DNA from: a bacterium
Lineage (GTDB): Bacteria; Hinthialibacterota; Hinthialibacteria; Hinthialibacterales; Hinthialibacteraceae
Assembly: GCA_041946805.1 (NCBI GenBank)
Contig: JBHGBC010000001.1
Coordinates: 2,866-66,865, forward strand
Length of the DNA: 64,000 bases
Direction of reading: 5' to 3'
Shown: one piece after another, positions 1 through 64,000 of the stretch
How the letters are laid out: each line of letters starts with the position of its first letter
How positions within the stretch are numbered: the first letter of the stretch is position 1
Notes under the pieces: model-generated
Seen by the model: only the letters and a program-made list of their open reading frames with translations
Databases searched by the model: none
Told to the model about the DNA's origin: nothing
Position numbers and translations under genes: made by a program

Positions 1-2
1 AT

Positions 3-128
3 GTGGATGGGAAGAAGGTTGTGCTGTTGGGTGGTTTACGAGTTACTCCCAGAGAAATGTTAAATGACACCGGGGAATTGGATCTGGTCACCAGTGGGCT
101 GAAAGCCAGTTTGTGGTTGAAATATTGA
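3..128 (+). CDS. C-terminal fragment (41 aa) of a gene that starts upstream of the window
   Basis: Frame 3 is open from the window edge to TGA at 126-128 (..DGKKVVLLGGLRVTPREMLNDTGELDLVTSGLKASLWLKY*). No start codon is present, so it is a partial gene. I do not recognise the family. Confidence 0.3.
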   Translation: MDGKKVVLLGGLRVTPREMLNDTGELDLVTSGLKASLWLKY

Positions 129-453
129 ATCCAAGACTCGTCCGGTGAATGCGCGCGGGATTGGAGCGGACACCGCGGTCCGCACCTGCAAAATTCCCTC
201 ACCCTCCCCCAGAAGAATGTTCTTTACCCGGAAGTCCTGATCCTGTCATAGAAGTGAATCCCCGCAGGGATCGCTATCTTTTGGTCTGAAACCGGGGATT
301 ATCGCCCCCGGCCATTCTAATAGGACCCTACGGGTCCTCAATACTTCGCCAGGATCCCCGCATACGCGGGGATGACAACCTACGAGGACGATCCGATAAA
401 GATCAGCCCAGTTGGGTAGGATGGATTAACGAAGCGGAACCCATCCAAACCCC

Positions 454-1407
454 TCACAACGCCGCCAGGGCGCCGCGCATATAGGCGTACGATTCGATCA
501 TCCCCGGCATCGGATTGTCGGCGTCCTTCTCGTACTCCAAGGCCACGTGCCCCGTGAAACCCACTTCCAGCAAGGCTTTCAGCACGCCGGGGATGTCGAT
601 CACCCCGCGGCCGACTTCGGTGGCCCCGCCCTGGGCGTCGCGGCCGGTCACGTCCTTGATGTGAAAATCGTACAAGCGGTCATGGACGGCGTGGACCGCC
701 TCGACCTCGTTCAAGCCCAGACGGACGGTGTGGCCGATATCGATGCACACGCCCATGTGTTCGCCGAACTGCTTGGCGCTTTTGTAGGCGTCCATGTGGG
801 AGGGATAGCGGTCATCGTTGGGGCCGTGGTTGTGGATGGCTACTTTGATGTCATATTCCTCGGCCATTCGGGCGACCGCGGGGAGGGCGTCGAGATCCGG
901 GGCGGACACCATCACCGGCATCCCGGCGTCGCGGGCGTACTCGAAGGCGTTGCGGATCTGCTTGGCGTCATTTTTCAGGTACACCACGCCGCAGCCCATA
1001 AGGTTGATGCCCGCCTCCTTGACCTTGCGGGCCGCCTCCTGGCGTTCCTCTTTCGTTGAATCCATCTTGAGGTGGAAGTCCTTGAGGGTGACGTATTTCA
1101 TACCGATCTTCTTCATCATCTCCAGCGTTTCGTCCAGGGAGAACTTCCGGGCGGTATAGGACGCAAGACCCAGTTTCAGATTCTTGGCGGAATGAGTGGA
1201 TGCCGAGGCGCTGGCGGAAGCGGACACGCTGGCGGAAGCGGACGCGCTGGACGATTCCACGGCGCCGGCGGAACCGCGCGGAGCGGCGAGGGCCAAGGCC
1301 GCCAGCCCCGTGGAGGCGATGAATCCCCTTCGGTCCAGAATGGGTGTATGGGTCATGGGTTTTGGTTCCTTTCCAGTCAAATTCGGATTCGGGCGAAAAA
1401 TCATCAT
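454..1407 (-). CDS. Sugar phosphate isomerase/epimerase (xylose-isomerase-like TIM barrel) with twin-arginine signal peptide
   Basis: 317-aa ORF. N-terminus has RRGFIASTGLAALALA (TAT motif), followed by a low-complexity SASASASVSASASAS linker, then a TIM-barrel isomerase-like body (HLKMDST...GINLMGCG...HNHGPNDD...IDIGHTVRLG). Confidence 0.75.
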   Translation of the reverse strand: MMIFRPNPNLTGKEPKPMTHTPILDRRGFIASTGLAALALAAPRGSAGAVESSSASASASVSASASASASTHSAKNLKLGLASYTARKFSLDETLEMMKKIGMKYVTLKDFHLKMDSTKEERQEAARKVKEAGINLMGCGVVYLKNDAKQIRNAFEYARDAGMPVMVSAPDLDALPAVARMAEEYDIKVAIHNHGPNDDRYPSHMDAYKSAKQFGEHMGVCIDIGHTVRLGLNEVEAVHAVHDRLYDFHIKDVTGRDAQGGATEVGRGVIDIPGVLKALLEVGFTGHVALEYEKDADNPMPGMIESYAYMRGALAAL

Positions 1408-1698
1408 TTTTATAACACATGAAATGGGGGATTGGGGAGGGGGATATAGTCATGGAAACCATCTTCCCTGGCAATCTATCCCTCATAACGATAGGGTCTG
1501 TATCAGACCGGACAGCGTGGGTGCCATGCGGATTTATGCCGTGTTATAATAGAAAGGTGGAGGATCATCACGGCATATTCATAAAATTTTTTTCTTCATA
1601 ATTTTTTGGAGTATTATTTCAGGATTGAATGGGTGAACGCAAGCATGACTGGAGAAGATTTGCGGCATTCACGTAGACTTTTATGAATATGCGGTGTT

Positions 1699-2127
1699 AT
1701 GATTGATACGCTTAGCGAAAAAGAACGAAGCGAAAGAATGTCCTTGGTACGAGGCAAGGATACCAAGCCTGAAATGGTTGTCCGTCGACTGGTTCATGGC
1801 CTAGGGTATCGTTACCGTCTTCATGATGGCAAACTCCCGGGTAAGCCGGATCTGGTGTTTGCATCAAGGAAAAAGGTAATTTTTGTGCATGGATGTTTTT
1901 GGCACCGTCATGGAAAGTGCAAACTCGCCAGAATGCCTAAATCTCGATTGGATTTTTGGCATTCCAAATTGGAAGGGAACCGCAGACACGACTTGAAAAA
2001 TCAGAGATTGTTGAAAAAGATGGGATGGAGTTATCTTATAATCTGGGAATGCGAGTTAAAAGAAATCAAGTTGATAGAGGAACGGATCGTTGATTTTTTA
2101 TCATTGACTAACGAGGACAAACAATGA
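1699..2127 (+). CDS. vsr: Very-short-patch-repair endonuclease Vsr
   Basis: 142 aa; MSLVRGKDTKPE...RYRLHDGKLPGKPDLVF...IFVHGCFWHRH.C motifs typical of Vsr. Low-GC region. Stop overlaps the start of the methyltransferase gene (ATGA). Confidence 0.9.
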   Translation: MIDTLSEKERSERMSLVRGKDTKPEMVVRRLVHGLGYRYRLHDGKLPGKPDLVFASRKKVIFVHGCFWHRHGKCKLARMPKSRLDFWHSKLEGNRRHDLKNQRLLKKMGWSYLIIWECELKEIKLIEERIVDFLSLTNEDKQ

Positions 2128-3332
2128 AATCGGTTGAATTGTTCGCGGGAGGTGGAGGCCTGGGATTGGGTTTGAGCATGGTGGGTTTCGGCCCTACACT
2201 GATTTTGGAAAAAGACAAATGGGCTTGCGACACGATTCGGGAAAATCAAATCTGTGGCTATCCTCTAGTCCAAGATTGGGATGTTTTTGAGTGCGATGTA
2301 AGGAATTTTGATTTTGGCCATATTGAAGGTGTTGAATTGGTCTCGGGGGGGCCGCCTTGTCAGCCATTTTCCCTGGGTGGTAAGCACATGGCGTATTTGG
2401 ATGAAAGAGATATGTTTCCCACGACAGTGGAAGTCGTGCGGAAATTGCGTCCCCGGGCTTTTTTGATTGAGAATGTGAAGGGCATCACGAGACAAGCCTT
2501 CGCGAATTATTTTCAATATATTCTTCTTCAACTTTCCTTTCCCGAAATTATCAAAAAAAATAGTGAGTCTTGGATGGACCATTTATCCAGATTGGAAAAA
2601 CATAAAACCCGTGGACGAATTCAGGGACTGGCTTATAACGTTGTGGCTAGATTATTAAACGCGGCGGACTATGGAGTGCCGCAGTTTCGGGAACGGATTT
2701 TCATTGTAGGTTTTAGGACCGACCAGGATCGAGAATGGAGTTTTCCCGAGCCAACACATTCGATGGACGCCTTGCTATACGATCAGTGGATCTCGGGTGA
2801 ATATTGGGAGAGGCATGAGATATCCCTAAAAAACCGCCCGTCGCCACCCGCAAAAATCCTTCCCAGAATTAAAAAACTAAATCAAACACTTTTTCCGAAT
2901 ATGATTGGCAAACCTTGGCGAACGGTACGAGACGCGCTTTCCGGATTACCTGATCCACGGGACTCCGGGGCGGATAAGTTTCATAATCATACATACCAAC
3001 CAGGCGCGAAATCATATCCTGGACATACGGGCAGCCAGCTGGATTTTCCCGCCAAAACCTTGAAGGCAGGGGATCATGGCGTGCCTGGCGGAGAAAACAT
3101 GTTGGTTATGCCCAATGGCGGGATTCGATATTTCTCGGTCCGGGAGTCAGCTCGGCTGCAAACATTTCCCGATGGATACCGTTTTCACGGATCATGGACA
3201 GAAACCATGAGACAACTTGGAAATGCGGTACCCGTGATTCTTGCCCGCGCCGTGGGCGCTAGCATCGTGCAAGAACTTGTTTTTAGTCAGGAAAAAGCCT
3301 TGTTGAAGCAGTCTAACGAAATCATTTCATGA
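2124..3332 (+). CDS. DNA (cytosine-5)-methyltransferase
   Basis: 402 aa; motif I ELFAGGGGLGLG, motif IV GGPPCQPFSLGGK, ENVKG, target-recognition domain and C-terminal QLGNAVPV motif. Translationally coupled to vsr upstream and the REase downstream. Confidence 0.9.
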   Translation: MKSVELFAGGGGLGLGLSMVGFGPTLILEKDKWACDTIRENQICGYPLVQDWDVFECDVRNFDFGHIEGVELVSGGPPCQPFSLGGKHMAYLDERDMFPTTVEVVRKLRPRAFLIENVKGITRQAFANYFQYILLQLSFPEIIKKNSESWMDHLSRLEKHKTRGRIQGLAYNVVARLLNAADYGVPQFRERIFIVGFRTDQDREWSFPEPTHSMDALLYDQWISGEYWERHEISLKNRPSPPAKILPRIKKLNQTLFPNMIGKPWRTVRDALSGLPDPRDSGADKFHNHTYQPGAKSYPGHTGSQLDFPAKTLKAGDHGVPGGENMLVMPNGGIRYFSVRESARLQTFPDGYRFHGSWTETMRQLGNAVPVILARAVGASIVQELVFSQEKALLKQSNEIIS

Positions 3333-3934
3333 AAAACATATCTCCTTATAATCCACTTGATAAAAGGCACCTAGGTAAAAGTGTGGCGGATGCTCTTTTA
3401 TCCCAAGAGAAAATTCCTCTCAATGAAATCGAACCCTTTAACGGAGCGGGGATCTATGCGATTTATTACCGAGGGGATTTCCGAGGGTATGAATTTCTAT
3501 CGCGAGGAGGCTGGACCGAAATCCCCATCTATGTCGGCAAGGCGGTGCCAGCTGGCGCTAGAAAAGGGAACTTTGGATTGGATATCAATCCAGGATTTGC
3601 CTTGCACAATCGCTTGAATGAGCATGCCACCAGCATTCAACAAGCCCAGAATCTTCGGATCGAGGATTTTGTATGTCGATTTTTAGTTGTGGATGACATC
3701 TGGATACCTCTGGGGGAATCTCTTTTAATCGCGAAATTCTCTCCCCTCTGGAACAAAATTATCGACGGCTTCGGTAATCATGATCCTGGGAAGGGAAGAT
3801 ACAACCAAGTCCGCTCACGGTGGGACACTTTACATCCGGGTCGAGAATGGGCCTTGCGATGCAAGGAACGGCCTGAAACCGTGGAACAAATAATGATCGA
3901 AATAGAGAATTTTCTTCGGAGTGTGATCATTTGA
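3329..3934 (+). CDS. GIY-YIG type II restriction endonuclease, Eco29kI family
   Basis: 201 aa; GIY (AGIYAIYY) ... YVG (IPIYVGKA), then R-x3-H (RLNEH), then E...N spaced 12 apart. This spacing pattern matches the Eco29kI-type GIY-YIG REase active site as I recall it. ATGA overlap with the MTase gene. Confidence 0.7.
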   Translation: MKNISPYNPLDKRHLGKSVADALLSQEKIPLNEIEPFNGAGIYAIYYRGDFRGYEFLSRGGWTEIPIYVGKAVPAGARKGNFGLDINPGFALHNRLNEHATSIQQAQNLRIEDFVCRFLVVDDIWIPLGESLLIAKFSPLWNKIIDGFGNHDPGKGRYNQVRSRWDTLHPGREWALRCKERPETVEQIMIEIENFLRSVII

Positions 3935-3980
3935 CATTATTAAATAATTAAAGAAAGCGTTTTTTATAAGATCATCCGTG

Positions 3981-4075
3981 GGATGGGTTGGCGCGCAGCG
4001 CGTAACCCATCACATGACCGCCTCATGAACATCACTCTCTCCCCGCGCGGGAGAGAGCCAGGGGGAGGGAAAGCC
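3981..4075 (+). repeat. Mosaic hairpin repeat, copy A (GATGGGTTgGCGCGCaGCGcGTAACCCATC module + CTCTCCC..GGGAGAG hairpin + GGGGGAGGGAAA)
   Basis: Matches the core and accessory modules of other copies (for example the reverse-oriented copy at 37123-37248). Sits at the right boundary of the low-GC R-M island. Confidence 0.65.
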
Positions 4076-4140
4076 TTGCATGAACAATCGATCGGGGAGT
4101 TTCAACCAATGAACCAATCCAGGAAAAATCACGCCCCCCC

Positions 4141-5586
4141 TCACACCCGCTTGCGCTTGCTGGTGGGGAGGATGTCCATCTTCTCGCGGTACTTGGCGAC
4201 CGTGCGGCGGGCGATGTTGAGGTTGTAGTCGCGGTGCAGGATTTCGGTGATTTTCTGGTCGGAGAGGGGCTTGCGCGGGTCTTCTTCCTCGATCAGGGTG
4301 CGGATGATCTCCATGACGCTCTTGGCGGACATGTCGTCGCTGCCGGAGGTGTCGAGGCCGGTGGAGAAGAAATACTTGAGTTCGAACAGCCCGCGGGGGG
4401 TCTGAACGTATTTTTTGTTGACCACGCGGCAGACGGTGGCTTCGTGGATGCCCAGTTCGTCGGCGATGTCGCGCAGCTTGAGGGGGCGCAGGGAGGTCAC
4501 GCCTTCCTCCAAGAAGCCGATCTGCTTGTCCATGATGGCCTTGGTCACGCGGTAGAGCGTGCGCCGGCGTTGTTCGATGTTGCGGATCAGCCAGATCGCG
4601 GACTGGAATTTCTTGCGGATGAACTCGTACTCCTCGTCGGTGATGCCGTCCTTGTTTTGCAGCATCTCGCGGTACTTGCGGCTGATGCGCAGGGGGGGCG
4701 AGCCTTCGTCGTTGACGCGCACCTGCCATTCGCCGTCCACTTTTTCGATGAAAACGTCGGGGGTGATGTACTCCACCGGCTCGTGGTGGTATTGGCGCGC
4801 GGGCCGGGGATCCAGGCCGCTGATGATGTCGGCGATTTCCTGCACGTGCGTTTCGGTGACGCCCAGGGCGCGGGCGATTTCCTTCAACCGGCGGCGTTCG
4901 AGCAGGGGGAGATAATGGCGGATGACGGCGAGGATATCATCGTCATCGATTTCCAGGTTCCGGCACTGGATCTCGAGGCATTCCTGCAAATTCCGGGCGG
5001 CGATCCCCGACGGATCGAAGCCCTGGATGATCTTGAGGATGGCTTCGACCTTTTCCTCGGTTTGGCTGAAGGTCTCGGCGATCTCCTTGACGGTCACGTC
5101 CAGGAAGCCGTCCTCGTTGAGATGGTCGATAATGTATTCGCCGATCTGGAATTCCAATTCGCCGTTGATGGAGATCCCCAGCTGCCAGAGGAGATGATCC
5201 TTGAGGGTTTCTTCCTGCGCCATCTGCATGGTGGTTTCGTCCCCCTCTTCCTCGATGGAAGCCGAAGAGCCATTGCCCACGAAACCCAGGTCGCTGCTGT
5301 CGGTAAAATAATCGGTCCAGTTTTGATCGAGTTCGATATGCCCCAACTCCCGCTCACCGGCCTCACCGTCCAGATCCTCGGGTGTGATTTCCGGTTCCTC
5401 GGTGGAAAGATCGGATGTGCCGGTGAACTCCTCTTCCTCCAACATGGGATTTTCGGCCATCTCCTCCTGGAGCAGTTCGGACAGTTCCAGGGTGGAGAGT
5501 TGCAGCAGTTGGATCGACTGCTGCATTTGCGGCGTCATGATCAGCCGCTGGGTCATTTTTTGTTGGAGTTGTAACCGTTGATCCAT
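4141..5586 (-). CDS. rpoN: RNA polymerase sigma-54 factor
   Basis: 481 aa; N-terminal Gln/Leu-rich region I (MQQSIQLLQLSTLELSELLQEE), acidic linker, and C-terminal RpoN box ARRTVAKYRE. Confidence 0.95.
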   Translation of the reverse strand: MDQRLQLQQKMTQRLIMTPQMQQSIQLLQLSTLELSELLQEEMAENPMLEEEEFTGTSDLSTEEPEITPEDLDGEAGERELGHIELDQNWTDYFTDSSDLGFVGNGSSASIEEEGDETTMQMAQEETLKDHLLWQLGISINGELEFQIGEYIIDHLNEDGFLDVTVKEIAETFSQTEEKVEAILKIIQGFDPSGIAARNLQECLEIQCRNLEIDDDDILAVIRHYLPLLERRRLKEIARALGVTETHVQEIADIISGLDPRPARQYHHEPVEYITPDVFIEKVDGEWQVRVNDEGSPPLRISRKYREMLQNKDGITDEEYEFIRKKFQSAIWLIRNIEQRRRTLYRVTKAIMDKQIGFLEEGVTSLRPLKLRDIADELGIHEATVCRVVNKKYVQTPRGLFELKYFFSTGLDTSGSDDMSAKSVMEIIRTLIEEEDPRKPLSDQKITEILHRDYNLNIARRTVAKYREKMDILPTSKRKRV

Positions 5587-6159
5587 TTAGACTGCCTGTT
5601 AAACCGCGCCTTTCGTTTTCTATGGTGATTATCCAGGTTGGATCCGACCAATCGCAATACATCCGGGATCTATTATAACTCTCAATTAAATTTTCATGCC
5701 AAAAATATCACATGTTGGCGGATCTGTCAATATGCCATGGCTGGCTTCCTCCTGCTTCTTTCTATTCTATGTTCATTTATATCAAATAGTTATAACTTTT
5801 CAGAAATGAGGATTGTGTGGCATTTGAACCGCAAAAATTTTGCTGGAAGATCGCGTGTCCTAGCCTCATTATCTCTCGAAACGCGGATCCGGAATACGGA
5901 ATGCTCTCCCGAAAAAAGATCGGAGGGAATAATGGGAGTCGGCATGAGATTATTTTAAAATTCTATAATTTGACCAGAACTATAATTAATATGCTGTTTC
6001 ATCCGGTTCGGCCGCTTTGTACAGGGACGCGTTGCCATGTGCCCCTTCCATCGACAAACTCCCTATGTATCTCCCCTCTCCCCATGTATGGATTGACGAA
6101 GCCGGGTCCCACCCGTATTCTCGATCCAACCGATTTGAAATGGTCTATTACGTAACGTA

Positions 6160-7710
6160 TTGATGCATCAATATTTATATCGAAATTTCATGGATTCCCT
6201 TTTCAACCGCCTCGCTGCTGATGGCCGCGCCGCTCTCCGCCGGACGGTGGATTTCTGGCGGGGGCGTTGGATTGCTCATTCCCTCCTCCTGGCGGTGTTC
6301 GTGGCGGTCCACACTCTGTATTACGGCCTGGGCGGGGTGTTCGACGCCGACATCTTCTCGTTCTGGCAAGTGATCGATCTCGATTTGTTAAAACACCGCC
6401 TCCTCGAAAGCCTTTGGTATCTCCACATGCAGCCGCCCCTGTTCAATGGCTTTTTGGGCCTGGTGGAGAAGTGGAGTTTCGGATCTGCGTACAGCGTGTA
6501 CGGGGCGGTTTATCTCGCCTTCGGGCTTGTGGCGGCCTGCTCTTTGCTTCATCTGCAGTTACGGTTCCACATTGCGGCGCCCATCGCGCTGGGAGTGACC
6601 AGCCTGTGCCTGATCTCGCCTTCGTGGTTCCTATATGAGAACTGGCTGATGTACACTTTCCCCGTGATGGCCTTGCTGGGGCTGTCGGCGGTGCGGATGC
6701 ATATCTACCTGGAGAGGCCCACGATCCGCAACGGGATCTGGTTTTTCGGCCTCCTGGCGGTGTTGGTCTACCTGCGTTCGTTGTTTCAATTCGGCTGGTT
6801 CGTTTTTGCGGCGGCTCTGGCCTGGATGCATCTGAAAGACCGGCGGCTTGATGTGGCGAAAGCCCTGGCCGTCCCGCTCGCGCTGGTATTCCTGTTGTAC
6901 CTGAAAAACTGGCTGGTCTTCGGAACTTGGGCCACCAGCACCTGGCTGGGACCCAACCTGATGGTTATGACCCGCTTGGTTCCCCCCGACATCCGGCGGG
7001 ACCTGGTGCTGAAGGGTGAACTCTCGACCCTCTCGTACGTGCATCCCTTTTACCCCATCGAGAGCTACCGGGGGTATACCCAGGTGGATCCCAACCAAAC
7101 CTGGGGAGTCCCGGTGCTCGACCGGATGTTGAAAAGCGATGGCGATCAAAACCGCAATCACGGCCTGTACTTGATGATCAACCGGACCAACCTGCGGGAC
7201 GCCTGCGTGTTAATCCGGGCCGCTCCGGGGTATTACCTCCAAACGGTGGCCGAAGCATGGCGGCGGTTTTGTCTCCCCGCATGGAACTACCGTTATTTCC
7301 GGGGACAAAATCCGGTTTTTCTGGAAGGGATGGTGAAGTGGAACCACTGGCTGCTGGGTTGGCCGGAGGAGGATTTCATCAACCAGTTGCGAAAGATCGA
7401 GGGGGATCCCCGTCTCACGGCCTTTTGTTGGCTGCTGCCGGCGCTGGCGCTGGGCGGGATCGTCCTGCTGCTCTTGCCCGGGCATATCACCCGGTTTTCG
7501 TCCGTGGACCGCATCGTTTTGTTATTCGTCTTGATCACCCTGCTGATGGTAACCTTCGAAGGGACCTTTTGCCTCCACCGGGAGAACAACCGCATCCGCT
7601 TCGTATTGACTCCCTATTTCGCCTTGCTCGTGGGACTTCTAGCGGACCGGATGGTGCAGGCCGTGCGGCGGCTTATTGGTTTTCCCACCGCTCCAGCTGC
7701 TCTTCCATAA
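6160..7710 (+). CDS. Polytopic integral membrane protein (possible GT-C-like glycosyltransferase; unassigned)
   Basis: 516 aa with about 10 or more hydrophobic helices. No soluble catalytic motif recognised. Family not assigned. Confidence 0.55.
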   Translation: MMHQYLYRNFMDSLFNRLAADGRAALRRTVDFWRGRWIAHSLLLAVFVAVHTLYYGLGGVFDADIFSFWQVIDLDLLKHRLLESLWYLHMQPPLFNGFLGLVEKWSFGSAYSVYGAVYLAFGLVAACSLLHLQLRFHIAAPIALGVTSLCLISPSWFLYENWLMYTFPVMALLGLSAVRMHIYLERPTIRNGIWFFGLLAVLVYLRSLFQFGWFVFAAALAWMHLKDRRLDVAKALAVPLALVFLLYLKNWLVFGTWATSTWLGPNLMVMTRLVPPDIRRDLVLKGELSTLSYVHPFYPIESYRGYTQVDPNQTWGVPVLDRMLKSDGDQNRNHGLYLMINRTNLRDACVLIRAAPGYYLQTVAEAWRRFCLPAWNYRYFRGQNPVFLEGMVKWNHWLLGWPEEDFINQLRKIEGDPRLTAFCWLLPALALGGIVLLLLPGHITRFSSVDRIVLLFVLITLLMVTFEGTFCLHRENNRIRFVLTPYFALLVGLLADRMVQAVRRLIGFPTAPAALP

Positions 7711-9607
7711 GCGAGATCAACAACCGGGCCTGGCCGATATACGCGTCCAGCAGGCGCGCCTGATGATACAACTGATCGCTCAGCCGCGCCTCCTCGTTGG
7801 ATTGCCAGTACGCGCGCCAGCGGTTGTCTTCGATTTCGAAGCGGGACAGTTGCAAGAGTTCCTCGAGCCATCCCAACGTCTCGGTATGTCCGGCATGGCA
7901 TAGAGACACGGCCTGTTCAAGCCGTTCGAGCAGATCCTTGCCCCGCCCCGCCGCCGGATTGAACTCCAGATCCGGCGGAAGCAAGTCCAGGCCAGCCCGG
8001 GCGGTCTTCACCAGGGCTTCGAGCCGCTGGACGGCCCGCGCGAATTCGCGTCCCAGATCGATGGTGTCCATCCGGGGCTTGAACGGGGCGTGCAGCGCCG
8101 CGATCTGGCGGGGCAGATCGAAGACGCGGTTGGGCAACTCGGCGAAGATCGATTCCAACCGGCTGGTGATGGTCCCCAGGATGATAAGGCCGGCGCTGGT
8201 GTTGTAGACCGGCACTTGAAAGCGGGCAATCTCGTGTTCGAGGCATTGCCGGTACAGTCCGGGCGCGCCGTTCGACGTTGCCGCGGCCTCCTCCAGAATG
8301 GAATCCACGGGAACGTCCGGGTATTCCAGCGGCCGGGAGGCATCTCCTTCCCCCATGGCCGGCTCCCCGGGAAGGGGGAGGTCGTGCCCGGCGAGAATGA
8401 TGGGCTGGCAGCCCATGCGCGCCAGGATGTGGAATCCCATGGCGGCCGCCCCGCCCGGCCCATACACATCCCCCTTGGGCCCCGACAGGGATTGCAGCCA
8501 CTGGTATACGGCGTTGCCTGGCTCCACATGCTCGGATATCCGGTTGAGCGGCGCGGGGCGGCCCAACGGTTCGCGGGTCGCGTGCCACGCAGCCAGGAAC
8601 ACGCGTGGATGAAAATGGCGGAGCATATCGGGATGCGCCCGCGGATCGGCGGCCAGGTAGGTAATGGCGGAGGGGACGTCGTCTTGTAACGCCAACAGGA
8701 CGCGCTCGGGGGTCTCCAGGCTGAAGACGAGATGCGGGCGAACGCCGTGGGCGCGGAGGAACGGATAGGCGGCGTCCACGCAGGCGATCAGGAGGCGGTT
8801 CTGCAGCTGGCGCAGCAGGTTGAAATTCTTGTCGAGCGAGGAGCCGGGCGCGATGAGGACGGCCGGGATGCCGGAAAAATGGTGAAACAGCACAGACGCC
8901 CCGGGATACCGGATCACGGCGCCGGCGTTGGCGATGGTGTGCACCACGATCCGCTTCCCGTATTCGATTCGGTCCAGGCGGCTTTGCGCGGCCCGCTGCC
9001 GGGCGGCCTGCCACGCTTCGTGGAATTGCCGCGCGAAGCCGGGATGGACACGCTCGAGTAAAGGAATCGCCCACACCCGGTACGGCAGGTTCAAAAAACG
9101 GGACCATTCGAGGTCCCGCCCGATGCTCTCCACCGCCTGGTCCGCTGCTTGCCCCACGTACAAATGAGCGCGCGGATCGCCCAGGAGGACGGTGAGATCG
9201 GTGTGATGAAAAGCGGTGAAAAATTGGAGGGGATCGGGTTCAACCATGGCCAGGATCCCGCGTGGAGGGAGCGCCGCGAGGATCCGGCCGGCTTCGTAGC
9301 CCATGCCGAAGCCCAGCAGGATGACGGCGTGCGTCCACTCGGCCTCGCGCAGGGGCTCCGCCAGCCACTGGTCAAGTTCGTTGCGCGGCTCCGGGGTGAG
9401 AAACAGGGCGGCGGGAGGTTCGGGGGGACGCGGGACGCTGACGTTGAAGAATCCCACGCCCAGGGGCGTGACCGGATAGAGGCGGTGCTCCACCTTCGGC
9501 GCGAAACCGGCGATGATTTCGCCCTGGCGGGGATTGACCGATTTCAACGTCGCGAGGTTTTTCTCGAAGAATGGACCGGGGTCCATGGGCCACCTGCCCT
9601 CAATCAT
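7673..9607 (-). CDS. Motility-accessory-factor (Maf)-like protein with DUF115 / MptE-like domain
   Basis: 644 aa; N-terminal FFEKNLATLKSVNP resembles the Campylobacter Maf N-motif (F.KNL.AL). The central segment APGSSLDKN...LIACVDAAYPFLRAHGVRPHLVFSLE matches the PF01973-type motif (GPSL...IIAC...G..PDfvvslD). Confidence 0.65.
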   Translation of the reverse strand: MIEGRWPMDPGPFFEKNLATLKSVNPRQGEIIAGFAPKVEHRLYPVTPLGVGFFNVSVPRPPEPPAALFLTPEPRNELDQWLAEPLREAEWTHAVILLGFGMGYEAGRILAALPPRGILAMVEPDPLQFFTAFHHTDLTVLLGDPRAHLYVGQAADQAVESIGRDLEWSRFLNLPYRVWAIPLLERVHPGFARQFHEAWQAARQRAAQSRLDRIEYGKRIVVHTIANAGAVIRYPGASVLFHHFSGIPAVLIAPGSSLDKNFNLLRQLQNRLLIACVDAAYPFLRAHGVRPHLVFSLETPERVLLALQDDVPSAITYLAADPRAHPDMLRHFHPRVFLAAWHATREPLGRPAPLNRISEHVEPGNAVYQWLQSLSGPKGDVYGPGGAAAMGFHILARMGCQPIILAGHDLPLPGEPAMGEGDASRPLEYPDVPVDSILEEAAATSNGAPGLYRQCLEHEIARFQVPVYNTSAGLIILGTITSRLESIFAELPNRVFDLPRQIAALHAPFKPRMDTIDLGREFARAVQRLEALVKTARAGLDLLPPDLEFNPAAGRGKDLLERLEQAVSLCHAGHTETLGWLEELLQLSRFEIEDNRWRAYWQSNEEARLSDQLYHQARLLDAYIGQARLLISLMEEQLERWENQ

Positions 9608-10143
9608 CAGAATATCATCCAGCCAACCATCCGGCGCGATACCGTTAAGCCAGCCGATGATCCATCACGCGCCGGAAATAGCCAACCCAGCCCGGGAAGA
9701 CCGGCCGCCGAAACCGCTTGTCACACACAGCCGCCGGAAACCGCCGCCACCGCAATGCAAATTAAAGCGAATCAATATGTTCAAATAAATCCGATTGAAC
9801 CGGCCCCGGGGGGATACCCGTACGCCTGCCCAAGGATGATACCCCGATTTGGGCTCAGGTGAAACCGGCGTCTGAGTGGGAGAGATGAGTAAAGGGGGTA
9901 GAAATGAGTCATTGATGGCCCTCGAGAAATAACTACAAAATGAAAACGATCTTATTTTTGGATGGAATGCGCAATTTACAAATTGTTTTATAAATTCGAA
10001 AACAGTTACAATGATTCTTCCTTCACTCCAATTTTCACCCGCAGAAAGAGGGGAGCAACTCCTGTTATTAAAATTGATCGCCTGCCGCTGGATTCGGATG
10101 AAGCCGATTATAGAAAAAATAAATAACGCGGCCAGCGGAGTGA

Positions 10144-10362
10144 TTAGGGGTAATCATCCCCTTCCGGGTTTTCATAACGGGAGATGAGCCAGTGGAGGCC
10201 CCAGATGTCGGCGGCGGCCATCACCAGGCAGATCAGGACCAATCCCAGATGCCAAAGTCCCGAGAAGAATTCCGGGAAAAAATAGACAAGCAGCACGTAA
10301 ACGATCAGGTAAAAGCCAACCACGATGGTGGAACATTTGATCCATTCTTTTCTCTTGTCCAT
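10144..10362 (-). CDS. Small two-helix membrane protein (hypothetical)
   Basis: The ORF track extends to 10566, but only the last ~72 aa (MDKRKEWIKCSTIVVGFYLIVYVLLVYFFPEFFSGLWHLGLVLICLVMAAADIWG..) look protein-like. GGAGAG lies about 10 nt upstream of the ATG at 10362. Confidence 0.4.
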   Translation of the reverse strand: MDKRKEWIKCSTIVVGFYLIVYVLLVYFFPEFFSGLWHLGLVLICLVMAAADIWGLHWLISRYENPEGDDYP

Positions 10363-10705
10363 GGCCGTATCACTCTCCGATGGCAATCGGGAACCCAACC
10401 GTACCGCTTCCCGATGCATGGGGACGTTCGCATGCGTACCCACGCTCATCCGTCTATCATAAAAACTCTCCGTGAGAATGAAAGTGGATTCTTGCGGCTG
10501 GGGCGGTTCATCATTCACCTTGAGGGGATCCGTTGAATGGATCCAACGCCTCGAAACCCGCCACAACCACTATTAGGTCCTGTTGAGTTTTCGTACTACA
10601 TGATGATTCACCGGAATTCAGTACTGGGATTCAAGCGCCAATGGCGCGTTAGAATTGCGCCCTGGGCAACGTCCTGGGAAAAGGACGATCAAATGCATAA
10701 TTCCT

Positions 10706-10840
10706 TCTCCCCCTGGGAGAGGATTAGGGTGAGGGAATTATTGTAGGGGCGGACCTTGGTGTCCGCCCGAATTTCATCGAGTGGATGGAATGCCTTCTTC
10801 ACCAGCGGGTACGCACTTGTCGGATGAACCGGAAAATCAG
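10706..10840 (+). repeat. Mosaic hairpin repeat, copy B (core hairpin + GGGTGAGGGAAT + TAGGGGCGGACCTTGGTGTCCGCCCG hairpin + GTACGC..GGATGAACC arm)
   Basis: Aligns module by module with copies at 31365-31500 and 33704-33848. Confidence 0.7.
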
Positions 10841-10908
10841 AATCCCTTTCACGGCCGGGGCGCGCCGCGATGGGTCCCTCCGGTTGCGGCCCCTCGATTT
10901 CTTCGCTC

Positions 10909-12837
10909 TCATCTCACATACCCCACTCCTCGCAGCTGCTCCAGAAACGGCTCCCAATCCACTTCCGGTTTTTCTCCGGCGGCCGGCAAGGGAGGATAGG
11001 CCGGGGTGGAACGGGGCGCGTGGGCCTGACGGTAAGAGGGGGACACCGCCTCCAGGAGGATCCGGCCGGGCAGTTCCTCGCTGATCGGTAAATCCAACAA
11101 ATAAAGCATGGTCGGGGCGATGTCGAGCAGCGTTACATTCTGGATTGTGGTTCCGGGAGTGATGGCGGGGCCGACAAGGACGATAATCCCGTGAGGATCG
11201 TGGGCGCCGGAGAACGTCCTCTCGAAAAAGATGCGCCGGGTGGGGAGGATTTGGCCCTCGATGAGGATGGTATCATGGATTAGCAGGGGTGATTCCGCAT
11301 GCCAGGAGAGAGAGAAAGTGGTCTGCAACAGAATCCGGCCTTCATCATCCAGTTCCATCTCGAAGACCGGATCGGAAGAGCCGGGGAAATGGACACGGCG
11401 GAGACGTTCCAATAAGGTGCGGGTCAATGTGGGATCGGGAATAACCGGTTCGAGAACGATCTTGCGTTGAATGGTGGAATGGCGGAAAAATGAGGCCGCG
11501 TTCAGGGCCTCGAGCAGGCAGGGCACATCGACGAAAAACTGGCGGGGGGCGGCGGGATCGGCTTTCATCCCATGGTCGGAAAGCAACAGGAAGTGCGTGC
11601 TGGGGGGCAACGCGTCCCGAATACGGCCCAGCGCGCGGTCGGCCTCCTGGTAATAATCCCGAATTGCGGTTTTCAGTTTTGGATTACTAGGCCATTCCAT
11701 GCCGGGAAAAGCCTGGGGCTCCATATAATGCCAATACCGGTGCGCGAGTTTATCAGTGCCATACAAGGTGAAGGTGGCGGCATCGGGAGTGAAACGGCGC
11801 AGCAGGGCGAGAAACACATCGGTTTCCAGCCGGACTTCGGACAGCATTTTGGCGGCGAAGCGTTCTTCCTCGGGCAATCCGAATTGGTCCCGCGCCAGAA
11901 ATCCGGCCATCTGGCGGAAGGCCCGCAGGCGCGCGCCGTGAAGGGCGCACTCCCACAGAGCGCGAAAGGGATGAACCGGTCCGCCATTGCGGTCCTGTTC
12001 CAGTTTGAGTTCCTGAACACAAGCATAATCCAGAGGCCGCGTTTCAGGCGAACGCGCCATCCAGGAGGGAATGACGAACGCGAAGGCGTCATGGACCGGC
12101 CAAGTGGCCAGCCAGGCGTAAAGTCCCACCCGGAGGCCATGGGCAGCCGCGACATCCCATACGCGTGGCGCGGTCAGATCCGCCCGGGTGGCGAAAAATC
12201 CGGTCACGCCATGTTTCTCCTGGGGAAGGCCAGTGGCGATGGAGGTCCACAGCGCGGGGGATTCCATCGGTTCAAGACTCTCGAGGACGCCGCGTGCGCC
12301 CGATTGCATAAGTCTTTGCAAATTAGGCAGTTTACTCTCAACCAAGAGCGGATCGAGCAGGTCCCAGGTGGCGCCGTCCCAACCGATGATCACGAGGCGC
12401 GGTCCGGTGTCAAGGTAGGGCGGCCGATTGTACGCATACGCGATCGTGAATAAACATATATATGTAATGCAGACGATCCCCAATCCGCCGAGGAACACGC
12501 GGATGTTTCCAATAAACTCTAACCATTTGATAACAAGTAACTTAAATCGATTTTGGGGCGGGAGCAGGCGGCTCAATCCCCACCCCGCGAGCCATACTCC
12601 CGTCATGGTTATCAACAACAATAAATGGACAAAAATTGGAAACGCATCAAGAAAAACCGGATTGTACAAACTGAAATAAAACAACACCCCGGCAGGCGGA
12701 ATGACGATGATCAAAAAACAACAGCGGGCCAATGCAGCCATAGGTAATTTTTTCCTGCTCTTTGCTTCCCGATCCATCATACCCGATCCGCGGAAAGATG
12801 GATATGAAAAAGACACCGGCTGTATCCATTCTGCCAT
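10909..12837 (-). CDS. Membrane-anchored alkaline-phosphatase-superfamily protein (type I phosphodiesterase / nucleotide pyrophosphatase-like)
   Basis: 642 aa; N-terminal TM helices, then VIIGWDGATWDLL...PNLQRLMQSGARG...ESPALWTSIATG...KHGVTGFF, typical of the PF01663-like AlkP core. Confidence 0.75.
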   Translation of the reverse strand: MAEWIQPVSFSYPSFRGSGMMDREAKSRKKLPMAALARCCFLIIVIPPAGVLFYFSLYNPVFLDAFPIFVHLLLLITMTGVWLAGWGLSRLLPPQNRFKLLVIKWLEFIGNIRVFLGGLGIVCITYICLFTIAYAYNRPPYLDTGPRLVIIGWDGATWDLLDPLLVESKLPNLQRLMQSGARGVLESLEPMESPALWTSIATGLPQEKHGVTGFFATRADLTAPRVWDVAAAHGLRVGLYAWLATWPVHDAFAFVIPSWMARSPETRPLDYACVQELKLEQDRNGGPVHPFRALWECALHGARLRAFRQMAGFLARDQFGLPEEERFAAKMLSEVRLETDVFLALLRRFTPDAATFTLYGTDKLAHRYWHYMEPQAFPGMEWPSNPKLKTAIRDYYQEADRALGRIRDALPPSTHFLLLSDHGMKADPAAPRQFFVDVPCLLEALNAASFFRHSTIQRKIVLEPVIPDPTLTRTLLERLRRVHFPGSSDPVFEMELDDEGRILLQTTFSLSWHAESPLLIHDTILIEGQILPTRRIFFERTFSGAHDPHGIIVLVGPAITPGTTIQNVTLLDIAPTMLYLLDLPISEELPGRILLEAVSPSYRQAHAPRSTPAYPPLPAAGEKPEVDWEPFLEQLRGVGYVR

Positions 12838-13262
12838 AATATATTGTAAATAAATGACTTACAAAAAGCAATACGTACTATCTTTTGTCCGCCGGTAGCC
12901 TTTTGGGGTGAAAAACTCATAACCGAAAAGCCGGTCATTCGTTTTTAAAAAAAATAAAATTATGACAATAGCCTGGTCCGGTGTAAAAAAAATACCTCTG
13001 GAAGCGGGAGTGACATTCATTTTGTATATAAATATGCTAGATTTTTTTCAGATCGATCCGCTTCGTGTTACGATTAAAAAAAACATAGGACGAATGTGGA
13101 TTGCCAAAATGACATCGTATCGCATATAATGTAATATTGAATGAAGCAAGCTGAATGAATCGGGAACATGAGGGGGTGGCGTGCCGGGCCAAGGGTGTGA
13201 GGGGAACTGGAGTAAATGGAATCCATGACGAACCGATCCTCACCAGAGAAGAGTTCAATCCG

Positions 13263-14318
13263 ATGACTGCCAGCAACGAAAAAGCACTTGAATTCCGCCA
13301 AAAGAGTCATGAGTCTGGCAAAATCCGCGCGGAAAAAGGCCAATCCGAGTTTCCTCCCCCCCGGCCGCACAAGAAAACCGGCCTGAAATCGGTTCCCACG
13401 TCCCCGAAATCCGTACCCTCTCCCAAAACCCGACCGGAAGCCACCCCCCGCCCTTTGCTCAAACGAGCCGAGGCGAAGAAGACTGCAAGCGTCAAAAAAC
13501 CGGATAAAACAGCCCGGAATCCCGTGAAGCATCTCCTCGTGACCGGCGCGGCCGCTCAACCCGGATTCAAAGTGAAAGCGGTCCCCAAAACCGCAGCCAA
13601 ATCCATGGCCAAAGTGGTGGATAAGCCCAAAAGAAAGCAGGCCAGCCATAAAAAAACCGCCGCGACGCCGGTGAAGGAATCAAGCAAACCCAAAATCCCG
13701 CCCATGGGTAAGAAAAAAACCACCTCCAGCCCCAAAACCGTATCGGAGGTCAAAACCGGCGCGAAAGCCGCCCCCGCGAAAAAACGATCCTCCCGGGCGG
13801 CTCTTGTGTTTCCCACTACCCGCTGGGGCACTGAAAGCATCATCAGCTTCGAGGCCACGGAACATTATCCCACGCCGGAACTGACCAGCATCGTGGGCGG
13901 ATTTGTCTTCCACGACGGCAAAGTCGTGCTGGCCAACGTCCCCGGACGCGGCTGGGAGATCGTCGGCGGCCGGATCGATATCGGCGAAACCCCCGAGGAC
14001 ACTTTTCGCCGTGAGGCCCTGAACCAGGTGGGTGTGACCCTTTCCCACATCAAGATGATCGGCGTCGTGCGCATCGAACACATGGGCCCGGAACCGCCCA
14101 ACTGCCCCTATCCCTACCCGATCGGTTACGGCGTCCAGTTCATTGGCATTGTCGACCAAATGATCCCCTTCAGCGGGAGCGAAGACTCCCTGGGCCGCTC
14201 GCTGATCTCGCCCGAAGGCTTCAAGGAACATTACTACGACTGGAACGAATATTACGAAGCCGTCTTCCATTACGCCCACGATGTCTACCTCAAATGGCGG
14301 AAAAAGTTGAAAATATAA
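13263..14318 (+). CDS. NUDIX hydrolase with N-terminal histone-H1-like Lys/Ala/Pro-rich domain (the ORF could start at 13155)
   Basis: About 200 aa of basic low-complexity sequence (KKTASVKKPDK..KPKRKQASHKKTAATPVKESSKPK..) precede a Nudix fold. The Nudix-box-like segment is GGRIDIGETPEDTFRREALNQVGV (G-x5-E-x7-RE..). Confidence 0.6.
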   Translation: MTASNEKALEFRQKSHESGKIRAEKGQSEFPPPRPHKKTGLKSVPTSPKSVPSPKTRPEATPRPLLKRAEAKKTASVKKPDKTARNPVKHLLVTGAAAQPGFKVKAVPKTAAKSMAKVVDKPKRKQASHKKTAATPVKESSKPKIPPMGKKKTTSSPKTVSEVKTGAKAAPAKKRSSRAALVFPTTRWGTESIISFEATEHYPTPELTSIVGGFVFHDGKVVLANVPGRGWEIVGGRIDIGETPEDTFRREALNQVGVTLSHIKMIGVVRIEHMGPEPPNCPYPYPIGYGVQFIGIVDQMIPFSGSEDSLGRSLISPEGFKEHYYDWNEYYEAVFHYAHDVYLKWRKKLKI

Positions 14319-14442
14319 ACCGCCTGCCGCCGGCCGGTACGTATTTTCGAGCCGTTACCCAAATCCACCCGGACCATGATATACTGGTATACTGTATGCG
14401 TCCCGGCCTCGTGGCCGGGGGCGGCAATTCCATGGCTGAGAC

Positions 14443-14979
14443 GTGGAACGAATCATGGGCACTATCCTGACACAAGAAGAAATTGACGTTCTCATGCGGG
14501 CGGGCTTGGGTAAAACCAAGGTTTCAAAGCCGCGGACCGGCGCGGAGGGGCAATCCCTGTTCTCCGAGTTTCCCGAATCGGATGAGGAAGCCGCCCCCGG
14601 CGAAGGGGAATCCGGCCGCGACCGGCCCACTTGGCGGCGCTCCCCGGTGCGGGAAGGAAAGGTGCGCGTCCAACCGGCGGTCTTCGAAACCTTCGAAGAC
14701 GGGGAGGTAATGGGGGATGTCACCAATCTGGAAATCATCCTCAACCTGGAACTCGAAATCCGCGTGGAACTGGGGAAAACGGCGGCCACGGTACGCGATG
14801 TGCTGCAGATGGGCCCCGGCTCGGTCCTGGAATTGCAAAAACTGAACGGCGAACCCGTGGACCTGATGGTGAACCAGAAGCCTTTTTCCAAGGGAGAAAT
14901 GATCGTGATCGGCGACCACTTCGGGGTGCGGGTGACCGACATCCTCTCGGTTCCCGAAATTATCGAGGCTTTGAAATGA
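14443..14979 (+). CDS. fliN: Flagellar motor switch FliN/FliY-like protein (SpoA domain) with N-terminal CheY-binding-type peptide
   Basis: 178 aa; the C-terminal EIILNLELEIRVELGKTAATVRDVLQMGPGSVLELQKLNGEPVDLMVNQKPFSKGEMIVIGDHFGVRVTDIL is a clear SpoA/FliN domain. The N-terminal ILTQEEIDVLM resembles the FliM/FliY LSQxEIDALL motif. Confidence 0.75.
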   Translation: MERIMGTILTQEEIDVLMRAGLGKTKVSKPRTGAEGQSLFSEFPESDEEAAPGEGESGRDRPTWRRSPVREGKVRVQPAVFETFEDGEVMGDVTNLEIILNLELEIRVELGKTAATVRDVLQMGPGSVLELQKLNGEPVDLMVNQKPFSKGEMIVIGDHFGVRVTDILSVPEIIEALK

Positions 14980-15297
14980 GAAACCACCAACTTTTCTCCC
15001 CCACGGCCCGTTTTCGTTGACCACCGCATGGCGCCCGGCATATTCCCCTCCCAGTGAAATCCGATCATTTTTCCCAACGGTCTTGATGACCACTATCTCA
15101 AAACCTGGATAAATCCACACGGGATAACAGACACCCCTGAAACCCCCTCGTTTTCGCTGGCCTTCGCGCCCGCCACGCTTCGGCGGTGAATTCCGGATCC
15201 CGCCTTCGATATTTCTCTCCCCCCCCTGGATATTTCCCTCCGGACTTGTCATGATTTCCCGCGGATTCCCGCACCCTCATCCTGGAAAGGAACATCC

Positions 15298-16062
15298 ATG
15301 TCCCTCGTCAAAATCATGCCGTGCCTCGACATGAAAAACGGCCGCGTGGTCAAGGGTATTCACTTCGTGGACTTGAAAGACGCCGGCGATCCGGTTGAAA
15401 ACGCCGCCTTCTACCAAAGCGAGGGGGCCGACGAACTGGCCATGCTGGACATCGCCGCCACCCTCGAAAACCGCAAGACCCGCCTGGAATGGGTGAAAAA
15501 CGTCTCCGCCGTGATTGACATCCCCCTCACCGTCGGAGGGGGCATTTCCTCCCTGGAAGACATCGATCTGCTGCTCGAGGCGGGGGCGGACACGGTATCC
15601 ATGAACAGCGCGGCGGTCAAACGCCCCGCCCTGGTGCACGAGGCGGCTCAGAAGTACGGCTCCAAACGAATCACCGTGGCCGTGGACGCGCGGCGCAATC
15701 CGGCCATGCCCTCCGGCTTCGAAGTGGTGGTGTCCGGCGGCACGAAACCCGTGGGCCAGGATGCGGCCGTCTGGGCGAGACAATGCGAGGATCTGGGCGC
15801 GGGCGTGATTCTCCCCACCAGCATGGACGGCGACGGCACCCAGGCCGGTTACGACCTGGAATTCACCCGGGCGATCGCCGATGCGGTCTCCGTGCCGGTG
15901 GTGGCGTCCGGTGGGGCAGGAAAATTAGACGACTTTCTGGACGCGGTAAACCAGGGCCGCGCGAGTATTCTCCTGGCCGCCTCGGTGTTCCACTACCGCC
16001 TGATCGGCATTCGCCAGCTGAAGGAATATCTGCGCGAGAACGGCATCGCGGTCTATTTGTAA
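15298..16062 (+). CDS. hisF: Imidazole glycerol phosphate synthase cyclase subunit
   Basis: 254 aa; IMPCLDMKNGRVVKG..AGDPVENAAFY..GADELAMLDI..TVGGGI..GADTVSMNSAAV..VAVDA. GGAAAGGA RBS upstream. No hisH is adjacent. Confidence 0.9.
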   Translation: MSLVKIMPCLDMKNGRVVKGIHFVDLKDAGDPVENAAFYQSEGADELAMLDIAATLENRKTRLEWVKNVSAVIDIPLTVGGGISSLEDIDLLLEAGADTVSMNSAAVKRPALVHEAAQKYGSKRITVAVDARRNPAMPSGFEVVVSGGTKPVGQDAAVWARQCEDLGAGVILPTSMDGDGTQAGYDLEFTRAIADAVSVPVVASGGAGKLDDFLDAVNQGRASILLAASVFHYRLIGIRQLKEYLRENGIAVYL

Positions 16063-16779
16063 GGATTCGGGTGAACGATTTCGCGTTTTGGACAATGAGG
16101 GCCATCTTCATTCCGTGTGCATCCGGTATCCACTCAAATTGACCTCACTCTCAGGGAGCGGATTTGGGGGGAGGGGATGATATTAATCATGTCCCTTCCG
16201 GGATTACAGTTTTCAATGCCCGGGGAGCGAAACAATCAATACCATGAATCCACAACTTACCGCCGTCCGATATACCGTTCTCTTCCTTGGTCGGCATTTG
16301 ATTTGGGGGACTCAGGCCGCGGAACCACGAACCGATCAAGGCAAGGGGGTATTGAATCTCGTCCCCGGTTTGGGAAATATGACGGGATGGATCATGACCG
16401 AAATTCCGGCTACGCACTCCCCCGAGAACCTCTACCGGAACGTGGAAGGAGCGGCGGGACTGTAGCTTTCGTACGGTTTTCGAGCCTTGGCACATGCCCG
16501 CCACAAAAACGCGCGGGATCCGTCGTTGATCATCCCGCTGGTTCCGTTCGATATGGGAGCGGTGAAAGGCGGCTTTGGAGTGTTTTCTGCTGGCCGGCGT
16601 CTCATCCCCGTTTTGCTTCGCGGCCGTCAATCCCTACTTGGGGACGTGCTTGATATCCCTCCAGGAACCGTTTCTTGTAGGCGTGTATGCCGAGCCGGAA
16701 TCCACGGATTGGGACGATATGCGAACTCTTCTGGAGGAGTGTCGAAAATCAATGAAATCACCCTCCTAGCCGATCTCTC

Positions 16780-18153
16780 ATGCACCGGTTGATCATTCCC
16801 CTTTGGCTTTTGACCGTCCTGACCGGGGGATATTCATGGACCGGTCCGGCAGACGAAAAGGCTGCAAGCCGTCCGGCATCCCCCGGGGCCGCTCCGCCCG
16901 CCCCGGTAGAATCTACCCATCCGTCCACGGCGGAGGCCTTCCCGCGCGCCTTGGCGTTGAAAGATTCCCACCGGTTTCCCGAGGCCATCCAGGCATTTGA
17001 AGATCTGCTGCGGAACGATCCCGGCCATCCGGAATATCATTATCATACCGCCATCCTGTTAGGTATTCTCAAACCGGATGATCCCGAGGCCGTGATCCAC
17101 CTGGAACAGGCGCTCCGCTTGTCGCCGGACAACGAAACCTACGCCAACGCCCTGGCCGAGGCGCGGCTGCGGCTGGATCTCGACGAAGAGGCGTTGGCCG
17201 CTTACCGCGATTTACGGAACCGGCATCCGGATAAACCGCGGTATGCATATCAAACCGCCGCCATTCTCGTGAAACAAAGAAATTTATCCGCCGCGCTGAA
17301 GGAGTTGGAGGAAGTCCTCGCGCAACACGGAAACGATCCCGACTGCCTGGCCCTCAAGGGACGGATTCTGGTTCTTACCGGCGATCCGCGCCAGGCGGAG
17401 CCCCTGTTGCGGACAGCCTTGGCACACCGGCCCGGGCATCTTATTGCCCTCATCGAATTGGCCAAAATCGAAGCGCAGCGGGGCGAGTGGCGCGCGGTGG
17501 AAGCCCGGTTACAGGCCGCGCTCGAAGTGAATCCTTTCATCCCGGAAATCCACAACCGGCTTGGCGCGGCGTACCAGGCCCTGGGGCGGAAGGAGGAGGC
17601 CCGCGGCCGCCTGGATGCGGCCCAACGCCTGATGAAACTCGGCGAAAGCCAGAAGGCGTTTCTCGATTACTTGATCCGGGAAGGGCCGAAAACTTTTCCA
17701 GAACACCTCGTCCTGGCCCGGGAATTCGTGCAGCTGGGACTCCACGCGATGGCCGCCCGGCTGTATGAACTCGCGCGCCGGGCCGATCCCGAAGATCAGA
17801 CGGTGCTCGTGCCCCTGGCCTTGCTGTATCTGGAATTGAAGAATCCAGAGGAGGCCTATCGGACCATCGATCGGTTGCATGACCAAAACGAATGGTTTTC
17901 CGAGGCGGCGTTGACCGCGCTGGGCTGGTCGGCGTTTCTCACCGGGCGGGTGGAGGTGGCGCAAGGAGCCGTGGCCGCCGCCCGGGCCCATTCGGTTACC
18001 TCGGAACGTCTGACCGCGCTCGCGGCCGCGTTGGAAAACCGGCCCCGCGCGTGGGATTCCCGGATTGGAAACCCTCTCGCGATCCTGACGGTCATTTTCT
18101 TGTGCGGGATTTTGGCCGCCTTGCGAAGGCGAAAGAAAATCCCGGCGCCGTAA
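16780..18153 (+). CDS. TPR-repeat protein, secreted or membrane-anchored
   Basis: 457 aa; N-terminal hydrophobic signal, multiple TPR-like helices, C-terminal hydrophobic helix followed by RRRKK. Confidence 0.7.
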   Translation: MHRLIIPLWLLTVLTGGYSWTGPADEKAASRPASPGAAPPAPVESTHPSTAEAFPRALALKDSHRFPEAIQAFEDLLRNDPGHPEYHYHTAILLGILKPDDPEAVIHLEQALRLSPDNETYANALAEARLRLDLDEEALAAYRDLRNRHPDKPRYAYQTAAILVKQRNLSAALKELEEVLAQHGNDPDCLALKGRILVLTGDPRQAEPLLRTALAHRPGHLIALIELAKIEAQRGEWRAVEARLQAALEVNPFIPEIHNRLGAAYQALGRKEEARGRLDAAQRLMKLGESQKAFLDYLIREGPKTFPEHLVLAREFVQLGLHAMAARLYELARRADPEDQTVLVPLALLYLELKNPEEAYRTIDRLHDQNEWFSEAALTALGWSAFLTGRVEVAQGAVAAARAHSVTSERLTALAAALENRPRAWDSRIGNPLAILTVIFLCGILAALRRRKKIPAP

Positions 18154-18177
18154 AGGACGATGCCGCTCTCCATTCCA

Positions 18178-18236
18178 CTCCCTCTCTCCCCGGAAGAGGA
18201 GAGGGCTTGGGGCCTGAATCAGGAGGGCCAGGGCGC
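18178..18236 (+). repeat. Mosaic hairpin repeat, degenerate copy C (CCTCTCTCCCC-ggaa-GAGGAGAGGG + GGGCCAGGGCG)
   Basis: Core hairpin plus a degenerate GGTGAGGG-type tail. Intergenic, upstream of the DtxR-family gene. Confidence 0.5.
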
Positions 18237-18422
18237 ACAGGATGTCCAGGAGGCTGATGGATTACGCGCGTCCCGGGAATCCATCCTCACGTTGGATTCC
18301 CATTTTCGCGGGGAAGACAGCGAATCAGCACACCGAACAGGCCGGAAGAGGGGTGGAGGGCGCTCCACAGGAAGGTGAATAGGATTTTCGATCCCGGCCG
18401 CTGGTTTTTCCGGGTTGCCCCT

Positions 18423-18451
18423 TGTCAATCCGCCGGACAAGTGTTATGCTA
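18423..18451 (+). promoter_or_regulatory. Candidate sigma-70 promoter (TTGTCA-N17-TATGCT) for the DtxR-family regulator gene
   Basis: TTGTCA at 18423-18428, a 17-nt spacer, TATGCT at 18446-18451. The spacer contains TTGTC..GACAA with inverted ends. Predicted from sequence only. Confidence 0.35.
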
Positions 18452-18532
18452 CTAAAACAAAATGAAGGATGGGCTAACCAGGATGTGGACCCGGCGGTTT
18501 CATCCGCACTTGGGAACCCAGGGGATAAGCGG

Positions 18533-19135
18533 ATGACGGTGCTGACCAACGATTCCACGTATTGGCGGGCCTTTGAAGAAAACCAACTGACGCATTCGGT
18601 GGCCCATTACCTGATGGCGGTGGATCATCTCCGGAACGAGTTGGGGTACGCCCGGGTCACGGATGTGGCGAACTTGTTGGACATCTCCCGGGGCGCCGCT
18701 TCCCTGGCTCTGTCCCATCTCAAGGAGCGGGAGCTGATCAAGGAAGATCCCAACCGCTTTTTGTTGCTGACCAATGAAGGGGAACGGCTGGCGCGCACCG
18801 TGGAACACAACTATGTCCTGCTCACGTGTTTCTTCGAGAACGTTCTGGGCATCACTCCGGAAACCGCCCGGGCGGACGCTTGCAAAATGGAACATTTGTT
18901 GAGCATGGAAACCTCGAACGCGCTGGTGCGGTTCTTGCGCGTCTTGCTGTCCAACCGCAAATGGGTTCAGGAGCTTGCGCAGAAATTGGACCGGATGGAG
19001 GATATCTGCGATCTCGACACCCCCTGTCCTCTCTGTGAACCGGTAGGCCAATGTCTGATGCCCAAGACCGACCGGTTTCAGGAATGCCCCCTGATTCCCG
19101 CCGGGGAAGCCCCATCGAAAAAGGTGAAAGGATAA
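18533..19135 (+). CDS. DtxR/IdeR/MntR-family metal-dependent transcriptional regulator
   Basis: Aligns with the DtxR N-terminal HTH and metal-site region (HYLMAVDHL..RVTDVANLL.ISRGAAS; ARADACKMEHLLSMETSNALVRFL ~ [22 protein letters not shown]). The ORF track begins at 18422, but homology starts near the ATG at 18533. Confidence 0.7.
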   Translation: MTVLTNDSTYWRAFEENQLTHSVAHYLMAVDHLRNELGYARVTDVANLLDISRGAASLALSHLKERELIKEDPNRFLLLTNEGERLARTVEHNYVLLTCFFENVLGITPETARADACKMEHLLSMETSNALVRFLRVLLSNRKWVQELAQKLDRMEDICDLDTPCPLCEPVGQCLMPKTDRFQECPLIPAGEAPSKKVKG

Positions 19136-19141
19136 GGCAAC

Positions 19142-19447
19142 GTGTCCAACACGCAACTGTGCCATTGCGCCTCTGGTACTCATGGAATCATCACCCGGGT
19201 GGAAGGCGATTCCCATGTCACCGCCCGGCTGCGGGAAATGGGCGTTCTGCCCGGCCAATGGGTGCGCATGATCAAACCGGGCAATCCCGTGATCTTTCAA
19301 ATCGGCGATTCGCGCCTGTGTGTCCGGGCCAACCAGCTGCTGGGCGTAGCGGTCGACACGTATCCGAATCCTTCCCGTGAAAGTATGATCCCCCTCGATT
19401 TGGCGTTCGCGCCGGAACCAATCGGGGCGGCGGACCAAACGGAATAA
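19142..19447 (+). CDS. feoA: FeoA-domain protein
   Basis: 101 aa; SH3-like FeoA pattern (GIITRVEGDSHVTARLREMGVLPGQWVRMIKPGNPVIFQIGDSRLCVRANQL). Confidence 0.8.
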   Translation: MSNTQLCHCASGTHGIITRVEGDSHVTARLREMGVLPGQWVRMIKPGNPVIFQIGDSRLCVRANQLLGVAVDTYPNPSRESMIPLDLAFAPEPIGAADQTE

Positions 19448-19518
19448 ATCCACGACGACATGGTCAGGATTCCATATAGAGGCGGCCGGAAGGCCGCCTT
19501 CCAGAGAGATTGGTAGAG

Positions 19519-19538
19519 TATAATAGCATGCTATTATA
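19519..19538. promoter_or_regulatory. Perfect 20-bp palindrome TATAATAGCATGCTATTATA overlapping a TATAAT -10 hexamer, between feoA and feoB; candidate metalloregulator operator
   Basis: The sequence is its own reverse complement. ATAAT/ATTAT arms are Fur-box-like. It lies 55 nt upstream of the feoB start. Confidence 0.5.
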
Positions 19539-19592
19539 TAATTAAGATCCGGAAAACCCTCCTGTCTTCACCACTCATTTCCGGATGGATCG

Positions 19593-21980
19593 ATGAACCG
19601 AATGAACCAGTCCGCTGCCGCCACTCCGTCATCCCCCACTGACCACCGCCTGGTCCGGGCCGCCCTGGTGGGCAATCCCAACACCGGCAAAACCACCTTG
19701 TTCAATGCCCTGACGGGATTGAATCACAAAGTGGGGAATTATCCCGGCGTCACCGTCGAGAGGAAAACCGGCCGCTTCCTGCGGGACGACATGGAAGTGG
19801 AACTGCTCGATCTGCCCGGCACTTACAGCCTGGCGGCCCGCTCGCCGGACGAGATGGTGGTGGTGGACGTGCTGCTGGGGCAACAGAAGGGCGAGGACCC
19901 CATCGACGCCGTCATCGCCATCGTGGACGCCTCCAACATCACCCGGAACTTCTACCTGGTCAGCCAGGTGCTGGAGTTGGGCCTGCCCGTGGCGATCGCC
20001 CTGAACATGACTGATCTGGCCGAAGCCAAGGGGATTCATATCGACGCCACGGGGCTGTCCCACCGGCTGGGCGCGCCCATCGTCCCGCTTTGCGCGAGCC
20101 GCCGTCAGGGAGTGGAACAACTGCAAAAGGCTCTGCGGGAGGTGTTGGCTCGTACGGATCGAACGCCGATCGAATCCCCCATTTTTCCCGAGAAATTGCG
20201 CCTGGCGCTCTACGAGTTGAAACAGGCCATCCAGGCTGGGCCCGGTCCAGCCGTTCCGGTCCCGGAGCCCAAACTGTTCCGGGCCTTGATCGACACGGGC
20301 GGCTATACCGAAAGACGGCTGGTGGAACAGTTGGGCGAACCATTTCGAGCGAAACTGGCGGCCGCCCGTCAAGCGGCCGGCTATGCGCTGCCCCTCGCCG
20401 CCATCGAAACCAAAACCCGCTACGAGTGGGTTGCGGCTCTTCTGAATCCGTACGTCAAACGGCCCGAAGCGTTGATCCCGACCCGTTCCGACCGGATCGA
20501 CAAAATTCTGACCCACCGTTTCTTTGGCACCGTGATCTTCCTGGGCCTGATGGCTTTCGTGTTCCAGGCGATCTATGCCGGCGCGTCGCCATTGATGGAA
20601 CTCATCGACTTGTTTTTCGTCTGGCTGGGCGGCGGCGTGTCACGCTTCCTGCCCGACGGCGCCCTGCGCAGTTTGTTGGTGGATGGAGTGATTTCGGGCG
20701 TGGGGGCGGTGCTGGTGTTTCTGCCGCAGATCGCCATCCTGTTCTTCTTCATCGCTATTTTGGAAGACTGCGGCTACATGCCCCGCGCCGCCTACCTGAT
20801 GGACCGCCTTCTATCCAAGTGCGGATTGTCCGGCAAATCGTTCATCCCCATGCTCTCCAGTTTCGCCTGCGCGGTCCCTGGCATCATGGCCACCCGGACC
20901 ATCGAGGACCGGCGCGACCGGATCACCACCATGCTCGTCGCTCCCTTGATGAGCTGCTCGGCGCGGCTGCCGGTGTACCTCATCTTCATCGCGGCCATGA
21001 TTCCCGGCCGGGCGGTGCTCGGCGGCTGGGTGGGGCTGCAAGGATTGACACTGTTCGGACTCTATCTGATCGGCATCACCGTGGCCGTTCCCATGGCTTG
21101 GCTCATCAAGTATTTCTTTTTCAAGAACGAATCCTCCCCGTTTGTGATGGAATTGCCTTCGTACAAATGGCCCACGCCCCGCACCGTGGCCCTGTACGTG
21201 TACGACAGCGCCGTCGAGTTCGTGCGCCGGGCGGGAACCATCATCTTCTGCGTGGCGATCGTCGTCTGGGCGCTGGCGTACTTTCCCCATCCCGCATCCA
21301 TCGGCGAAGGGTACGTGCATGCCCGCCGGGCGGCGTGGGAAGAACACGAACGGGACCTTCTCCCCCTATTGCATGCCTTGGATCCCCGACGCTACGGGCC
21401 GGAACTAAGCGGAGAAGCATTGCAAGCGGCGCTGGCGGCGGATATCCGCTTGCAAGACGATGAATCCATGCCCGCCGAATGGCAGCCGGTCCGGGCCCGG
21501 ATCGAGGCCTATCAGGTCCACTTGGCTCGGCTGAACAACCAGGAAGCGGGCGATTATCTCCGGCATAGCTGGCTGGGCCGTATGGGGCACATTATCGCGC
21601 CGCTGGCCGAGCCGCTGGGCTGGGACTGGCGGATCGGCATGGCCACTCTGGCTTCGTTCCCCGCGCGGGAGATCATCGTGGCGGTGCTGGGAACCATTTT
21701 CAACCTGGGGGCGGACGCGGACGAGTATTCGCTCAGCCTCCGCGACGCCATCCGCCAGGCGCGGCGGGATGACGGCCGGCCGCTGTTCTCGATCGCGGTG
21801 GCGCTGTCGGTCATGGTCTTCTTCGCGCTGTGTTCGCAATGCGCGGCCACGCTGGCCACCATCAAGCGCGAAAGCAATTCCTACCGCTGGCCGGTATTCA
21901 CCTTCGCGTATTTGACCACCCTGGCCTACCTGGGCGCGTTGATCACCTATCAGATGGCTTGCCGGCTGGGGTTGGGGTGA
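19593..21980 (+). CDS. feoB: Ferrous iron transport protein B
   Basis: 795 aa; N-terminal G-domain (GNPNTGKTTLFNALTG, DLPGTYS), followed by a long polytopic membrane domain with gate motifs. Confidence 0.95.
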   Translation: MNRMNQSAAATPSSPTDHRLVRAALVGNPNTGKTTLFNALTGLNHKVGNYPGVTVERKTGRFLRDDMEVELLDLPGTYSLAARSPDEMVVVDVLLGQQKGEDPIDAVIAIVDASNITRNFYLVSQVLELGLPVAIALNMTDLAEAKGIHIDATGLSHRLGAPIVPLCASRRQGVEQLQKALREVLARTDRTPIESPIFPEKLRLALYELKQAIQAGPGPAVPVPEPKLFRALIDTGGYTERRLVEQLGEPFRAKLAAARQAAGYALPLAAIETKTRYEWVAALLNPYVKRPEALIPTRSDRIDKILTHRFFGTVIFLGLMAFVFQAIYAGASPLMELIDLFFVWLGGGVSRFLPDGALRSLLVDGVISGVGAVLVFLPQIAILFFFIAILEDCGYMPRAAYLMDRLLSKCGLSGKSFIPMLSSFACAVPGIMATRTIEDRRDRITTMLVAPLMSCSARLPVYLIFIAAMIPGRAVLGGWVGLQGLTLFGLYLIGITVAVPMAWLIKYFFFKNESSPFVMELPSYKWPTPRTVALYVYDSAVEFVRRAGTIIFCVAIVVWALAYFPHPASIGEGYVHARRAAWEEHERDLLPLLHALDPRRYGPELSGEALQAALAADIRLQDDESMPAEWQPVRARIEAYQVHLARLNNQEAGDYLRHSWLGRMGHIIAPLAEPLGWDWRIGMATLASFPAREIIVAVLGTIFNLGADADEYSLSLRDAIRQARRDDGRPLFSIAVALSVMVFFALCSQCAATLATIKRESNSYRWPVFTFAYLTTLAYLGALITYQMACRLGLG

Positions 21981-21992
21981 AAGGAGAACCTC

Positions 21993-22274
21993 ATGGATTG
22001 GCAGGAACTCATCGCATTGCTCATCGCCGCCGCCTGCGGGTATTCCGCGTTTCGCTCGTTCCGGGCCTCCTGGAAGGGACAGGGCGGGTGCGCGAAATGC
22101 CCCGCGGGCAAGCCCAAGCCGGTGGGGATTGGCGGGATCGGCTTACCGGGGAAGAAGATAGATCCAGCTAAGTACAAGGAAAAAATAAACATCTCTTCCC
22201 TCACCCCAATCCTCTCCCAGAGGGAGAGGGAGCAGAAACGAGACCCGTATCATTTTCCGAAAAGTGGTTTGTGA
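21993..22274 (+). CDS. FeoB-associated Cys-rich small membrane protein; 3' end extended into a repeat element
   Basis: MDWQELIALLIAAACGYSAFRSFRASWKGQGGCAKCPAGK is one TM helix plus a Cys-rich tail, as in FeoB-associated Cys-rich proteins. AAGGAGAA RBS 5 nt upstream. The last ~25 codons (..ISSLTPILSQREREQ..) are encoded by repeat copy D. Confidence 0.55.
   Translation: MDWQELIALLIAAACGYSAFRSFRASWKGQGGCAKCPAGKPKPVGIGGIGLPGKKIDPAKYKEKINISSLTPILSQREREQKRDPYHFPKSGL
22194..22233 (-). repeat. Mosaic hairpin repeat, copy D (reverse orientation: TCCCTCACCC..CCTCTCCC-agag-GGAGAGGG)
   Basis: Core consensus. Lies inside the 3' end of the small ORF that follows feoB. Confidence 0.7.
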
Positions 22275-22425
22275 AATAGCGTTCGCAAGTGTTTTCTGAT
22301 TTCCAAATAGGGGACTATTTATCACTCCCTCATTTGTATTGGATCATGATGTGGAAAATGGGTATGCACTAGGGCGTTGCATTTCCCATGTGTGGAGCCG
22401 CCAATCATCACTTCCCGCTAAACCA

Positions 22426-22466
22426 TTCCCTCTCCCCCCGGGCGAGGGCCAGGGTGAGGGAAACGG
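22426..22466 (+). repeat. Mosaic hairpin repeat, copy E
   Basis: CCCTCTCCCC-ccgg-GCGAGGGCCAGGGTGAGGGAAA, forward-orientation core. Confidence 0.7.
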
Positions 22467-22519
22467 TAATGAATGCATCTTTCAATTCAGAAGCATATCC
22501 TTCGTAAATCACTCCCCCC

Positions 22520-23569
22520 TCACGCCACCGGAGTGCCGTACATCGGCCCCCAGGCGTTGGCCAGCTCGCGGCCGCGTTGCTCCACGGTTTTTTTCTCCGC
22601 TTCGGTGAACGGCTTGAAATTCCTCACGCGTTGGACCGCCGCCTCCAACTCGTCGAGCGTGCGCACGCCGAGATTCGCCGAGCAGACGCCCGGGATTCCC
22701 AAGGCGTACCGGACGCAGAGGTCCAGGTTCTCATCCGCCAGGCGCGCCTTGCCGCCGCTCCAATTCCCCGCGCCGCCCAGGACCTTCATGGCGATCAGCC
22801 CCTTGTTTTTCTGCTGGGCCGGCTCGAAGACCTTCTCTTCGAAATTGTATTGATGCCGCGCCACGAAATTCACCGCGCACATGAAGACATCGATTTCGTC
22901 CCGCTCCAGCACCGCTTTGAACCGGGTCGGATACAGGTGTCCGGAGACGCCGATGGCTTTCACCACGCCCTGTTTTTTGGCTTCCACCAGCGCGGCCAGT
23001 ATTCCTTGCGGACCTAGCAATTCCTTCACATCCGCGAACCGGCCTTCCATGCCCAGATTGTGGATGTACACCAGATCGAGATACTCGGTCTGCAGCCGTT
23101 TCAGGCTTTTCCGCAGCAGCTCCCAGCCTTCCTTGTACGCGGCTGCCTCGTTCTTGGTCGCCAGGAAGACCTTCTCCCGTTTCCCTTGGAGAATTTCCCC
23201 CAGGTAATCTTCGGACTCATCGTAATTCGGCGCGGTGTCGATGGAGTTGACTCCCAACTCCAACGCCCGGTGCACAATCTGTCCGGCTTTTCCCAGATCC
23301 ATGAAACTGGCCCGCAAATGCCCGCAACCCAACGTCATGAGCGAGAGTTCCCGGCCGGTTCCTCCCAACACGCGGGTGGGCATTTTCACCTCTTCCCCCC
23401 GGCTCGATACGGGAGTGAACAGGCTTCCCGCGGCCAGGCCGGCGGGCAAGAGCGCTCCCGTGGTTTTCAATACATCGCGTCTCGATAATTGGATGGATGG
23501 TTCGTGACTCATGGCTCCAACATCCTTTGAAATTTGATCCGCGGTCATCATGACATGATGTGAATTCAT
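22520..23569 (-). CDS. Aldo/keto reductase with TAT signal peptide (the start could instead be the ATG at 23512)
   Basis: 349 aa; SRRDVLKTTGALLPAGLAAGS twin-arginine signal, then an AKR (Tas-like) TIM-barrel body (IDTAPNYDESEDYLG, VFLATK, IGVSGH). Confidence 0.8.
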   Translation of the reverse strand: MNSHHVMMTADQISKDVGAMSHEPSIQLSRRDVLKTTGALLPAGLAAGSLFTPVSSRGEEVKMPTRVLGGTGRELSLMTLGCGHLRASFMDLGKAGQIVHRALELGVNSIDTAPNYDESEDYLGEILQGKREKVFLATKNEAAAYKEGWELLRKSLKRLQTEYLDLVYIHNLGMEGRFADVKELLGPQGILAALVEAKKQGVVKAIGVSGHLYPTRFKAVLERDEIDVFMCAVNFVARHQYNFEEKVFEPAQQKNKGLIAMKVLGGAGNWSGGKARLADENLDLCVRYALGIPGVCSANLGVRTLDELEAAVQRVRNFKPFTEAEKKTVEQRGRELANAWGPMYGTPVA

Positions 23570-23670
23570 GTCATCCTATCATTGTTAGGGATGGGCATGG
23601 AGTGAATTGGCCCAGGTTTCTATCCCGGGAATCCATGGGATACCGCGGGATGCGATGAAAATGGTTGTAT

Positions 23671-23759
23671 TTTCCCTCACCCCGGCCCTCTCCCGGAGGC
23701 AGAGGGAGCAGAAATAGCACCAGTAGCCAGTAGGATGGGTTAGCCAAGCGTAACCCATT
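23671..23759 (-). repeat. Mosaic hairpin repeat, copy F (reverse core + GGATGGGTTAGCCAAGCGTAACCCATT module)
   Basis: TTTCCCTCACCCCGGCCCTCTCCCGGAGGCAGAGGGAGC followed by a GATGGGTT..AACCCAT hairpin module shared with copies A and N. Confidence 0.7.
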
Positions 23760-23896
23760 CTCTCCCGATCATCCTAATCATCCTGACTATCCTGATTCAG
23801 GCGGAGACCTTTTCCCCGGGCATTGCCAAGCAAGACAAATCACAGAATAGTATGCTGTATCATGATGCATTTCATCGACACATGGGAAAAATCAAA

Positions 23897-24928
23897 ATGA
23901 TCATCGGCATTTTAGGATCCGGTTCCTGGGGATGCGCGCTGTCGATCGTGCTCAGCGGCAAGGGGCACACGGTGTATCTCTGGTCCAATGATCCCCTGGA
24001 AGCGGAGAAAATCGCCAAAACCCGCCGGCTCGCGCACAAATTGCCCGGCGTGACCGTCCCGCCGGAAGTCACGGTCACCTCTGATTGGTCGTGTTTCATG
24101 CCCGAGGCGGAACTGCTGGCCGTGGCCGTGCCTTCCAAGTTCATGCGCTCCTTCGCCCGGCGGCTGGCCGAAAATCTCCAGGGAGGACCCAAGCTGATCG
24201 TCAACGCCACCAAGGGCCTGGAAGCCGGGACGCTGCTCACCATGAGTGAAGTCCTGGAAGAGGAGATCGCCGCCCGCTCCACGCCGGCGGCCCGGGGCGT
24301 CCTGGCGCTTTCCGGCCCCAGCCACGCCGAGGAGGTGGCCTTCCTCCTGCCCACCGCCATCGTCGCCGCGCATGCGGATGTGGCGCTCGCCGCCGAGGCG
24401 CAGGAAATCCTCCAGACGCCCCGCTTCCGCGTTTACGCCAACACCGACCGGAAGGGAGTGGAAATCGGCGCGGCGCTCAAGAACGTCCTGGCGGTGGCCG
24501 TGGGGATATCCGACGGCCTGGGCTTCGGCGACAACGCCCGCGCCGCCTTGATCTCACGCGGACTCTACGAGCTGAGCCTCGCCGGCCGGGGACTGGGCGC
24601 GCGTCCCGAGACTTTCACCGGCCTTTCGGGCCTCGGCGACCTGGTGGTCACCTGCACCAGCCGACACAGCCGCAACCGGAAATTCGGCGAACTCATCGCC
24701 CAGGGGTACAGCGCCGACGACGCGGAGGAAGAAATCGGCATGGTCATCGAGGGCCGCACCACCGTCCAGGCCGTCCCTGCCCTGCAAGAGCGTATCCACG
24801 CCGAACTGCCCATTTCCAACGAGGTTTATGCCATTGTTCTCGAGGGCAAGGATCCCCGCCGCGCCGTCGAAAGCCTCATGCTGCGCGGACTCAAATCCGA
24901 AACCTGGCCGGGGGCGGCCCTTGGATAA
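23897..24928 (+). CDS. gpsA: NAD(P)H-dependent glycerol-3-phosphate dehydrogenase
   Basis: MIIGILGSGSWGCALS Rossmann N-terminus and a conserved GpsA body (NATKGLE, LSGPSHAEEV, GLGDLVVTCTS). The ORF track starts 15 codons earlier, at 23852. Confidence 0.9.
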   Translation: MIIGILGSGSWGCALSIVLSGKGHTVYLWSNDPLEAEKIAKTRRLAHKLPGVTVPPEVTVTSDWSCFMPEAELLAVAVPSKFMRSFARRLAENLQGGPKLIVNATKGLEAGTLLTMSEVLEEEIAARSTPAARGVLALSGPSHAEEVAFLLPTAIVAAHADVALAAEAQEILQTPRFRVYANTDRKGVEIGAALKNVLAVAVGISDGLGFGDNARAALISRGLYELSLAGRGLGARPETFTGLSGLGDLVVTCTSRHSRNRKFGELIAQGYSADDAEEEIGMVIEGRTTVQAVPALQERIHAELPISNEVYAIVLEGKDPRRAVESLMLRGLKSETWPGAALG

Positions 24929-24993
24929 ACAGAAGGCAGGGAAGCGGAAGGGAAAAATGATTCTTATGAAGGAACCCTGGAGATGCCACGGAT

Positions 24994-25040
24994 ATCCCTC
25001 ACCCCAACCCTCTCCCGGAGGGAGAGGGAGCGGAAATGAG
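24994..25040 (-). repeat. Mosaic hairpin repeat, copy G (reverse)
   Basis: ATCCCTCACCCCAACCCTCTCCCGGAGGGAGAGGGAGCGGAAATGAG. Confidence 0.7.
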
Positions 25041-25153
25041 AGAGTTATTGTGTATTGGGACGTATTGGTTTTACGAAGGACTTCAATATGATCCACGATG
25101 GCGTGGCCTAACACCAGGATGTCACCGCCGGTCATTACCTCCCGCCCATCTAT

Positions 25154-25193
25154 CCTCTCTCCCTCTGGAAGAGGGCCGGGGTGAGGGAAAGCC
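25154..25193 (+). repeat. Mosaic hairpin repeat, copy H (forward)
   Basis: CCTCTCTCCCTCTGGAAGAGGGCCGGGGTGAGGGAAAGCC. Together with copy G it forms an inverted pair about 110 bp apart. Confidence 0.7.
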
Positions 25194-25242
25194 TTTCTTC
25201 CTGGCCTGCATCTCAAGGAGTGGGTTTTTCAACGTATCGGAT

Positions 25243-26028
25243 TTACTTCCCCTCGGGGAAATAACCCAAATCCGGCAGAAACTCGACGTGCATCATCTCC
25301 TCGATCCGCCGCACGAGAGGCGCGTTCTTCTTCAAAAACGCGGCGTATTCGGGTCCTAACAGTGCCATGTCTTTGGGGTTTTCCTCCAGGAACTGAGGCA
25401 GATCCTGGGTTTGAATCGCCACCATATACGCGGGGGTGTCAGGGCCGAACAACACTTCATACACAAAGTAATCCAGGCGGGATTTCTTGCTCTTGTGCAA
25501 GGCCAGCGCTTCCTTGAATATTCCTGGAATTTCAAATCCGGCTTCCGGTTTGAAATAGTAGGTCACGACATAAACATTAAAGGATTTCATGATGTCGAAC
25601 TCAAACACCGCTTCATCCGGCATGTAAGACAGTTCGGGGTGTGACACGATGATCATGGTCGAGGAAGACAGGATATTTTCAGCGTTTTGTGTCATCAATG
25701 CCTTGAATTTCTCGGATCCCACCGCCTGCTCCACTTTCTGGAAGGCTTCCATCCCTTTGTCCAAGGCGGCAAAACCCTCGATCGGCATCGCGTAATAGAA
25801 CGACGACAAGTAGCGGAAAGCCAAGGACGCATACGGCCAGTTCCCTTGCTTGAACATCTCGTTGATTTCCTTGGCGGCCGCTATGTAGGCCTCCTCCTGG
25901 CCGACCTTCACATCATCCCGCATGAGCAGAAATATCTGCGGTTCCGGTTCTTCCCGCGAAAAAGAATTGGATCCGGGAATCAGTATCAGAGTGACAAAAA
26001 CCGGGATGAACAGCCAACGTGCTTTCAT
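25243..26028 (-). CDS. Secreted hypothetical protein, paralog 1 of a tandem pair
   Basis: Signal peptide MKARWLFIPVFVTLILIPGSNSFS, with AGGAGG about 6 nt upstream of this ATG. About 50% identity to the downstream paralog across the full length. The ORF track extends to 26073. Confidence 0.6.
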   Translation of the reverse strand: MKARWLFIPVFVTLILIPGSNSFSREEPEPQIFLLMRDDVKVGQEEAYIAAAKEINEMFKQGNWPYASLAFRYLSSFYYAMPIEGFAALDKGMEAFQKVEQAVGSEKFKALMTQNAENILSSSTMIIVSHPELSYMPDEAVFEFDIMKSFNVYVVTYYFKPEAGFEIPGIFKEALALHKSKKSRLDYFVYEVLFGPDTPAYMVAIQTQDLPQFLEENPKDMALLGPEYAAFLKKNAPLVRRIEEMMHVEFLPDLGYFPEGK

Positions 26029-26187
26029 GGCACACCTCCTCAATGAATTGGATTTTTCGAAGACGCCGCACATGGATGGATAGGATGATTGTGGGGATTA
26101 TTAGAATGAATTAATAGGGGCCTTCACAAATAAGGATCATCCGGGAAGTGGATGCATAATGAAGGACAATCGATTCCTTTCACACCG

Positions 26188-26296
26188 GGATGAGGGCGGT
26201 CACCAAGGTCCTCCCCTGCCATCGAGGGCAAGGAATGCTATTTCACCACCATGTACGGACTTACCGGAAGAACTCATATAATCGGTTTATGAATAA
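26188..26296. repeat. Partial mosaic repeat copy (GGGCGGTCACCAAGGTCCTCCCC hairpin-2 variant + CATGTACGGACTTACCGGAAGAAC arm), no core hairpin
   Basis: Matches the hairpin-2 and right-arm modules of copies B, I and K. Lies between the two paralogs. Confidence 0.45.
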
Positions 26297-26304
26297 TTCT
26301 GGTC

Positions 26305-27087
26305 TTACTGCTCTGCGGGGGAATAACACAATTCCGGCAGGAATGCCACGTTCATCTGCTCATCGATCCGCTGCACCAGACTTGCGAGTTTCTTGCGCAT
26401 CTCGGCGCATTCCGGCCCCATTTGTTCCATGGCTTTTTTGCTTTCCTCCAGGAATTGAGATAGATCTTGGGTTGGGAAAACAACACTGAACGCGGGAGTC
26501 TCTTGACCGAAGATCACTTCACAAACCTGGTAGGCCATGCGGACCTTTTTGTCTTTGGCCATGGCCAGCATTTCCTTGAACACCGCCTCGATATCGAAGC
26601 AGCATTCCGGCTTGAAATGGTAGGTCGCGATGTACGAGTTATACGTTTTTGTGAAATCGACATTGAACAAGGGATCCTCTGGTTCGTAGGACAGGTCGGG
26701 GCGCGCGACGAGAATCGAGGAGGAAGTGGATAGAATGTTTTGGTTGACCTTTTTTACCACTTCCTTGTATTTCTCGGATCCCGCCGACTGCTCCACTTTA
26801 TGGAAGGCTTCCATGCCTTTGTCCAAGGCGGCGAAACTGTCTAGGGGGACGATTGTGTAAAACGTGGACGAATGGCGGTAAGCCATGGACATGTAGGGGA
26901 AGCCGGCCTTCTTGAACATCTCGTTGGCTTCCTGGCCGGCCGCGATGTAGGCCTCCTCCCGGCCGACCTTCACGTTGTCCTGCATCAGCAGAAAAAGCTG
27001 CGGTTTCGGCGGTTCCTCCGCGAAGGACGAAGAACCGGAAATCGAGACCAGCGCGATAACGGCCGGATACAACCATCGTGCTTTCAT
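26305..27087 (-). CDS. Secreted hypothetical protein, paralog 2 of a tandem pair
   Basis: Signal peptide MKARWLYPAVIALVSISGSSSFA, with the same AGGAGGCGCAC-ATG ribosome-binding context. Conserved blocks with paralog 1 include LFLLM.D.VKVG.EEAYIAA, FAALDKGMEAF.KVEQ and GSEK.K. The ORF track extends to 27153. Confidence 0.6.
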   Translation of the reverse strand: MKARWLYPAVIALVSISGSSSFAEEPPKPQLFLLMQDNVKVGREEAYIAAGQEANEMFKKAGFPYMSMAYRHSSTFYTIVPLDSFAALDKGMEAFHKVEQSAGSEKYKEVVKKVNQNILSTSSSILVARPDLSYEPEDPLFNVDFTKTYNSYIATYHFKPECCFDIEAVFKEMLAMAKDKKVRMAYQVCEVIFGQETPAFSVVFPTQDLSQFLEESKKAMEQMGPECAEMRKKLASLVQRIDEQMNVAFLPELCYSPAEQ

Positions 27088-27235
27088 CGTGCGCCTCCTA
27101 AACCATGGGATAGGATTATTACGATGGTGAAGTCCTGGGTGGGATGGCGTCATTCTACGAAGCCTTGAATCGGGGGAGAAGGGAAAAACGTCCCGGGAAC
27201 TGGATGAATTTTCCGAACGGGAAGTTGTCCAGAAT

Positions 27236-29293
27236 TTACGACTGGGTTTCCTCCCCGGCTTCGCTATCGGCCTTGGGCAGTTTTTGGCGGTCGAAAAAGT
27301 AAGGGCTGTGGCTGAATTGCTTACAAATCAGCTCGGGCGGGATCTCGCGCAAAAACCGGGACGGCACCCGCTTGACCCGCTTGCCGAACTTGTTGCGTTC
27401 CTGGGTGAGGCTCAGGGTGAGATGCCGCTGGGCGCGGGTCATGCCCACATAACACAGGCGGCGCTCCTCGTCCACGTTCATGGCGTCCTTCATGGAACGG
27501 CCGTGGGGCAGCAGGTCTTCCTCCATGCCGCATAGGAACACGTAGGGGAACTCCAATCCCTTGGCGCTGTGCAAAGTGACCAGCATCACCGCGTCGGAGG
27601 GCTGTTTCTTGGGATGGCCGTTGCGTTCGGGCTCGTCCCCCAGGGAAATGGAGTCAATGAAATCCCGCAGCCGCCCGGCGGGATTCTGCTCGGCATAGGC
27701 GGACGCGGCCGAGACCAGTTCTTCCACGATGTCGATCTTGTTCTGCAGGGTGATGGGGTCGTCAATGGAGCGTTGCAGCTCGTCCCGGTAGCCGGAACGG
27801 TCCAACACCAGCCGGACGGTATTGACCAGCGGGGCGGTCTGGCTGTGCTGGTGGAGCTCGCCGATCATCTCCACCAGCGCGTGGATGCCCTCGCGGGCCG
27901 CCTTGGGGAGGGAGAGATCCCGCTGGGCGCGTTGCAGCGCCGCGAATACGCTGATCCCCTGTTTTTGCGCTTGTTCGCTCAGATGCACGATGGTTTGGTC
28001 GCCGATGCCCCGCCGCGGGTAGTTGACGATCCGCAGCAGGCTGAGGTCGTCGCGCGGATTCTGGATCACGCGCAGGTAAGCGGCCAGGTCCTTGATCTCC
28101 TTGCGCTCGAAGAATTCATACCCGCCCACCACCCGGTAGGGAATCCGGCACACGCGGAAGGTGCTCTCCAGGGCGCGCGACTGCACGTTGCTGCGGTAGA
28201 GGACGGCAAAGCTCAACCAGGGGGCCTGCGTCCGTTCGCGGATGGTTTGAATGCGCCAGGCGATGGTCTTGGCCTCGTCGTTTTCGTCCTTGGCCAGGAA
28301 CGCGTCGATGTTGCGTCCCCTCCCGTGCCGGGTCCAAAGCCGTTTGTCCTGGCGCTTGGGATTGTTTTTGATCACATGATGCGCGGCGTCGAGAATCGCC
28401 TGGGTGGAACGGTAGTTCTGTTCCAGTTTCACTACCTTGGCCCCCGGGTAGTCGTGGGTGAAACTCAGGATATTGCGTATCTCCGCTCCCCGCCACCCGT
28501 AGATGCTTTGGTCGTCGTCGCCCACCACGCACAGGTTCTTGTGCCGGGCGGCGAGCAGTGAGATGAACTGGTACTGGCCGTGGTTGGTGTCCTGATACTC
28601 GTCCACCAGGATGTACCGGTATTGGTCCTGGCAGGTCCGGAGAATGTTGGGATGCTCCCGGAACAGGCGGATGGGCAACAGGATCAAGTCATCGAAATCG
28701 GCCGCCTGGCAGGCGCGCAACTGCCGCTGGTAACTCTCGAACACGTCGCCGAAAACGAGATCGTACTTGTCGTTGAAAAGGGGGTAGTCCCGCGGGCCGT
28801 CCGCCAGAGTGTTTTTGTAATTGCTGAGGCGGGCCAGCAAAATGCCCGCGTCGAATTTTTCCCGCTTTTGGGGATGTTCGCGGATCAGGGTACGGATCAG
28901 GGCCAACTGATCGCCATCGTTGTAAATGGTAAAATCCCGCCGGTAGCCCAACGCCTGGCTGTGCAGGCGCAGAATCCGCAGACCGAGCGAATGGAACGTG
29001 CATAGGGTCACTTCACGGGCCGGGGGGCCGACCTGCTTCTGGATCCGCTGGCGCATTTCGTCGGCCGCCTTGTTGGTGAAGGTGACGCCCAGGATCCGCG
29101 CGGGATCCACTTTCCGTTCGTGGATCAGCCAGGCGATGCGGAAGGTGATCACCCGGGTCTTGCCGCTGCCCGCGCCGGCCAGGACCAGCAGCGGCCCATC
29201 TCCATGGGTCACCGCCTCGAGTTGTTGGGGATTCAATTCTTTGGCGAAATTCAAAGGACTCCGTCCCTTTTCCCATCGGGGATGACTTTTCAT
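27236..29293 (-). CDS. ATP-dependent DNA helicase, UvrD/PcrA/Rep family
   Basis: LNPQQLEAVTHGDGPLLVLAGAGSGKTRVI (motif I), DEYQDTN, and the conserved motifs through VI. Start is most likely the ATG at 29293 (MKSHPRWEK..); the upstream part of the ORF is low-complexity. Confidence 0.9.
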   Translation of the reverse strand: MKSHPRWEKGRSPLNFAKELNPQQLEAVTHGDGPLLVLAGAGSGKTRVITFRIAWLIHERKVDPARILGVTFTNKAADEMRQRIQKQVGPPAREVTLCTFHSLGLRILRLHSQALGYRRDFTIYNDGDQLALIRTLIREHPQKREKFDAGILLARLSNYKNTLADGPRDYPLFNDKYDLVFGDVFESYQRQLRACQAADFDDLILLPIRLFREHPNILRTCQDQYRYILVDEYQDTNHGQYQFISLLAARHKNLCVVGDDDQSIYGWRGAEIRNILSFTHDYPGAKVVKLEQNYRSTQAILDAAHHVIKNNPKRQDKRLWTRHGRGRNIDAFLAKDENDEAKTIAWRIQTIRERTQAPWLSFAVLYRSNVQSRALESTFRVCRIPYRVVGGYEFFERKEIKDLAAYLRVIQNPRDDLSLLRIVNYPRRGIGDQTIVHLSEQAQKQGISVFAALQRAQRDLSLPKAAREGIHALVEMIGELHQHSQTAPLVNTVRLVLDRSGYRDELQRSIDDPITLQNKIDIVEELVSAASAYAEQNPAGRLRDFIDSISLGDEPERNGHPKKQPSDAVMLVTLHSAKGLEFPYVFLCGMEEDLLPHGRSMKDAMNVDEERRLCYVGMTRAQRHLTLSLTQERNKFGKRVKRVPSRFLREIPPELICKQFSHSPYFFDRQKLPKADSEAGEETQS

Positions 29294-29684
29294 TTTCGGA
29301 GGGGGGAGATCCCCGCAAGGAAAGGGAATGATAGCACGCTGCGGCGGTTTAGCGAAACCGGGGGAAAGGGCGGACGCCTTTTTTGAACGCCCGGATCCAG
29401 GAAAAGGCCCTGAGAAATCGTGGTGGGGATTTTCGATTCCTCCTCCCAGATTGGGAGAAGATAGGAAGGTGTTGATTGATTCCTCCAATCGGCCGAATTA
29501 TCCTTCGCCGCGTCCTGCCAATCCCTCCGCGCCGGGAAGAAGGAATCAGAGACGGATCGCATTGGCCAGCCGCATACAAACTCTTCGGGATTGCATGCAG
29601 AACATATGCCCACGCTTCCATTTTTCTGGAACAACGCTTTCGCGGGGATGAAATCATGGTTGAACCATGGGATACAGATCTTGT

Positions 29685-31232
29685 CTATATAATCCTCCGG
29701 TACTCTTCCAACTCATATTCCCACACCCGTTCGCCGCAGTAGCGGTCGCCTTCGGGACAGAGGGGCCGCTGCCGGGCGAGCCGCCGCAGCGTACAGGGCG
29801 GCAGCAGGTAGCGCCCGATTTGGGGATTGACCGCGGCGATCTGCCGCGCCTCGTCCAATGACGCCCGCCAAATTTCTTCTTGCGCGTTGTAGCACAGGCG
29901 CATGGCATGCTTGTGCCGCAGGTTCAGCAGGTCGGACGATTCCGTGAAGCGGACGGCCGCCGCGTTGGGCAGGAGATATTCTACGAATTCCTCCCGCACG
30001 CCCCGGCGGCGGAGGGCGTTCATGGCGTCCCAGGCGAGGACCATGCCCTCTTCGTATTCCCGGCGGATGGCGTCGTCGAGTTTGATCAACTCCGGTGTGA
30101 TGAAATCCGGTTCGTCGGTGAGATGGGCGGCCAGGATGGGGCGCGAGGCGGGAGTCATGCGGTGCCGCTGATCCTGCGAATCGGCGGTGTGACTCAGTTT
30201 CTTGCGGAATGTATAGGCCGGGTGATACAGGCAGCGGGAGAGTTTCGACAAGGTCGTCACGTTGAGTGATTCACCCAACAGCCGGTTTTGCCCCGGATCC
30301 AGCACCAGCGCGATGGCCTCGCCGTCGCTCAGGGCGGAGCGGGGAAGACCGAGCACTTCCCGGACCGCGCCGGCCAGGACGGATTCATTGTTGGTTTTAT
30401 AATCGATGAGGCGGGATACCTTCCCCTCCAGGCCTTCATCGAATTCCTGGATGAACGCGCGGGCGTGTTGCGCTTCGGCGGGCCGGTTCGCGAAGAATAC
30501 CCATTCGGGCGTGGCTTCCAGTTCCAAAGGTTCTTCCAGTATTTCTTGAAACTTCGGCTCCACCTCCAGCAGGCATCGCGCCATCTTTTCCACCACTCGG
30601 TGTTGCTCGCTGGGAGCGTCGAACTGGCGGCAGAGGCGGTAATAGCGCAGCAAGGTCACTCCGCTGACGGTGTGATAGAGATAAGCGAAGGTGGCCACCG
30701 GCAGCACGTACCGTGCCGCTTCCTGCGCCCGTTTTTGGATGTCGGCGCGGACCTTTTTATCTTGAAGCGATCGCGCGGGAAAGCGTTTGCGGTATTCGCT
30801 CTCCACCAGGGGAACGAGTTTTTCCCCCAGCAAGCGGTACTGCGCCATCTGCGCGGCGAGGGTGTCCTGGTAAATCTCCAGCGCGGCCCCCGGTAGCGCG
30901 GGGATGACCGCGTTGCCGGGTTTGACGGCCACATACCGCTGGCTCACCTGTTCGGAATTATAAAAAGGATGGCTGTGCAGAAACGACCAGATGAACTGGC
31001 GGGACACGCGGTCCAGGGTGAATTGGAAATAGGCGTGCTGCAGTGTCGTGTGATGCCCGGCCTGGTAGAGGCTCTTGGCCAAAAAATCCCATTTATCGCC
31101 GATTTCGCCGTCGTGGACTATGCCCTTGGAGGAATAGCAGGTCCGCGCCGTGGCCAGGAAATTCCGGTAGGCGGACGGGAACCGCTTCTCCAGGATCACT
31201 ACCGGTTCGGGGGATAGAAACAAATCGGCCAT
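29685..31232 (-). CDS. thyX: ThyX-family (FAD-dependent thymidylate synthase-like) protein with two tandem ThyX domains
   Basis: 515 aa. The N-terminal half aligns with ThyX ([43 protein letters not shown] ~ [57 protein letters not shown] ~ [21 protein letters not shown]). The C-terminal half repeats the fold ([35 protein letters not shown]). The RHR signature is HSH in the first domain and RKK in the second. Confidence 0.75.
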   Translation of the reverse strand: [515 protein letters not shown]

Positions 31233-31364
31233 GCCGCGCTCACATTGCTTAGGTCTGATTGATTAACTCTGTATGTATGGCTCATCCGGCGAGTGTGTCT
31301 TTTTTTTTTCAAAAAATCACGATCGCCATCCAATCCATCTGGTACGACCAATAGCCCTAAATTA

Positions 31365-31500
31365 CCTCTCCCTTTGGTAGAGGGTTAGGGTGAGGGATTT
31401 TTTCTAGGGGCGGACCTTGGTGTCCGCCCGTATCATAACGTGGATAGAATAACGTAACCCCATCATGTACGCGCTTCCCGGATGAACCACATAAGTTATA
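31365..31500 (+). repeat. Mosaic hairpin repeat, copy I (core + GGGTGAGGGATT + TAGGGGCGGACCTTGGTGTCCGCCCG + CATGTACGCGCTTCCCGGATGAACC arm)
   Basis: Full-length composite copy, nearly identical in the hairpin-2 module to copy B. Confidence 0.75.
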
Positions 31501-31611
31501 TGAAATCAAGGTCTTATACCAATCCACTGGATATAATCTCAAAAGTGCGTAAGTGTCGGATTTATATTGACTTACAGATTTCGCCCTCTGGAACTTCGCA
31601 CTCTCTTGTGA

Positions 31612-31733
31612 AGTAATGTCTTTGAGCGCCAACGGCGCGGCAGGAGTATAGCCCGGGTGTAAGCCCTGGGATGTTTGCGAAAAAGTAAATAATCCCCTCT
31701 TCCTCTAGGAAAGGGATAAGGTGAGGGAAACCC
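31612..31733 (+). repeat. Mosaic hairpin repeat, copy J (GTAATGTCTTTGAGCGCCAACGGCGCGG..AAAAGTAAATAATCCCC left arm + degenerate core + GGTGAGGGAAA)
   Basis: Its ~90-bp left arm is about 85% identical to 42551-42640 (copy M). Lies in tandem with copy I in the same intergenic region. Confidence 0.7.
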
Positions 31734-31843
31734 TGCGCTATATCTACTGTCCGTACAATCGATTAAACGGTTCCATATTATTATTTTTGGCTACATTGAG
31801 TGTACTCAACAGAACCTGACCGGATGAATCCCTCTTTCGGCCT

Positions 31844-32815
31844 TCATTCCGGCTTGGAGTGAATGATTTCCCGAATGACGTAGGTTTTTTTGCGTTGGCT
31901 TTCGTGGTAGACCCGGGTCATCATTTCCGCCAGCAGGCCGATCATGATGATCTGGATTCCCACCAGCGCGAAAAAGACCGCCAGCAACAGGAAGGGATTA
32001 TTGGAGGCCTTGTCGCCTTCGAAAAATTTCTCGTAGGCCACGTCCAGCGCGCAGACGGCGGCGGCCAGGTGGAAGAGCATGCCAATGCCGCCGAAAAAAT
32101 GGCTCGGCCGGGTGAGGAAATTCCCCAACAAAACGAGCAGCGGCAGGTCGAGGAGCACCTTGATGATCCGGTTCAGCGAATACTTGGACTTGCCGCGCAG
32201 CCGGGGGTGATGGGTGACCTCGACTTCGGCGATGCGCGCGCCCATCCAATGGCCCAGGACGGTCAGGAAGCGGTGCATTTCGCCGTACAGGGAAACGCGG
32301 TCCAACACCTCGCGCCGGTAGGCCTTCAGGGTGCAGCCGTGGTCGTGGAGGTGGACGCCCGTGATCCAGGAGATGATCCAGTTGGCGATCCGGGACGGCA
32401 GGCGCTTGGAAAGAAACGGATCTTTCCGGTTTTTCCGCCAGCCGCTGACGATGTCGTAGCCTTCGTCCAGTTTCTTAAGCAGTTTGGGGATATCGCGGGG
32501 ATCGTTTTGCAGGTCGGCGTCCATGAGGATGAGGACGTTTCCCCGGGCGTGATCGATGCCGGCGGCGATGGCGGCGGTCTGACCGAAATTCCGCCGGAGC
32601 ATCAGCGCCTGGATGCCGGGATGGTTCCGGGCGATGTCTTCCAGTACGCGCGGCGAGCCGTCGCGGCTGCCGTCGTCGCAGTAAATGATCTCGTAGGACA
32701 GGCCGGTGGCTTCCAACGCCGGGCGCAAGTCTGCCTGCAACGGGAGGAGATTGTCCTCCTCGTTGTAGACCGGTATAATCACCGAGAGTTGGGGAGCGGG
32801 GGATTGTTCGTTCAT
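31844..32815 (-). CDS. GT2 polyprenyl-phosphate sugar transferase (GtrB/ArnC/dolichyl-phosphate mannosyltransferase-like)
   Basis: 323 aa; LSVIIPVYNEEDNL...YEIIYCDDGSRDGS...LMDADLQNDP (DxD), followed by two C-terminal TM helices. Confidence 0.85.
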   Translation of the reverse strand: MNEQSPAPQLSVIIPVYNEEDNLLPLQADLRPALEATGLSYEIIYCDDGSRDGSPRVLEDIARNHPGIQALMLRRNFGQTAAIAAGIDHARGNVLILMDADLQNDPRDIPKLLKKLDEGYDIVSGWRKNRKDPFLSKRLPSRIANWIISWITGVHLHDHGCTLKAYRREVLDRVSLYGEMHRFLTVLGHWMGARIAEVEVTHHPRLRGKSKYSLNRIIKVLLDLPLLVLLGNFLTRPSHFFGGIGMLFHLAAAVCALDVAYEKFFEGDKASNNPFLLLAVFFALVGIQIIMIGLLAEMMTRVYHESQRKKTYVIREIIHSKPE

Positions 32816-33062
32816 GATCCTGGATGGGTTACTCTACGGCGTGGGCGCACACCGGTCAATCCACGACGATTCCGTGAGCGACGGCCACGCCCACGGCCGC
32901 AACGCCGGTCAAGGGCGCGTGGGAGTAACCGGTAAGCCCCCGTGGTTCGGGCCGTGAGGTCGGGGGAAAGGCAGCATCTTGCGTTTTTGGCGGCGATGGA
33001 TAGGATGACAGCGGCTCTCGGGATTCAAGATCCCAATTTCATGGGGAAGGTGGTAAACCGGA

Positions 33063-33506
33063 ATGGATAGAGATTTGCGGAGCAACTTGTACGAGTATGA
33101 AATCAACCGGTTTCAGGAGTTGTTGAAGGACAACCGGGAATACGCGTTTCAGCGTTACGGATGGACCGTGTTTTACAGTCTGCCTCCCGAGCAGACGTTT
33201 CAGTTGAAGAACGAACTAGGCTGGAAGGGCAACGAACCCTTGGATTTATACAACCTGGGAGCGCTGGAATGTCAGAACGGCAATCTGAAAGAGGCCATGA
33301 AGTATTTCGAGAAGGCGGAAAACCAGGGATGCACCGCGCCGGAATTGTATTTCAACATCGCGGCCATCCACGAAGAGCAGCAAGAGACGGCCAAGGCCAA
33401 GGCGTATTATCAGAAATACATCGACGCGGCCGAAAAATGGGATGAGATCCCCAAGAGCCTGCAAAAAGAACTTGATGAAATCCGCGAGCATATTAAAAAA
33501 TTATAA
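33063..33506 (+). CDS. Small TPR-like protein (hypothetical), in a lower-GC patch
   Basis: 147 aa; LGALECQNGNLKEAMKYFEKAENQG..ELYFNIAAIHEEQQETAKAKAYYQKYIDAAEK. Local GC is clearly lower than the flanking DNA. Confidence 0.4.
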   Translation: MDRDLRSNLYEYEINRFQELLKDNREYAFQRYGWTVFYSLPPEQTFQLKNELGWKGNEPLDLYNLGALECQNGNLKEAMKYFEKAENQGCTAPELYFNIAAIHEEQQETAKAKAYYQKYIDAAEKWDEIPKSLQKELDEIREHIKKL

Positions 33507-33703
33507 AAGTAAAATATAAGAGGGGGATTCCCTCCCTGGGGCTCAATCTCCCTTCGGAGATTCCGATAATAAGCTGGCGCGGCCGGCTTATTTCTTTTTC
33601 GGATCATTCGGCAAATGCGTGCCTTTTATATCGAATAGCTCGCTTGTTCAGATGGCTGGATGGCGACTCTTCGAGTTGATCGCTCAGAATCACTCCCAGA
33701 ATC

Positions 33704-33848
33704 CGCTCTCCCTCTGGGAGAGGGCCAAGGTGAGGGAATTGTGGTTGGGAGGTCCTTGGTCTCCACCCGTACCAGCAATTGGATGGCCTGCCAGTTCACC
33801 ATCCATGCACGCGCAAACCGGAAGAATATCTTTCGGACAACCGGTGTG
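33704..33848 (+). repeat. Mosaic hairpin repeat, copy K (core + GGTGAGGGAATT + GGGAGGTCCTTGGTCTCCACCC + CATGCACGCGCAAACCGGAAGAAT arm)
   Basis: Module order is identical to copies B and I, with compensatory changes in the hairpin-2 stem. Confidence 0.7.
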
Positions 33849-34043
33849 TCTGGGAGGGGCTACCCGGACGCAGTGAGGGATATGATAAACCAGATCAAGC
33901 CGCGGACCATAACTGTATATAAATTGAGAATTTCGTATTGCACTCAGGTTGGATTCATGCTATGGTGAACAATCGTCTGATCCGGACAAGGATCTATGCG
34001 TGTGTGAAATGAGAGGGACTCCTGGGTAGAATTTCGCGGTCGC

Positions 34044-35936
34044 ATGGAGGCAGCCAGGAAAATGCGTTGTTTGTTTCGAGGATGGAGAGGTGTGTTCGTT
34101 GGTTTGGCGATTGGATTCAGCGGCGCTTGGCCGTCGCACGGCGCGGCGATTCCCAAGCTGGATGTCATCCGGTGCGCGGACTACGTGAATTACACGCAAT
34201 TGGCTTTCGAGATCACCGAAAAAGGCGCTCTGGAAACGAAGATCTACCCGTTGCGCACCGGCAAGGCGCCCATTCTGATCGTGGAACTCAAAGGCGTACA
34301 GACGGGTCTGATCAGCAACGACTGCCATCTGGACGGCACTTACATCCGTAAAGCCTCGATTTCCTATAGTTCACACTACGATACGCTCACCGTCACGATC
34401 CCTTGTCATCCCAACGTCAACCTGGAGGGAATGGTTTGGAACGTCTGGGAAGACATGGTGACGGTGGATATACCCCTGTTCGAGCCGAATCACGCCTTTG
34501 TTCCCCCGGTGGACGAAATCCAGAAGCACAAGGAAAAAGGGGGGAAGGTGGTGGTGTTGGATCCCGGCCATGGAGCGTTCCATGACAACGACGGGGGGGA
34601 TTACATCCGGTATCCCCGCCTGACCGAGAAAGAAGTGGTGCTGGACCTGGGCTGGCGGATCAAAAAATTGATGGATCAGGATCCAAAGTTGTTGACTTTG
34701 TTGACCCGTTACGGCGACTATCTGCCGGTGCCTTTCGGTTTGAAGGGCCGGACCCGGGAGGAGTACAAAACCGCATCGTTGAGCTACCGGGTGCAACTGG
34801 CCAAGGAATACCTGGGAGACGCGTATATCTCGCTGCATTTGAACGCCATCTCGGGACCGCGTCAGAAAACCGCCAAGGGCTTCGAGGTGTATTTCCTGGG
34901 CGAAGAACACGCCAATGATCTGGTCAACAATCCGGACGTGGAGGAGTTGAGCCTGCTGGGGATCGAAGAAGAGGGAAAGAAAGACAGTGAGTTGTCGAAC
35001 GTGCTGCTGCTGATGAACAAGGATTACGTACAGCAGCAAAGCATCAACCTGGCGGCCACGATCACCCGGGAGGTGGCGGGGCTGCCCTGGATCACGCTGC
35101 GCGAACGGCCCATGAAATCCCAGCGGTTCGTGGTCTTGCGCCAGTTGGTGATGCCGTCGGTGTTGGTCGAGTTTTTGTTCCGCACGCATCCGCAGGAGCA
35201 CGAATACATCCGGAGCGCCCGCAACCGCAACCAACTGGCGGAAGCGGTCTATAAGGCGGTGAACGCGTTCTTCTTCGAACCGGCGAAGCCTATTCCTCCC
35301 GATATCTATTCACCCCGGCCGGTGGAGATCGCCCATGCCGCGCAGACTCCCACGGTGCAAGCGCCCAAACCGGCGCCCAAGGCGACTCCCGTTCCCAGCC
35401 GCGGCCCCGTGTATCACACAGTCAAATCGGGCGAATCGTTGAGCGCCATCGCCAGCCGGTACGGCGTTTCCACCACCCGCCTGCGCCAACTCAATCCGGG
35501 CAAAATCGACAAGCGCAACCGGATCGACCGGGGGGACCGGTTGTTGATCTCCCAGGGAACCGCCCGCTCCGCCGCGGCCGCACCGGCTAAATCGACCTCA
35601 TCTTCGGAGCCGCGGCATGACATCGTCTTCACCTATACAGTCAAGTCCGGAGACACGTTGGGCACGATCGCCGCGAAATACAGCTCCACCGTGGAAGAGC
35701 TCAAAACCTTCAACCGCAAGCGGTCGATCCAGATCAAGCCGGGAGAGAAGTTGCGGATTCCCGGCCACCGTGATATCCGCCTGGCTTCCGCGCAAACCAC
35801 CGAGTACAAGGTCCAGCGCGGAGATTCGCTGGATGAGATCGCGAAACAATACAAAACCACACCCCAGCGGCTCAAGAGTTTGAACCGCCTGCAAAAATCC
35901 ACCATTCATCCCGGGCAGGTCTTGCGCGTGCGGTGA
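34044..35936 (+). CDS. N-acetylmuramoyl-L-alanine amidase (Amidase_3) with three C-terminal LysM domains
   Basis: Signal peptide. Amidase_3 core (VVLDPGHGA..DNDGG; SLHLNA; GFEVYFLG). LysM repeats YHTVKSGESLSAIASRYGV, YTVKSGDTLGTIAAKY and YKVQRGDSLDEIAKQY. Confidence 0.85.
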   Translation: MEAARKMRCLFRGWRGVFVGLAIGFSGAWPSHGAAIPKLDVIRCADYVNYTQLAFEITEKGALETKIYPLRTGKAPILIVELKGVQTGLISNDCHLDGTYIRKASISYSSHYDTLTVTIPCHPNVNLEGMVWNVWEDMVTVDIPLFEPNHAFVPPVDEIQKHKEKGGKVVVLDPGHGAFHDNDGGDYIRYPRLTEKEVVLDLGWRIKKLMDQDPKLLTLLTRYGDYLPVPFGLKGRTREEYKTASLSYRVQLAKEYLGDAYISLHLNAISGPRQKTAKGFEVYFLGEEHANDLVNNPDVEELSLLGIEEEGKKDSELSNVLLLMNKDYVQQQSINLAATITREVAGLPWITLRERPMKSQRFVVLRQLVMPSVLVEFLFRTHPQEHEYIRSARNRNQLAEAVYKAVNAFFFEPAKPIPPDIYSPRPVEIAHAAQTPTVQAPKPAPKATPVPSRGPVYHTVKSGESLSAIASRYGVSTTRLRQLNPGKIDKRNRIDRGDRLLISQGTARSAAAAPAKSTSSSEPRHDIVFTYTVKSGDTLGTIAAKYSSTVEELKTFNRKRSIQIKPGEKLRIPGHRDIRLASAQTTEYKVQRGDSLDEIAKQYKTTPQRLKSLNRLQKSTIHPGQVLRVR

Positions 35937-35974
35937 CGCGCCGGGACAACATATCCATTCACCCGATCAAATCC

Positions 35975-36008
35975 CACCCCCGGTTGACGCTCGCCGGGGG
36001 TGGTTTTC
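35975..36008 (+). terminator. Rho-independent terminator after the amidase gene (9-bp perfect stem CACCCCCGG/CCGGGGGTG, 10-nt loop, TTTT)
   Basis: Read directly from sequence. It is immediately followed by a TGGTATACT extended -10-like element at 36009-36017 and the radical-SAM gene ATG at 36025. Confidence 0.6.
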
Positions 36009-36024
36009 ATGGTATACTCCTGGC

Positions 36025-37101
36025 ATGTTTGCGAACGGTCCCCGATTGCGATACTTGATTTACTACATCACCTCGCGCTGCAACCTGCGGTGCGAGCACT
36101 GTTTCTATCTGGAGGAATTGAACAAGCATGACGAAATGACCCCGGAGGAAATCGGGCGGGTGGCCCGCGGCGTCCATCCCTTGCCCTTCGTACGGGTGAC
36201 CGGCGGCGAGCCTTTTCTCCGCAAAGACTTGCCCGAAGTGCTCCAGGCCTTTTACCGCCACGCCGCCACGCGGCGGATGGGAATCATCACCAACGGAACC
36301 CGCCCGGCGTGGGTGGAGGAATCGGTCCGGCGGCTGCTGGAACTATGCCCGGAGTTGGCGGTGGACGTGGGAGTCTCGATCGACGGTTTGGAGGCCACGC
36401 ATGACGCCATCCGGAGGCTGCCCGGTTCGTACGCCAAGGCGCGGGAAACAGTGGAGCGGTTGAACGCATGCAAATCCGGCTTGGCCAACCTGTTGACCTC
36501 CATCGTCATGACCGTCACCGCGAGAAACGAATCCCAGCTGGACGAATTGTATGAGGAAATGGCCGGGTTGGGGGTGGACCGGTTGTCCGTCAATCACGTG
36601 CGCGGCAAGGTGCATGATCCCTCCCTGCTGGAGATTTCATTCGACAAGTACCGGGAGTTCGCCGAGCGGTGCGAGCGGTACCACCTGGACCGGGACCGGA
36701 GTTGGAAGGCGGGCGTCCAACGGGCCAAGAACCGCCTGGCGCGCGCGGCCATCAACCAGGTGGCCCGGGGCGAGCCTTCGGATATTCCCTGCCTGGCGGG
36801 ATCGGCGATCGGCGTGCTTTACTCGGATGGGACGGTATCCCTGTGCGAAATGCTGGAAGATGAACTGCCGGCGGGGAACGGCGGAGGCGCGGCCCATCCC
36901 CGCCTGGGTAACGTGCGCGAGACCGGATATGATTTTTATGCCATTTGGAATTCCGAAAACACGCAACGCTGCCGCGAGTGGATCGCCGCGACCCGCTGTT
37001 CCTGCACCCACGAATGTTTCCTGACCGCCAGCATCCTGTTCAATAAGCGCAATTACCCCCGGTTGTTCAAGGAGTGGGTGCGGCAAGGGGTGGGGCGGTA
37101 G
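36025..37101 (+). CDS. Radical SAM enzyme with C-terminal SPASM/twitch-like Cys cluster
   Basis: CNLRCEHCFY (Cx3Cx2C) near the N-terminus, GGEPFL glycine motif, and C-terminal cysteines (CLAGSAIGVLYSDGTVSLCEM ... CREWIAATRCSCTHEC). No precursor peptide ORF is evident nearby. Confidence 0.8.
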   Translation: MFANGPRLRYLIYYITSRCNLRCEHCFYLEELNKHDEMTPEEIGRVARGVHPLPFVRVTGGEPFLRKDLPEVLQAFYRHAATRRMGIITNGTRPAWVEESVRRLLELCPELAVDVGVSIDGLEATHDAIRRLPGSYAKARETVERLNACKSGLANLLTSIVMTVTARNESQLDELYEEMAGLGVDRLSVNHVRGKVHDPSLLEISFDKYREFAERCERYHLDRDRSWKAGVQRAKNRLARAAINQVARGEPSDIPCLAGSAIGVLYSDGTVSLCEMLEDELPAGNGGGAAHPRLGNVRETGYDFYAIWNSENTQRCREWIAATRCSCTHECFLTASILFNKRNYPRLFKEWVRQGVGR

Positions 37102-37122
37102 GTGGCTTGTATTCCAAATGAT

Positions 37123-37248
37123 GGTGGGCCACGCGCCGCTATGAGCCCACCCTGCAACCTGTAGTGAGAGTTGATGGGTTACACGCTGCGCGCGAGCCCA
37201 TCCTGCGTTTTCTTCCCTCACCCTAGCCCTCTCCCAGAGAGAGAGGGG
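37123..37248 (-). repeat. Mosaic hairpin repeat, copy N (reverse: GGTGGGCC..GCCCACC hairpin + GATGGGTTACACGCTGCGCGCGAGCCCATC + reverse core)
   Basis: The GATGGG..CCCATC module is the reverse complement of the copy-A module (about 27 of 30 nt). Core is TTCCCTCACCCTAGCCCTCTCCCAGAGAGAGAGGGG. Confidence 0.7.
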
Positions 37249-37274
37249 ATTTGGAGCTGGTTTTCATCGATCAC

Positions 37275-39998
37275 TCAGCGGGGCCGGGTGGGCCAGGGCG
37301 TGGGGTGGATGTAGAGATGAGAAACGTCGATCACGCCGAGATCCGTCGCCTGGTCCGCGTTGACTTCCACTTCGGACAATATTTCCTGCCCCATGGCTCC
37401 TCCTTCCATCGTATAAAAACAAAACAACTGGTAGCGCCCCGGGGGGACGTTGTCGATCTGAAAGCGTCCCGATTCCGGTTGGGTGGTGGGATAGACCGCG
37501 TCGAAATAGGCCGGGCGGTCCAAATCATTTCCGGTCAGGCGCAGTTCCTTGATGTTGGAATACAAATGGTAGGGGCGGAGCACGCCGTACACGATGCCCT
37601 GGCCTTGGCGGGTCAGGCGGATTTCCAGCGGTTTCACGACGCCGGGAGATTCGAAACCGATTTCCTGACGGGCGTTGACGTAACCCTCGGCCTCGATGGT
37701 AACCAGGTATTCGCCCGGCAGGGGGGCGGAAAACGAAAAGACTCCCGGCTGTCCGGCGTCCCAAACGCCTTCACGGAGGGACCAGTTCAAGAAGTTGGTG
37801 AATTCGGGGAACCGATAACCAAGCGAGGCCTTGAACTCGGTCAGGGGTTGGTTTGTGGCGCCGTCCCGCACCGTGCCGAGAATGCCGCCTTCGGGTTGCA
37901 GGGAAATCAGCAGATCGCGGGAACCCGGTTCCACGGGCACCAGATAGGCGAAGAACGCGCCAGTGGGGAAGATATCCCGCGTGGATCGCAGGGGAAACGG
38001 CCATACGTATTGGGAATCGCCATACCAGGCCATGATCTGTAAGGTGCTGATAGGATAAACATTTTCGATGACAAACCGGCCTTGGGAGTCCGTTTCGGCG
38101 GTCTGGAATTCGGCGCCCATGAGGAGGACCATGGCGCCGCGGGCGGGATTTCCATCAGGGAGCAGGACCGTGCCGGAAAGCATGTCTCCCTTGTGGAGGA
38201 TGAAATTCTCGTTAAGGACTGTTTCTCCGGCGATTTCCACGAAGCGCAGCTGGTATTCATATCCAGGGGCCCGAACGGCCACGGCCACTCCGTTTTGCCC
38301 GTTGTATACCTCTTCAGGAATCGTGGCGGGTACGTGCTCGAGCCGGTAGCGGCCGTCCGGCCCGGAAGTCACGCTGCGCGATTCGGATCGGTCCTTGTAC
38401 ACCTTCATCGTGATCTGGGCCTGGGGGATGGGGTGGTTCATGGTGTCGGAGATCCGCCCTTGGATCGTGAGTCCCGAGGTCAGGATCAGGTCGATGTTCT
38501 CGAGACGGTCGCCTGCGGAAAACTCGAGCCGCCCGCTGAATCCCGCCGCGTAATCGGAGTGGTGGGCCATGATCCGCCCCTGATCCTTGCCTGATTTGGG
38601 GATTTGGCGGAACGGGGCAAGACGAGTGAAGGCGTAATCGCCTTCCGCGTTGGTGCGCACCGGAGGTTGTGCCTGCCCATGGCCGATCCACTCGACCTCG
38701 GCGTTCGCGATGGGCTCTCCTTTCTCGTTCCGGACATGGCCGGAAACCGAACCGAAGGGCTCCAACTCCACGGTCATGTTCTCCAAGCCTTCGATTGGTA
38801 CCTGAACGGGCAGGGAAGCCGGGGCGAAGAGTGCTGTGTCACTGGCGGCCGCGCGCAGGATGTACCGGCCGGGAAGCACCGTCTCGAAAACGAACCGTCC
38901 TTCCGGGCCGCTCTGGGCGCGGGCGGCCTGCACCTGGAAGGCTTGACCCAGGCGGAAATCCAGCAGTTCGACGGGGATGCCGGAGATAGGCTCGCGGGTT
39001 TGTTGGTTCAATACCACTCCGGAAACGGGGACTGGCCGGCTTTCAAGGATCAAGGTCACTTCATGGACGGCATGGGTGATCTTCAGTTCGATTTTTCCGG
39101 GGGGATAGCCGGTGGCTTCGGCCACAAGCGTGGCCGGCTGGGGCGGAATATCCGTGAAATAGAAACGCCCATTGGGCGACACCGGCGCGCGATACAAGAT
39201 CATCCCCCGCTCTCCCCGGCTGGTCAGCGAGACCGCCGCGCCGGGCAGGGGATGGCTCCAGATGTCGAGCACGGCGCCTTCGATCCGGGCGAGCCGGGTC
39301 AGGACGATGGCTTCCTCACGGTCGCCGTCCAGGAGAAGGCTTTTTTCGGAAACCAAGTAATTATCCGCCGAGACCGTGAGGCGGTAATGGCCCGCCGGCA
39401 GTCCTTCGAAGAGGAACGATCCATCGGCGCCGGATTGGGCGTTCCAATGTTGTCCCGGCGTGGCCAGGGTGATTGCGGCGCCCGCGACCGCGGATTCGGA
39501 GGACGACAATACCCGGCCGGAAAGCAAATACACGGGCGGACGCAGGATCAGCGCCACCGATTGCTCCCGGGGAGACGAAGCGGTGATTTGGACCGTGGCC
39601 TCGCTGGGGCTGTAGCCGGCGGCGGCGGCGGAGACACGGAATTCGCCCGGCATGAGGATCATCAAGCCGCATCGGCCCTGGGTGTCGCTGACGGCCGTGT
39701 GAAAATACGGCCGCTCGGAGGTGGAGGACAAGGTCACCCGCGCGCCGGATACCGGTTGTCCCTCCGAATCCGTGATGAGACAGTTCACGGAGTAGGCGGT
39801 GCTGGGGAACAAGTTCGAGGGCGTTGAGGAAACCGGCGTGGCGCGTGGGAGCAAGGGAAGGACCGGCGTGAGCGCCTTGGCGAGTCCCGGCGTGGCGGTA
39901 TCCGGTCCTGAATCCGGCATCCACAGGGCGGTTAAGATCAAAGCGCCCAGACTAAGGATAAACAGTAACGCGAGCAATACCGGCAGAAAATTTTTCAT
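37275..39998 (-). CDS. Large N-terminally anchored protein made of about 9 carboxypeptidase-regulatory-like (CarbopepD_reg) beta-sandwich repeats
   Basis: N-terminal TM helix (MKNFLPVLLALLFILSLGALIL), then repeated units of the form G..V.L......TD..G...L..PG.Y...A.A.GY. Start is most likely the ATG at 39998; the ORF track extends to 40094. Confidence 0.7.
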   Translation of the reverse strand: MKNFLPVLLALLFILSLGALILTALWMPDSGPDTATPGLAKALTPVLPLLPRATPVSSTPSNLFPSTAYSVNCLITDSEGQPVSGARVTLSSTSERPYFHTAVSDTQGRCGLMILMPGEFRVSAAAAGYSPSEATVQITASSPREQSVALILRPPVYLLSGRVLSSSESAVAGAAITLATPGQHWNAQSGADGSFLFEGLPAGHYRLTVSADNYLVSEKSLLLDGDREEAIVLTRLARIEGAVLDIWSHPLPGAAVSLTSRGERGMILYRAPVSPNGRFYFTDIPPQPATLVAEATGYPPGKIELKITHAVHEVTLILESRPVPVSGVVLNQQTREPISGIPVELLDFRLGQAFQVQAARAQSGPEGRFVFETVLPGRYILRAAASDTALFAPASLPVQVPIEGLENMTVELEPFGSVSGHVRNEKGEPIANAEVEWIGHGQAQPPVRTNAEGDYAFTRLAPFRQIPKSGKDQGRIMAHHSDYAAGFSGRLEFSAGDRLENIDLILTSGLTIQGRISDTMNHPIPQAQITMKVYKDRSESRSVTSGPDGRYRLEHVPATIPEEVYNGQNGVAVAVRAPGYEYQLRFVEIAGETVLNENFILHKGDMLSGTVLLPDGNPARGAMVLLMGAEFQTAETDSQGRFVIENVYPISTLQIMAWYGDSQYVWPFPLRSTRDIFPTGAFFAYLVPVEPGSRDLLISLQPEGGILGTVRDGATNQPLTEFKASLGYRFPEFTNFLNWSLREGVWDAGQPGVFSFSAPLPGEYLVTIEAEGYVNARQEIGFESPGVVKPLEIRLTRQGQGIVYGVLRPYHLYSNIKELRLTGNDLDRPAYFDAVYPTTQPESGRFQIDNVPPGRYQLFCFYTMEGGAMGQEILSEVEVNADQATDLGVIDVSHLYIHPTPWPTRPR

Positions 39999-40390
39999 CG
40001 GTTTGAATCCTGCAATCGATCCCTCAAGACGGACGGGCAAGGATGGATCGGAAAATCCGCGGCCGTATCCATGCGGCAGGCCGGGTGGTTGCAATGAGAA
40101 GTTGTCGCATGGAAACAGGATTCAATCAAGATGGATCGAGGAGGGAGGGACCGCGGAGAAGATGCTGGGGTCACCTTAAAAGGCCGTGGACCGAAGGGAC
40201 TCAAAGGACCAAAAGGGTCTGATGGTTATGTAAATCCGCCCTATCCCACGCTTCCCTGGCCGGATCTTCTGAAATCCCGCCCCGTTCCTCTTTATGAATG
40301 ACCTATCCTGATGGATGATGAAACCGGAAACGGAGCGGGATTTTGTTTCGGAACCATTCAGGGAATTAGGAGCTTGCGGGAGCGGCCATC

Positions 40391-40891
40391 ATGGAACTCT
40401 ATCTCATTCGGCACGCGATCGCCGTGGACCGGACAGATCCCGCCGTGCAGACGGACGCGGAACGCTGGCTCACGGAGGAAGGCATTCAAAAGATGGAACG
40501 GGCGGCGAAAGGGATGAAGATCGTGGTCCCTTATCTCGATCGCATTTTCACCAGCCCCTATGTCCGGGCGCGCCAAACCGCCGAAATCATCGCCCGTCAG
40601 TATGGCGAAGAGAACCTCATTACTGAAATTCCCGAGTTGGAGCCCGGGGCCGATTTCCGGGGCCTCGCGCCGCTCCTGAACAAGCAGGCCGCGGACGCCC
40701 GGATCGCCCTGGTGGGGCATGAGCCGGACTTGAGCGAGTGGATTTCGTTGCTGGTGACCGGAACACCGGACGCGGAAATCCAGATGAAGAAAGGGGCGGT
40801 GTGCCGGGTGGATTTGAACGGCAAACCAGTCCGGGGCGCGGGCGTGTTGGTGTGGCTGCTGCAGCCGGCGCAATTGCGGCGGTTGGAGTAA
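40391..40891 (+). CDS. sixA: Phosphohistidine phosphatase SixA (histidine phosphatase superfamily)
   Basis: MELYLIRHAIA (RHG-type catalytic His motif), SPYVRARQTAE, and a C-terminal His (ALVGHEP). Confidence 0.8.
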   Translation: MELYLIRHAIAVDRTDPAVQTDAERWLTEEGIQKMERAAKGMKIVVPYLDRIFTSPYVRARQTAEIIARQYGEENLITEIPELEPGADFRGLAPLLNKQAADARIALVGHEPDLSEWISLLVTGTPDAEIQMKKGAVCRVDLNGKPVRGAGVLVWLLQPAQLRRLE

Positions 40892-40921
40892 AGAACAGCC
40901 CGGCCGGATGCCTGAATCTCC

Positions 40922-42028
40922 ATGATGTTGTCCTCCCTTCTCGCGCGCAATTTTCGAGTGTTCCAAGAAATCAACCTGACGTTCGAACCTGGGATGCAGT
41001 TGTTTCTCGGCCGCAACGCTCAGGGAAAAACCAGCCTGATCGAAGCGGTCCTGTTTCTGGCCACCTCGCTTTCCCACCGCACCCGCCGCGAGGACGAATT
41101 GATCCGCTGGGGCGAAACGGCGGCCTTCCTCCGGGGGATCACGGAAGGGCCGGCGGGGGAGCGCGTGATCGAATGCGGGCTGGAGAAGAAACGTAAAGCC
41201 CTCAAGATCGACGGCAAGCCGCTGCCCCGTGTGGGCGACCTCTACGGCTGCCTGCGGACGGTGCTGTTCGCGCCCGAAGACCTGGCCATCGTGGGGGGCG
41301 GCCCGCTGGAGCGGCGGCGGTTTCTCGACATGGCCATCGCCCAGCTGGATCCCGGCTATATCCCGCTGCTGCAGAACTACCGGCGGGCGCTGCGGCACCG
41401 CAATCACTTGTTGAAGCGGCTGCAAACGGCGCGGGGCGGGCCGGGCTGGCGGGAACTGGAAACCTGGGACCAGCCCTTTGTGGAGTATGCCGTCCAGGTG
41501 GTCCGCCGGCGCGTCGAAACGCTGGAACGCTTGGGCCCCCTGGTGAAGCATTATTACAGCGGATTGGCGGACGACGGCCCGCTGGAGATTACCTACTCCC
41601 CACGCCTGGAACCGGATCCGGAAGCGATCCGGACCTATCTACAAGAGCGCATGATCCGCGGCCGTCCGGCCGAAATCGAACGTGGCAGCACGCTGTCCGG
41701 GCCGCACCGCGACGACCTGCTCCTGGAACTGGCGGGGAAAAACCTGGGTTGGTACGGATCGCAGGGCCAACGGCGGGCGGCGGCCCTGGCGCTACGGCTG
41801 GGTGAAGCGCGCCTGAGTTTCGAGGGAACGGACGAATGGCCGCTGCTTTTGATTGACGATGTGGTATACGAAATGGATAATACGCGGCGGACCCGGTTTT
41901 GGGACCGCATGGAAACGGCCGGCCAGCTGCTGGTTACGGCCACGGAACGCGAACATCTGGGGGCGGGAGTGAAACCGGCCCGTATTTTCAGGGTGGAGCA
42001 TGGATCAATATATCCTGATGGAGCGTGA
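40922..42028 (+). CDS. recF: DNA replication and repair protein RecF
   Basis: FLGRNAQGKTSLIEAVLFLA Walker A, RGSP-like segment, and C-terminal LLLIDDVVYEMD (Walker B / D-loop). Confidence 0.9.
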   Translation: MMLSSLLARNFRVFQEINLTFEPGMQLFLGRNAQGKTSLIEAVLFLATSLSHRTRREDELIRWGETAAFLRGITEGPAGERVIECGLEKKRKALKIDGKPLPRVGDLYGCLRTVLFAPEDLAIVGGGPLERRRFLDMAIAQLDPGYIPLLQNYRRALRHRNHLLKRLQTARGGPGWRELETWDQPFVEYAVQVVRRRVETLERLGPLVKHYYSGLADDGPLEITYSPRLEPDPEAIRTYLQERMIRGRPAEIERGSTLSGPHRDDLLLELAGKNLGWYGSQGQRRAAALALRLGEARLSFEGTDEWPLLLIDDVVYEMDNTRRTRFWDRMETAGQLLVTATEREHLGAGVKPARIFRVEHGSIYPDGA

Positions 42029-42554
42029 CGGTGTTGTCAGTGTGCTGTGGGATGAGGGCGTGACCGCGCCCGAGCGGATGGTGTTGCTGCCCTTCGCGCA
42101 GGAGGTGATTTTCAACCTGAATCAGCAAGGCGTGCAGGTCATCGTGCTCAGCGATCAGAGCGATTGGATTCCCGGGAAGATGGAGCTGGCCGCGCTGGAG
42201 CCCATTCACGCGAAGATGCGGAGTTTGATCGAGGAATTCGGAGGGCGGGTGGCCGACATTCTGGTCTGCCCGAACGCGGAACTGAGCGTCAAGGAATGCC
42301 GGTTTCCCCAGACGGGCCTGTTCCATCTGGCGGCCCGGAAATACGGGATCAAACTCGCGGAAACGTACTTTATCGCCGGACGCCTGGAAAGCCTGCAAGC
42401 AGCCTGGGCGGCGGGTTGCCGCACCGTCCTGGTGCGCACGGGGAAAGCCTTCGAGACGTTACAGGCCCTCCGGGATTCGGCCAAGCAACCGGAAGCCGTG
42501 GTCCCCGATCTGCTCAGCGCCTACACGAGGATATTCGCCGCCAATATCCCGTAA
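42000..42554 (+). CDS. HAD-IIIA GmhB-like (D,D-heptose 1,7-bisphosphate phosphatase-like) protein with substituted catalytic residues
   Basis: Aligns with GmhB (ILMERDGVVSV ~ IFLDRDGTINV; IVLSDQS ~ VVTNQS; CRFPQTGL ~ CRKPHPGM; FIAGRLESLQAA ~ MVGDKLEDMQAA). Nucleophile Asp is Glu, motif III Lys is Phe, motif IV Asp is Arg. Overlaps the recF 3' end by 29 nt (or 11 nt if it starts at 42018). Confidence 0.7.
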   Translation: MDQYILMERDGVVSVLWDEGVTAPERMVLLPFAQEVIFNLNQQGVQVIVLSDQSDWIPGKMELAALEPIHAKMRSLIEEFGGRVADILVCPNAELSVKECRFPQTGLFHLAARKYGIKLAETYFIAGRLESLQAAWAAGCRTVLVRTGKAFETLQALRDSAKQPEAVVPDLLSAYTRIFAANIP

Positions 42555-42850
42555 TGTTTTTTGAGCGCCAACGGCGCGGCCTGAGCATAGCCCGGCGCGT
42601 AAGCCCTGAGATGGTTGCGTGAAAAGTAAACAATCCCCTTTCCCTCCGGGAGAAGGCCTGGGTGAGGGAAAGCCTTTTCGCTTTGTTTTACTTCTACCGG
42701 TTGCGTATATCCTTTCGCTTATCGGTAAAATAAGTCCCTTCAGGGGACGGCTTTATGGCAGCCCAGGGGATCAACCCGGGGCCAATTGCCTCGTGTGTAC
42801 GAGCTCGTGTGTACGCGCTTCCCGGATGAATCCCAAAAGTCTTACAAGGA
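42551..42850 (+). repeat. Mosaic hairpin repeat, copy M (longest: GTAATGTTTTTTGAGCGCCAACGGCGCGG.. left arm + core + GGGTGAGGGAAAGCC + hairpin + GTACGCGCTTCCCGGATGAAT arm)
   Basis: The left arm is about 85% identical to copy J. The right arm GTACGCGCTTCCCGGATGAA is identical to copy I. Begins at the stop codon of the GmhB-like gene. Confidence 0.75.
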
Positions 42851-43150
42851 CGTCATTCCCGCGCAAGCGGAGATCCCAGGGTGTTTTGTCCGATATTTCC
42901 ACGAATAAAACCGTGGTCTCTTATTGTGCCGCCCTCTGAGGCGGACGAGCTGACTTGCCCAGGACGACTTTCGCCCTTCCGGGGCGGAGCACCATCAGCC
43001 CCGGATTGCAATCCGGGGAATTCCCGCGTCCCATGACAACCCATCATGAAAACGACCTCCTTACCGCGAATCGATTGGCGTTCTCCCGAATCATGGGGCA
43101 GGTTCGTGAGGCTCAATCCTCCCCACCGGCTTTCGGGAAGGGTTGACCGG

Positions 43151-45742
43151 TCATGGGCGTCCTAACGGCGCGGCGGATTGATCCGGATCCAAATCGATTT
43201 GCACGTTTTCGACATGAATGAGATTTTTGAGCCGGTTTTCCTCGGCTTTTTTCTTTTCGGGATCGTTGGCCTTGTCGTACAGCAGCATGAGATGCGCGGA
43301 GACGGTGGGATCCTCGGGAAACTGGTCGCGGAGGCGTTCGGCGAGTTGGAGGGCTTGGGCCAGCTCGTTGGATTGGTAATAAATCAAACCCTGGCTCAAT
43401 AAAAAGCGGGTATTGTCCGGCGACCGTTTGAGGGCTTCATCGAGGCAGGCCTGGGCCCGGGCGATGTTTTTCCGCCGGGATTCCATGACCGCGGAGAGAA
43501 ACCAGTAGTGGGCGCTCTCCTGGCAGGAAGGGCGGAGAGCGTCCAGATATTCCTTCGCGGCGCCGGGGGTCTGGTTGCGGATGACCCAGCGGGCGAAGGC
43601 CAGTTTGTGAGGCAGGGCGCCCGCGCCGGTCTCCTGCAGGATGGATTGTTTCCGCTGGGTGAAGAGACGGGCGTCGTAATCGGGTTTGGATTGGATGTTG
43701 AAAGCCTGTTCGTTGATTTGGATGAATTCGGCGCCTCGTTCCATGGCCTTTTTCGTGGCGGGGGAGAGGACGGGATTCAAGGTTTTGGGATACACCGCGA
43801 AACAGATGCCCTCCAGCAGTTCCGGTTCGGTGTACAGCGCCGGCTCGGAGGGAGTCACGCCCTCCGCGTAGAACACCCCCCGGTCCGGGGCGGCGCCGGC
43901 GATCAGGGTGAGGGTGTTCACGCGCTGGCTGTTGAACATTTCACCCTGGCAGAAGATCACGGGGACATCCTGCCGGAGGAACTCGAGCACCGCGTCCGCC
44001 GTGCCCACGAACGGTTCGAGCCGGTAGCGGGTTCCGATGCGCACCACTTTCAGGAATTCATGGAAAAACAGGCCGCGGCGGGGCGAGGTTCCCAGCCAGC
44101 TGTTGAGCGTGGCGAACGCGATGGCGTCGCCCCAGTGGCCGCGGATCTCGGCCAGGAGGAACGGCGCGCTGTATTGATCGTACCGGGACATGAGGGAGGA
44201 CACGTTCACCGGCCGCAACTCCTTGGCGGCGTCCGCGGCGGGAGTTTGCGGAATCCGGCGCGCCACCGTCCCCGGATAGGAATCGGGGAACGACTTCGCC
44301 AGTTCGGCCGCATACGCCCGGGCGGATTGCGCGTCTCCCGCGCGGAAAGAGAGATCGGTGAGGAGCGCCAGCACCTGGCAGGGGCGGAATGCGGGATCGG
44401 CTTTTTGGACCTCGCGCAGAGCCTGAACGGCTTCCCGGTACAACCGGTTCCGGCGCAAGATGGCCGCGAGAACGAATTTCTCGTAGGCTTCCGGACCTTT
44501 CCCGCCGTTGCGGGTGGTGAGCGCCGCAGTGGCGTTGGCCACATCGTTATGGAGCAAGTAGAGATAGACCTTGGTCAGCGAGTCGATCCCCTTGAGGCCC
44601 TCGATTTCGCGCCGCCGTTTTTGGCGGTAGGCGTCGAGGGTCTTCTTGAGTTCATCGCCGATGAGCGCGGCGGAACCGCGGGAGCCGTCCAGCCGCCGGG
44701 CCTTTTGCTCCAACTGGTTGGCTTCCTCCTGTTTGCCTTGCTTGGCGCGGACGAGGGAGAAAATGTCGTAAAAATCCCGGGTGGGTTCCACCTGGGGGGC
44801 GTACTGTTCCAGAATCCGGGCCGCCCATGCGAATTCATTGAGAATCAAGGCCCATTTGACGCTTTCGGTGATCAAGTAGGGATCGGCGTACAACAGGGGT
44901 TCCAGGCGGGCCAGGTATTGCCGGGCCCCGTCGTATTGTTTTTTTTCCAGGCTATGGAAAATCAGCATGTTGAGCGCCTGGGGGTCCTGAGGATTCGTGT
45001 GTAGAAGGCCGTTGATGAGGGTTTGCGCTTCGTCGAGATTGCCGTTGACGATCAGGATCTTGGCCCGGTCCAACGCCAGCCAGCGCTCGAGAAGGGGCGA
45101 TCCCATCTGGCCCGCGGCTTGTTCGAAGAACCGTTCGGCCTCGATGAAACGGGTTTCACGGGCCGCCACGATGCCCAGGAAATAGAAGGCGTAAGGGCTG
45201 ATTTTTTGCCGCGACAAGTCGTTGTAAAAGACCTTGTACGCGGTAAGCATGTGGTCCGCCTTGAGGGCGAGGACCATGTAGGCCGGGTGGGGCGGTTCCT
45301 GGCCCTCTCCCTTCTGGATTTGGCGGATGATCGCCTGGGCCGTCTCCCGCCGCTTCCCCTGGTTGATGGCGTTGACAAAATCGGTGAACGGCGGTCCCTG
45401 GAGGGCCGGATCCGCGCCGCCCGGAGCCGGCTCCAGCTTGGTGTAGATCGAGGAATAAAAATCCAGGCAAAAGCGGTGGGCGTTGCGGGACGGTTTCATG
45501 AGTTCGAAAAACTGGGTGAGAAACGAAGCGGTTTTCACACGTTTGTCGAATTCCACGGCGGGGGAAAGAGCCAGATTCCGCAGTTCGGTGATGTCTTCCA
45601 GCGTCAGCGGGATTTCCCGGGTTTTCCCGGGCGCGTCCTTGGCTGCCGCGCTGGTCACCAACACGGCTCCCAGGAGAAGCCATCCCAGGAAGTGCAATCC
45701 CCGGAGTGGAAAGAACGGCGGGCGAAGCGGCGCTGGTATCAT
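43151..45742 (-). CDS. Large TPR/Sel1-like repeat protein with signal peptide
   Basis: 863 aa; N-terminal hydrophobic signal (LGWLLLGAVLVTSAAA), then extensive TPR-like helical repeats. Confidence 0.7.
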   Translation of the reverse strand: MIPAPLRPPFFPLRGLHFLGWLLLGAVLVTSAAAKDAPGKTREIPLTLEDITELRNLALSPAVEFDKRVKTASFLTQFFELMKPSRNAHRFCLDFYSSIYTKLEPAPGGADPALQGPPFTDFVNAINQGKRRETAQAIIRQIQKGEGQEPPHPAYMVLALKADHMLTAYKVFYNDLSRQKISPYAFYFLGIVAARETRFIEAERFFEQAAGQMGSPLLERWLALDRAKILIVNGNLDEAQTLINGLLHTNPQDPQALNMLIFHSLEKKQYDGARQYLARLEPLLYADPYLITESVKWALILNEFAWAARILEQYAPQVEPTRDFYDIFSLVRAKQGKQEEANQLEQKARRLDGSRGSAALIGDELKKTLDAYRQKRRREIEGLKGIDSLTKVYLYLLHNDVANATAALTTRNGGKGPEAYEKFVLAAILRRNRLYREAVQALREVQKADPAFRPCQVLALLTDLSFRAGDAQSARAYAAELAKSFPDSYPGTVARRIPQTPAADAAKELRPVNVSSLMSRYDQYSAPFLLAEIRGHWGDAIAFATLNSWLGTSPRRGLFFHEFLKVVRIGTRYRLEPFVGTADAVLEFLRQDVPVIFCQGEMFNSQRVNTLTLIAGAAPDRGVFYAEGVTPSEPALYTEPELLEGICFAVYPKTLNPVLSPATKKAMERGAEFIQINEQAFNIQSKPDYDARLFTQRKQSILQETGAGALPHKLAFARWVIRNQTPGAAKEYLDALRPSCQESAHYWFLSAVMESRRKNIARAQACLDEALKRSPDNTRFLLSQGLIYYQSNELAQALQLAERLRDQFPEDPTVSAHLMLLYDKANDPEKKKAEENRLKNLIHVENVQIDLDPDQSAAPLGRP

Positions 45743-45796
45743 GAAAATCCGTCCGGAACGAGCCGGAAAAAGCGCGTCGGGAAATCCGGGATCCGG

Positions 45797-46714
45797 TCAA
45801 ACCACGGGCAGGCCCAGACCGGCCAGGACCGCTTTCAGTTTGTCTTCGTTGGCGCGGGCCATGGGCACCAGGGGGGGACGCAAGTCCCCGCAATAGGGCA
45901 GGCGGGTTTCGGGCGAGCGGCTCAGCCAATTGACCGCGGTTTTCACGGGAATGGGATTGGTTTCGATAAACAAGACCTTGTTGAGCTCGGAGAGGTGGCG
46001 GTGCAGCCGCAGCGCTTCCTTCGTGTCGCCCTGGAGATAGGCGTGGACCATGGCGCGCACCGTCTGGGGCGCGACGTTGGCCGAGACGGAAATGACGCCC
46101 CGGCCGCCCACCGCCAAGATGGGCAGGGTCAGGCCGTCGTCCCCCGACCAGACATAAAAGTCCGGGGGGGTCAGGCGGGCGATTTCGGAGATTTGCGTCA
46201 GGTTGCCGCTGGCTTCCTTGATGCCGATGATGTTGTTCTCCTGCGCCAGTTCCACCACGGTCTCGACGTTGATGTTGACGCCGGTCCGGCTTTGGATGTT
46301 GTAGGGGACTTGGGGGATATCCACTTCGCGGGCGAGAGTCTGGAAGTGGTACAACAGTCCCGCCTGCGTGGGCTTGTTGTAATAGGGCGAAATCAGGAGG
46401 GCCGCATCGGCCCCGTAATGCTTGGCGGCCTGGGTCAATTCCAAGGCTTCCCGGGTGCTGTTGCTGCCGGTGCCGGCCATCAGCAGGGGATAGCGCCGGT
46501 TCCCGCGGACGGACCGGATGTACTCGGCGGAGTATTTGATGATCTGTTTGTGTTCCTCGTGGGTGAGGGTGGCGGATTCGCCGGTGGTTCCGCACACCAG
46601 GATGCATTCCGTTTCGGCGGCCACGTGGAAATCGAGGAGTTTTTCCAGGGCGGAGAAATCGACGGCGCCGTCCTTGAACGGGGTTATCAGGGCAACAGCG
46701 GATCCTTCGAACAT
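45797..46714 (-). CDS. dapA: 4-hydroxy-tetrahydrodipicolinate synthase
   Basis: GSAVALITPF..GTTGES.TLTHEEH...YYNKP...IKEASG (Schiff-base Lys context). Start ATG at 46714; the ORF track extends to 46795. Confidence 0.9.
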   Translation of the reverse strand: MFEGSAVALITPFKDGAVDFSALEKLLDFHVAAETECILVCGTTGESATLTHEEHKQIIKYSAEYIRSVRGNRRYPLLMAGTGSNSTREALELTQAAKHYGADAALLISPYYNKPTQAGLLYHFQTLAREVDIPQVPYNIQSRTGVNINVETVVELAQENNIIGIKEASGNLTQISEIARLTPPDFYVWSGDDGLTLPILAVGGRGVISVSANVAPQTVRAMVHAYLQGDTKEALRLHRHLSELNKVLFIETNPIPVKTAVNWLSRSPETRLPYCGDLRPPLVPMARANEDKLKAVLAGLGLPVV

Positions 46715-46833
46715 CGGGTGGGTCCTTTCTTGGGCCGGAATCAACCTGCCTTCCTCGGGCAGGTTCATACTAAAAATCCCAACCGCCTCTGTCAACCAAT
46801 CCGGGATTGAAGTAAACTGAAACGGTCAACAAA

Positions 46834-47985
46834 ATGCGCCACGCCACGTACGCGGCCCGCGTGCAATCCAAATCCCAGGTTCAGTCCTCAAGCATGGCTG
46901 CCCAGTACATACCTCTACGCTCGAGCAATCCCCAATCCGATGCCAACTTGTTCGTGAATTCCCGGATTCTGGTGGTCGATGACGATTCGGCCATCTGCGA
47001 GATTTTATCCGCGTATTTCCGGGATCTCGGAGTGGATTGCCGGCCTTGCCAGAATCCCCGGGATGCGGCGGAGTTGATCCGCCAGAACGAGTACGATGTC
47101 ATTTTATCGGATATTTACATGCCGGGAATGACGGGGCATGAATTGCTGGCCATCGGCATCGAGCATTGTCCGCTCACCCCCTTCGTGCTGATGACGGGCA
47201 ATCCGAACCTGGAGAACGCCATCAGCGCGATCCGCCTGGGCGCCTACGATTACATCACCAAGCCCTTCCACCTGGATTTCGTGTATTTCACCCTCAACCG
47301 GGCCCTGCATTACCGCCGGCTGGCGCTGCAAAACCGGGCCTACCAGGAAAACCTGGAACAACAAGTGGAAGAGCGCACGCGGGAACTGAGCGAGTTCCTG
47401 TTCCTCGCGGTGCAATCGTTGTCCCGCGCCCTGGAAGCCCGGGATCCCTACACCCAGGGCCACGCCACTCGCGTTTCGCACCTGGTGATCCGGGTGGCGA
47501 GGGAATTGGGAGTCGACGAGAAAGATATCCCCGGCTTGCGCCTGGCGGCCCAGCTGCATGACATCGGAAAAATCGGAGTGCCCGATTCCATCCTGCAAAA
47601 AAAGGGGAAACTGACGGACGCCGAGTACGAGGTGATGAAGGACCACGTCAACATCGGCCACAAAATTCTGTCCCCCATCCCCTCCCTCAAGGAAGTCAGC
47701 CGCTACGTGTACGAACATCACGAGCGGGTGGACGGCCGCGGCTATCCCCGGGGGCTCACGCGGGAGCAGATCCATCCCAACAGCCGGATCCTGATGGCGG
47801 TGGAAGTATGCGACGCCCTGGCCACGGAACGGTGTTACAAGGAAGCGTGGGAAATCCCGCGGATCATCGCCTATTTCCGGGAGAACGCCGGCGCGGCCTT
47901 CGACCCGGAGGTTGTCGAGGCCCTGGTCCGGGTTCTGGAAACCGAGGGCGGCCAATTTCTCATGTCGTGGAATGACAGTCCGTGA
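46834..47985 (+). CDS. Response regulator with HD-GYP phosphodiesterase domain
   Basis: REC domain (ILVVDDDSAICE..DVILSDIYMPGMTG), then HD-GYP (AAQLHDIGKIGVPD..YEHHERVDGRGYPRGL). Confidence 0.85.
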   Translation: MRHATYAARVQSKSQVQSSSMAAQYIPLRSSNPQSDANLFVNSRILVVDDDSAICEILSAYFRDLGVDCRPCQNPRDAAELIRQNEYDVILSDIYMPGMTGHELLAIGIEHCPLTPFVLMTGNPNLENAISAIRLGAYDYITKPFHLDFVYFTLNRALHYRRLALQNRAYQENLEQQVEERTRELSEFLFLAVQSLSRALEARDPYTQGHATRVSHLVIRVARELGVDEKDIPGLRLAAQLHDIGKIGVPDSILQKKGKLTDAEYEVMKDHVNIGHKILSPIPSLKEVSRYVYEHHERVDGRGYPRGLTREQIHPNSRILMAVEVCDALATERCYKEAWEIPRIIAYFRENAGAAFDPEVVEALVRVLETEGGQFLMSWNDSP

Positions 47986-49162
47986 CGAACGCCTCGATCC
48001 GCCGCAGCGCCTCCCGCAACGCGTCCAGGGACGTGGCGTAGGAACAGCGGACAAAGCCCTCCCCGCATTCGCCGAAGGCGGTCCCGGGCACCACGGCGAC
48101 GTTGTATTCGGCGAGGAGCCGCTCGGCGAAATCCTGGGAACTCAAGCCGGTCCTTTGAATGGAGGGAAAGACGTAAAACGCGCCCCGGGGGATCATGCAG
48201 GTCAAACCCATGCGGTTGAGGTGATGGCTGATGAAACGCCGCCGCCGGTCGTACTCCTGCCGCATGGTTTCCACTTCCTTGTGGCCGTTTTTCAAGGCCT
48301 CGACGGCCGCGTGCTGAGCCGTGGTGGGCGGGCACATGATGGCGTACTGGTGGATCTTGGTCATGGCCGCGATCAGGTCGGGCGGTCCGGCCGCGAAGCC
48401 CAGGCGCCAGCCGGTCATCGCCCAGGCCTTGGAGAAGCCGTGGAGGAGAACCAGATGGTCCCGCAGCTCGGGAATGGCGGCGAAGGAGAAGGCATCGCCT
48501 TCGTAGGTAAGCGGCAGGTAAATCTCGTCGCTGATCAGAATCAGGCCGTTCCGTAACACGAAATCGGCGATTTCATGCACCTGGTCCTGGCTCAAGGTGG
48601 CCCCGGTGGGATTGTTGGGGTAATTGATCATCAACGCCCGGGTGCGGGGCGTGACGGCCTGGTCCAGATCTTCCCGGCGGGGAGCGAAGCCGTGCCCGGG
48701 CCGGGTGGCCACCCGCACGGGGATTCCGCCCGCCAAGGTCACCAGCGCGGGATACGCCACGAAGGAGGGATCGATGACGATCACTTCGCTGCCGGGTTCC
48801 AGAATGGTCCGGAACACGAGGTCGACCCCTTCGCTGGCCCCCACGGTGATGAGAATTTCCCCGTTCGGATCATAGCGGCGTCCGGTGGTGTTCATCAGAT
48901 AGAGGGAAATTTCCTCGCGCAGGGCGAGGAGGCCGCTGTTGGAGGTGTAGCTGGTGCGGCCCGATTCCAACGAATGGATGCCGGCTTCGCAGACATGCCA
49001 GGGCGTGACGAAATCCGGTTCCCCCACGCCCAGGGAAATCACCCCCTGGCGGCTCATCACCAGGTCAAAAAAACGGCGGATGCCCGAGGGCGGCAAATCC
49101 GCCACGGTTCGGTTCACGCGGGTCTTCCGCGATACGGTTTGAGGGAGGGTGGACATTTTCAT
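47960..49162 (-). CDS. Pyridoxal-phosphate-dependent aminotransferase, class I (aspartate/aromatic type)
   Basis: SGIRRFFD...ISLGVGEPDF N-terminus, NNPTG, and the SKAWAMTGWRLGF PLP-lysine motif. Confidence 0.85.
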   Translation of the reverse strand: MKMSTLPQTVSRKTRVNRTVADLPPSGIRRFFDLVMSRQGVISLGVGEPDFVTPWHVCEAGIHSLESGRTSYTSNSGLLALREEISLYLMNTTGRRYDPNGEILITVGASEGVDLVFRTILEPGSEVIVIDPSFVAYPALVTLAGGIPVRVATRPGHGFAPRREDLDQAVTPRTRALMINYPNNPTGATLSQDQVHEIADFVLRNGLILISDEIYLPLTYEGDAFSFAAIPELRDHLVLLHGFSKAWAMTGWRLGFAAGPPDLIAAMTKIHQYAIMCPPTTAQHAAVEALKNGHKEVETMRQEYDRRRRFISHHLNRMGLTCMIPRGAFYVFPSIQRTGLSSQDFAERLLAEYNVAVVPGTAFGECGEGFVRCSYATSLDALREALRRIEAFVTDCHSTT

Positions 49163-49180
49163 GGTGGAGCGGTGGAGTCC

Positions 49181-49675
49181 TTAGGGGCTGACGGGAATGC
49201 GTTCCTGGCCGTCGGGTTCGACCAGAATGGTTCCCAGTTCCTTGTACTTTTTCAACAGGAAATGCGAGGCGGTGGAGCGGACATTGGGCAGAACCGAGAG
49301 TTTCTCGATCACGAAGTCGGCGATTTCCCGCATGGTTTGGCCTTCGATGACGATCAAGAGGTCATACCCGCCCGAGACCAGGTACACCGAACGGACCTCG
49401 GGAAAGCGGTAGATCCGCTCGGCAATCTTGTCGAAGCCATGGCCGCGTTCAGGCTGCACCGACACTTCGATCAGGCAGGCGACTTTGTCATCCTTGATCC
49501 GTTCCGGATTCATGATGGTCTTGTATCCCAGGATGATCCCCTCTTTTTCCATGGCGCCGATTTGCGCGGCCACCGTGGATTCGTCCTCGGCGATCAAGAC
49601 GGCGATATCCCGGGGCGTCGAGCGGGCGTCTTTCTCGAGGACCTCGAGAATTCTCTTGCGGATGGATGATATCAT
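49181..49675 (-). CDS. Lrp/AsnC-family transcriptional regulator
   Basis: Starting from the ATG at 49675: MISSIRKRILEVLEKDARSTPRDIAVLIAEDESTV (HTH), followed by a RAM domain (YDLLIVIEGQTMREIADFV). The 150 upstream codons of the track ORF are Pro/Arg/Gly low-complexity and unlikely to be coding. Confidence 0.8.
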   Translation of the reverse strand: MISSIRKRILEVLEKDARSTPRDIAVLIAEDESTVAAQIGAMEKEGIILGYKTIMNPERIKDDKVACLIEVSVQPERGHGFDKIAERIYRFPEVRSVYLVSGGYDLLIVIEGQTMREIADFVIEKLSVLPNVRSTASHFLLKKYKELGTILVEPDGQERIPVSP

Positions 49676-49785
49676 AATTTTGTACCCAGGCCGCGCCGGG
49701 CCGGCACGGCGGTAATGGACAGTATGAAAAAACATCATACGTAGTTTGCGGTGATTGGACAATCTCTTTGTGAAAAAAAGTTCGG

Positions 49786-50484
49786 TCAGCCGGTGAAGTG
49801 GATGAAGTTGCGTCTCCCATCCTTCCAGCCGAACGAGAGAACCCGGCCGGTTTTCCCCCCCACCGTATATTCCCGCTGGTAGGTCTGGTGCAGGTGGCCG
49901 TGGACGATCACGTCGATGCCGGAGGCGATGATGGACTCGTAGGCGCGGCGGGGAACCTCCAGAGTGGACGCCGCCTTGCCCGCGACCAGCACCGTGCTGG
50001 CCTGAGAGAGCCGGCGGGCGGTCCGGTGGCGCAGGGGGGCGGGCAATCGATCGGCCAGGAAGCGGAACGGACGGGAGCGGATGACCGTTTTGTAGACCTG
50101 ATACGCCCAGTCGTTCCAGCACAACTCATCCCCATGGCCAATGTACACCGCCCGTCCGCCCAGTTCGGTGACCGTGGGATTCGCCAGCACGTCAATCCAG
50201 GGCTGTTCGTCGAAGTAATGGCTGGCCAGAAAATCCCGGTTGCCTTCGATAAAGAACAATTGGATGCCTTCCCGGTCCCAGCGCCGCAAGCGGTCCAAAA
50301 AAAGCGAGTAGCGGGTTTGCAGAAAAGGAGGATCGTTGACCCAGAAATGAAAAATATCGCCGATCAGGAAGATGCGGCGGGTATCGGGCGGGATTTCGTT
50401 CAACAACCGTTCGATTTCCTCCACCTCCCCGCCGGGGTGATGCAGATCGCTGAAAAAAACGTTTTCTCCGGATGGTTGATTCAT
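49786..50484 (-). CDS. lpxH: LpxH-like metallophosphoesterase (UDP-2,3-diacylglucosamine diphosphatase-like)
   Basis: FFSDLHH, RIFLIGDIFHFW, GNRDFL, IGHGDE, HGHLH; the spacing of these motifs matches calcineurin-like LpxH. Confidence 0.7.
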   Translation of the reverse strand: MNQPSGENVFFSDLHHPGGEVEEIERLLNEIPPDTRRIFLIGDIFHFWVNDPPFLQTRYSLFLDRLRRWDREGIQLFFIEGNRDFLASHYFDEQPWIDVLANPTVTELGGRAVYIGHGDELCWNDWAYQVYKTVIRSRPFRFLADRLPAPLRHRTARRLSQASTVLVAGKAASTLEVPRRAYESIIASGIDVIVHGHLHQTYQREYTVGGKTGRVLSFGWKDGRRNFIHFTG

Positions 50485-50550
50485 CAGCTTCTGGATTAGA
50501 GAAGGAGATCCACTCCATTGTTGGTCAATCAAGTCCTCATGCTTTCGTGT

Positions 50551-50700
50551 GCCGGGCTTTCCTTTCCTCCCCCTCCAGAAGAGGGGCTGGGGGAGGTGAA
50601 ATCCTTACAACACCCTGAACCATTGTCATCTCTGCCATCTCCACCATAAACCAAACACCAAACCATTGTAGGGGCACGTTGCTATGTACCCCTGCGGTAA
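50551..50700 (+). repeat. Mosaic hairpin repeat, divergent copy O (CCTCCCCCTCCAGAAGAGGGGCTGGGGGAGGTGAAAT + TGTAGGGGCACGTTGCTATGTACCCCTGCGG hairpin-2 variant)
   Basis: Shares the core architecture and the TGTAGGGGC.. hairpin-2 opening with copies B and I. Confidence 0.5.
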
Positions 50701-50886
50701 AACAGCCCAAACTTCCGGCTTCCGGGGGGATGACCACCTATGAAAATCCCCGGTAAAAAAGTGAGCCGGGCGGAAGTGAGAACCAAGGGCAAATAGTAGC
50801 AAAAAAGCATAAAGAAAGCGGCCGTGCGGCCGCTTTCTGAATCCTCAAGATATGGAAGGCTGGCTTCCGTCCGGGGATATTCTACT

Positions 50887-51846
50887 TTAGTACCCGCCGA
50901 AGCCTCCGCCGAAGCCACCGCCAAAACCGCCGCCGAAGCCGCCCATGCCGCCGCCCATGCCGCCGCCCATGCCACCGAAGCCGCCACCGAAACCACCACC
51001 ACCGCCCATGCCGCCCCCCAGACCCATGGATCCCGCCTGCCGGTCGAGACGGCGCCGGCGGTATTCTTCAATCCGTTGGAACTGATCCTGACGCTGCTGG
51101 ACCTTGATTTCCTGCTTGGCATAGACCAGGGCGCGGTCCAGGGCGCGTTTGCGGGCGCGATGCCAGATTCGTTCGTTGGCGGAGCGGGGGCGGATCCATC
51201 CCAGGTATTCCGCCAGGGACGTTTGATCCGCGCCTTCAAAATCGAGGCCCAGGTCGGAGACAGGAATATCGGCGATGAGGCCCAATTCGCCCAGCGTCTG
51301 GCCGGCCTGCAGTTGGCGCATCTGGAAATCCAACATGCGGTCGATTTCTTCCTTGGTGAGCGTTTCCGAGCGAAAATCGGGCGACATCATTTTTCCGTAC
51401 ACATCGATCTGTTCCTTGTAAAGATCCTGGAGCCGGTCGATGATGTTCTGGCAAAAATCGGCCATCTTTTGGTATTCGTTGTTCGCGGAAGCCGCCGTTT
51501 TGTAGGATTGCAGGGCCATGGGGAACTGCCGGCTCATCAAGGCCATGAAGGCTTGATTGGCTTGGGCCAACGTGGTATCGAAGCTGCCTGAGGAAGTGGC
51601 AGCCTCTCCCGGCGCGCCGGGCGCGGCTTCGCCCCCGGTTTGCAACGTGGGAGCCGGCAGGGCCGTATCCGGCGCCGCGGCATCCGGCGCGGGCGCGGCC
51701 GGCTCGGCCGTGGCGGCCGCCGGTTCCACGGGGGCGGAGGCATCAGGAGGCGTGGCCGGAACCGCGGCATCCTGCGCGCATACCGGCAGATACAAGGCCG
51801 ACATGAATAAAGCCAAGCAACCAACGATCCCGATTCTTTGTTTCAT
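50887..51846 (-). CDS. Secreted protein with Ala/Pro-rich segment and C-terminal glycine-rich (GGGFGGG)n tail
   Basis: Signal peptide MKQRIGIVGCLALFMSALYLPVCAQD. Acidic helical middle region. C-terminus GGGMGGGGGFGGGFGGMGGGMGGGMGGFGGGFGGGFGGGFGGY. GGGAGAAGG RBS upstream. Confidence 0.5.
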   Translation of the reverse strand: MKQRIGIVGCLALFMSALYLPVCAQDAAVPATPPDASAPVEPAAATAEPAAPAPDAAAPDTALPAPTLQTGGEAAPGAPGEAATSSGSFDTTLAQANQAFMALMSRQFPMALQSYKTAASANNEYQKMADFCQNIIDRLQDLYKEQIDVYGKMMSPDFRSETLTKEEIDRMLDFQMRQLQAGQTLGELGLIADIPVSDLGLDFEGADQTSLAEYLGWIRPRSANERIWHRARKRALDRALVYAKQEIKVQQRQDQFQRIEEYRRRRLDRQAGSMGLGGGMGGGGGFGGGFGGMGGGMGGGMGGFGGGFGGGFGGGFGGY

Positions 51847-52047
51847 GGCCTTCTCCCGTTTGCATCTTGTGGATTTATACCTTCGGTCTATCCACTTTTA
51901 ATTATAATAAAGCCACGTCCCGGCCGTCAAGTAACGGTTTCCGCCACATTATGGCCGATCTCCGGACGAAAGCCAAGGCGTTCCCGCGCCGGGAGAGGGA
52001 AGTGATTGTGTAATCCAAGATAAATCAAGGAGAAAAGCCACTGCACC

Positions 52048-53655
52048 ATGTGTATCTGCCAATCCATTGATCGCTTGTTGTCCGCTTTTGGGAGGGTGGA
52101 GTCCGGGGCCTTGTTGCGTTCCTGCTATGGACCGCACCCGATGCTGCTCGAACGGCAGCGAAAGCGGATCGTGGCCTTGTTGGAAACCTTCCGCCGGGCG
52201 TTTCCCGAAGCCCGGGAGGCGGGGATTCTCCGGGTTCCCGGCCGCATCAACCTGATGGGCGTCCACGTGGATCACCGGGGGGGATGGTGCAACTTCATGC
52301 CGGTGGCCTGGGAAACCTGGTTTTGTTTTTCTCCCCGCCCGGACGACCGGATCGCCGCCCGGAATCTCTCGCCCGCGTATCCGGATCTGGAGTTTTCGCT
52401 GCAACGCGAATTGCCCCCCGCTCTCCGGGGGAACTGGATGAAGTTCATCGAGTCAGCCGCCATCGAGCGGGGGCAATGGGGCAATTATCTCAAGGCCGGA
52501 GCATTGAAACTGCAGGATGGATTTCCGGACCGGCCGCTCCGGGGTATGAACGTGATGGTGGAGGGAGACATCCCGCCCCGGTCCGGGCTTTCATCCTCTT
52601 CCGCCCTGGTCGTGGGGACGGTCCTGGCGCTGCGCGGCCTCAACCGGCTGCCGTTGTCCGAAGCGGAGATGGCCGAATGGTGCGGGGAAGGCGAATGGTA
52701 CGTGGGGACGCGCGGCGGCGCGGGAGACCATGCGGCCCTGCTGTTGGGAAAATTGAACCAAATCACCCACACGGGATTCAAACCTCTGACGGTGGAGTAT
52801 TGTCCTTTCCCGGCGGATTACGAAGTGCTGGTGGCGCAAAGCGGCATCGAGGCGGGCAAGGCCCTGCACGCGCGGGAGACATTCAATTCGCGGATCGCGG
52901 CCTATGAAATCGCGCTGGCCCTCTTTCGGGATGCGCATCCCCGCTGGAAAGAACCCTTGGCCCTGGTGCGGGACATTTCCCCCGGAGTCCTGGAGGCGGA
53001 TCTGTCTACGCTGTACGCTGCGTTCAAGGCGGTTCCCATGCTGGCTTCTCCGGCGGCTCTGCGCCGGGAGTACCCCGCGTTGCGGGAGAAACTGGACTGG
53101 GTCGTGGCGACCTACGGGGAACCGCGGGAGCCTTGGCCGCTGCGCGAAGTGTTGTTGTTCGGGGCGGCCGAGTGCGCCCGGGCCCGGATGTTTCCCCGGC
53201 TGATCCGGGAGGGACGCATCGCCGCGGCCGGGGAACTCATGTATATCTCGCATGACGGCGACCGGGTCGCGGTCTGGAACGGCCAGGGGAATACGTGTAA
53301 ACCGTACCGGAGTCCGTATTCCGACGATTATCTTGACGCGCTGGCCGCGGCGGCCCGGGAGCGGCCCGGGGATGAGCGGTTGGAGTTGGCGTATCAGCCG
53401 GGCGGTTACCGGTGCAGCGTTCCCGAGCTGGACCGGATGGTGGACCGGTGCAAGGAGTTGGAAGGTGTCGTGGGAGCGGGCCTGACCGGAGCGGGCCTGG
53501 GCGGCGCGATCCTGGCGCTGGTGCGTCCCGACCGCACCGCGGCGGCTGGGGAGGCCTTGCGGACGTTGATCGCCTCCTGGCATCCCGGGGAGCCCTGGGT
53601 GGAGCGGTGCCGTCCCGTGGCGGGAGCCTCGCGGATCGATGGATTGGTGGAATGA
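52048..53655 (+). CDS. GHMP-family sugar kinase (galactokinase-like)
   Basis: GRINLMGVHVDHRGG (galactokinase signature-like) and PPRSGLSSSSALVVG (GHMP ATP-binding motif). 535 aa, which is longer than canonical GalK. Confidence 0.75.
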   Translation: MCICQSIDRLLSAFGRVESGALLRSCYGPHPMLLERQRKRIVALLETFRRAFPEAREAGILRVPGRINLMGVHVDHRGGWCNFMPVAWETWFCFSPRPDDRIAARNLSPAYPDLEFSLQRELPPALRGNWMKFIESAAIERGQWGNYLKAGALKLQDGFPDRPLRGMNVMVEGDIPPRSGLSSSSALVVGTVLALRGLNRLPLSEAEMAEWCGEGEWYVGTRGGAGDHAALLLGKLNQITHTGFKPLTVEYCPFPADYEVLVAQSGIEAGKALHARETFNSRIAAYEIALALFRDAHPRWKEPLALVRDISPGVLEADLSTLYAAFKAVPMLASPAALRREYPALREKLDWVVATYGEPREPWPLREVLLFGAAECARARMFPRLIREGRIAAAGELMYISHDGDRVAVWNGQGNTCKPYRSPYSDDYLDALAAAARERPGDERLELAYQPGGYRCSVPELDRMVDRCKELEGVVGAGLTGAGLGGAILALVRPDRTAAAGEALRTLIASWHPGEPWVERCRPVAGASRIDGLVE

Positions 53656-53683
53656 AGCAATCCGGCTGGAAAAAGAGAAAAAA

Positions 53684-54280
53684 ATGAAAGCCGTCCGTTT
53701 TTTGCGCAAGTCCTATGCGTTCACATTGATCGAATTGCTGATCGTGGTCGCCATCATCGGTATCCTGGCTGCGATCGCCGTGCCCAACTTTTTGAACGCC
53801 CAAACCCGGGCGAAGATCGCGCGGGTGATGGGGGACTTCAAGGCGTACGGCACCGCCCTGGAGACATACATTTTAGACCAAAACGCCGCCCCCTGGGACA
53901 TGCCCTGCCCCTCGGGCGATCACGGATGGGCGTCCTGCCTGTCGCGCCTGACCACGCCGGTGGGCTACATGAGCGCGGTGGCGCCCGACGTGTTCCAGGC
54001 GGAAGACGTGCGGGCGAGCCTGTCCCCCTCGCATTTCGTTGGCAGTCAGATGAGTTACGATTACACCACGATTTATTACAACGGCGGCGTGGGGACGCAA
54101 TCGGAAATCTGGAGGTACCTGTTCGGCAATTCCCTTTGGCGGCTGGCCAGCGCCGGTCCCGACCGGGCCTTGATCAACGTCACGGCGCGGCAATGGCTGG
54201 CCCCGCCCTACAATTCCTCCAACGGATTGGTCTCCCCGGGGGACATCACGTATTCGCAGCAGAATTTCCTGGACCGGTGA
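53684..54280 (+). CDS. Prepilin-type N-terminal cleavage/methylation-domain protein (pseudopilin-like)
   Basis: MKAVRFLRKSYAFTLIELLIVVAIIGILAAIAVPNF is a class-III signal with the Glu+5 hydrophobic helix. Mature domain is about 170 aa. Confidence 0.7.
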   Translation: MKAVRFLRKSYAFTLIELLIVVAIIGILAAIAVPNFLNAQTRAKIARVMGDFKAYGTALETYILDQNAAPWDMPCPSGDHGWASCLSRLTTPVGYMSAVAPDVFQAEDVRASLSPSHFVGSQMSYDYTTIYYNGGVGTQSEIWRYLFGNSLWRLASAGPDRALINVTARQWLAPPYNSSNGLVSPGDITYSQQNFLDR

Positions 54281-54292
54281 GATCCGGGCGGT

Positions 54293-55312
54293 TTAATCTT
54301 CCGGGGGGTGAAGGTCGTCCAGCGGTTTGAACAACACGGTCTCGATGAATTGCTGGGTCTCGATTTCCTTCCGCGGCTCGGGCAAAGACCGCAGAGTGGC
54401 CAGAGACACGCGGAGGGTGTCTCCGGCGGAGGGAACCGTTTGCGCCCAGTTGTTCCGGAGCAGTTGTTCCAGCAGGGCTTCGGCGCGCTGGTTTTGATAA
54501 TGGAGGCGCAGATGGCGCCAGAGATCCGGATGGGCCAGCAGGCGCAGCAACGCGCCCCGGGGCCAATCCAGCCACTCCCGCGTTTCCATTTCCGGCGGAC
54601 ATTGGGAGAGAATCAGCCGGGCGGCCGCATAGGTCTTGGGGGCGGAGAAGGTTTTGACGGATTGATTGCTGTATTCCTCCTGACAATGAATCAGGAAATC
54701 CCCCATCCGCGGCAGATCGGCGGCAAGGAGGCGGTTCTCCTCGATATGAACCAATCCCGCTTCCTCCAGGCGGCGGAAGAGTTCCCGAATCCGGTGGCCG
54801 GGGATATCCAGCATATCCCGGCAATGGGCGGAGACCAGTGCGTGGATCCGCTCGAAGTCCGGCTCCGACCGGATCGTAAGTTGGATGAGAGTCAGGACTT
54901 TCCGCCATAAGTCCGGCGAAGTCAAATCGGAAACGACCGCCATCCGTTGATGCGTGTTGCGGAGTTTGTGGCAAATGAGTTTGAGAATCACCTCGGCCAC
55001 GGCCGGCGAGCGGCGGATGATGGACCGGATGCGGTGTTTGTTGAGGATCACCAGCAGCGAATCTTCCATGGCGGTGACCGTGGCGGAGCGGGGCGCGTCG
55101 TCCAGGATGGCCAACTCGCCGACAATGTCCCGCGGTTCGATCTCCGCGATGGGCACGTTCTCGCCGTCGATGTTTTTTTCCACCAGCAGCCGTCCGTGGA
55201 CCACGAAATAGGCGCACTGGCCCATTTCGCCCTCCCGCATGATCACGGTTCCTTTGTCCACCCGCACAGCTTCTCGTGAAAGATCACCTAAGAATGAATC
55301 CCCCATGACCAT
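54293..55312 (-). CDS. Cyclic-nucleotide-binding (Crp-like cNMP domain) protein with uncharacterised C-terminal domain
   Basis: VIMREGEMGQCAYFVVHGRLLV...IAEIEPRDIVGELAILDDAPRSATVTAMED (cNMP-binding beta-roll). The ~230-aa C-terminal region has no recognisable HTH. Start at the ATG at 55312 or 55306. Confidence 0.65.
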   Translation of the reverse strand: MVMGDSFLGDLSREAVRVDKGTVIMREGEMGQCAYFVVHGRLLVEKNIDGENVPIAEIEPRDIVGELAILDDAPRSATVTAMEDSLLVILNKHRIRSIIRRSPAVAEVILKLICHKLRNTHQRMAVVSDLTSPDLWRKVLTLIQLTIRSEPDFERIHALVSAHCRDMLDIPGHRIRELFRRLEEAGLVHIEENRLLAADLPRMGDFLIHCQEEYSNQSVKTFSAPKTYAAARLILSQCPPEMETREWLDWPRGALLRLLAHPDLWRHLRLHYQNQRAEALLEQLLRNNWAQTVPSAGDTLRVSLATLRSLPEPRKEIETQQFIETVLFKPLDDLHPPED

Positions 55313-55451
55313 GCCCCACACGCTGTTTGGTACGGTCCGGATTTCCTGGTCCTCCGGATCACCGCGCCCTTTTTCTTGCTGAACGGTTCTAGTATACAAT
55401 GAGGCGCCAGTCTTTCTAAGTTTCCAAGGGGCTTTGGGGGAGAATGAGCTC

Positions 55452-57323
55452 ATGAAACGATACCAGTTTTGGCGGCTGATGCTGGCGGCATGGATCGGGA
55501 TGGCGGGCGCGCGGCCCCTGCCAGCGGAGCAGGCCGGATTTTCCATCCGCGGCACATTGCCGTGGCATAATTTCTTGTCGGGACCGACCGCCTGGAATTT
55601 CGAAGATTACCAGGCCTATCTGGATTGGATGGCGAAGCGGAACCTGAATTTCATCGGATTCCACTGTTACACGGGCGGCGCCGAGCGGTACGTCAATTAC
55701 GTGGAGCCGCTGATCGAGATCCGTTACCGGAACGTGTTGCCGCAAGCGCAATTCGATACGTCCCTCACCGCCCGGTGGGGATACTGGCCCATGGCAACCA
55801 GCCGGTTCGCCTTTCACACCGGACGGCTGTTCAAACGGGATGTTTTCGGGGCCGAATGCGCGGTCCGGGCCCGGTCCAACGAAGAACACTACGCCCGGGC
55901 GCGGGACCTGATGCGGCAGGTGACCGGGTACGCCCACGAGAAGGGGATCCGGGTCTGCCTGGGCTTTGAATTCGGCGTGTACCCTCCCGAGTTCTACTCC
56001 GTGATTCCACCGGACGCGATGCTGTACACTCCGTATCTTCCCGATCCCACGCATCCGGCCAATATCGAACTGCTCGGGAAGTATATCGAGGCCATCCTCA
56101 CCGCGTATCCCCGGATCGATTACATCTGGTTCTGGCTCCAGGAAATGCAGAATCCCGTGGAAACCAAGGGATTCCCGGTGGCGTTTCAACAATATTACGA
56201 CACGCACAAGGACCGGTTTGCGTATCTGACAGACGAACGGCAGTTGTTCAACGGGGTCTGGTCGCTGGCGTATGTTCAGAAAGCCTACGAGCTCCTCCGG
56301 CAAAAAGCGCCGCACGTGCGCATGGCCATCAGCGGCTGGGGCGGGGGAAATCAACTGCCTCCCCTCCTGAGGGGACTGCATGAAGCGTTGCCGAAGGACA
56401 TCATTTTCTCCTGCCTGAATCCCAGCCAGGGGTGGGACCCGCAGGTGGAATTCATGGGGAAAATGCCCGGCCGGGAGGTGTGGGTGATTCCCTGGCTGGA
56501 AGGGGACATGCGCCTCTGGCATCCCCAGCCGCGCGTTTCGGTGCTGGCCGAGCACATCGCCCTGGCCCAACAGCAAGGCATCGCGGGTGTGATCGGCATC
56601 CATTGGCGGACGGAGGACATTCAGGCCAACCTGGATGCGCTGGGCCTGTTCACCGTGTCGCCGCCCGAGTTGGACGGCGTCCGCCTGATGACCCGCGAGG
56701 AGAAAATCGATGTCACCTCCGCGTTTTACACGGCCTGGTGCGAAACGAAATACGGTCCCGAAGCGGCGGTGAAGATCGCGCCGGTGTTGACCCGGCTGGA
56801 TGTGGACCAGGTGCTGGCGCCCCGGCGGGGGGGCGTGGATTCGCCGGAATATTTCCCCTATCATCCCAGCTGGGGGCGGATGACCCCCGGAATCCGCGAG
56901 GATGTCGCGCGGTTCCTTGAAGTCGTGGAGGCGGCGCGGCCCCTGGCGCGGGACAAAGACCAGCGGGCCAATCTGGAATATCTGGAAAATACCCTGCGGG
57001 GAATCCTGGCGCTCGAACAGGTGGGCGCGCGCTTGGAACCGGCCTGCCGGGTGAAGGAAGCCTGGCTCGCGGGGACGCTGCCCGCCTCCGAACGGCTTCC
57101 GGCCTGCCGGGAAGCCCTGGAAGCATGGAAGCAGGCGCCGTTCGAGGAGTTGTTCGGCGCCTTCAGCCGTAGAGTCCGGACGCGGGGGGATTTGGGCGTG
57201 CTTTCCTCGATGAACCAGAAATTATGGGGATTGGCCCAGGAATTACGTGACTTTTTGGAAGCGAACCAGTTGGAAGCGAACCAGGCCGCGGAAAATCGAG
57301 GGGAAAATGAACGGAAGCCCTGA
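55452..57323 (+). CDS. Secreted hypothetical protein (possible TIM-barrel glycoside-hydrolase-like fold)
   Basis: Signal peptide MKRYQFWRLMLAAWIGMAGA. Body is Trp/Tyr-rich (FSIRGTLPWHNF..NFIGFHCY); no confident family assignment. The ORF track starts at 55434. Confidence 0.5.
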   Translation: MKRYQFWRLMLAAWIGMAGARPLPAEQAGFSIRGTLPWHNFLSGPTAWNFEDYQAYLDWMAKRNLNFIGFHCYTGGAERYVNYVEPLIEIRYRNVLPQAQFDTSLTARWGYWPMATSRFAFHTGRLFKRDVFGAECAVRARSNEEHYARARDLMRQVTGYAHEKGIRVCLGFEFGVYPPEFYSVIPPDAMLYTPYLPDPTHPANIELLGKYIEAILTAYPRIDYIWFWLQEMQNPVETKGFPVAFQQYYDTHKDRFAYLTDERQLFNGVWSLAYVQKAYELLRQKAPHVRMAISGWGGGNQLPPLLRGLHEALPKDIIFSCLNPSQGWDPQVEFMGKMPGREVWVIPWLEGDMRLWHPQPRVSVLAEHIALAQQQGIAGVIGIHWRTEDIQANLDALGLFTVSPPELDGVRLMTREEKIDVTSAFYTAWCETKYGPEAAVKIAPVLTRLDVDQVLAPRRGGVDSPEYFPYHPSWGRMTPGIREDVARFLEVVEAARPLARDKDQRANLEYLENTLRGILALEQVGARLEPACRVKEAWLAGTLPASERLPACREALEAWKQAPFEELFGAFSRRVRTRGDLGVLSSMNQKLWGLAQELRDFLEANQLEANQAAENRGENERKP

Positions 57324-57348
57324 AGAGGCCAATGAGGCGGCGGGATGA

Positions 57349-57378
57349 GGCCGGATCCCGGGTTTTTTGCCGGTGGAA
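57349..57378 (+). terminator. Candidate intrinsic terminator (GGCCGGATCCCGG hairpin followed by a T-run)
   Basis: GAGGCCGGATCCCGGGTTTTTTG lies 25 nt after the stop of the 55452-57323 gene. Confidence 0.45.
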
Positions 57379-57795
57379 GATAAAATCACCAAATTCCCTT
57401 GTCTTTCGCGGAAGATCACACTATACTAGCAATAGATTCAATGAAATTGACTGTCCGGCACTCCTGAATCCAGGGAAAAATCCTCAGACGAAACAATTCG
57501 GGTTCCAACCGAACGAACCAATTGGATAAGAGTTTCATTTGTGTGCCACCCCGGTTCCAACCCGCACACGAAGAATTGTCAAACTAAGGCAGATCGTTAT
57601 CTCCCAAAACCCCGATAACCGCTTTGGAACAAGCGATCGTACAGGATCGGCGAAGAATCAGAAAGTTTCACTATTCCTTGACATGCAATGGTTGAATGGG
57701 TAAGCAAGAATGGTCCTGAGGTTCGGGCAGCCCACCGCAAGGCGCTGGCCGGCGTGGGTGGTTTTCCTTCGATGATCCGCCTTTGAGTTTCAAGC

Positions 57796-60453
57796 ATGAA
57801 CACTGTCTATCTCGTGGACGGAAGTTCCATCTTTTTCCGCGCGTATCATGCCATTCCCAACCTGCGGCGTTCGGACGGAATGGCCACAAACGCGCTGTAC
57901 GGCTATGTGTCGACACTGCGGAGCCTGATCCGGGAATACCAGCCCCGCCGCATGGTGGTGGCCTTCGACCGTCCGGAACCGACCTTTCGCAAGGAGCGGT
58001 TCGAGGCCTACAAGGCCAACCGGGCGCAGCTGCCGGATGACTTGGCGGCGCAGATCCCGTGGATCAAGGAAGTGACGAAAAAATTGGGCATTTCCACCCT
58101 CGAAATGCCGGGTTTCGAAGCGGATGATATCATCGGCACGCTGGCCGTCCGCCTGGCGGAGCAGAACCGGGATGTGGTCGTGGTTTCGGGGGACAAGGAT
58201 CTGCTGCAACTCGTGAACGATTCGGTGAAAGTGTTGCGCTTGTCGCACGGCCGGAATCAGATGTACGCGGCGGAGGACGTGGCGGCCCGGTATGGGGTTC
58301 CGCCGGAGAAACTGATCGATGTCCTGGGCTTGATGGGAGACGCCAGCGACAACGTGCCCGGGGTGCCGGGCATCGGCGAAAAGACCGCCATCGCGCTGAT
58401 CCAGGAATACGGCTCGATGCAATCGCTGTATGAAAATTTGGATCGGATCAGCGGAGCCAAGCGGCGGGAAAATTTGGACCGGTTCCGGGACCAGGCGTTC
58501 TTGTCCCGCGAGCTGGTGACAATCAAAACCGACGTCCCCTTGCCGGTCGAAAACGGCTGGCTCGAGATGCGCCCCGTGGACGAGGGCGGCCTGCGCCGTT
58601 TTTATGAAGAGATGGAGTTTCGTTCCCTCGCCGCGGAGTTGAGTCCCGCGCCGGTGGGAGAGATCCGGCCGGTGCGGTACGAAACGGTCCGGACGGCGGC
58701 GCGGCTGGCCGAAGTGGTGTCCATGGTCTTGGAACGGGGCGCCTGCGCGGTGGATACCGAAACCACCTCGCTGGACACCCTGGGCGCGCGGCTGGTGGGC
58801 GTTTCCTTGAGCGTGGAAGAGGACCAGGCCTGGTATATTCCCCTCGGCCACACGGAAGGGGGCAACATTCCCCGGGACGAGGCGTTTCCGCTGCTCCAGG
58901 CGGTTTTGGAATCGGAGGCGGTGCGCAAGACCGCCCACCATGGCAAGTTCGATCAGCATATCCTCGCCAACGAAGGCATCCGGCTGCGCGGCCTCGCCGA
59001 CGACACCCTGGTGGCCGCGTCGCTGGTCATGCCCCAGCGCGACAGCCAGAAACTGGACGACCTGGCGTTGGACCTGCTGAATATGCGGATGACGCCCATC
59101 ACCGATTTGATCGGCACGGGACGGGACCAAATCGGCATGGCCGGCGTGGAAGTGGCGAAAGTGGGTCCCTACGCCTGCGAGGACGCCGACGCCGCCTGGC
59201 GGCTGCGCGCGGCGCTGCGGCCCCTGATCGAGGAATACGGGATGACGGAATTGTACCGCGATGTGGAGATTCCGCTCATCCAGGTGTTGGTGGACATGGA
59301 ACGCCAGGGCGTACGGGTTGACGCGTCCGTGCTGGAGGAACAATCCCGCGAGTTGGGCGAGGAGATGCGGGAACTGGAAACCGCCATCTTCCAGTCGATC
59401 GGGCGTGAATTCAACCTCAATTCACCTTCGCAATTGGCGCGAATCCTGTATGATGACTTGAAAGTGTTGGACGGCCGCAAGCGGTCCACGCGCGCCGAAG
59501 TGCTCGAGAAGCTGGCGGAGGACGGAGTGCCCATCGCCCGGCGGATTTTGGAGTACCGGCGCCGGCAGAAGATCAAATCCACCTATCTCGACGCCCTGCC
59601 CAAGATGGTCCGGCCGGACACGGGGCGGGTCCACACCACCTACAACCAGTCGGCGGTGAACACGGGGCGGATTTCGAGCAACGATCCCAATCTGCAGAAC
59701 ATTCCCATCCGCACGGATTTGGGCCGCCGGGTGCGGAAAGCCTTCGTGGCGCGCGAGGGATACGTGCTGATCTCGTTGGATTATTCCCAGATCGAATTGC
59801 GCGTCCTGGCGCATATCTCCCAGGACCCCGGCCTGTTGCGGGCCTTCGCGGCGGGCGAGGATATCCACGCCCGGACGGCGGCGGAAATTTTCGGCGTCCC
59901 GCTCGGCGGCGTCACGCCGGACATGCGCCGCAAGGCCAAGGAAATCAATTTCGGACTCAATTACGGCATGTCGCCCTATGGGCTGGCCCGGCGGCTGTCG
60001 ATCAGCACGGACGAGGCGGCCTCGTATATCCAAGCCTATTTCACGCGGTATCCGCGGGTCCAGATCTACATGAGCGAAATTCTGGCCTTCGCCCAAGAAC
60101 ACTTGTACGCACGGACGTTGATGGGCCGCCGGATTCCCACCCCGGGAGTGCGCGACAGCCATCATCAACGGCAGGAAAACGCGCGGCGGGCGGCGATCAA
60201 CGCGCCCATTCAAGGCTCGGCCGCGGACCTGATGAAAAAAGCCATGGTCGATGTCCACGCCGAACTGCGGTCCGAGGGGGACCGGGCCGCCATCCTGCTG
60301 ACCGTGCACGACGAACTGGTGCTGGAAGCGGCGGAGGACCGGGCCGAGGATGTTTGCCGGCGGTGCCGCGAACGGATGGAACAGGCCCTGCGGCTCGACG
60401 TCCCCACGCCGGTGGAAACCTCGATGGGGCCCAGCTGGGCGGATTTGAACTGA
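57796..60453 (+). CDS. polA: DNA polymerase I
   Basis: 885 aa; 5'-3' exonuclease domain N-terminus (VYLVDGSSIFFRAYHA), 3'-5' exonuclease domain, and polymerase motifs (RRKAKEINFGLNYG motif B-like; VHDELVLE motif C). Confidence 0.95.
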   Translation: MNTVYLVDGSSIFFRAYHAIPNLRRSDGMATNALYGYVSTLRSLIREYQPRRMVVAFDRPEPTFRKERFEAYKANRAQLPDDLAAQIPWIKEVTKKLGISTLEMPGFEADDIIGTLAVRLAEQNRDVVVVSGDKDLLQLVNDSVKVLRLSHGRNQMYAAEDVAARYGVPPEKLIDVLGLMGDASDNVPGVPGIGEKTAIALIQEYGSMQSLYENLDRISGAKRRENLDRFRDQAFLSRELVTIKTDVPLPVENGWLEMRPVDEGGLRRFYEEMEFRSLAAELSPAPVGEIRPVRYETVRTAARLAEVVSMVLERGACAVDTETTSLDTLGARLVGVSLSVEEDQAWYIPLGHTEGGNIPRDEAFPLLQAVLESEAVRKTAHHGKFDQHILANEGIRLRGLADDTLVAASLVMPQRDSQKLDDLALDLLNMRMTPITDLIGTGRDQIGMAGVEVAKVGPYACEDADAAWRLRAALRPLIEEYGMTELYRDVEIPLIQVLVDMERQGVRVDASVLEEQSRELGEEMRELETAIFQSIGREFNLNSPSQLARILYDDLKVLDGRKRSTRAEVLEKLAEDGVPIARRILEYRRRQKIKSTYLDALPKMVRPDTGRVHTTYNQSAVNTGRISSNDPNLQNIPIRTDLGRRVRKAFVAREGYVLISLDYSQIELRVLAHISQDPGLLRAFAAGEDIHARTAAEIFGVPLGGVTPDMRRKAKEINFGLNYGMSPYGLARRLSISTDEAASYIQAYFTRYPRVQIYMSEILAFAQEHLYARTLMGRRIPTPGVRDSHHQRQENARRAAINAPIQGSAADLMKKAMVDVHAELRSEGDRAAILLTVHDELVLEAAEDRAEDVCRRCRERMEQALRLDVPTPVETSMGPSWADLN

Positions 60454-60456
60454 CGC

Positions 60457-61101
60457 ATGAAGCGAAAGACAACGCCGTCCCTCCGGGATGTGGGGCCTCC
60501 CGAGATCTCCCCGCGGCGCAAGGTGCTGGGCCTGACCGGCAATCCGGGAGCGGGCAAAAGCACGGTGGCCGCGTGGATGCAAGAGATGGGCGCCGTGGTG
60601 ATCAGCGGAGACGCCGAGGGCCACCGGTTGCTGCGCCGGGATTCACCGGTGTATGAAACCCTGGTGGAGGAGTACGACGTGAGCATCCTGGGGCCGAAGA
60701 ACCGGATCGACCGGAAGGCGCTGAGCCGGATCGTGACCAAAACGGTCGAAGAATTACGGCGCTACAACCGGTTGATCCATCCGGAACTGATCGAAACGAT
60801 TTTGTATCGAATCGAACAGTTCCGGAAATCCAAGCGAAGCGGACCGCTGGTGGTGGACGCGGCGTTGATTTACGAATGGGGAATGAGCGGCGTGTTCGAC
60901 GCCGTGCTGGTGGTGGCCGCGCCCCGCGCGGAACGGCATAAACGTTTTCGGGCGGCGCGCGGGAACGAATCCCTGTTTCAAGTCCTGGAATCGGCGCAAT
61001 GGCCGGAACAGGAGAAAGTCCAACGAGCGGATGTGGTATTCCAAAACGAAGGCGATTTGGCCGAACTCCGGTCCCAAGTCGAAGCGTTTATGAACTGTTG
61101 A
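60457..61101 (+). CDS. coaE: Dephospho-CoA kinase
   Basis: [17 protein letters not shown]-loop, CoaE length and motifs. Starts 4 nt after the polA stop. Confidence 0.9.
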
Positions 61102-61105
61102 AAGG

Positions 61106-62602
61106 TTGATCACACGGATTATGGAGAGCAAAACCCAGACACGACGTCCCCGGCTAGGGAACAACCGGATGCATAACTCGCATGGTCGGAGAGGAATGAT
61201 TAACGATATGCGAACCAACGATCGGAACAACAAACCGTATGGCGCCTCGAATCCCGGCGGCGGGACTCCCTCGGCCTCCCCGGCCGCTCCCGGCAGCACC
61301 ACGGCCACGGCCGCTCCGGGCAAGAATCCCGGCCTGGAGATGGAGACCCTCAAGAAAAAGACCATCGCCGAGCTGATGGAACTGGCCCACGAGATGAGCA
61401 TCGAGGGAGTCAGCGGCCTCCGCAAGCAGGAACTGATCTACAAGATCGTGGAGCACGCCGCCAAGGTGGAGCCGGAAGAGACCGGCGAAATGCAGGGCTC
61501 GGGCGTGCTGGAGGCCTTGCCGGAAGGCTTCGGCTTCCTGCGCAGCGCCGATTACTGCTACCTGCCGGGGCCGGACGACATCTACGTGTCGCCGTCCCAG
61601 ATCCGGCGGTTCGGCCTGCGCAAGGGCGACACCGTGACCGGCGTCATCCGCCCGCCCAAGGAAGGCGAACGCTACTTCGCCCTCCTCAAGGTGACCTCCA
61701 TCAACGGGGAACCTCCGGAAGCGGCCAAGGACAAGATCCTGTACGACAACCTGACGCCCCTGTTTCCCAACATCCGGATCCGCATGGAGACCACCCCGAA
61801 CCGCATCTCGGCGCGCATCATCGACCTGATCGTGCCCATGGGCCTCGGCCAGCGGGCGCTGATCGTCGCGCCTCCCAACTCGGGGAAAACCATGCTGCTG
61901 CAGGAGATCGCCAACAGCATCACTTCGAATCATCCGGACGTGACGCTCATCGTGCTGCTCATCGACGAGCGGCCCGAGGAGGTCACCGAGATGAAACGCA
62001 CGGTGAAGGGCGAGGTCATCTCCTCCACCTTCGACGAACCGCCCGAGCGCCATATCCAGGTCGCCGAGATGGTCATCGAGAAGGCCAAGCGCCTGGTGGA
62101 ATACCGCCACGACGTGGTGATCCTGCTCGACAGCATCACGCGGCTGGCCCGCGCCTACAATCAGATCGCTCCGCACAGCGGCAAGATCCTCTCCGGCGGG
62201 ATCGATTCCAGCGCCCTGATTCCGCCCAAGCGTTTCTACGGCGCGGCCCGCAACATCGAGGAAGGCGGCAGCCTCTCGATCATGGCCACCGCGCTCATCG
62301 ACACCGGCAGCCGCATGGACGACGTCATCTACGAAGAGTTCAAGGGCACCGGCAACCTCGAGCTGCATCTGGACCGCAAACTGGCCGAGCGCCGGATCTA
62401 TCCCTCCATCGACATCAACCGCTCCAAGACCCGGAAGGAAGAGTTGCTGCTCGAACCGGATGAACTGGAGCGGGTGTGGCTGCTGCGCAAGGTGTTGAAC
62501 GAAATGAATGCCAGCGAGGCGGTCGAACTGCTCATCGAGCGGATGAAGAAAACCAAGAACAACAAGGATTTCCTGGACACGCTGAGCAAGTCGACGCTCT
62601 GA
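61106..62602 (+). CDS. rho: Transcription termination factor Rho, with N-terminal low-complexity extension
   Basis: Rho N-terminal domain ([32 protein letters not shown]), CSD, and Walker A ([21 protein letters not shown]). The track start at 61106 is a TTG; the first ATG is at 61121. An Asn/Gly/Arg-rich ~80-aa leader precedes the conserved domain. Confidence 0.9.
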
Positions 62603-62704
62603 TCCCGCAACGCGTTCCCCAGTTCTGCAAGGAGAAAGGGGACACCCGTGGGCGGAGGCGGATGCCCGCGCGCCGGCCCCGGGCCCGCTTCCCCGCGTGC
62701 CACC

Positions 62705-64000
62705 ATGATGACTTCGCGTCCGCGGGGCGAGGCCGGCGCCCTGCGCCGGTTCGCCTGTTATGTTCTGCGCTACAAACTCCGTTTCGTTTACGCCGTGGTT
62801 TGCAGCGGCCTGATTTCCATCACCTCACTGTTGCTGCTCACCTTGTTGAAGCCGGCCGTGGAAACCATTTTCCGCGAGCCGGCTTCCGGCATGGCCGCGG
62901 CCGTGACCGCCGCCCCCGCGGAACCGGAACGGGGCCTCTTGGAGCCTTCGGGCCAGCTGGGAACCCTGCTGGCCCCCGTGTATCACCTGATCGGGCGCTT
63001 CGCGCAAAACAACCGCCTGCTGACCCTGGGCATGGTCTGCCTGTTCATCCTGCTCCTGGTGATCGTGAACGGCGTCTTCCGCTACATCCAGGAATACATG
63101 GTGAAATGGATCGGCAACCGCACGATCCTGGACCTGCAAAGGGATTTGTTCGAGCACATGCTCCACTTCGACGCGGCCTATTTCGCGCGGCACAAGGTGG
63201 GCGCGCTCATCTCGTACTTCACCGTGGACACCCGCAAGGTGGGCGAGACCGTCTTCGACGTCTTCGGCCGCCTGCTGCTGGATCCTTGCATGATCCTGGC
63301 CGCCCTGGTGTTCCTGCTCTACATGCAGTGGAAATTGACGCTGCTGTATGCCCTGATCTTTCCCTTCATTTACTGGACGATCCGCATCTTCTCCAAGAAA
63401 AGCCGCCAGGCCGGCCGCCGGGCGCAGGAAATCATGTCCGCCATGGGCGCGTTTCTGCAGGAGCATTTCAGCTCCATCCGCCTGGTGCAGGGTTACGCCA
63501 TGGACGAGCGCCAGAAGCGCCTGTTCTGGAAGGAAGCGCGGGGGGTGTTTGACGCCAGCATGTCCCTCGCCAAGTCGATGGGCGCCTCGTCGCCGATCAG
63601 CGAGTTGATCGGCGTGTTCGCCCTGTGCTGTGTGCTGATGCTGGGCGGCTTCATCATGTTCCGGCAGGAAGGCGGACCGGGCGTTTTCGACGGCGGCGAC
63701 TTTTTGGTGTTCCTCGCCACGCTGGGATTCATCTATCAGCCCGTGAAACGCATGGAGCGCACCATCCAGCAGATCCAGCAAGGCCTGGCGGCCGCCGACC
63801 GCGTCTTCGCCGTGCTGGACACGGACGCGCGCCTGCCCCAGGCGGCGGACCCGGTGGAGGTGGAAACGTTCCAGCGGGAGATCCGCTTCGATGAGGTTTT
63901 CTTTACGTACGATGGGCAAGTCCCCGTGCTGGAGCGCGTGTCCTTCGCCGCGCGCAAGGGCGAGCAGATCGCCCTCGTGGGCCCCAGCGGGGCGGGCAAA
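62705..64000 (+). CDS. ABC transporter permease/ATPase, MsbA-like exporter (3'-truncated by the window end)
   Basis: Frame 2 is open from ATG 62705 to the window end; it is absent from the track because no stop falls inside the window. Six-TM exporter domain (..LLLLTLLKPAVETIF..), then a Walker A at the end (ALVGPSGAGK). Confidence 0.85.
   Translation, partial: MMTSRPRGEAGALRRFACYVLRYKLRFVYAVVCSGLISITSLLLLTLLKPAVETIFREPASGMAAAVTAAPAEPERGLLEPSGQLGTLLAPVYHLIGRFAQNNRLLTLGMVCLFILLLVIVNGVFRYIQEYMVKWIGNRTILDLQRDLFEHMLHFDAAYFARHKVGALISYFTVDTRKVGETVFDVFGRLLLDPCMILAALVFLLYMQWKLTLLYALIFPFIYWTIRIFSKKSRQAGRRAQEIMSAMGAFLQEHFSSIRLVQGYAMDERQKRLFWKEARGVFDASMSLAKSMGASSPISELIGVFALCCVLMLGGFIMFRQEGGPGVFDGGDFLVFLATLGFIYQPVKRMERTIQQIQQGLAAADRVFAVLDTDARLPQAADPVEVETFQREIRFDEVFFTYDGQVPVLERVSFAARKGEQIALVGPSGAGK

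What the first reader, a model, noticed from the sequence alone, without database searches (positions are those of the whole stretch)
1560..3960. Low-GC horizontally acquired island carrying a Vsr / C5-MTase / GIY-YIG REase operon
Between the isomerase gene start and the rpoN 3' end, GC drops abruptly (AT-rich codons such as aaa, att, ttt dominate). The three genes overlap by ATGA at both junctions, indicating a translationally coupled cassette. Vsr pairs with a C5-cytosine MTase to repair T:G mismatches from 5mC deamination. The third gene has GIY..YVG..R-x3-H..E-x11-N spacing like Eco29kI-family nucleases. A mosaic repeat copy sits at the right boundary.
Basis: partly seen in the sequence, partly recalled or inferred. 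Interest (0 to 1): 0.55.

Follow-up and report, generated by a model that had tools for sequence, protein, structure and literature searches.

The report
Acquired Eco29kI-type restriction-modification cassette with Vsr
A 2.7-kb piece of foreign, low-GC DNA inserted between two housekeeping genes of an uncultured Omnitrophota bacterium carries an ordinary, already-recognisable three-gene defence cassette (mismatch-repair nuclease Vsr, cytosine-5 DNA methylase, Eco29kI-family restriction enzyme) of a type also found on phages and plasmids.

Summary
Three + strand genes overlap by ATGA: vsr (1699-2127), a C5-cytosine methyltransferase (2124-3332) and an Eco29kI-family GIY-YIG restriction endonuclease (3329-3934). 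All three pass curated family thresholds and keep every catalytic residue I checked. GC is 0.46 against 0.595 outside, and GC3 is 0.45-0.46 against 0.75-0.82 in neighbouring genes.

In three related Omnitrophota genomes the isomerase gene directly follows rpoN. In the closest one about 44 bp replace the 2,697 bp found here (1444-4140), so this is an insertion. The dispersed repeat at the right edge is real.

The methylase is 46% identical to M.Eco29kI over its full length, including the variable target-recognition region. Every characterised family nuclease named in the papers I read cuts CCGC/GG. The likely site is therefore CCGCGG, with m5C on the second C, but this is inferred.

CCGCGG is not depleted (58 sites in 64 kb), so an active nuclease requires an active methylase.

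The same vsr-M-R arrangement is annotated in Burkholderia phage Milagro, in a Paraburkholderia plasmid and in many metagenome contigs. GenBank already names this exact protein an Eco29kI-family enzyme. It is a routine new member of a known kind and of low interest.

The parts
1444..1698 (+). Left-hand non-coding part of the inserted segment (low-GC leader upstream of vsr). It contains a sigma-70-like site at 1521-1550 (GTGCCA-18-TATAAT with TG) and an 18-nt inverted repeat at 1569-1586 / 1679-1696 that ends 3 nt before the vsr ATG.
   Evidence: Homology to the empty site in L002 ends at window ~1443. GC is 0.42. Promoter-like site: (consensus match only; the number of sites does not exceed the shuffles). 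Inverted repeat I1. No counterpart of this leader was found in other cassettes.
1699..2127 (+). vsr: very-short-patch-repair T:G mismatch endonuclease, 142 aa.
   Evidence: PF03852 E=3.5e-28. TIGR00632 137.5 bits against cut-off 97.85, covering profile positions 1-119 of 119. E. coli Vsr 1cw0 E=4e-27. D51, H64, C66, F67, W68, H69, H71, C74 and C118 align with E. coli D51, H64, C66, F67, W68, H69, H71, C73 and C117.
2124..3332 (+). C5-cytosine DNA methyltransferase, 402 aa, a homologue of M.Eco29kI. Its start overlaps the vsr stop (ATGA). GAGGA lies 6 nt upstream of the ATG.
   Evidence: PF00145 E=7.8e-53; TIGR00675 158.6 bits. Motifs: FAGGGG (7-12), PPCQ (77-80, catalytic C79), ENV (116-118), QFRER (187-191), GNAVP (366-370). 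Identity to M.Eco29kI of pECO29 is 46% over the full length, 45% across the variable region 201-330 and 59% in 285-330. HhaI and HaeIII align only to the conserved motif blocks.
3329..3934 (+). Eco29kI-family GIY-YIG Type II restriction endonuclease, 201 aa. Its start overlaps the methylase stop (ATGA).
   Evidence: PF09517 224.8 bits against cut-off 30.8, profile positions 1-164 of 164. Eco29kI structures 3mx1/3mx4/3nic E about 2e-39. Y43, Y68, R95, H99, E130 and N142 align with Eco29kI Y49, Y76, R104, H108, E142 and N154 and are invariant in alignment A1 (residue roles from PMC1952068). A 100% identical GenBank protein is named 'MAG: Eco29kI family restriction endonuclease [bacterium]'.
3935..4140 (.). 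Right-hand non-coding part between the REase stop and the rpoN stop. It has an AT-rich tail (3935-3975), a hairpin at 3979-4014 (a copy lies at 37172-37203) and a copy of the host's dispersed ~45-nt hairpin repeat at 4034-4078.
   Evidence: Absent from the empty site of L002, where homology resumes at window 4141. Repeat family D1/D3. 14 matches against 0.27 expected. The 32-nt, 91% match to 37203-37172. Whether these host-type repeats arrived with the cassette or separately is not resolved.
454..1407 (-). Left flanking host gene: xylose-isomerase-like TIM-barrel protein with a twin-arginine-type leader. Context only.
   Evidence: PF01261 E=8.8e-21. 91%, 74% and 63% identical homologues lie directly downstream of rpoN in L002, L004 and L007. 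Comparison with L002 suggests the real start is M18 (ATG ending at 1356).
4141..5586 (-). Right flanking host gene: rpoN (sigma-54), convergent with the cassette. Context only.
   Evidence: Sigma54_AID, CBD and DBD domains with E values from 5e-16 to 2e-61. 86% identity to Ca. Omnitrophota MAG JABLXU010000048.

Best explanation
This is a horizontally acquired Type IIP restriction-modification cassette of the Eco29kI (CCGC/GG) family with a companion Vsr nuclease. It is inserted in the rpoN-isomerase intergenic spacer of a Candidatus Omnitrophota genome.

Proposed working:
- The three genes are transcribed as one + strand unit from the low-GC leader. ATGA overlaps couple their translation in the order vsr, M, R, so the methylase is made before or together with the nuclease.
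- The methylase puts a 5-methyl group on the second C of CCGCGG on both strands, which protects the roughly one-per-kb chromosomal sites.
- The GIY-YIG nuclease cuts unmethylated CCGC/GG in incoming phage or plasmid DNA.
- Vsr nicks 5' of the T in T:G mismatches created by deamination of the m5C, so that repair restores C:G. This offsets the mutational cost of the methylase.

Shown here: gene identities, intact catalytic residues, the foreign composition, the insertion relative to related genomes, and the recurrence of the same cassette on phages and plasmids.

Inferred: the recognition sequence, the methylated base, co-transcription, enzymatic activity and Vsr's mismatch context.
For: Family assignments with full-length matches above threshold. 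All six Eco29kI active-site residues, the five C5-MTase motifs I checked (I, IV, VI, VIII, X), and the Vsr catalytic and zinc residues are conserved (residue roles from PMC1952068).

The methylase aligns with M.Eco29kI through the variable region (45%; 59% in 285-330). Methylases of other specificity align only to the motif blocks.

Eco29kI, Cfr42I (32% identical to Eco29kI), MraI, NgoMIII and R.DraR1 all recognise CCGC/GG (PMC2241918; PMC10855626). M.Eco29kI methylates the second C (PMC3039593).

Insertion: L002, L004 and L007 have rpoN directly followed by the isomerase gene. In L002 about 44 bp separate the two homologous blocks, against 2,697 bp here. GC3 is 0.45-0.46 against 0.75-0.82. 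An independent 5.1-kb Logan contig spans both junctions.

Vsr, M and R identities rise and fall together across loci: 71/68/71% in L031, 61/61/60% in L051, and 45/43% (M/R) for pECO29. They are inherited as a unit. The same vsr-M-R order with overlapping genes occurs in Burkholderia phage Milagro, a Paraburkholderia plasmid next to an integrase, and 8 of the 19 metagenome loci, many of the others being too short to show the upstream gene.

An operon with M before R is a recognised passive way to ensure pre-emptive methylation (PMC3113576). There are 58 CCGCGG sites in 64 kb, so an active nuclease could not be tolerated without the methylase.
Against: No activity, methylome or transcript data exist, and REBASE could not be queried. 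Identity to the biochemically characterised prototype is only 38-43% for R and 46% for M, so a shifted specificity is possible.

CCGCGG is not depleted: 58 observed against 59.3 (shuffles), 59.9 (dinucleotide) or 77 (order-4 Markov). There is therefore no evolutionary footprint of restriction in this genome.

No integrase, transposase, tRNA target or target-site duplication explains how the segment got in. The promoter-like site is a consensus match only, and such sites are no more frequent than in shuffles. No Shine-Dalgarno sequence is evident before vsr or R.

One family member (R.DraR1) cuts m5C-modified CCGCGG (PMC10855626), so protection by m5C is not universal in the family.
Confidence: 0.82

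Rival explanations
1. It is the same family and architecture, but with a different recognition sequence or methylated position than Eco29kI. The cassette would then be a new specificity within the family.
For: Identity to the characterised prototypes is only 38-46%. The base-contacting residues of the Eco29kI-DNA co-crystal could not be checked because the paper is not held. No depletion of CCGCGG is seen.
Against: Every characterised member named in the papers read cuts CCGC/GG, down to 32% identity with Eco29kI (PMC2241918; PMC10855626). [quoted passage not shown] The methylase's variable region is as conserved with M.Eco29kI as its catalytic core.
Confidence: 0.1
2. It is a decaying or domesticated remnant. 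The nuclease, or the whole cassette, is silent or inactive, and the methylase plus Vsr act as a solitary epigenetic pair.
For: No expression or activity data exist. Solitary Vsr-methylase pairs and truncated systems are common, for example NgoAXIII in Neisseria (PMC6789123). The genome shows no site avoidance.
Against: All three ORFs are full length relative to their homologues, with conserved starts. All catalytic residues are intact. The ATGA overlaps are preserved. The strongly foreign GC3 argues that too little time has passed for decay or for site avoidance to develop.
Confidence: 0.1
3. It is ancestral and was lost from the relatives (a deletion elsewhere rather than an insertion here), or the contig is an assembly or binning chimera.
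For: Only MAG-level relatives at 74-86% RpoN identity are available. No mobility gene or target duplication marks an insertion event.
Against: Three successively more distant relatives (86%, 76% and 74% RpoN identity) all have the uninterrupted rpoN-isomerase arrangement, so a single insertion is the more parsimonious history. GC3 is 0.45 against 0.8 in the flanks. Nucleotide homology with other cassettes covers only the coding parts, and those cassettes sit in unrelated contexts: a phage, a plasmid, and a prkA-DUF444-spoVR operon. A separate Logan assembly contig carries both junctions.
Confidence: 0.04

Closest known systems
Eco29kI R-M system of E. coli plasmid pECO29 (NC_001537; R.Eco29kI structures 3MX1/3MX4/3NIC)
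   Same: It pairs a GIY-YIG single-domain nuclease of PF09517, with all six active-site residues conserved, with a C5 methyltransferase that is homologous over its full length (46%). The two genes are tightly linked and overlap.
   Different: The gene order is reversed: R then M in pECO29, M then R here. pECO29 has no vsr gene. The R-first order of Eco29kI needs an internal M promoter and antisense promoters (PMC3113576), which should be unnecessary here. Nuclease identity is 38-43%. The location is chromosomal in Omnitrophota rather than on a small enterobacterial plasmid.
vsr / C5-methylase / Eco29kI-family endonuclease cassette of Burkholderia phage Milagro (OM638609, genes 047-049), and the same cassette on Paraburkholderia aromaticivorans plasmid NZ_CP051517
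   Same: The three-gene order, orientation and overlapping junctions are identical. Protein identities are about 60-62% for the nuclease in both; for the plasmid, where M and Vsr were also compared, they are each 61%. In both records all three genes are already annotated: by product name in the plasmid record, and through notes (Vsr endonuclease; IPR018575 Eco29kI restriction endonuclease) in the phage record.
   Different: Those copies sit on a temperate phage and on a plasmid next to a site-specific integrase. The window copy has no adjacent mobility gene and lies in a chromosomal intergenic spacer.
M-R pairs (70% identical) inserted in a prkA-DUF444-spoVR operon (ENA ERZ21869602 contigs; L028-L030)
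   Same: These are the closest nuclease homologues found apart from the identical GenBank and Logan copies of this locus (methylase 68-71%). They have a 402-aa methylase and a 200-aa nuclease with the same 4-nt overlap, also lodged between conserved host genes.
   Different: They have no vsr gene, and their GC is close to that of the host flanks (0.52 against 0.55).
DraI system of Deinococcus radiodurans (R.DraR1 / M.DraR1) and NgoAIII of Neisseria gonorrhoeae
   Same: R.DraR1 is an Eco29kI-family nuclease that recognises CCGC/GG (PMC10855626). The NgoAIII system is listed as recognising CCGCGG (PMC6789123), and an Eco29kI-like gene occurs in N. gonorrhoeae records.
   Different: DraI uses an m4C methylase encoded ten ORFs away, and R.DraR1 cuts m5C-modified sites. 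NgoAIII methylation was called 4mC by PacBio. Here the partner is a contiguous C5-class methylase with a Vsr, which points to m5C.

Membership tests
Eco29kI family restriction endonuclease (Pfam PF09517; GIY-YIG superfamily) | Full-length match to the family profile above the curated threshold | tested here: met
   224.8 bits against gathering score 30.8, E=7.1e-67, profile positions 1-164 of 164. phmmer against Eco29kI PDB chains gives E about 2e-39.
Eco29kI family restriction endonuclease (Pfam PF09517; GIY-YIG superfamily) | Active-site residues Y49, Y76, R104, H108, E142 and N154 of R.Eco29kI (mutagenesis in PMC1952068) | tested here: met
   Y43, Y68, R95, H99, E130 and N142 fall in the same alignment columns and are invariant among the 6 aligned members.
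Eco29kI family restriction endonuclease (Pfam PF09517; GIY-YIG superfamily) | Recognition and cleavage of CCGC/GG | not testable with these tools
   Inferred only. All characterised members named in the papers read share this site. The base-contact residues could not be compared because Mak et al. 2010 is not held.
Eco29kI family restriction endonuclease (Pfam PF09517; GIY-YIG superfamily) | Adjacent cognate methyltransferase homologous to M.Eco29kI | tested here: met
   The upstream gene overlaps by 4 nt and is 46% identical to M.Eco29kI over 382 aligned residues, including the variable region.
C5-cytosine DNA methyltransferase (Pfam PF00145 / TIGR00675) | Profile match above threshold, plus conserved motifs I (FxGxG), IV (PCQ with catalytic Cys), VI (ENV), VIII (QxRxR) and X (GNAVP) | tested here: met
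   180.4 bits against 22; 158.6 against 100.65. F7-G9-G11, P78-C79-Q80, E116-N117-V118, Q187-R189-R191 and G366-P370 are invariant in A2. The motif definitions come from established knowledge of the family.
C5-cytosine DNA methyltransferase (Pfam PF00145 / TIGR00675) | AdoMet-dependent formation of 5mC at a defined site (here predicted to be C(m5C)GCGG) | not testable with these tools
   The M.Eco29kI target base comes from PMC3039593. No methylome data are available here.
[quoted passage not shown] | Profile match above threshold over the whole domain | tested here: met
   97.7 bits against 27. 137.5 against 97.85, profile positions 1-119 of 119. E. coli Vsr 1cw0 E=4e-27.
[quoted passage not shown] | Catalytic Asp51, His64 and His69, zinc ligands Cys66, His71, Cys73 and Cys117, and intercalating Phe67 and Trp68 of E. 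coli Vsr (roles recalled from the published structure, not re-read here) | tested here: met
   D51, H64, H69, C66, H71, C74, C118, F67 and W68 are aligned and conserved, with a one-residue insertion after H71.
[quoted passage not shown] | Nicking 5' of T in T:G mismatches within the partner methylase's site context | not testable with these tools
   Some Vsr enzymes act in any sequence context (PMC6789123). The context here is unknown.
Horizontally acquired genomic islet | Composition deviating from the host | tested here: met
   GC 0.460 against 0.595. GC3 0.45-0.46 against 0.75-0.82. It is the lowest-GC 2.7-kb stretch of the window.
Horizontally acquired genomic islet | Empty site in related genomes | tested here: met
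   rpoN and the isomerase gene are adjacent in L002, L004 and L007. About 44 bp stand in place of 2,697 bp.
Horizontally acquired genomic islet | Mobility gene, tRNA target or flanking direct repeats | tested here: not met
   No integrase or transposase ORF lies in 1444-4140. The window has no tRNA. No direct repeat of at least 10 nt sits at the two junctions. How the segment entered is unexplained.

The most novel reading that the evidence does not exclude
The cassette may have entered a chromosomal intergenic spacer with no recombinase, tRNA site or target duplication, right beside copies of the host's own dispersed hairpin repeats (3979-4014 and 4034-4078). This could be an example of an R-M unit moving as an autonomous gene cassette through repeat-associated or illegitimate recombination in the uncultured phylum Omnitrophota. 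Alternatively, at 38-46% identity to the prototype, it could encode a shifted specificity within a family so far known only for CCGC/GG.
Probability: 0.1. Interest if true: 0.3.

Novelty: new member of a known kind. Interest (0 to 1): 0.1.

Why it matters
The practical value is modest. The finding predicts that this Omnitrophota lineage methylates C(m5C)GCGG and restricts unmethylated CCGCGG. That is useful for interpreting metagenomic methylomes, for linking MAG contigs and mobile elements by shared methylation, and for any future attempt at genetic manipulation. It is also a clean example, with the empty site preserved in relatives, of a small R-M cassette landing between housekeeping genes. 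It does not open a new question: the family, the vsr-M-R architecture and its presence on phages and plasmids are already annotated in public records.

Tried and rejected
1. Site avoidance. CCGCGG is not depleted: 58 observed against 59.3 expected from shuffles, 59.9 from a dinucleotide model and 77 from an order-4 Markov model. I did not take this as evidence against the system, because a recently acquired and protected site need not be avoided.

2. Flanking target-site duplication or terminal inverted repeats. Only short chance-level matches were found.

3. A copy of the host repeat in the empty site of L002, as a recombination substrate. Similarity was weak (score 27, 27 aligned columns), so no claim is made.

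4. Conservation of the non-coding leader and tail in other cassettes. There is none; nucleotide homology is confined to 1699-3922 (for the flanks).

5. Rfam and tRNA scans of the whole window. Nothing was found, so a tRNA-targeted island and a known leader RNA are both excluded.

6. Reading the Eco29kI-DNA co-crystal paper to compare base-contact residues. It is not held by PubMed id or by PMC id.

7. Paralogues of the three genes elsewhere in the window. None were found.

8. Structure prediction was not run. Sequence matches to solved structures were already decisive.
Full report
**What is there**

Three + strand ORFs occupy 1699-2127 (142 aa), 2124-3332 (402 aa) and 3329-3934 (201 aa). The stop of each gene overlaps the start of the next in ATGA, at 2124-2127 and 3329-3332 (read).

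Flanking them on the minus strand are a xylose-isomerase-like TIM-barrel gene (454-1407) and rpoN (4141-5586). The cassette is therefore divergent from the isomerase gene and convergent with rpoN.

**Composition**

- GC in 300-nt windows drops from about 0.58-0.65 to 0.41-0.48 between about 1350 and 4050.
- Segment 1444-4140 has GC 0.460, against 0.595 for the rest of the window.
- It is the lowest-GC 2.7-kb stretch of the window; the mean over such stretches is 0.589 with sd 0.034.
- Third-position GC is 0.448, 0.464 and 0.455 in the three genes, against 0.811, 0.822 and 0.754 in the isomerase gene, rpoN and ORF 6160.

The compositional observation is real and large.

**Gene identities**

- Gene 1 is a Vsr mismatch endonuclease. 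It matches PF03852 at E=3.5e-28 and TIGR00632 at 137.5 bits against a cut-off of 97.85 over the whole profile, and E. coli Vsr 1cw0 at E=4e-27. D51, H64, C66, F67, W68, H69, H71, C74 and C118 align with the catalytic, zinc-binding and intercalating residues of the E. coli enzyme (the residue roles are from my knowledge of the published structure).
- Gene 2 is a C5-cytosine methyltransferase, matching PF00145 at E=7.8e-53 and TIGR00675 at 158.6 bits. It has motifs FAGGGG, PPCQ (C79), ENV, QFRER and GNAVP.
- Gene 3 is an Eco29kI-family GIY-YIG restriction endonuclease. It matches PF09517 at 224.8 bits against a cut-off of 30.8, over profile positions 1-164 of 164, and the three Eco29kI crystal-structure sequences at E about 2e-39.
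- The six residues shown or predicted to form the Eco29kI active site are Y49, Y76, R104, H108, E142 and N154 (PMC1952068). They correspond to Y43, Y68, R95, H99, E130 and N142, all invariant in a six-member alignment.

**It is an insertion**

A scan of species-representative genomes with RpoN identified the host as Candidatus Omnitrophota; the best match is 86% identical (JABLXU010000048, locus L002).

- In L002, L004 and L007 (86%, 76% and 74% RpoN identity) the isomerase homologue lies directly downstream of rpoN, and no Vsr, methylase or nuclease homologue is present.
- At nucleotide level, window 608-1443 and 4141-5740 align to two blocks of L002 that are about 44 bp apart. In the window these blocks are 2,697 bp apart.
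- The left junction lies just upstream of a conserved TGTTATAAA (minus strand) in front of the isomerase gene. The right junction is within a few bases of the rpoN stop. The segment sits in a spacer and disrupts neither gene.
- A separately assembled 5.1-kb Logan contig carries both junctions, which argues against a chimera.
- No integrase or transposase ORF lies in the segment, the window has no tRNA, and no junction direct repeat was found. How it entered is unknown.

**The repeat at the right edge**

The 206 bp between the nuclease stop and the rpoN stop are not in the empty site. They contain a hairpin (3979-4014) with a 91% copy at 37172-37203. They also contain a copy (4034-4078) of a ~45-nt dispersed repeat, a CCCTCTCCC-n4-GGGAGAGGG hairpin followed by CCrGGGTGAGGGAAA.

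That family has 9 direct and 4 inverted copies. A degenerate pattern finds 14 matches against 0.27 expected. Whether it travelled with the cassette or arrived independently cannot be decided.

**Specificity (inferred)**

- The methylase is 46% identical to M.Eco29kI of pECO29 over 382 aligned residues. This includes 45% across the variable region 201-330 and 59% in 285-330, with invariant blocks in YPGHTGSxxDxPxKTLKAGxHGVPGGENM.
- M.HhaI and M.HaeIII align only to the conserved motif blocks.
- Eco29kI, Cfr42I (32% identical to Eco29kI), MraI, NgoMIII and R.DraR1 all recognise CCGC/GG (PMC2241918; PMC10855626).
- M.Eco29kI methylates the second cytosine (PMC3039593).
- The segment after the second GIY-YIG strand, YVGKAVPxGxR, is invariant. 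[quoted passage not shown]

I therefore predict CCGC/GG cleavage and C(m5C)GCGG methylation, with perhaps 75-80% confidence.

**Site statistics**

CCGCGG occurs 58 times in the window, against 59.3 ± 7.6 in dinucleotide-preserving shuffles, and never inside the inserted segment. With the segment removed, the count is 58 against 59.9 (dinucleotide) or 77 (order-4 Markov).

There is no clear avoidance. That fits a recent, methylase-protected acquisition. It also means an active nuclease would be lethal without the methylase.

**How it most likely works**

- Transcription probably starts in the low-GC leader. A GTGCCA-18-TATAAT site lies at 1521-1550, but this is only a consensus match.
- Translation is coupled through the ATGA overlaps. 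A GAGGA lies 6 nt before the methylase ATG.
- Because M precedes R, the methylase is made first or concurrently. This is a recognised passive solution to the establishment problem. It contrasts with Eco29kI itself, where R precedes M and an internal M promoter and antisense promoters are needed (PMC3113576; gene order).
- Vsr would correct T:G mismatches arising from m5C deamination. Vsr genes linked to m5C methylases are well known (PMC6789123; PMC10609329).

**Comparison with what is known**

- A 100% identical protein is already in GenBank as "MAG: Eco29kI family restriction endonuclease [bacterium]".
- The same vsr-M-R order with overlapping genes is annotated in Burkholderia phage Milagro (62% nuclease identity). 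It is also annotated on a Paraburkholderia aromaticivorans plasmid next to an integrase (60%). It occurs in 8 of 19 related metagenome loci, many of the rest being too short to tell.
- Variants exist. M-R without vsr sits inside a prkA-DUF444-spoVR operon and in a Halomonas phage. A convergent arrangement occurs in L046 and L047. R-M order is found in pECO29 and next to the N. gonorrhoeae homologue.
- Vsr, M and R identities co-vary across loci, so the three genes move as a unit.
- Nucleotide homology to other cassettes is about 64-67% and confined to the coding sequence. No recent donor was found.

**Verdict**

This is a new, uncharacterised member of a well-known kind of system in an uncultured phylum. 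It is neatly documented as an insertion but is not surprising.

Open points are the untested specificity and activity, and the mechanism of insertion. Interest is 0.1.

Noticed in passing
window 4034-4078, 10700-10744, 22196-22249(-), 22425-22469, 23672-23725(-), 24994-25047(-), 25152-25196, 31361-31405, 31692-31736, 33701-33745, 37213-37266(-), 42633-42677, 50562-50606: A dispersed ~45-nt REP-like repeat: hairpin CCCTCTCCC-n4-GGGAGAGGG followed by CCrGGGTGAGGGAAA. There are 14 matches to a degenerate pattern against 0.27 expected. Three copies (10699, 31360, 33700) extend to a 74-nt composite with a second hairpin, GGGGCGGACCTTGGTGTCCGCCC. An exact-pattern search found none in the 52 fetched loci, which include the related Omnitrophota contigs, and nothing in the window reaches an Rfam gathering score.
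   Followed up: partly
window 3979-4014 and 37172-37203: A second short hairpin element (GGGATGGGTT...AACCCATC) is present at the cassette's right edge. A 32-nt, 91% copy lies 33 kb away, next to another REP-like copy but in a different relative order, hence 'mosaic'.
   Followed up: partly
window 5590-6160: A ~570-bp low-GC (0.38), ORF-poor stretch lies between the rpoN start and the ORF at 6160. Homology with relative L002 extends only to about 5740. No Rfam hit. Its nature is unknown.
   Followed up: no
whole window outside 1444-4140: Several 6-bp palindromes are strongly under-represented against dinucleotide expectation: GGGCCC 16 against 59, TCGCGA 6 against 30, AAGCTT 0 against 9. This may reflect other restriction systems in this lineage. 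The sample is small, and the order-4 Markov expectations are much closer to the observed counts.
   Followed up: no
window 454-1407 (-): The listed isomerase ORF probably starts at M18 (ATG ending at 1356), judging from the L002 homologue. It then has a twin-arginine-type leader (RRGFIASTGLAALALAAP) followed by a Ser/Ala repeat (SSSASASASVSASASASAS) that is shorter or absent in relatives.
   Followed up: partly
window 1569-1586 / 1679-1696: An 18-nt inverted repeat (94% complementary, 92 nt apart) lies in the cassette leader. Its second arm ends 3 nt before the vsr ATG and covers a 7-codon mini-ORF (1683-1706) that overlaps the vsr start. It could be a regulatory structure. It is not conserved in other cassettes.
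   Followed up: partly
L028-L030 (ENA ERZ21869602 contigs), 4796-6603: The closest M-R homologues (about 70% aa) are wedged between prkA and the DUF444/spoVR genes of a conserved stress operon in three related contigs, without vsr. This is another example of this cassette landing inside a conserved gene cluster.
   Followed up: no
window 25796-26004 and 26858-27066: A 209-nt direct repeat at 72% identity, spaced 1,062 nt apart. It probably reflects tandem paralogous genes (D2).
   Followed up: no

Follow-up and report, generated by a model that had tools for sequence, protein, structure and literature searches.

Repeats known as BoxC, PIT (potential intrastrand triplex) or TMECO have been described in E. 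coli and other Enterobacteria (Bachellier et al. 1990s; Hoyne et al. 2000; Holder et al. 2015, PMC4666352). Their published pattern, 5'-CCCTCNCCC N3-6 GGGNGAGGG N3 GGGNGAGGG-3', tolerates one mismatched triplet; the E. coli K-12 genome carries 23 copies, and the highest published copy number is 143 (PMC4666352). In vitro, a stable DNA triple helix of the isolated strand has been shown by CD and NMR for the E. coli sequences only, NMR giving 18 imino signals (PMC4666352); DMS footprinting in living E. coli cells showed no protection. From the G-quadruplex (G4) side, these E. coli loci have been approached as HPG1 and HPG2, opposite-strand pairs in which the motif G3N3G3N3G3N3G3 follows a complementary C-rich tract (Kaplan et al. 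2016, PMC5100583). In Enterobacter sp. 638, repeats of the form CCCTCTCCC-xx(x)-GGGAGAGGG, which share the hairpin core with the units studied here, are also grouped by twos or threes at gene 3' ends; they were reported only as a hairpin and presumed terminator, with the third arm unnoted (Taghavi et al. 2010, PMC2869309).

The repeats in the 64-kb stretch of DNA analysed here (the window) are this BoxC/PIT/TMECO class II purine-motif intrastrand triplex motif, already described, in a host that is new for it, an uncultivated, Omnitrophota-like lineage. The unit has undergone a strong expansion in this lineage, and its density is new here. Very probably, what the window holds is a lineage version of BoxC/PIT/TMECO, a non-coding, triplex-capable structural DNA repeat of ~40 nt that is either tolerated or self-propagating.

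Copies in the window and their anatomy

The window contains 12 strong and three decayed copies of the ~40-nt unit, against a chance expectation of ~0.1. The 21-nt pattern GGGAGAGGGNNNGGGTGAGGG, with up to three mismatches, matched 13 times versus 0.10 expected from dinucleotide-preserving shuffles, and none of the 100 shuffles reached 13; GGGTGAGGG by itself matched 12 times (0.99 expected). With an nhmmer profile made from the copies, the 12 strong copies scored E-values of 2e-13 to 4e-8 and three further decayed copies scored 5e-5, 4e-4 and 0.013. These counts bear out the preliminary description of a dispersed, structured, intergenic repeat family (13 matches vs 0.10 by chance), and the unit was found at all 14 positions listed in it, including decayed ones. 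At two of these, 18178 and 50555, only traces of the unit are present, and we regard both as relics rather than intact copies because the profile search places them among the decayed copies. The strong copies are confined to 4-43 kb of the window and, as had been noted, occur in both orientations (8 on the + strand and 4 on the - strand), giving about one unit per 5 kb.

The unit consists of three arms on one strand: CCCTCTCCC, a 3-nt loop, GGGAGAGGG, a YYR linker and GGGTGAGGG, followed by AA. When the full 9-bp arms are paired, 11 strong copies have a 3-nt loop and the twelfth a 5-nt one. The unit had been described as a hairpin with a G-rich tail; the stem is indeed present, but the tail is a distinct 9-nt third arm, preceded by a 3-nt linker, and its mirror relation to the purine arm is the mark of an intrastrand triplex. 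Full triplets account for 7-9 of the 9 positions in 11 of the 12 strong copies (5 of 9 in the copy at 31691-31730), with one or two imperfect triplets in the majority of window copies. The linker is TTA or TTG in four strong copies, CCG or CCA in five and another sequence in three. The flanks are AATC or TGCT on the 5' side, and the 3' tails are GGG-AA or AGCAGAAA. No Rfam covariance model matched anywhere in the window at the gathering score.

All copies lie between ORFs that are backed by Pfam hits and/or high GC3, and seven of the 12 are in convergent spacers, so that both the intergenic location and the clustering at gene ends reported earlier are seen. Distances from unit to gene range from 24 to 460 nt, and the neighbouring genes (rpoN, feoB, gpsA, thyX, and genes for an amidase, a radical SAM protein and TPR proteins) share no function. 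The first unit, 4033-4072 (+), CTCTCTCCC-cgcgc-GGGAGAGAG-cca-GGGGGAGGG-aaa, forms Watson-Crick pairs at 9/9 positions and full triplets at 7/9, and sits in a convergent spacer between the 3' ends of an Eco29kI-type endonuclease gene and rpoN. The unit at 10699-10738 (+), CCTTCTCCC-cct-GGGAGAGGA-tta-GGGTGAGGG-aat, is in a tandem spacer with both neighbours on the - strand and has a GTAG-type hairpin immediately 3' (10742-10769). Such a hairpin (31403-31430) also follows the unit at 31360-31398 (+), ACCTCTCCC-ttt-GGTAGAGGG-tta-GGGTGAGGG, between the thyX start and the stop of a GT2 glycosyltransferase gene; the same spacer holds 31691-31730 (+), the most diverged strong unit, with four mismatches.

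Four units form two inverted doublets. The first doublet, 22196-22463, consists of two units arranged tail-out around a 190-bp spacer in a convergent intergenic region: the left half, 22196-22233 (-), with a type A-like TTG linker, lies downstream of feoB and a small Cys-rich ORF, and the right half, 22424-22463 (+), with a type B-like CCA linker, is 60 nt from the stop of an aldo/keto reductase gene. Both halves have 8/9 full triplets and an orthologous copy in the relative L002. The second doublet, 24993-25190, joins a type A-like and a type B unit across a 120-bp spacer, the ends of which are similar to those of the first. Its left half, 24993-25031 (-), downstream of gpsA, is the sole perfect unit (CCCTCTCCC-tcc-GGGAGAGGG-ttg-GGGTGAGGG, 9/9 triplets), orthologous to a copy in L002 and to a decayed copy in L327; its right half, 25151-25190 (+), with a CCG linker, lies 56 nt away from where ORF 25243-26073 (-) stops.

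The remaining strong units are single: 23671-23709 (-), with a CCG linker, in the spacer from which the aldo/keto reductase gene and gpsA diverge; 33700-33739 (+), between a TPR gene and a LysM amidase gene; 37213-37251 (-), which has 8/9 full triplets, where a radical SAM gene and a 939-aa CarboxypepD_reg gene converge; and 42632-42671 (+), in the convergent spacer of a HAD-like hydrolase gene and an 863-aa TPR gene. As had been noted, false ORFs run across two of these, ORF 33660-33968 (ALPLGEGQGEG) and ORF 42619-42939 (PFPPGEGLGEG), and ORF 21993-22274 encodes the opposite-strand spurious peptide SLTPILSQRERE. Among the decayed relics, 18176-18210 (+; E 4e-4) lies just past a TPR gene stop, with a recognisable hairpin and its third arm gone; 50565-50596 (+; E 5e-5) reads TCCTCCCCC-tcc-AGAAGAGGG-gct-GGGGGAGGT; and 10018-10054 (-; E 0.013), heavily decayed, reads CCCCTCTTTC-tgc-GGGTGAAAA-ttg-GAGTGAAGG.

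Membership in the BoxC/PIT/TMECO family

The suggestion that the element might be undescribed does not stand, since the unit fits the published BoxC/PIT/TMECO pattern and matches thousands of E. coli genomes. The consensus and two copies fit the pattern exactly, and the other copies are one to three substitutions away. By blastn against 5426 E. coli genomes, a 45-nt window unit had matches in 4702 of them, at 48,648 places in all and a median of 9 per genome, with 80-95% identity across 42 of the 45 nt. For the ten hits displayed, no annotated feature was listed; an inverted pair in the entC-fepB spacer is an example of the matches. The best window copy equals E. coli sequences at 27/27 arm positions, and bacteria of more than 15 phyla contain this 27-nt core in exact form. 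The family is therefore not peculiar to the window, being present in relatives and far outside them.

The likeness extends beyond this direct match. In both cases, three 9-nt arms follow in the same order with a loop of 3-6 nt and a 3-nt linker; copies are strictly intergenic, in both orientations; many copies carry one imperfect triplet; and the copy number swings between close relatives. Both linker types (TTA/TTG and CCG/CCA) are present, as in the known family, and inverted doublets mix them: each doublet in the window pairs one of each, TTG at 22196(-) with CCA at 22424(+), and TTG at 24993(-) with CCG at 25151(+). There are, however, several differences. The host is an Omnitrophota-like uncultivated bacterium rather than a proteobacterium. 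The window unit ends in GGG-AA(A), with A in every window copy at the optional last base, where the published pattern allows G, T, C or none and bars A; this is a minor variant. The 5' flank is AATC or TGCT versus the enterobacterial TTTTCT, and the doublet spacers are 120-190 bp versus less than 50 bp. Finally, the density of about one unit per 5 kb compares with roughly one in 200 kb for E. coli K-12 and one in 160 kb for an unselected 805-kb sample (~5 copies); it exceeds that of K-12 ~40-fold and the published record ~6-fold, an estimate based on ~100 kb of lineage DNA, which is less than one genome.

Third-arm covariation and the alternatives to a triplex

A search of 2.9 Mb of fetched DNA yielded 119 perfect pyrimidine/purine hairpins with asymmetric, non-consensus cores. 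The third arm was fully triad-compatible in the mirror register in 25 of these (12 different cores at 20 loci), whereas neither the direct register nor an upstream control block gave a single case; when the third arms were permuted 2000 times, the mean was 2.0 and the maximum 8-9. The set consists mostly of loci fetched for carrying a perfect copy, and the covariation events are not all independent because several variant cores recur. Compensated variants, such as CCTTCTCCC/GGGAGAAGG/GGATGAGGG and CCCCCTTCC/GGAAGGGGG/GGGGGATGG, change all three arms and break the G3 tracts that a quadruplex needs. Polarity is equally one-sided, with pyrimidine-first hairpins outnumbering purine-first ones 12 to 0 in the window, 13 to 0 in relatives and 219 to 4 among genome loci. 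The register test supports a triplex over a plain hairpin or a G-quadruplex.

A switch between G4, hairpin and duplex forms, comparable to HPG1/HPG2, would have the three-tetrad G4 of GGG-AGA-GGG-YYR-GGG-TGA-GGG competing with the hairpin. The consensus is indeed a canonical G3N3G3N3G3N3G3 with four G3 tracts, the isolated G-rich part is predicted by ViennaRNA to form an RNA G4 at -12.6 kcal/mol, and Kaplan et al. (2016, PMC5100583) reported CD evidence together with comparable predicted energies. Once the C-arm is included, however, the predicted hairpin is clearly ahead (-19 v -12.6), and NMR of the full E. coli sequence showed a triplex, not a G4 (PMC4666352). Moreover, the G4 potential does not appear to be what is conserved, because variant cores such as GGGAGAAGG plus GGATGAGGG hold their triads while losing G3 tracts, so that our data favour triad over G-tract conservation. 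We consider the switch very improbable.

An element acting at the RNA level, in which the GC-rich hairpin serves as a terminator or a REP-like 3'-end stabiliser and the third arm is incidental, appears distinctly unlikely. It would account for the seven of 12 window copies in convergent spacers, 24-114 nt from stop codons, and for the predicted stability of the consensus RNA hairpin (-19 kcal/mol), and a termination role was presumed for the 100 related repeats of Enterobacter sp. 638 (PMC2869309). Among genome loci with GC <= 0.56, convergent spacers were also enriched (16 of 41 copies vs 22 of 114 spacers), whereas in co-directional spacers the unit was balanced between sense and antisense (43 v 43); the gene-context statistics rest on a crude ORF caller, constrained for this use. 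An intrinsic terminator was rejected, as this balance leaves no orientation bias and the hairpin lacks a trailing T/U run whichever way it is read; a scan of 21900-37400 for a hairpin plus a T-run picked up 22 terminator-like sites, none being a triplex unit. For the same reasons, the regulatory role raised in the preliminary description finds no direct support. Pyrimidine-first polarity and mirror covariation of the third arm go beyond what a plain hairpin requires, and, according to work cited in PMC4666352, PIT elements showed neither promoter nor terminator activity when examined in E. coli and RNA does not form purine-motif triplexes.

Still less probable, indeed improbable in the extreme, is a site read as duplex sequence by a DNA-binding protein, either a nucleoid-associated protein or a regulator. 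High conservation of the sequence across taxa and the intergenic location fit such a site, but the arms are mirror-symmetric, not dyad-symmetric as is typical of dimeric binders; there is no fixed spacing to starts or promoters (24-460 nt in the window and 10-310 nt in E. coli); no known transcription-factor motif was matched in E. coli; and the flanking genes are functionally unrelated.

The triplex reading suggests the following course of folding. When the G-rich strand becomes single-stranded, as on the lagging-strand template, in a transcription bubble or during repair, the first two arms would pair into a 9-bp hairpin, and the third arm would fold back antiparallel to the purine arm, forming reverse-Hoogsteen G*G:C, A*A:T and T*A:T triads and yielding a class II purine-motif intrastrand triplex. 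We infer that this can also occur in vivo. The mirror symmetry of the two purine blocks and the purine-motif triads are the same as in H-DNA, but here the Watson-Crick partner is taken from a pyrimidine arm on the same strand, and because of this the fold needs single-stranded DNA, not a supercoiled duplex. The effect on the cell, if any, might be that polymerases stall and the DNA becomes less stable locally, as has been suggested in E. coli.

Turnover among relatives and the question of spread

Units are gained, decayed and deleted between close relatives. The unit at 23671-23709 is absent from the orthologous spacer in L002, L003, L004 and L001. In the spacer 3' of gpsA, L002 has kept the left unit, and L327 retains just a decayed left unit with the rest missing. 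The copy load differs as well, with two decayed units in 18 kb of L327 and six in 11.3 kb of L002. Across 21950-22560, which aligns to L002 at 95% identity, the units (93.7%) are conserved no better than the remaining spacer (92.4%). The spacer comparison of relatives recovered no empty site with clean boundaries, and no target-site duplications were found around single units or doublets.

The comparison with REP/BIME or MITE elements made in the preliminary description holds in part. Like REPs, BIMEs and REPINs, the units are short, GC-rich intergenic hairpins with inverted doublets, mosaics, a preference for gene 3' ends and lineage-specific bursts; they differ in having a third arm and a cross-phylum core and in lacking a GTAG head and a nearby RAYT. 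MITEs carry terminal inverted repeats and a target-site duplication and are 50-500 bp long; REPs are imperfect palindromes with a GTAG head, and the gene for RAYT, a Y1 transposase, is typically flanked by them. The MITE part of the comparison fails, as the ~40-nt unit has neither terminal inverted repeats nor duplications and no transposase is nearby; the 198-268-bp doublets do have inverted ends, without a target-site duplication or an empty site. Nor does the unit have the GTAG head of a REP, its 5' flank being AATC or TGCT.

It is nevertheless possible, though rather unlikely, that the unit is a non-autonomous REP/REPIN or MITE element moved in trans by a single-strand DNA transposase (RAYT-like/HUH). 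In that case, which would be compatible with the main explanation, the enzyme would recognise the folded unit and the inverted doublets would be the replicative form. The dispersed intergenic copies, the lineage-specific burst, the presence or absence of units among relatives, the two inverted doublets with related spacer ends and the occurrence of units together with GTAG-headed REP-like hairpins are all consistent with this, and copies that decay at a neutral rate while the family consensus stays intact are the classical signature of amplification from a source copy. However, the window encodes no transposase or RAYT, and 240 motif-bearing loci share no recurrent enzyme family, only ABC ATPases and phage structural genes recurring. 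The unit lacks a GTAG head, a target-site duplication and a clean empty site; its core is found in more than 15 phyla, unlike lineage-specific REPs; and Holder et al. found no tie to transposons, phages or plasmids in E. coli (PMC4666352). Most likely, the repeat is a self-propagating or tolerated structural DNA repeat, and it sits at places that tolerate insertions, chiefly between convergent gene ends. The data show its anatomy, family identity and distribution, the third-arm covariation and the turnover between relatives; triplex formation in vivo, the mode of spread and any effect on the host are inferred.

A wider reading, which we consider unlikely, is that the three-arm unit is a pan-bacterial DNA element that is actively generated and relies on its triple-helical fold to propagate. 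The following would fit: a 27-nt core that is the consensus in more than 15 phyla with lineage-specific flanks; the strict order of pyrimidine, purine and third arm, with variant cores co-changing all three; and the drift of individual orthologous copies at a neutral rate. If true, some widespread enzyme, or a replication or repair process, would have to recognise or generate intrastrand DNA triplexes, and the best place in nature to look for it would be the Omnitrophota-like lineage, which carries roughly one unit per 5 kb. The motif itself was already known; the host lineage, the density and the comparative register test are new here.

In the window, the units are also intermixed with other short hairpin repeats in BIME-like mosaics. 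The GTAG-headed REP-like hairpin GTAGGGGCGGACC... is a separate repeat family in the window.

The three-arm repeat and its neighbours

Repeat searching of the window recovered a family present on both strands, and GGGAGAGGGNNNGGGTGAGGG with up to three mismatches was matched 13 times against an expectation of 0.10. A profile built from the copies detected 12 strong units (E values 2e-13 to 4e-8), starting at 4033, 10699, 22196, 22424, 23671, 24993, 25151, 31360, 31691, 33700, 37213 and 42632, plus three decayed ones; the G-rich strand is the + strand in eight of the strong units and the - strand in four. The repeat is real, and the preliminary description observed it correctly: each of its 14 positions carries a unit, those at 18178 and 50555 being relics only (both +). 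Every unit falls between ORFs backed by Pfam matches or high third-position GC (seven in convergent, four in tandem and one in divergent spacers). A repeat within the coding sequence of a gene family was rejected, as no unit falls inside a supported gene. A CRISPR array was dismissed on the irregular spacing, and a tandem or simple repeat and an origin by chance were also considered and rejected.

Spurious ORFs had been predicted to run through the units, and the corresponding peptides (ALPLGEGQGEG, PFPPGEGLGEG and SLTPILSQRERE) were found. As at least three ORFs in the window are created or extended by units, the units should be masked during annotation; they explain the PLPxGEGxGEG and LTPxLSxRERE peptides of hypothetical proteins. 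A small FeoB-associated Cys-rich ORF (21993-22274) continues through the unit at 22196-22233, the TAA stop codon of a relative (locus L002) being GGA in the window, which yields an extra '...SSLTPILSQREREQKRDPYHFPKSGL' tail.

The aligned unit reads (A)ATC-CCCTCTCCC-tct-GGGAGAGGG-YYR-GGGTGAGGG-AA(A). The first two 9-mers are complementary and pair into a hairpin whose loop is 3 nt long in 11 of the 12 copies. The remainder, described earlier as following this hairpin directly, is more than a loose tail: the third 9-mer is the purine arm reversed, with one A changed to T. As it mirrors the purine arm, each of its bases can form a reverse-Hoogsteen triad with the hairpin (G*G:C, A*A:T or T*A:T). 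Seven to nine of the nine triplets are complete in 11 of the 12 strong copies and five in the remaining one (31691-31730); a single copy, 24993-25031, is perfect. Two inverted doublets (22196-22463 and 24993-25190) occupy convergent spacers, and the stretches between their paired units have related ends. Both linker types occur in the window, and in each doublet one unit has TTG and its partner CCA or CCG. At some fetched loci (L175, L207, L149, L208 and L145), units are lengthened to CCCTCACCC-NNN-CCCTCTCCC-loop-GGGAGAGGG-NNN-GGGTGAGGG, a full long palindrome with a triplex unit on each strand around a single hairpin. This form may correspond to the original 56-bp description of BoxC.

The spacers that carry units also hold three other short hairpin repeats, giving BIME-like mosaics. 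The GTAG-GGGCGGACCTTGGTGTCCGCCC hairpin (10742-10769, 31403-31430, 33743-33770, 26194-26216 and 163-186; seven strand-matches against 0.39 expected) lies immediately 3' of the triplex unit in three spacers. It is REP-like, with a GTAG head as in RAYT-associated REPs. The GGATGGGTT-(GC-rich loop)-AACCCATC hairpin (3981-4012, 23731-23760 and 37172-37203) is always about 10-30 nt from a triplex unit and is also found in L002 and in a second relative, L308. A short hairpin, AGCGCCAAYGGCGCG (10634-10648, 31625-31639 and 42564-42578; four matches against 0.11 expected), precedes three triplex units by about 50 nt, and L308 has two related copies.

Identity with BoxC/PIT/TMECO, host and taxonomic range

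The family had been taken for an undescribed one. This is wrong, as the three-arm pattern is that published as TMECO, 5'-CCCTCNCCC N3-6 GGGNGAGGG N3 GGGNGAGGG-3', formerly known as BoxC or the PIT element (Holder et al. 2015, PMC4666352), and a 45-nt unit from the window has 48,648 matching places in complete E. coli genomes (4702 of 5426 genomes matched, with a median of 9 places in each). The ten matches displayed have no annotated features under them; one example is an inverted pair of units between entC and fepB. E. coli K-12 has 23 TMECO copies, all intergenic and without strand bias, and their linkers are of two types, TTA and CCG, with inverted pairs always containing one of each (PMC4666352). 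Doublets combining both linker types are thus common to the window and E. coli. By CD and NMR, the strand in isolation folds into a very stable triplex; no protection was seen in in vivo DMS footprinting, and earlier work found neither promoter nor terminator activity (PMC4666352). The strand is reported in the literature to stop polymerases in vitro. Rfam at gathering thresholds gave zero matches in the window, and among the papers searched there was no later functional work on BoxC beyond Holder et al. (2015) and Kaplan et al. (2016). The element is of a known kind, in a new host and at record density; our results leave its classification unchanged and offer a sharper, testable approach to a long-unexplained repeat.

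The best named relatives of the window's GpsA and UvrD-type helicase are from Candidatus Omnitrophota MAGs (68-69% identity), with metagenome relatives reaching 84-92%. The host is therefore probably an uncultivated Omnitrophota-like bacterium, judging from best matches rather than phylogeny. An exact look-up of the window's RpoN returned no record, the choice of start codon being the probable cause. The syntenic relative L002 (GCA_029563695.1) carries 6 units in 11.3 kb, while L308, a short contig, has one unit and the same accessory modules in changed order. As an unselected density control, 805 kb of ThyX-bearing metagenome contigs (best full-length matches 55-66% identical, too distant to serve as close syntenic relatives) contained about 5 units. 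Given this control and the published maximum of 143 TMECO per genome (PMC4666352), the density in the window, 12 in 64 kb, is extreme, with only about 100 kb of the lineage measured. The ThyX of the window itself (29685-31232, 515 aa) carries a fused or duplicated pair of Thy1 domains, and its length is kept in many metagenome relatives.

The exact 27-nt core was found in at least 120 IMG/VR stretches and at least 120 stretches of species-representative genomes. Among the matches listed are Planctomycetota, Chloroflexota, Acidobacteriota, Verrucomicrobiota, Cyanobacteria, Myxococcota, Thermodesulfobacteriota, Nitrospirota, Elusimicrobiota, Bacteroidota, Actinomycetota, Omnitrophota and many Pseudomonadota, and also cultured isolates such as Archangium minus, Leptolyngbya PCC 6406 and Geomonas propionica (from Myxococcota, Cyanobacteria and Desulfobacterota). 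The three arms are common across lineages; loops and flanks are lineage-specific. The range published earlier comprised 262 proteobacterial genomes for TMECO proper, and the motif was found in Synechocystis too in an earlier PIT study. To this are added the exact core in many phyla and a candidate-phylum lineage with record density.

Covariation of the third arm

Covariation was examined in 2.9 Mb of fetched DNA, using perfect 9-bp pyrimidine/purine hairpins with asymmetric, non-consensus cores (n=119). In the mirror register, 25 of the 119 hairpins (12 different cores, 20 loci) were followed 3 bases downstream by a block able to form triads with the purine arm at every position, most loci having been fetched because they contained a perfect unit. 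No hairpin was compatible in the direct register (0/119) or with an upstream control block (0/119), and when third arms were permuted among hairpins (2000 trials), the mean was 2.0 and the maximum 8-9. Compensated cores include CCTTCTCCC/GGGAGAAGG/GGATGAGGG, CCCTCCCCT/AGGGGAGGG/GGGTGGGGA and CCCCCTTCC/GGAAGGGGG/GGGGGATGG. These variant cores are three-way compensatory changes, as a purine-motif triplex predicts. Some variant cores recur, and these may be sub-families instead of independent events.

Neither a plain hairpin nor a direct repeat nor a G-quadruplex predicts three-way compensation. An HPG-type view of the same E. coli loci holds that they act as a G-quadruplex/hairpin switch (Kaplan et al. 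2016, PMC5100583); however, several of the compensated cores destroy G3 tracts. The order of the arms was also strictly polar: the pyrimidine arm came first in all hairpins of the window (12 v 0), of the relatives (13 v 0) and of the unselected sample (8 v 0), and in those of genome loci by 219 v 4. Fold z-scores of the units (-0.0 to -1.9) were uninformative because shuffled C-rich and G-rich strings pair too. The covariation of the third arm is comparative evidence for selection on the triple helix, or on something reading it. The present data contribute to the known family evidence for the triplex from covariation and polarity, together with the cross-phylum breadth of the exact core.

Gene context, turnover and possible mechanism

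Longest-ORF calling placed 167 of 397 copies inside ORFs of up to 1262 aa, which are spurious ORFs in high-GC DNA. Gene context was recomputed after constraining ORF starts to lie beyond the units, and also for a low-GC subset (loci with GC <= 0.56), a procedure that is still crude. In this subset, units were enriched in convergent spacers (16/41 units vs 22/114 spacers) and depleted in divergent ones (4/41 vs 25/114), and the window shows the same preference for convergent spacers. In Enterobacter sp. 638, the hairpin core had been described at the 3' ends of genes (PMC2869309), and an RNA 3'-end hairpin was weighed as a less likely, rival explanation, as were the G-quadruplex switch and a protein-binding site. 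In co-directional spacers, sense and antisense units were equal in number (43 v 43, with the crude constrained ORF caller). An intrinsic terminator was rejected: no T run follows the unit, and a terminator scan detects no unit while finding other sites nearby. Unit orientation showed no bias with respect to local GC skew in genome loci (C-skewed strand 102 v 91). In IMG/VR loci (L006-L125), the G-rich strand was on the C-skewed strand in 119 v 65 (p about 8e-5), a bias that is unsupported by the crude gene calls, in which sense and antisense are even, and that may reflect pseudo-replication by related prophages. Seven loci (L009, L010, L019, L038, L053, L071 and L083) have related phage-like structural gene clusters with a triplex unit at a conserved intergenic site within the morphogenesis module.

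Unit load differs greatly among relatives, as it does among strains of E. coli and Enterobacter, and TMECO loci vary more between strains than control spacers (PMC4666352). Four relatives lack the 23671-23709 unit in their orthologous spacer; the alignment stops after a conserved promoter-proximal block, and as the spacer is too diverged to define insertion boundaries, neither empty-site boundaries nor a target duplication were drawn. The feoB-side doublet is common to the window and L002 in a stretch 95% identical, and its units show no better conservation than the spacer around them (93.7% v 92.4%). The left unit of the gpsA 3' spacer persists in L002; in a further relative, L327 (UvrD 91% identical), this unit is decayed and the spacer and right unit are gone, and L327 overall has 2 decayed units in 18 kb. 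These comparisons indicate that copies are inherited, decay and get deleted. That the consensus stays intact while single copies drift suggests ongoing generation from source copies.

A RAYT-type mobile element is compatible with the triplex as the main explanation and is the reading of most interest. No agent generating new copies was found: the window has no transposase, and when 6402 ORFs from 240 loci bearing the motif were clustered all against all, no recurrent linked transposase or RAYT emerged, the only families recurring beside units being ABC ATPases, phage structural genes and mug. In vivo, the triplex fold would form transiently on single-stranded DNA, and any effect on the cell would include raised local instability. 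The unit is most likely a self-propagating or tolerated structural repeat, not a host regulatory signal.

Other features of the window were also observed. Two adjacent paralogous ORFs without Pfam matches (25243-26073 and 26305-27153) are 72% identical over a common stretch of 209 nt, and L327 has a single 260-aa ORF at the equivalent position. At 1699-3934, GC falls to 0.50 (elsewhere it is about 0.60), and this low-GC island carries genes for a Vsr mismatch endonuclease, a C5 cytosine DNA methylase and an Eco29kI-type restriction endonuclease. Together they make up a complete type II restriction-modification module that was probably gained by horizontal transfer.

What the first reader, a model, noticed from the sequence alone, without database searches (positions are those of the whole stretch)
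29685..31232. Tandem-domain ThyX with degenerate RHR/SQRY signatures in both halves
The 515-aa protein contains two ThyX folds in one chain. The N-terminal domain aligns well with M. tuberculosis ThyX but has HSH where the RHR motif normally sits, keeping the S-x-SQRY part. The C-terminal domain has RKK at the RHR position and DQRH at the QRY position. Canonical ThyX forms active sites at subunit interfaces of a homotetramer. A fused pseudo-dimer with diverged motifs could be a rearranged or complementary active site, or a ThyX-like enzyme with different chemistry. No thyA is present in this window.
Basis: partly seen in the sequence, partly recalled or inferred. Interest (0 to 1): 0.55.

Follow-up and report, generated by a model that had tools for sequence, protein, structure and literature searches.

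The report
Two-domain ThyX thymidylate synthase
This gene encodes a widespread, already-annotated double-length form of the flavin-dependent thymidylate synthase ThyX, in which the catalytic residues are not decayed but split cleanly between the two halves, so the halves must cooperate to build each active site.

Summary
The 515-aa ORF at 29685-31232 (-) is real, and both halves are full ThyX (PF02511) domains. The C-domain has an intact R356-H357-R358 at the end of the equivalent helix; "RKK" lies in the preceding beta-strand.

Neither motif is degenerate. In 65 homologs down to 31% identity the canonical ThyX residues are invariant but partitioned. H53, R74, S88, G89(Q), R90, E144 and R147 (T. 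maritima numbering) are kept only in the N-domain. Q75, R78, R80 and R174 are kept only in the C-domain.

Published ThyX structures place Q75 and R174 on one monomer, S88/Q89 on a second and H53 on a third. I therefore infer a homodimer (pseudo-tetramer) with two composite active sites instead of four.

The family is very large: at least 593 species genomes, about 300 clusters at 50% identity, many bacterial phyla, CPR and DPANN archaea. It is annotated as FAD-dependent thymidylate synthase, and its domain duplication was noted in 2009.

It is ordinary as a gene. The residue partition, four invariant cysteines unique to this form and the lack of a solved structure give modest interest.

The parts
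29685..31232 (-). thyX, tandem-domain flavin-dependent thymidylate synthase, 515 aa plus stop codon
   Evidence: ORF; two PF02511 domains; 100% identical NCBI protein named FAD-dependent thymidylate synthase
30540..31220 (-). N-terminal ThyX domain (aa 5-231), the 'loop-donor' domain. It keeps the equivalents of S30 (C32), H53 (H60), R74 (R78), N85 (N92), E86 (Q95), S88 (S97), G89 (Q98), R90 (R99), Y91 (Y100), E144 (E171) and R147 (R174). It lacks R78, R80 and R174.
   Evidence: hhalign vs T. maritima ThyX, 98% probability; conservation table; HMMER alignment to M. tuberculosis ThyX residues 38-156
30933..30980 (-). N-domain motif [16 protein letters not shown] (aa 85-100): the RHR position without its arginines, followed by the active-site loop S97-Q98-R99-Y100
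   Evidence: Nearly invariant in 118 close and 65 diverse homologs and in 80 genome loci. Two family members carry an intein inserted between the N92 and S93 equivalents.
30417..30539 (-). Interdomain linker (aa 232-272), with two helices in the model
   Evidence: AF2 secondary structure H242-249 and H254-268; no Pfam match
29814..30416 (-). C-terminal ThyX domain (aa 273-473), the 'flavin/body' domain. It keeps Q75 (Q353), R78 (R356), H79 (H357), R80 (R358) and R174 (R445). It lacks H53, R74, the S88-Y91 loop and R147.
   Evidence: Pfam 67.7 bits; hhalign vs T. maritima ThyX, 92% probability; conservation table; HMMER alignment to M. tuberculosis ThyX residues 156-226
30138..30206 (-). C-domain segment [23 protein letters not shown] (aa 343-365). 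RKK sits in a beta-strand; the true RHR is R356-H357-R358.
   Evidence: hhalign pairs SQDQRHR with T. maritima RQWFRHR; strand 339-347 and helix 348-357 in the AF2 model; R356 and R358 are 65/65 invariant
29868..29915 (-). C-domain segment [16 protein letters not shown] (aa 440-455), containing R445 (equivalent to catalytic R174) and the invariant C447
   Evidence: Ungapped alignment to T. maritima NFLNLRADSHAQWEI and to M. tuberculosis RHFIAMRASEHADVEI; R445 and C447 are 65/65 invariant
29688..29813 (-). C-terminal tail (aa 474-515) with the invariant cysteines C480-x11-C492-x6-C499. Together with C447 it is a candidate Cys4 metal or redox site.
   Evidence: The C-x11-C-x6-C spacing is present in 77 of 80 genome loci. 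The cysteines are invariant or >=90% conserved in A2 and A3. The tail is confidently modelled (pLDDT 92-96). No Pfam match. [quoted passage not shown]

Best explanation
This is the cell's flavin-dependent thymidylate synthase (dUMP + CH2-THF + NADPH to dTMP). It is built as a single-chain pseudo-dimer of two ThyX domains that have divided the catalytic work between them. The C-domain is the 'body'. It holds FAD through R356-H357-R358 (canonical R78-H79-R80), and supplies Q353 (Q75) and the dUMP-activating arginine R445 (R174). The N-domain is the 'donor'. It supplies the flexible active-site loop Q95/S97/Q98/R99/Y100 (E86/S88/G89/R90/Y91), the phosphate-binding arginines R78 and R174 (R74, R147), E171 (E144), the folate-loop residue C32 (S30) and the folate/flavin-stacking histidine H60 (H53). 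A canonical ThyX site uses three monomers, with H53 coming from a monomer other than the one giving the loop. Two chains should therefore pair into a pseudo-tetramer (N1-C1-N2-C2) with only two complete sites, each made of one C-domain and both N-domains. The two mirror-image pseudo-sites (N-domain body) lack R78, R80 and R174 and should be catalytically dead. What is shown: the two ThyX domains, the residue partition and its invariance, and the breadth of the family. What is inferred: the quaternary structure, the number of sites, and the activity.
For: Two full ThyX domains. Strictly complementary invariance in 65 homologs of 31-60% identity. N-domain only: C32, H60, R78, S97, Q98, R99, E171 and R174, all 65/65. 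C-domain only: Q353, R356, R358 and R445, all 65/65, plus H357 at 62/65. The counterpart positions in the other domain are variable or non-equivalent. Invariance persists when 66 CPR-clade sequences are added. Canonical ThyX best matches the tandem profile in a split way: its first half to the N-domain (65 bits) and its second half to the C-domain (35 bits). For PBCV-1 ThyX, Gln75 and Arg182 (= T. maritima R174) come from monomer A, and Ser88 and Gln89 from monomer B (PMC3498832). Active sites lie at the interface of three monomers, with H53 on 'monomer-3' (PMC11940539). R78 stabilises FADH-, R174 activates dUMP, and S88/R90/Y91 assist catalysis. The dUMP contacts in M. tuberculosis ThyX (R87, R95, Q103, Q106, R107, R172, R199) all have an invariant counterpart in one domain. 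pTM 0.91 indicates a fixed interdomain arrangement, and the lowest pLDDT falls on the two active-site loops, which are known to be flexible. Family breadth and conservation fit an essential enzyme: at least 593 GTDB species genomes, at 56-81% identity in the 80 loci kept, which span many phyla, and 308 clusters at 50% identity with E<=1e-30. Non-Dehalococcoides Chloroflexi are reported to have only the duplicated ThyX (PMC3224940), and an Ardenticatena (Chloroflexi) locus is 60% identical. COG counts give Acidobacteria 6/6 ThyX and 0/6 ThyA. Two family members carry an intein exactly at the base of the N-domain loop; from established knowledge, that kind of site is typical of functionally critical motifs.
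Against: No activity, cofactor or oligomer data exist for this protein, and no member of the tandem family is in the PDB. I had no access to model coordinates, so the composite site was never checked in 3D. The assignment of R74 and R147 to the loop-donor monomer is inferred from the conservation pattern, not read from a structure. TIGR02170 (thyX equivalog) scores 84.2 bits, just below its 87.9 cut-off. Several FAD-contact positions that I recall from canonical ThyX differ in the C-domain (N163->D434, N169->H440, H178->N449). The N-domain 'dead' pocket keeps some invariant residues (H86, R196, E209) whose role is unexplained. The rest of this genome could not be searched for thyA or a canonical thyX.
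Confidence: 0.72

Rival explanations
1. Neofunctionalised ThyX-like enzyme: the tandem protein methylates or otherwise modifies a different pyrimidine nucleotide (as PolB does with UMP), or uses a different reductive chemistry, and is not the housekeeping thymidylate synthase.
For: TIGR02170 is below its cut-off. There is weak sequence similarity to canonical ThyX (best PDB hit for the single sequence E 3e-9). Four invariant cysteines are unique to the family. Chlamydial ThyX sequences are described as too divergent for phylogenies. The duplicated form was called uncharacterised in 2009.
Against: Every dUMP, FAD and folate residue of canonical ThyX is invariant in one domain or the other. PolB matches far less well than M. 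tuberculosis ThyX (E 1.4e-6 vs 1.6e-27). There is no conserved neighbourhood or biosynthetic cluster. The family is present across phyla said to rely on ThyX alone.
Confidence: 0.08
2. Only one domain is catalytic and completes its sites by pairing with the same domain of other chains. The other domain is a purely structural pseudo-enzyme scaffold.
For: The two domains are only about 19% identical. Such pseudo-enzyme partners are common after duplication (established knowledge).
Against: Neither domain carries a complete residue set. The C-domain lacks H53, R74, S88, R90, Y91 and R147. The N-domain lacks R78, R80 and R174. The residues each domain does keep are 65/65 invariant, which a mere scaffold would not require.
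Confidence: 0.08
3. All four pseudo-symmetric sites are active: the N-domain-body sites use substitute residues in place of R78, R80 and R174.
For: The N-domain pocket retains H86 (H79), R196 and E209 as invariant or near-invariant residues. The C-domain loop has S363 and R364 in the close family.
Against: The position equivalent to the dUMP-activating R174 is variable in the N-domain (C, A, S or M). The R80 position is variable there too, and the R78 position is hydrophobic. The C-domain positions equivalent to S88-Y91 are variable across the diverse set.
Confidence: 0.07
4. Assembly or gene-calling artefact that fuses two adjacent thyX genes.
For: None found.
Against: The same uninterrupted ~515-aa architecture occurs in thousands of independent sequences and at least 593 species genomes. 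There is a conserved linker and a confident single-chain model.
Confidence: 0.01

Closest known systems
Canonical homotetrameric ThyX / FDTS (T. maritima TM0449, M. tuberculosis Rv2754c, PBCV-1 A674R; PF02511, EC 2.1.1.148)
   Same: Same fold in both halves. The same catalytic, FAD-, dUMP- and folate-contact residues are present. Sites are expected to form at domain interfaces, using three ThyX units.
   Different: One chain carries two non-identical ThyX units (about 19% identity). No single unit has the complete RHR-x7-S / R174 set. Two sites per pseudo-tetramer are predicted instead of four. There is an extra Cys-rich tail and a ~40-residue linker. The protein scores below the TIGR02170 cut-off.
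'Duplicated ThyX' noted in Chloroflexi and a few other species (Valas & Bourne 2009, PMC3224940)
   Same: Same architecture. A Chloroflexi (Ardenticatena) locus is 60% identical over residues 5-515. The window protein is a member of this group.
   Different: That paper only notes the duplication and says it is uncharacterised. The residue partition, the cysteine signature and the very wide distribution (CPR, DPANN, Thaumarchaeota, more than 15 bacterial phyla) are not described there.
Chlamydia trachomatis ThyX (CT632), purified and assayed (Griffin et al. 2005 from my memory; used in PMC3498832)
   Same: From memory, not verified here: it is about 529 aa, that is double length, and active with NADPH, FAD and CH2-THF. 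Chlamydial ThyX are described as too divergent for ThyX phylogenies. C. trachomatis ThyX shows NADPH oxidase activity and is inhibited like other ThyX.
   Different: I could not retrieve its sequence, so membership in this exact family and presence of the same signatures are untested.
PolB, the ThyX-fold UMP/dUMP methylase of polyoxin biosynthesis (PDB 4P5A/4P5B)
   Same: ThyX fold; it appears among the Foldseek and profile hits.
   Different: It is single-domain, matches much more weakly than genuine ThyX, and sits in an antibiotic gene cluster, whereas this gene has no conserved neighbours.
Monomeric herpesvirus dUTPases (established knowledge, not tested here)
   Same: An analogous evolutionary route: duplication and fusion of a homo-oligomeric nucleotide enzyme, with the conserved motifs redistributed over the two halves so that fewer, composite active sites remain.
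   Different: Unrelated fold and chemistry; offered only as an analogy.

Membership tests
ThyX / flavin-dependent thymidylate synthase (PF02511, EC 2.1.1.148) | ThyX (Thy1) fold | tested here: met
   Both halves hit PF02511 (90.3 and 67.7 bits against a cut-off of 24.8). hhalign to T. maritima ThyX gives 98% and 92%. Foldseek top hits are all ThyX, with target-normalised TM 0.65-0.75.
ThyX / flavin-dependent thymidylate synthase (PF02511, EC 2.1.1.148) | ThyX motif RHR-x7-S (with S-x-R-Y) within one domain | tested here: not met
   The N-domain has L-H-S-H-P in place of RHR but keeps S97-Q-R-Y. The C-domain has R356-H357-R358 but no S-x-R-Y loop: the equivalents of S88-Y91 are variable. The motif is complete only when the two domains are pooled.
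ThyX / flavin-dependent thymidylate synthase (PF02511, EC 2.1.1.148) | Complete set of conserved FAD, dUMP and folate residues (H53, R74, Q75, R78, H79, R80, S88, R90, Y91, E144, R147, R174) | tested here: met
   All are present and invariant or near-invariant, each in one domain: eight in N, four in C, and H79 in both.
ThyX / flavin-dependent thymidylate synthase (PF02511, EC 2.1.1.148) | NCBIfam TIGR02170 thyX equivalog trusted cut-off | tested here: not met
   84.2 bits against a cut-off of 87.9. NCBI and JGI nevertheless name the homologs FAD-dependent thymidylate synthase / ThyX.
ThyX / flavin-dependent thymidylate synthase (PF02511, EC 2.1.1.148) | Homotetramer with four active sites, each at the interface of three monomers | not testable with these tools
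   Only single-chain prediction without coordinates was available. I predict a homodimer (pseudo-tetramer) with two sites, inferred.
ThyX / flavin-dependent thymidylate synthase (PF02511, EC 2.1.1.148) | FAD-, CH2-THF- and NADPH-dependent conversion of dUMP to dTMP | not testable with these tools
   This needs biochemistry or complementation.
ThyX / flavin-dependent thymidylate synthase (PF02511, EC 2.1.1.148) | Acts as the thymidylate synthase of the genome (thyA usually absent) | tested here: inconclusive
   No thyA, folA or second thyX is in the 64-kb window, and the rest of the genome is not available. The literature reports Chloroflexi with only the duplicated ThyX, and Acidobacteria at 6/6 ThyX and 0/6 ThyA.
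Tandem ('duplicated') ThyX subfamily | Two PF02511 domains in one chain of about 500-550 aa, with N-domain signature [15 protein letters not shown] and C-domain signature S-H-T-A-D-S-Q-x-Q-R-H-R | tested here: met
   The window protein carries both signatures. In the 80 GTDB loci, the [15 protein letters not shown] form (x = S, A or Q) was found in 74 and near variants in 4 more, and the commonest C-domain forms all keep DSQ[DN]QRHR. The diverse representatives keep both as well.
Tandem ('duplicated') ThyX subfamily | Cysteine signature R-x-C(447) ... P-C(480)-x11-C(492)-P-E-G-x-R-x-C(499)-G | tested here: met
   Present in the window protein and in 77 of 80 loci. C447, C480 and C499 are invariant, and C492 is >=90% conserved in A2 and invariant in A3.
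PolB-type UMP/dUMP C5-methylase | Closest similarity to PolB, and location in a nucleoside-antibiotic gene cluster | tested here: not met
   The profile hit to 4P5A has E 1.4e-6, against 1.6e-27 for M. tuberculosis ThyX. The neighbours are a UvrD/PcrA helicase and a GT2 glycosyltransferase. There is no conserved synteny in 80 loci.

The most novel reading that the evidence does not exclude
The four invariant cysteines are C447, two residues after the dUMP-activating R445, plus C480, C492 and C499 in the tail. They could form a redox-active centre (an Fe-S cluster or a dithiol relay) next to the flavin. That would give tandem ThyX enzymes an electron-entry route different from the direct NADPH-to-FAD reduction of canonical ThyX. 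It would combine with an obligatory two-site, asymmetric architecture and a possibly regulatory nucleotide pocket in the 'dead' N-domain body. The more likely, mundane reading is a structural Zn(Cys)4 site.
Probability: 0.12. Interest if true: 0.7.

Novelty: new member of a known kind. Interest (0 to 1): 0.33.

Why it matters
ThyX is an antibacterial target and a mechanistic curiosity. All structural and most kinetic work has been done on the single-domain homotetramer. The double-length form is the version found in a very large share of environmental bacteria: Acidobacteriota, Nitrospirota, Chloroflexi, Chlorobi, Gemmatimonadota, Planctomycetota, Verrucomicrobiota and CPR, as well as DPANN archaea.

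The clean partition of invariant residues works as a natural 'heterodimer experiment'. It shows which residues of a ThyX site must come from which subunit, and it predicts a two-site enzyme in which single point mutations can probe each role without the fourfold symmetry problem. It also gives a simple sequence rule for annotating this form, which falls just under the TIGR02170 cut-off.

For this window, however, the gene is an ordinary, already-annotated housekeeping gene.

Tried and rejected
1. Literature on tandem ThyX. Only Valas & Bourne 2009 mentions the duplication. Griffin 2005 and Leduc 2004 are not held. Reviews and the Asgard ThyX paper say nothing about it.

2. Verifying that Chlamydia ThyX belongs to this family. 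Name look-ups of 20 divergent representatives gave Thaumarchaeota, Patescibacteria, Nanoarchaeota and Aenigmarchaeota, but no Chlamydiae. A search seeded with a divergent member (P0246) returned the CPR clade. This remains unresolved.

3. Conserved gene neighbourhood as a functional clue. None was found within +/-3 kb in 80 loci. The window neighbours are a UvrD-like helicase and a GT2 glycosyltransferase.

4. Riboswitch or other RNA in the 600-bp upstream gap. No Rfam hit at gathering score anywhere in the window. Promoter and terminator scans were at background level.

5. Known domains in the Cys-rich tail or the linker. No Pfam hits at E<=10.

6. A global-mode hhalign of N vs C on the shallow alignment gave nonsense. 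It was redone in local mode on the diverse alignment.

7. The first AF2 run with 60 close homologs left the C-domain core at pLDDT <50. I rejected this as evidence against a ThyX fold after the deeper alignment gave pLDDT 93.

8. Assembly or fusion artefact: rejected.
Full report
**The observation**

It is 100% identical to an NCBI metagenome-assembled-genome protein annotated 'FAD-dependent thymidylate synthase'.

Pfam PF02511 (Thy1/ThyX) matches twice. When the halves are scanned separately, the N-half scores 90.3 bits (E 1.8e-25) and the C-half 67.7 bits (E 1.5e-18). Each covers essentially the whole 191-position profile. Profile-profile comparison using a diverse family alignment gives these results:
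- N-domain vs T. maritima ThyX: 98% probability.
- C-domain vs T. maritima ThyX: 92% probability.
- N-domain vs C-domain: 95.7% probability over 200 columns, at about 19% identity.

A first AlphaFold2 run with 60 close homologs left residues 319-369 at pLDDT <50. Adding 66 sequences from a divergent clade raised the model to mean pLDDT 93 and pTM 0.91, with the same order of strands and helices in both halves. Foldseek against the PDB returns only ThyX-fold structures (ThyX, plus the UMP/dUMP methylase PolB). Target-normalised TM is 0.65-0.75 and query-normalised TM about 0.32, so each hit covers one half. No two-domain ThyX structure exists in the PDB. The tandem-domain claim is therefore confirmed.

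**The motifs**

The N-domain description is right. At the RHR position the protein has L85-H86-S87-H88-P89, with only the histidine retained. The downstream N92-S-E-Q-V-S97-Q98-R99-Y100 aligns to M. tuberculosis S-Y-S-Q-L-S105-Q-R107-Y108 and to T. maritima N85...S88-G-R90-Y91.

The C-domain description is wrong. 'RKK' (343-345) aligns to T. maritima H65-V66-K67 and sits in beta-strand 339-347 of the model. 'DQRH' is the beginning of D354-Q355-R356-H357-R358, which aligns column for column with T. maritima W76-F77-R78-H79-R80 at the C-terminal end of helix 348-357. The C-domain thus has an intact RHR. What it lacks is the S-x-R-Y loop.

Neither motif is degenerate. [16 protein letters not shown] and [19 protein letters not shown] are almost invariant in three sets:
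- 118 full-length homologs.
- 80 loci from GTDB species genomes.
- Representatives down to about 33% identity.

**The residue partition**

I mapped the canonical functional residues (T. maritima numbering) onto both domains. I then counted conservation in 65 homologs of 31-60% identity (alignment A2).

Invariant 65/65 in the N-domain:
- C32 (S30, folate loop)
- H60 (H53)
- R78 (R74)
- S97 (S88)
- Q98 (G89)
- R99 (R90)
- E171 (E144)
- R174 (R147)

T62, H66, H86 (H79), N92 (N85), Q95 (E86) and Y100 (Y91) are near-invariant in the N-domain. At the same structural positions the C-domain is variable or different: T327, S352, A368-L371 and E418.

Invariant 65/65 in the C-domain:
- Q353 (Q75)
- R356 (R78)
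- R358 (R80)
- R445 (R174)

H357 (H79) is conserved in 62/65. At these positions the N-domain is variable or hydrophobic: Q79 is variable, position 85 is L or F, S87 is variable, and position 201 is C, A, S or M. The same invariants hold in a 103-sequence alignment that adds the CPR clade.

Independently, HMMER aligns M. tuberculosis ThyX to the tandem profile in a split way. M. tuberculosis residues 38-156 match the N-domain (65 bits) and residues 156-226 match the C-domain (35 bits).

**How this fits canonical ThyX**

Published structural descriptions say that each ThyX site lies at the interface of three monomers, and that H53 sits on 'monomer-3' (PMC11940539). In PBCV-1 ThyX, Gln75 and Arg182 (= T. 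maritima R174) come from monomer A, while Ser88 and Gln89 come from monomer B (PMC3498832).

The reported residue roles are as follows:
- R78 stabilises the reduced flavin.
- R174 activates dUMP.
- S88, R90 and Y91 assist methylene transfer.
- The M. tuberculosis dUMP contacts are R87, R95, Q103, Q106, R107, R172 and R199.

Every one of these has an invariant counterpart in exactly one domain of the tandem protein, and the A/B/3 assignment coincides with the C/N/N split.

The most economical reading is that the C-domain is the flavin-holding body, and the N-domain donates the active-site loop, the phosphate clamp and the stacking histidine. Two different N-domains are needed per site, so the enzyme should be a homodimer. 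That is a pseudo-tetramer with two complete sites and two dead pseudo-sites.

The placement of R74 and R147 on the loop-donor unit is my inference from the conservation pattern. I could not inspect coordinates.

**Distribution and context**

The 80 best loci are 56-81% identical. They span Omnitrophota, Nitrospirota, Acidobacteriota, Gemmatimonadota, Ignavibacteriota, Chlorobi, Bacteroidota, Planctomycetota, Verrucomicrobiota, Myxococcota, Chloroflexi, Sumerlaeota, Marinimicrobia and others.

An exhaustive search of 1.84 billion cluster representatives gave 308 clusters with E<=1e-30. Named members include Thaumarchaeota, Nanoarchaeota, Aenigmarchaeota and many Patescibacteria.

There is no conserved neighbourhood. 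In the window the gene lies between a UvrD/PcrA-type helicase and a GT2 glycosyltransferase. No thyA, folA or second thyX is in the window, which says little about the whole genome.

Valas & Bourne (2009) already noted that most Chloroflexi have only a ThyX 'with a domain duplication ... not characterized'. A COG census lists Acidobacteria, Chlorobi and Chlamydiae as ThyX phyla largely without ThyA.

From memory, C. trachomatis ThyX is also double length and active, but I could not verify that it carries these signatures. The only support I found is indirect.

**What remains unexplained**

Four cysteines are invariant or nearly so across the whole family. They are C447, two residues after R445, and C480-x11-C492-x6-C499 in a confidently modelled, largely non-regular C-terminal tail. 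[quoted passage not shown] A structural Zn(Cys)4 site is the default guess. A redox role next to the flavin cannot be excluded.

The N-domain pseudo-pocket also keeps a few invariant residues (H86, R196, E209) of unknown role.

**Verdict**

The object is real, and the 'complementary active site' idea is supported. The 'degenerate motifs' premise and the C-domain mapping are wrong. The gene is a standard member of a huge, already-annotated and previously noticed ThyX subfamily.

What modest interest it has lies in three things: the clean subfunctionalisation pattern, which I did not find described; the unexplained cysteine signature; and the absence of any solved structure.

Noticed in passing
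window 29688-29813 and 29868-29915 (aa 447, 480, 492, 499): Four cysteines (R-L-C447 and P-C480-x11-C492-PEG-x-R-x-C499-G) are invariant or >=90% conserved across the whole tandem ThyX family and absent from canonical ThyX. They are a candidate metal or redox site adjacent to the catalytic R445. No Pfam match.
   Followed up: partly
related proteins P0139 (821 aa) and P0160 (840 aa); insertion point equivalent to window aa N92|S93 (nt ~30954-30957): Two tandem ThyX representatives carry a full intein (PF14890, with an HNH-like endonuclease block). It is inserted exactly at ...HPYYN|C...HN|SEQ.SQRY, that is, at the base of the N-domain active-site loop.
   Followed up: partly
window 10720, 24996, 31381, 31712, 37215: A short REP-like element, CCCTCACCNTAWCCCT (part of small hairpins such as CCCTCACCCTAACCCTCT...GGGAGAGG), occurs 5 times against 0 expected. 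Two copies lie in the ~600-bp gap upstream of thyX.
   Followed up: partly
window 31233-31843: An unusually long (~610 bp) non-coding gap lies between the GT2 gene and thyX. It has no Rfam match at gathering score, and promoter and terminator matches are only at background level.
   Followed up: partly
alignment A2 vs PDB: Canonical M. tuberculosis and C. glutamicum ThyX align to the tandem profile in a split fashion. Their N-terminal half matches only the N-domain and their C-terminal half only the C-domain. This mirrors which half of each domain stayed under catalytic constraint.
   Followed up: yes
protein aa 319-369 (window ~30126-30278): AlphaFold2 confidence for the C-domain core depended strongly on alignment diversity. 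pLDDT was <50 with 60 close homologs and 80-98 after adding 66 CPR-clade sequences. A shallow-MSA model would have wrongly suggested a disordered or non-ThyX core.
   Followed up: yes
related proteins P0181, P0179, P0228, P0249 and the P0283-P0398 set: The tandem form is not confined to bacteria. Named members come from Thaumarchaeota/Nitrososphaerota, Nanoarchaeota and Aenigmarchaeota MAGs. There is also a large, distinct Patescibacteria (CPR) clade with an N-terminal extension and the variant signatures HD..H and SQRQRHR.
   Followed up: partly
window 36025-37101 (+), 37275-40094 (-), 19593-21980 (+): Other genes seen while surveying the surroundings: a radical SAM/SPASM protein, a 939-aa protein made of CarboxypepD_reg-like repeats, and FeoB. 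None is linked to thyX.
   Followed up: no
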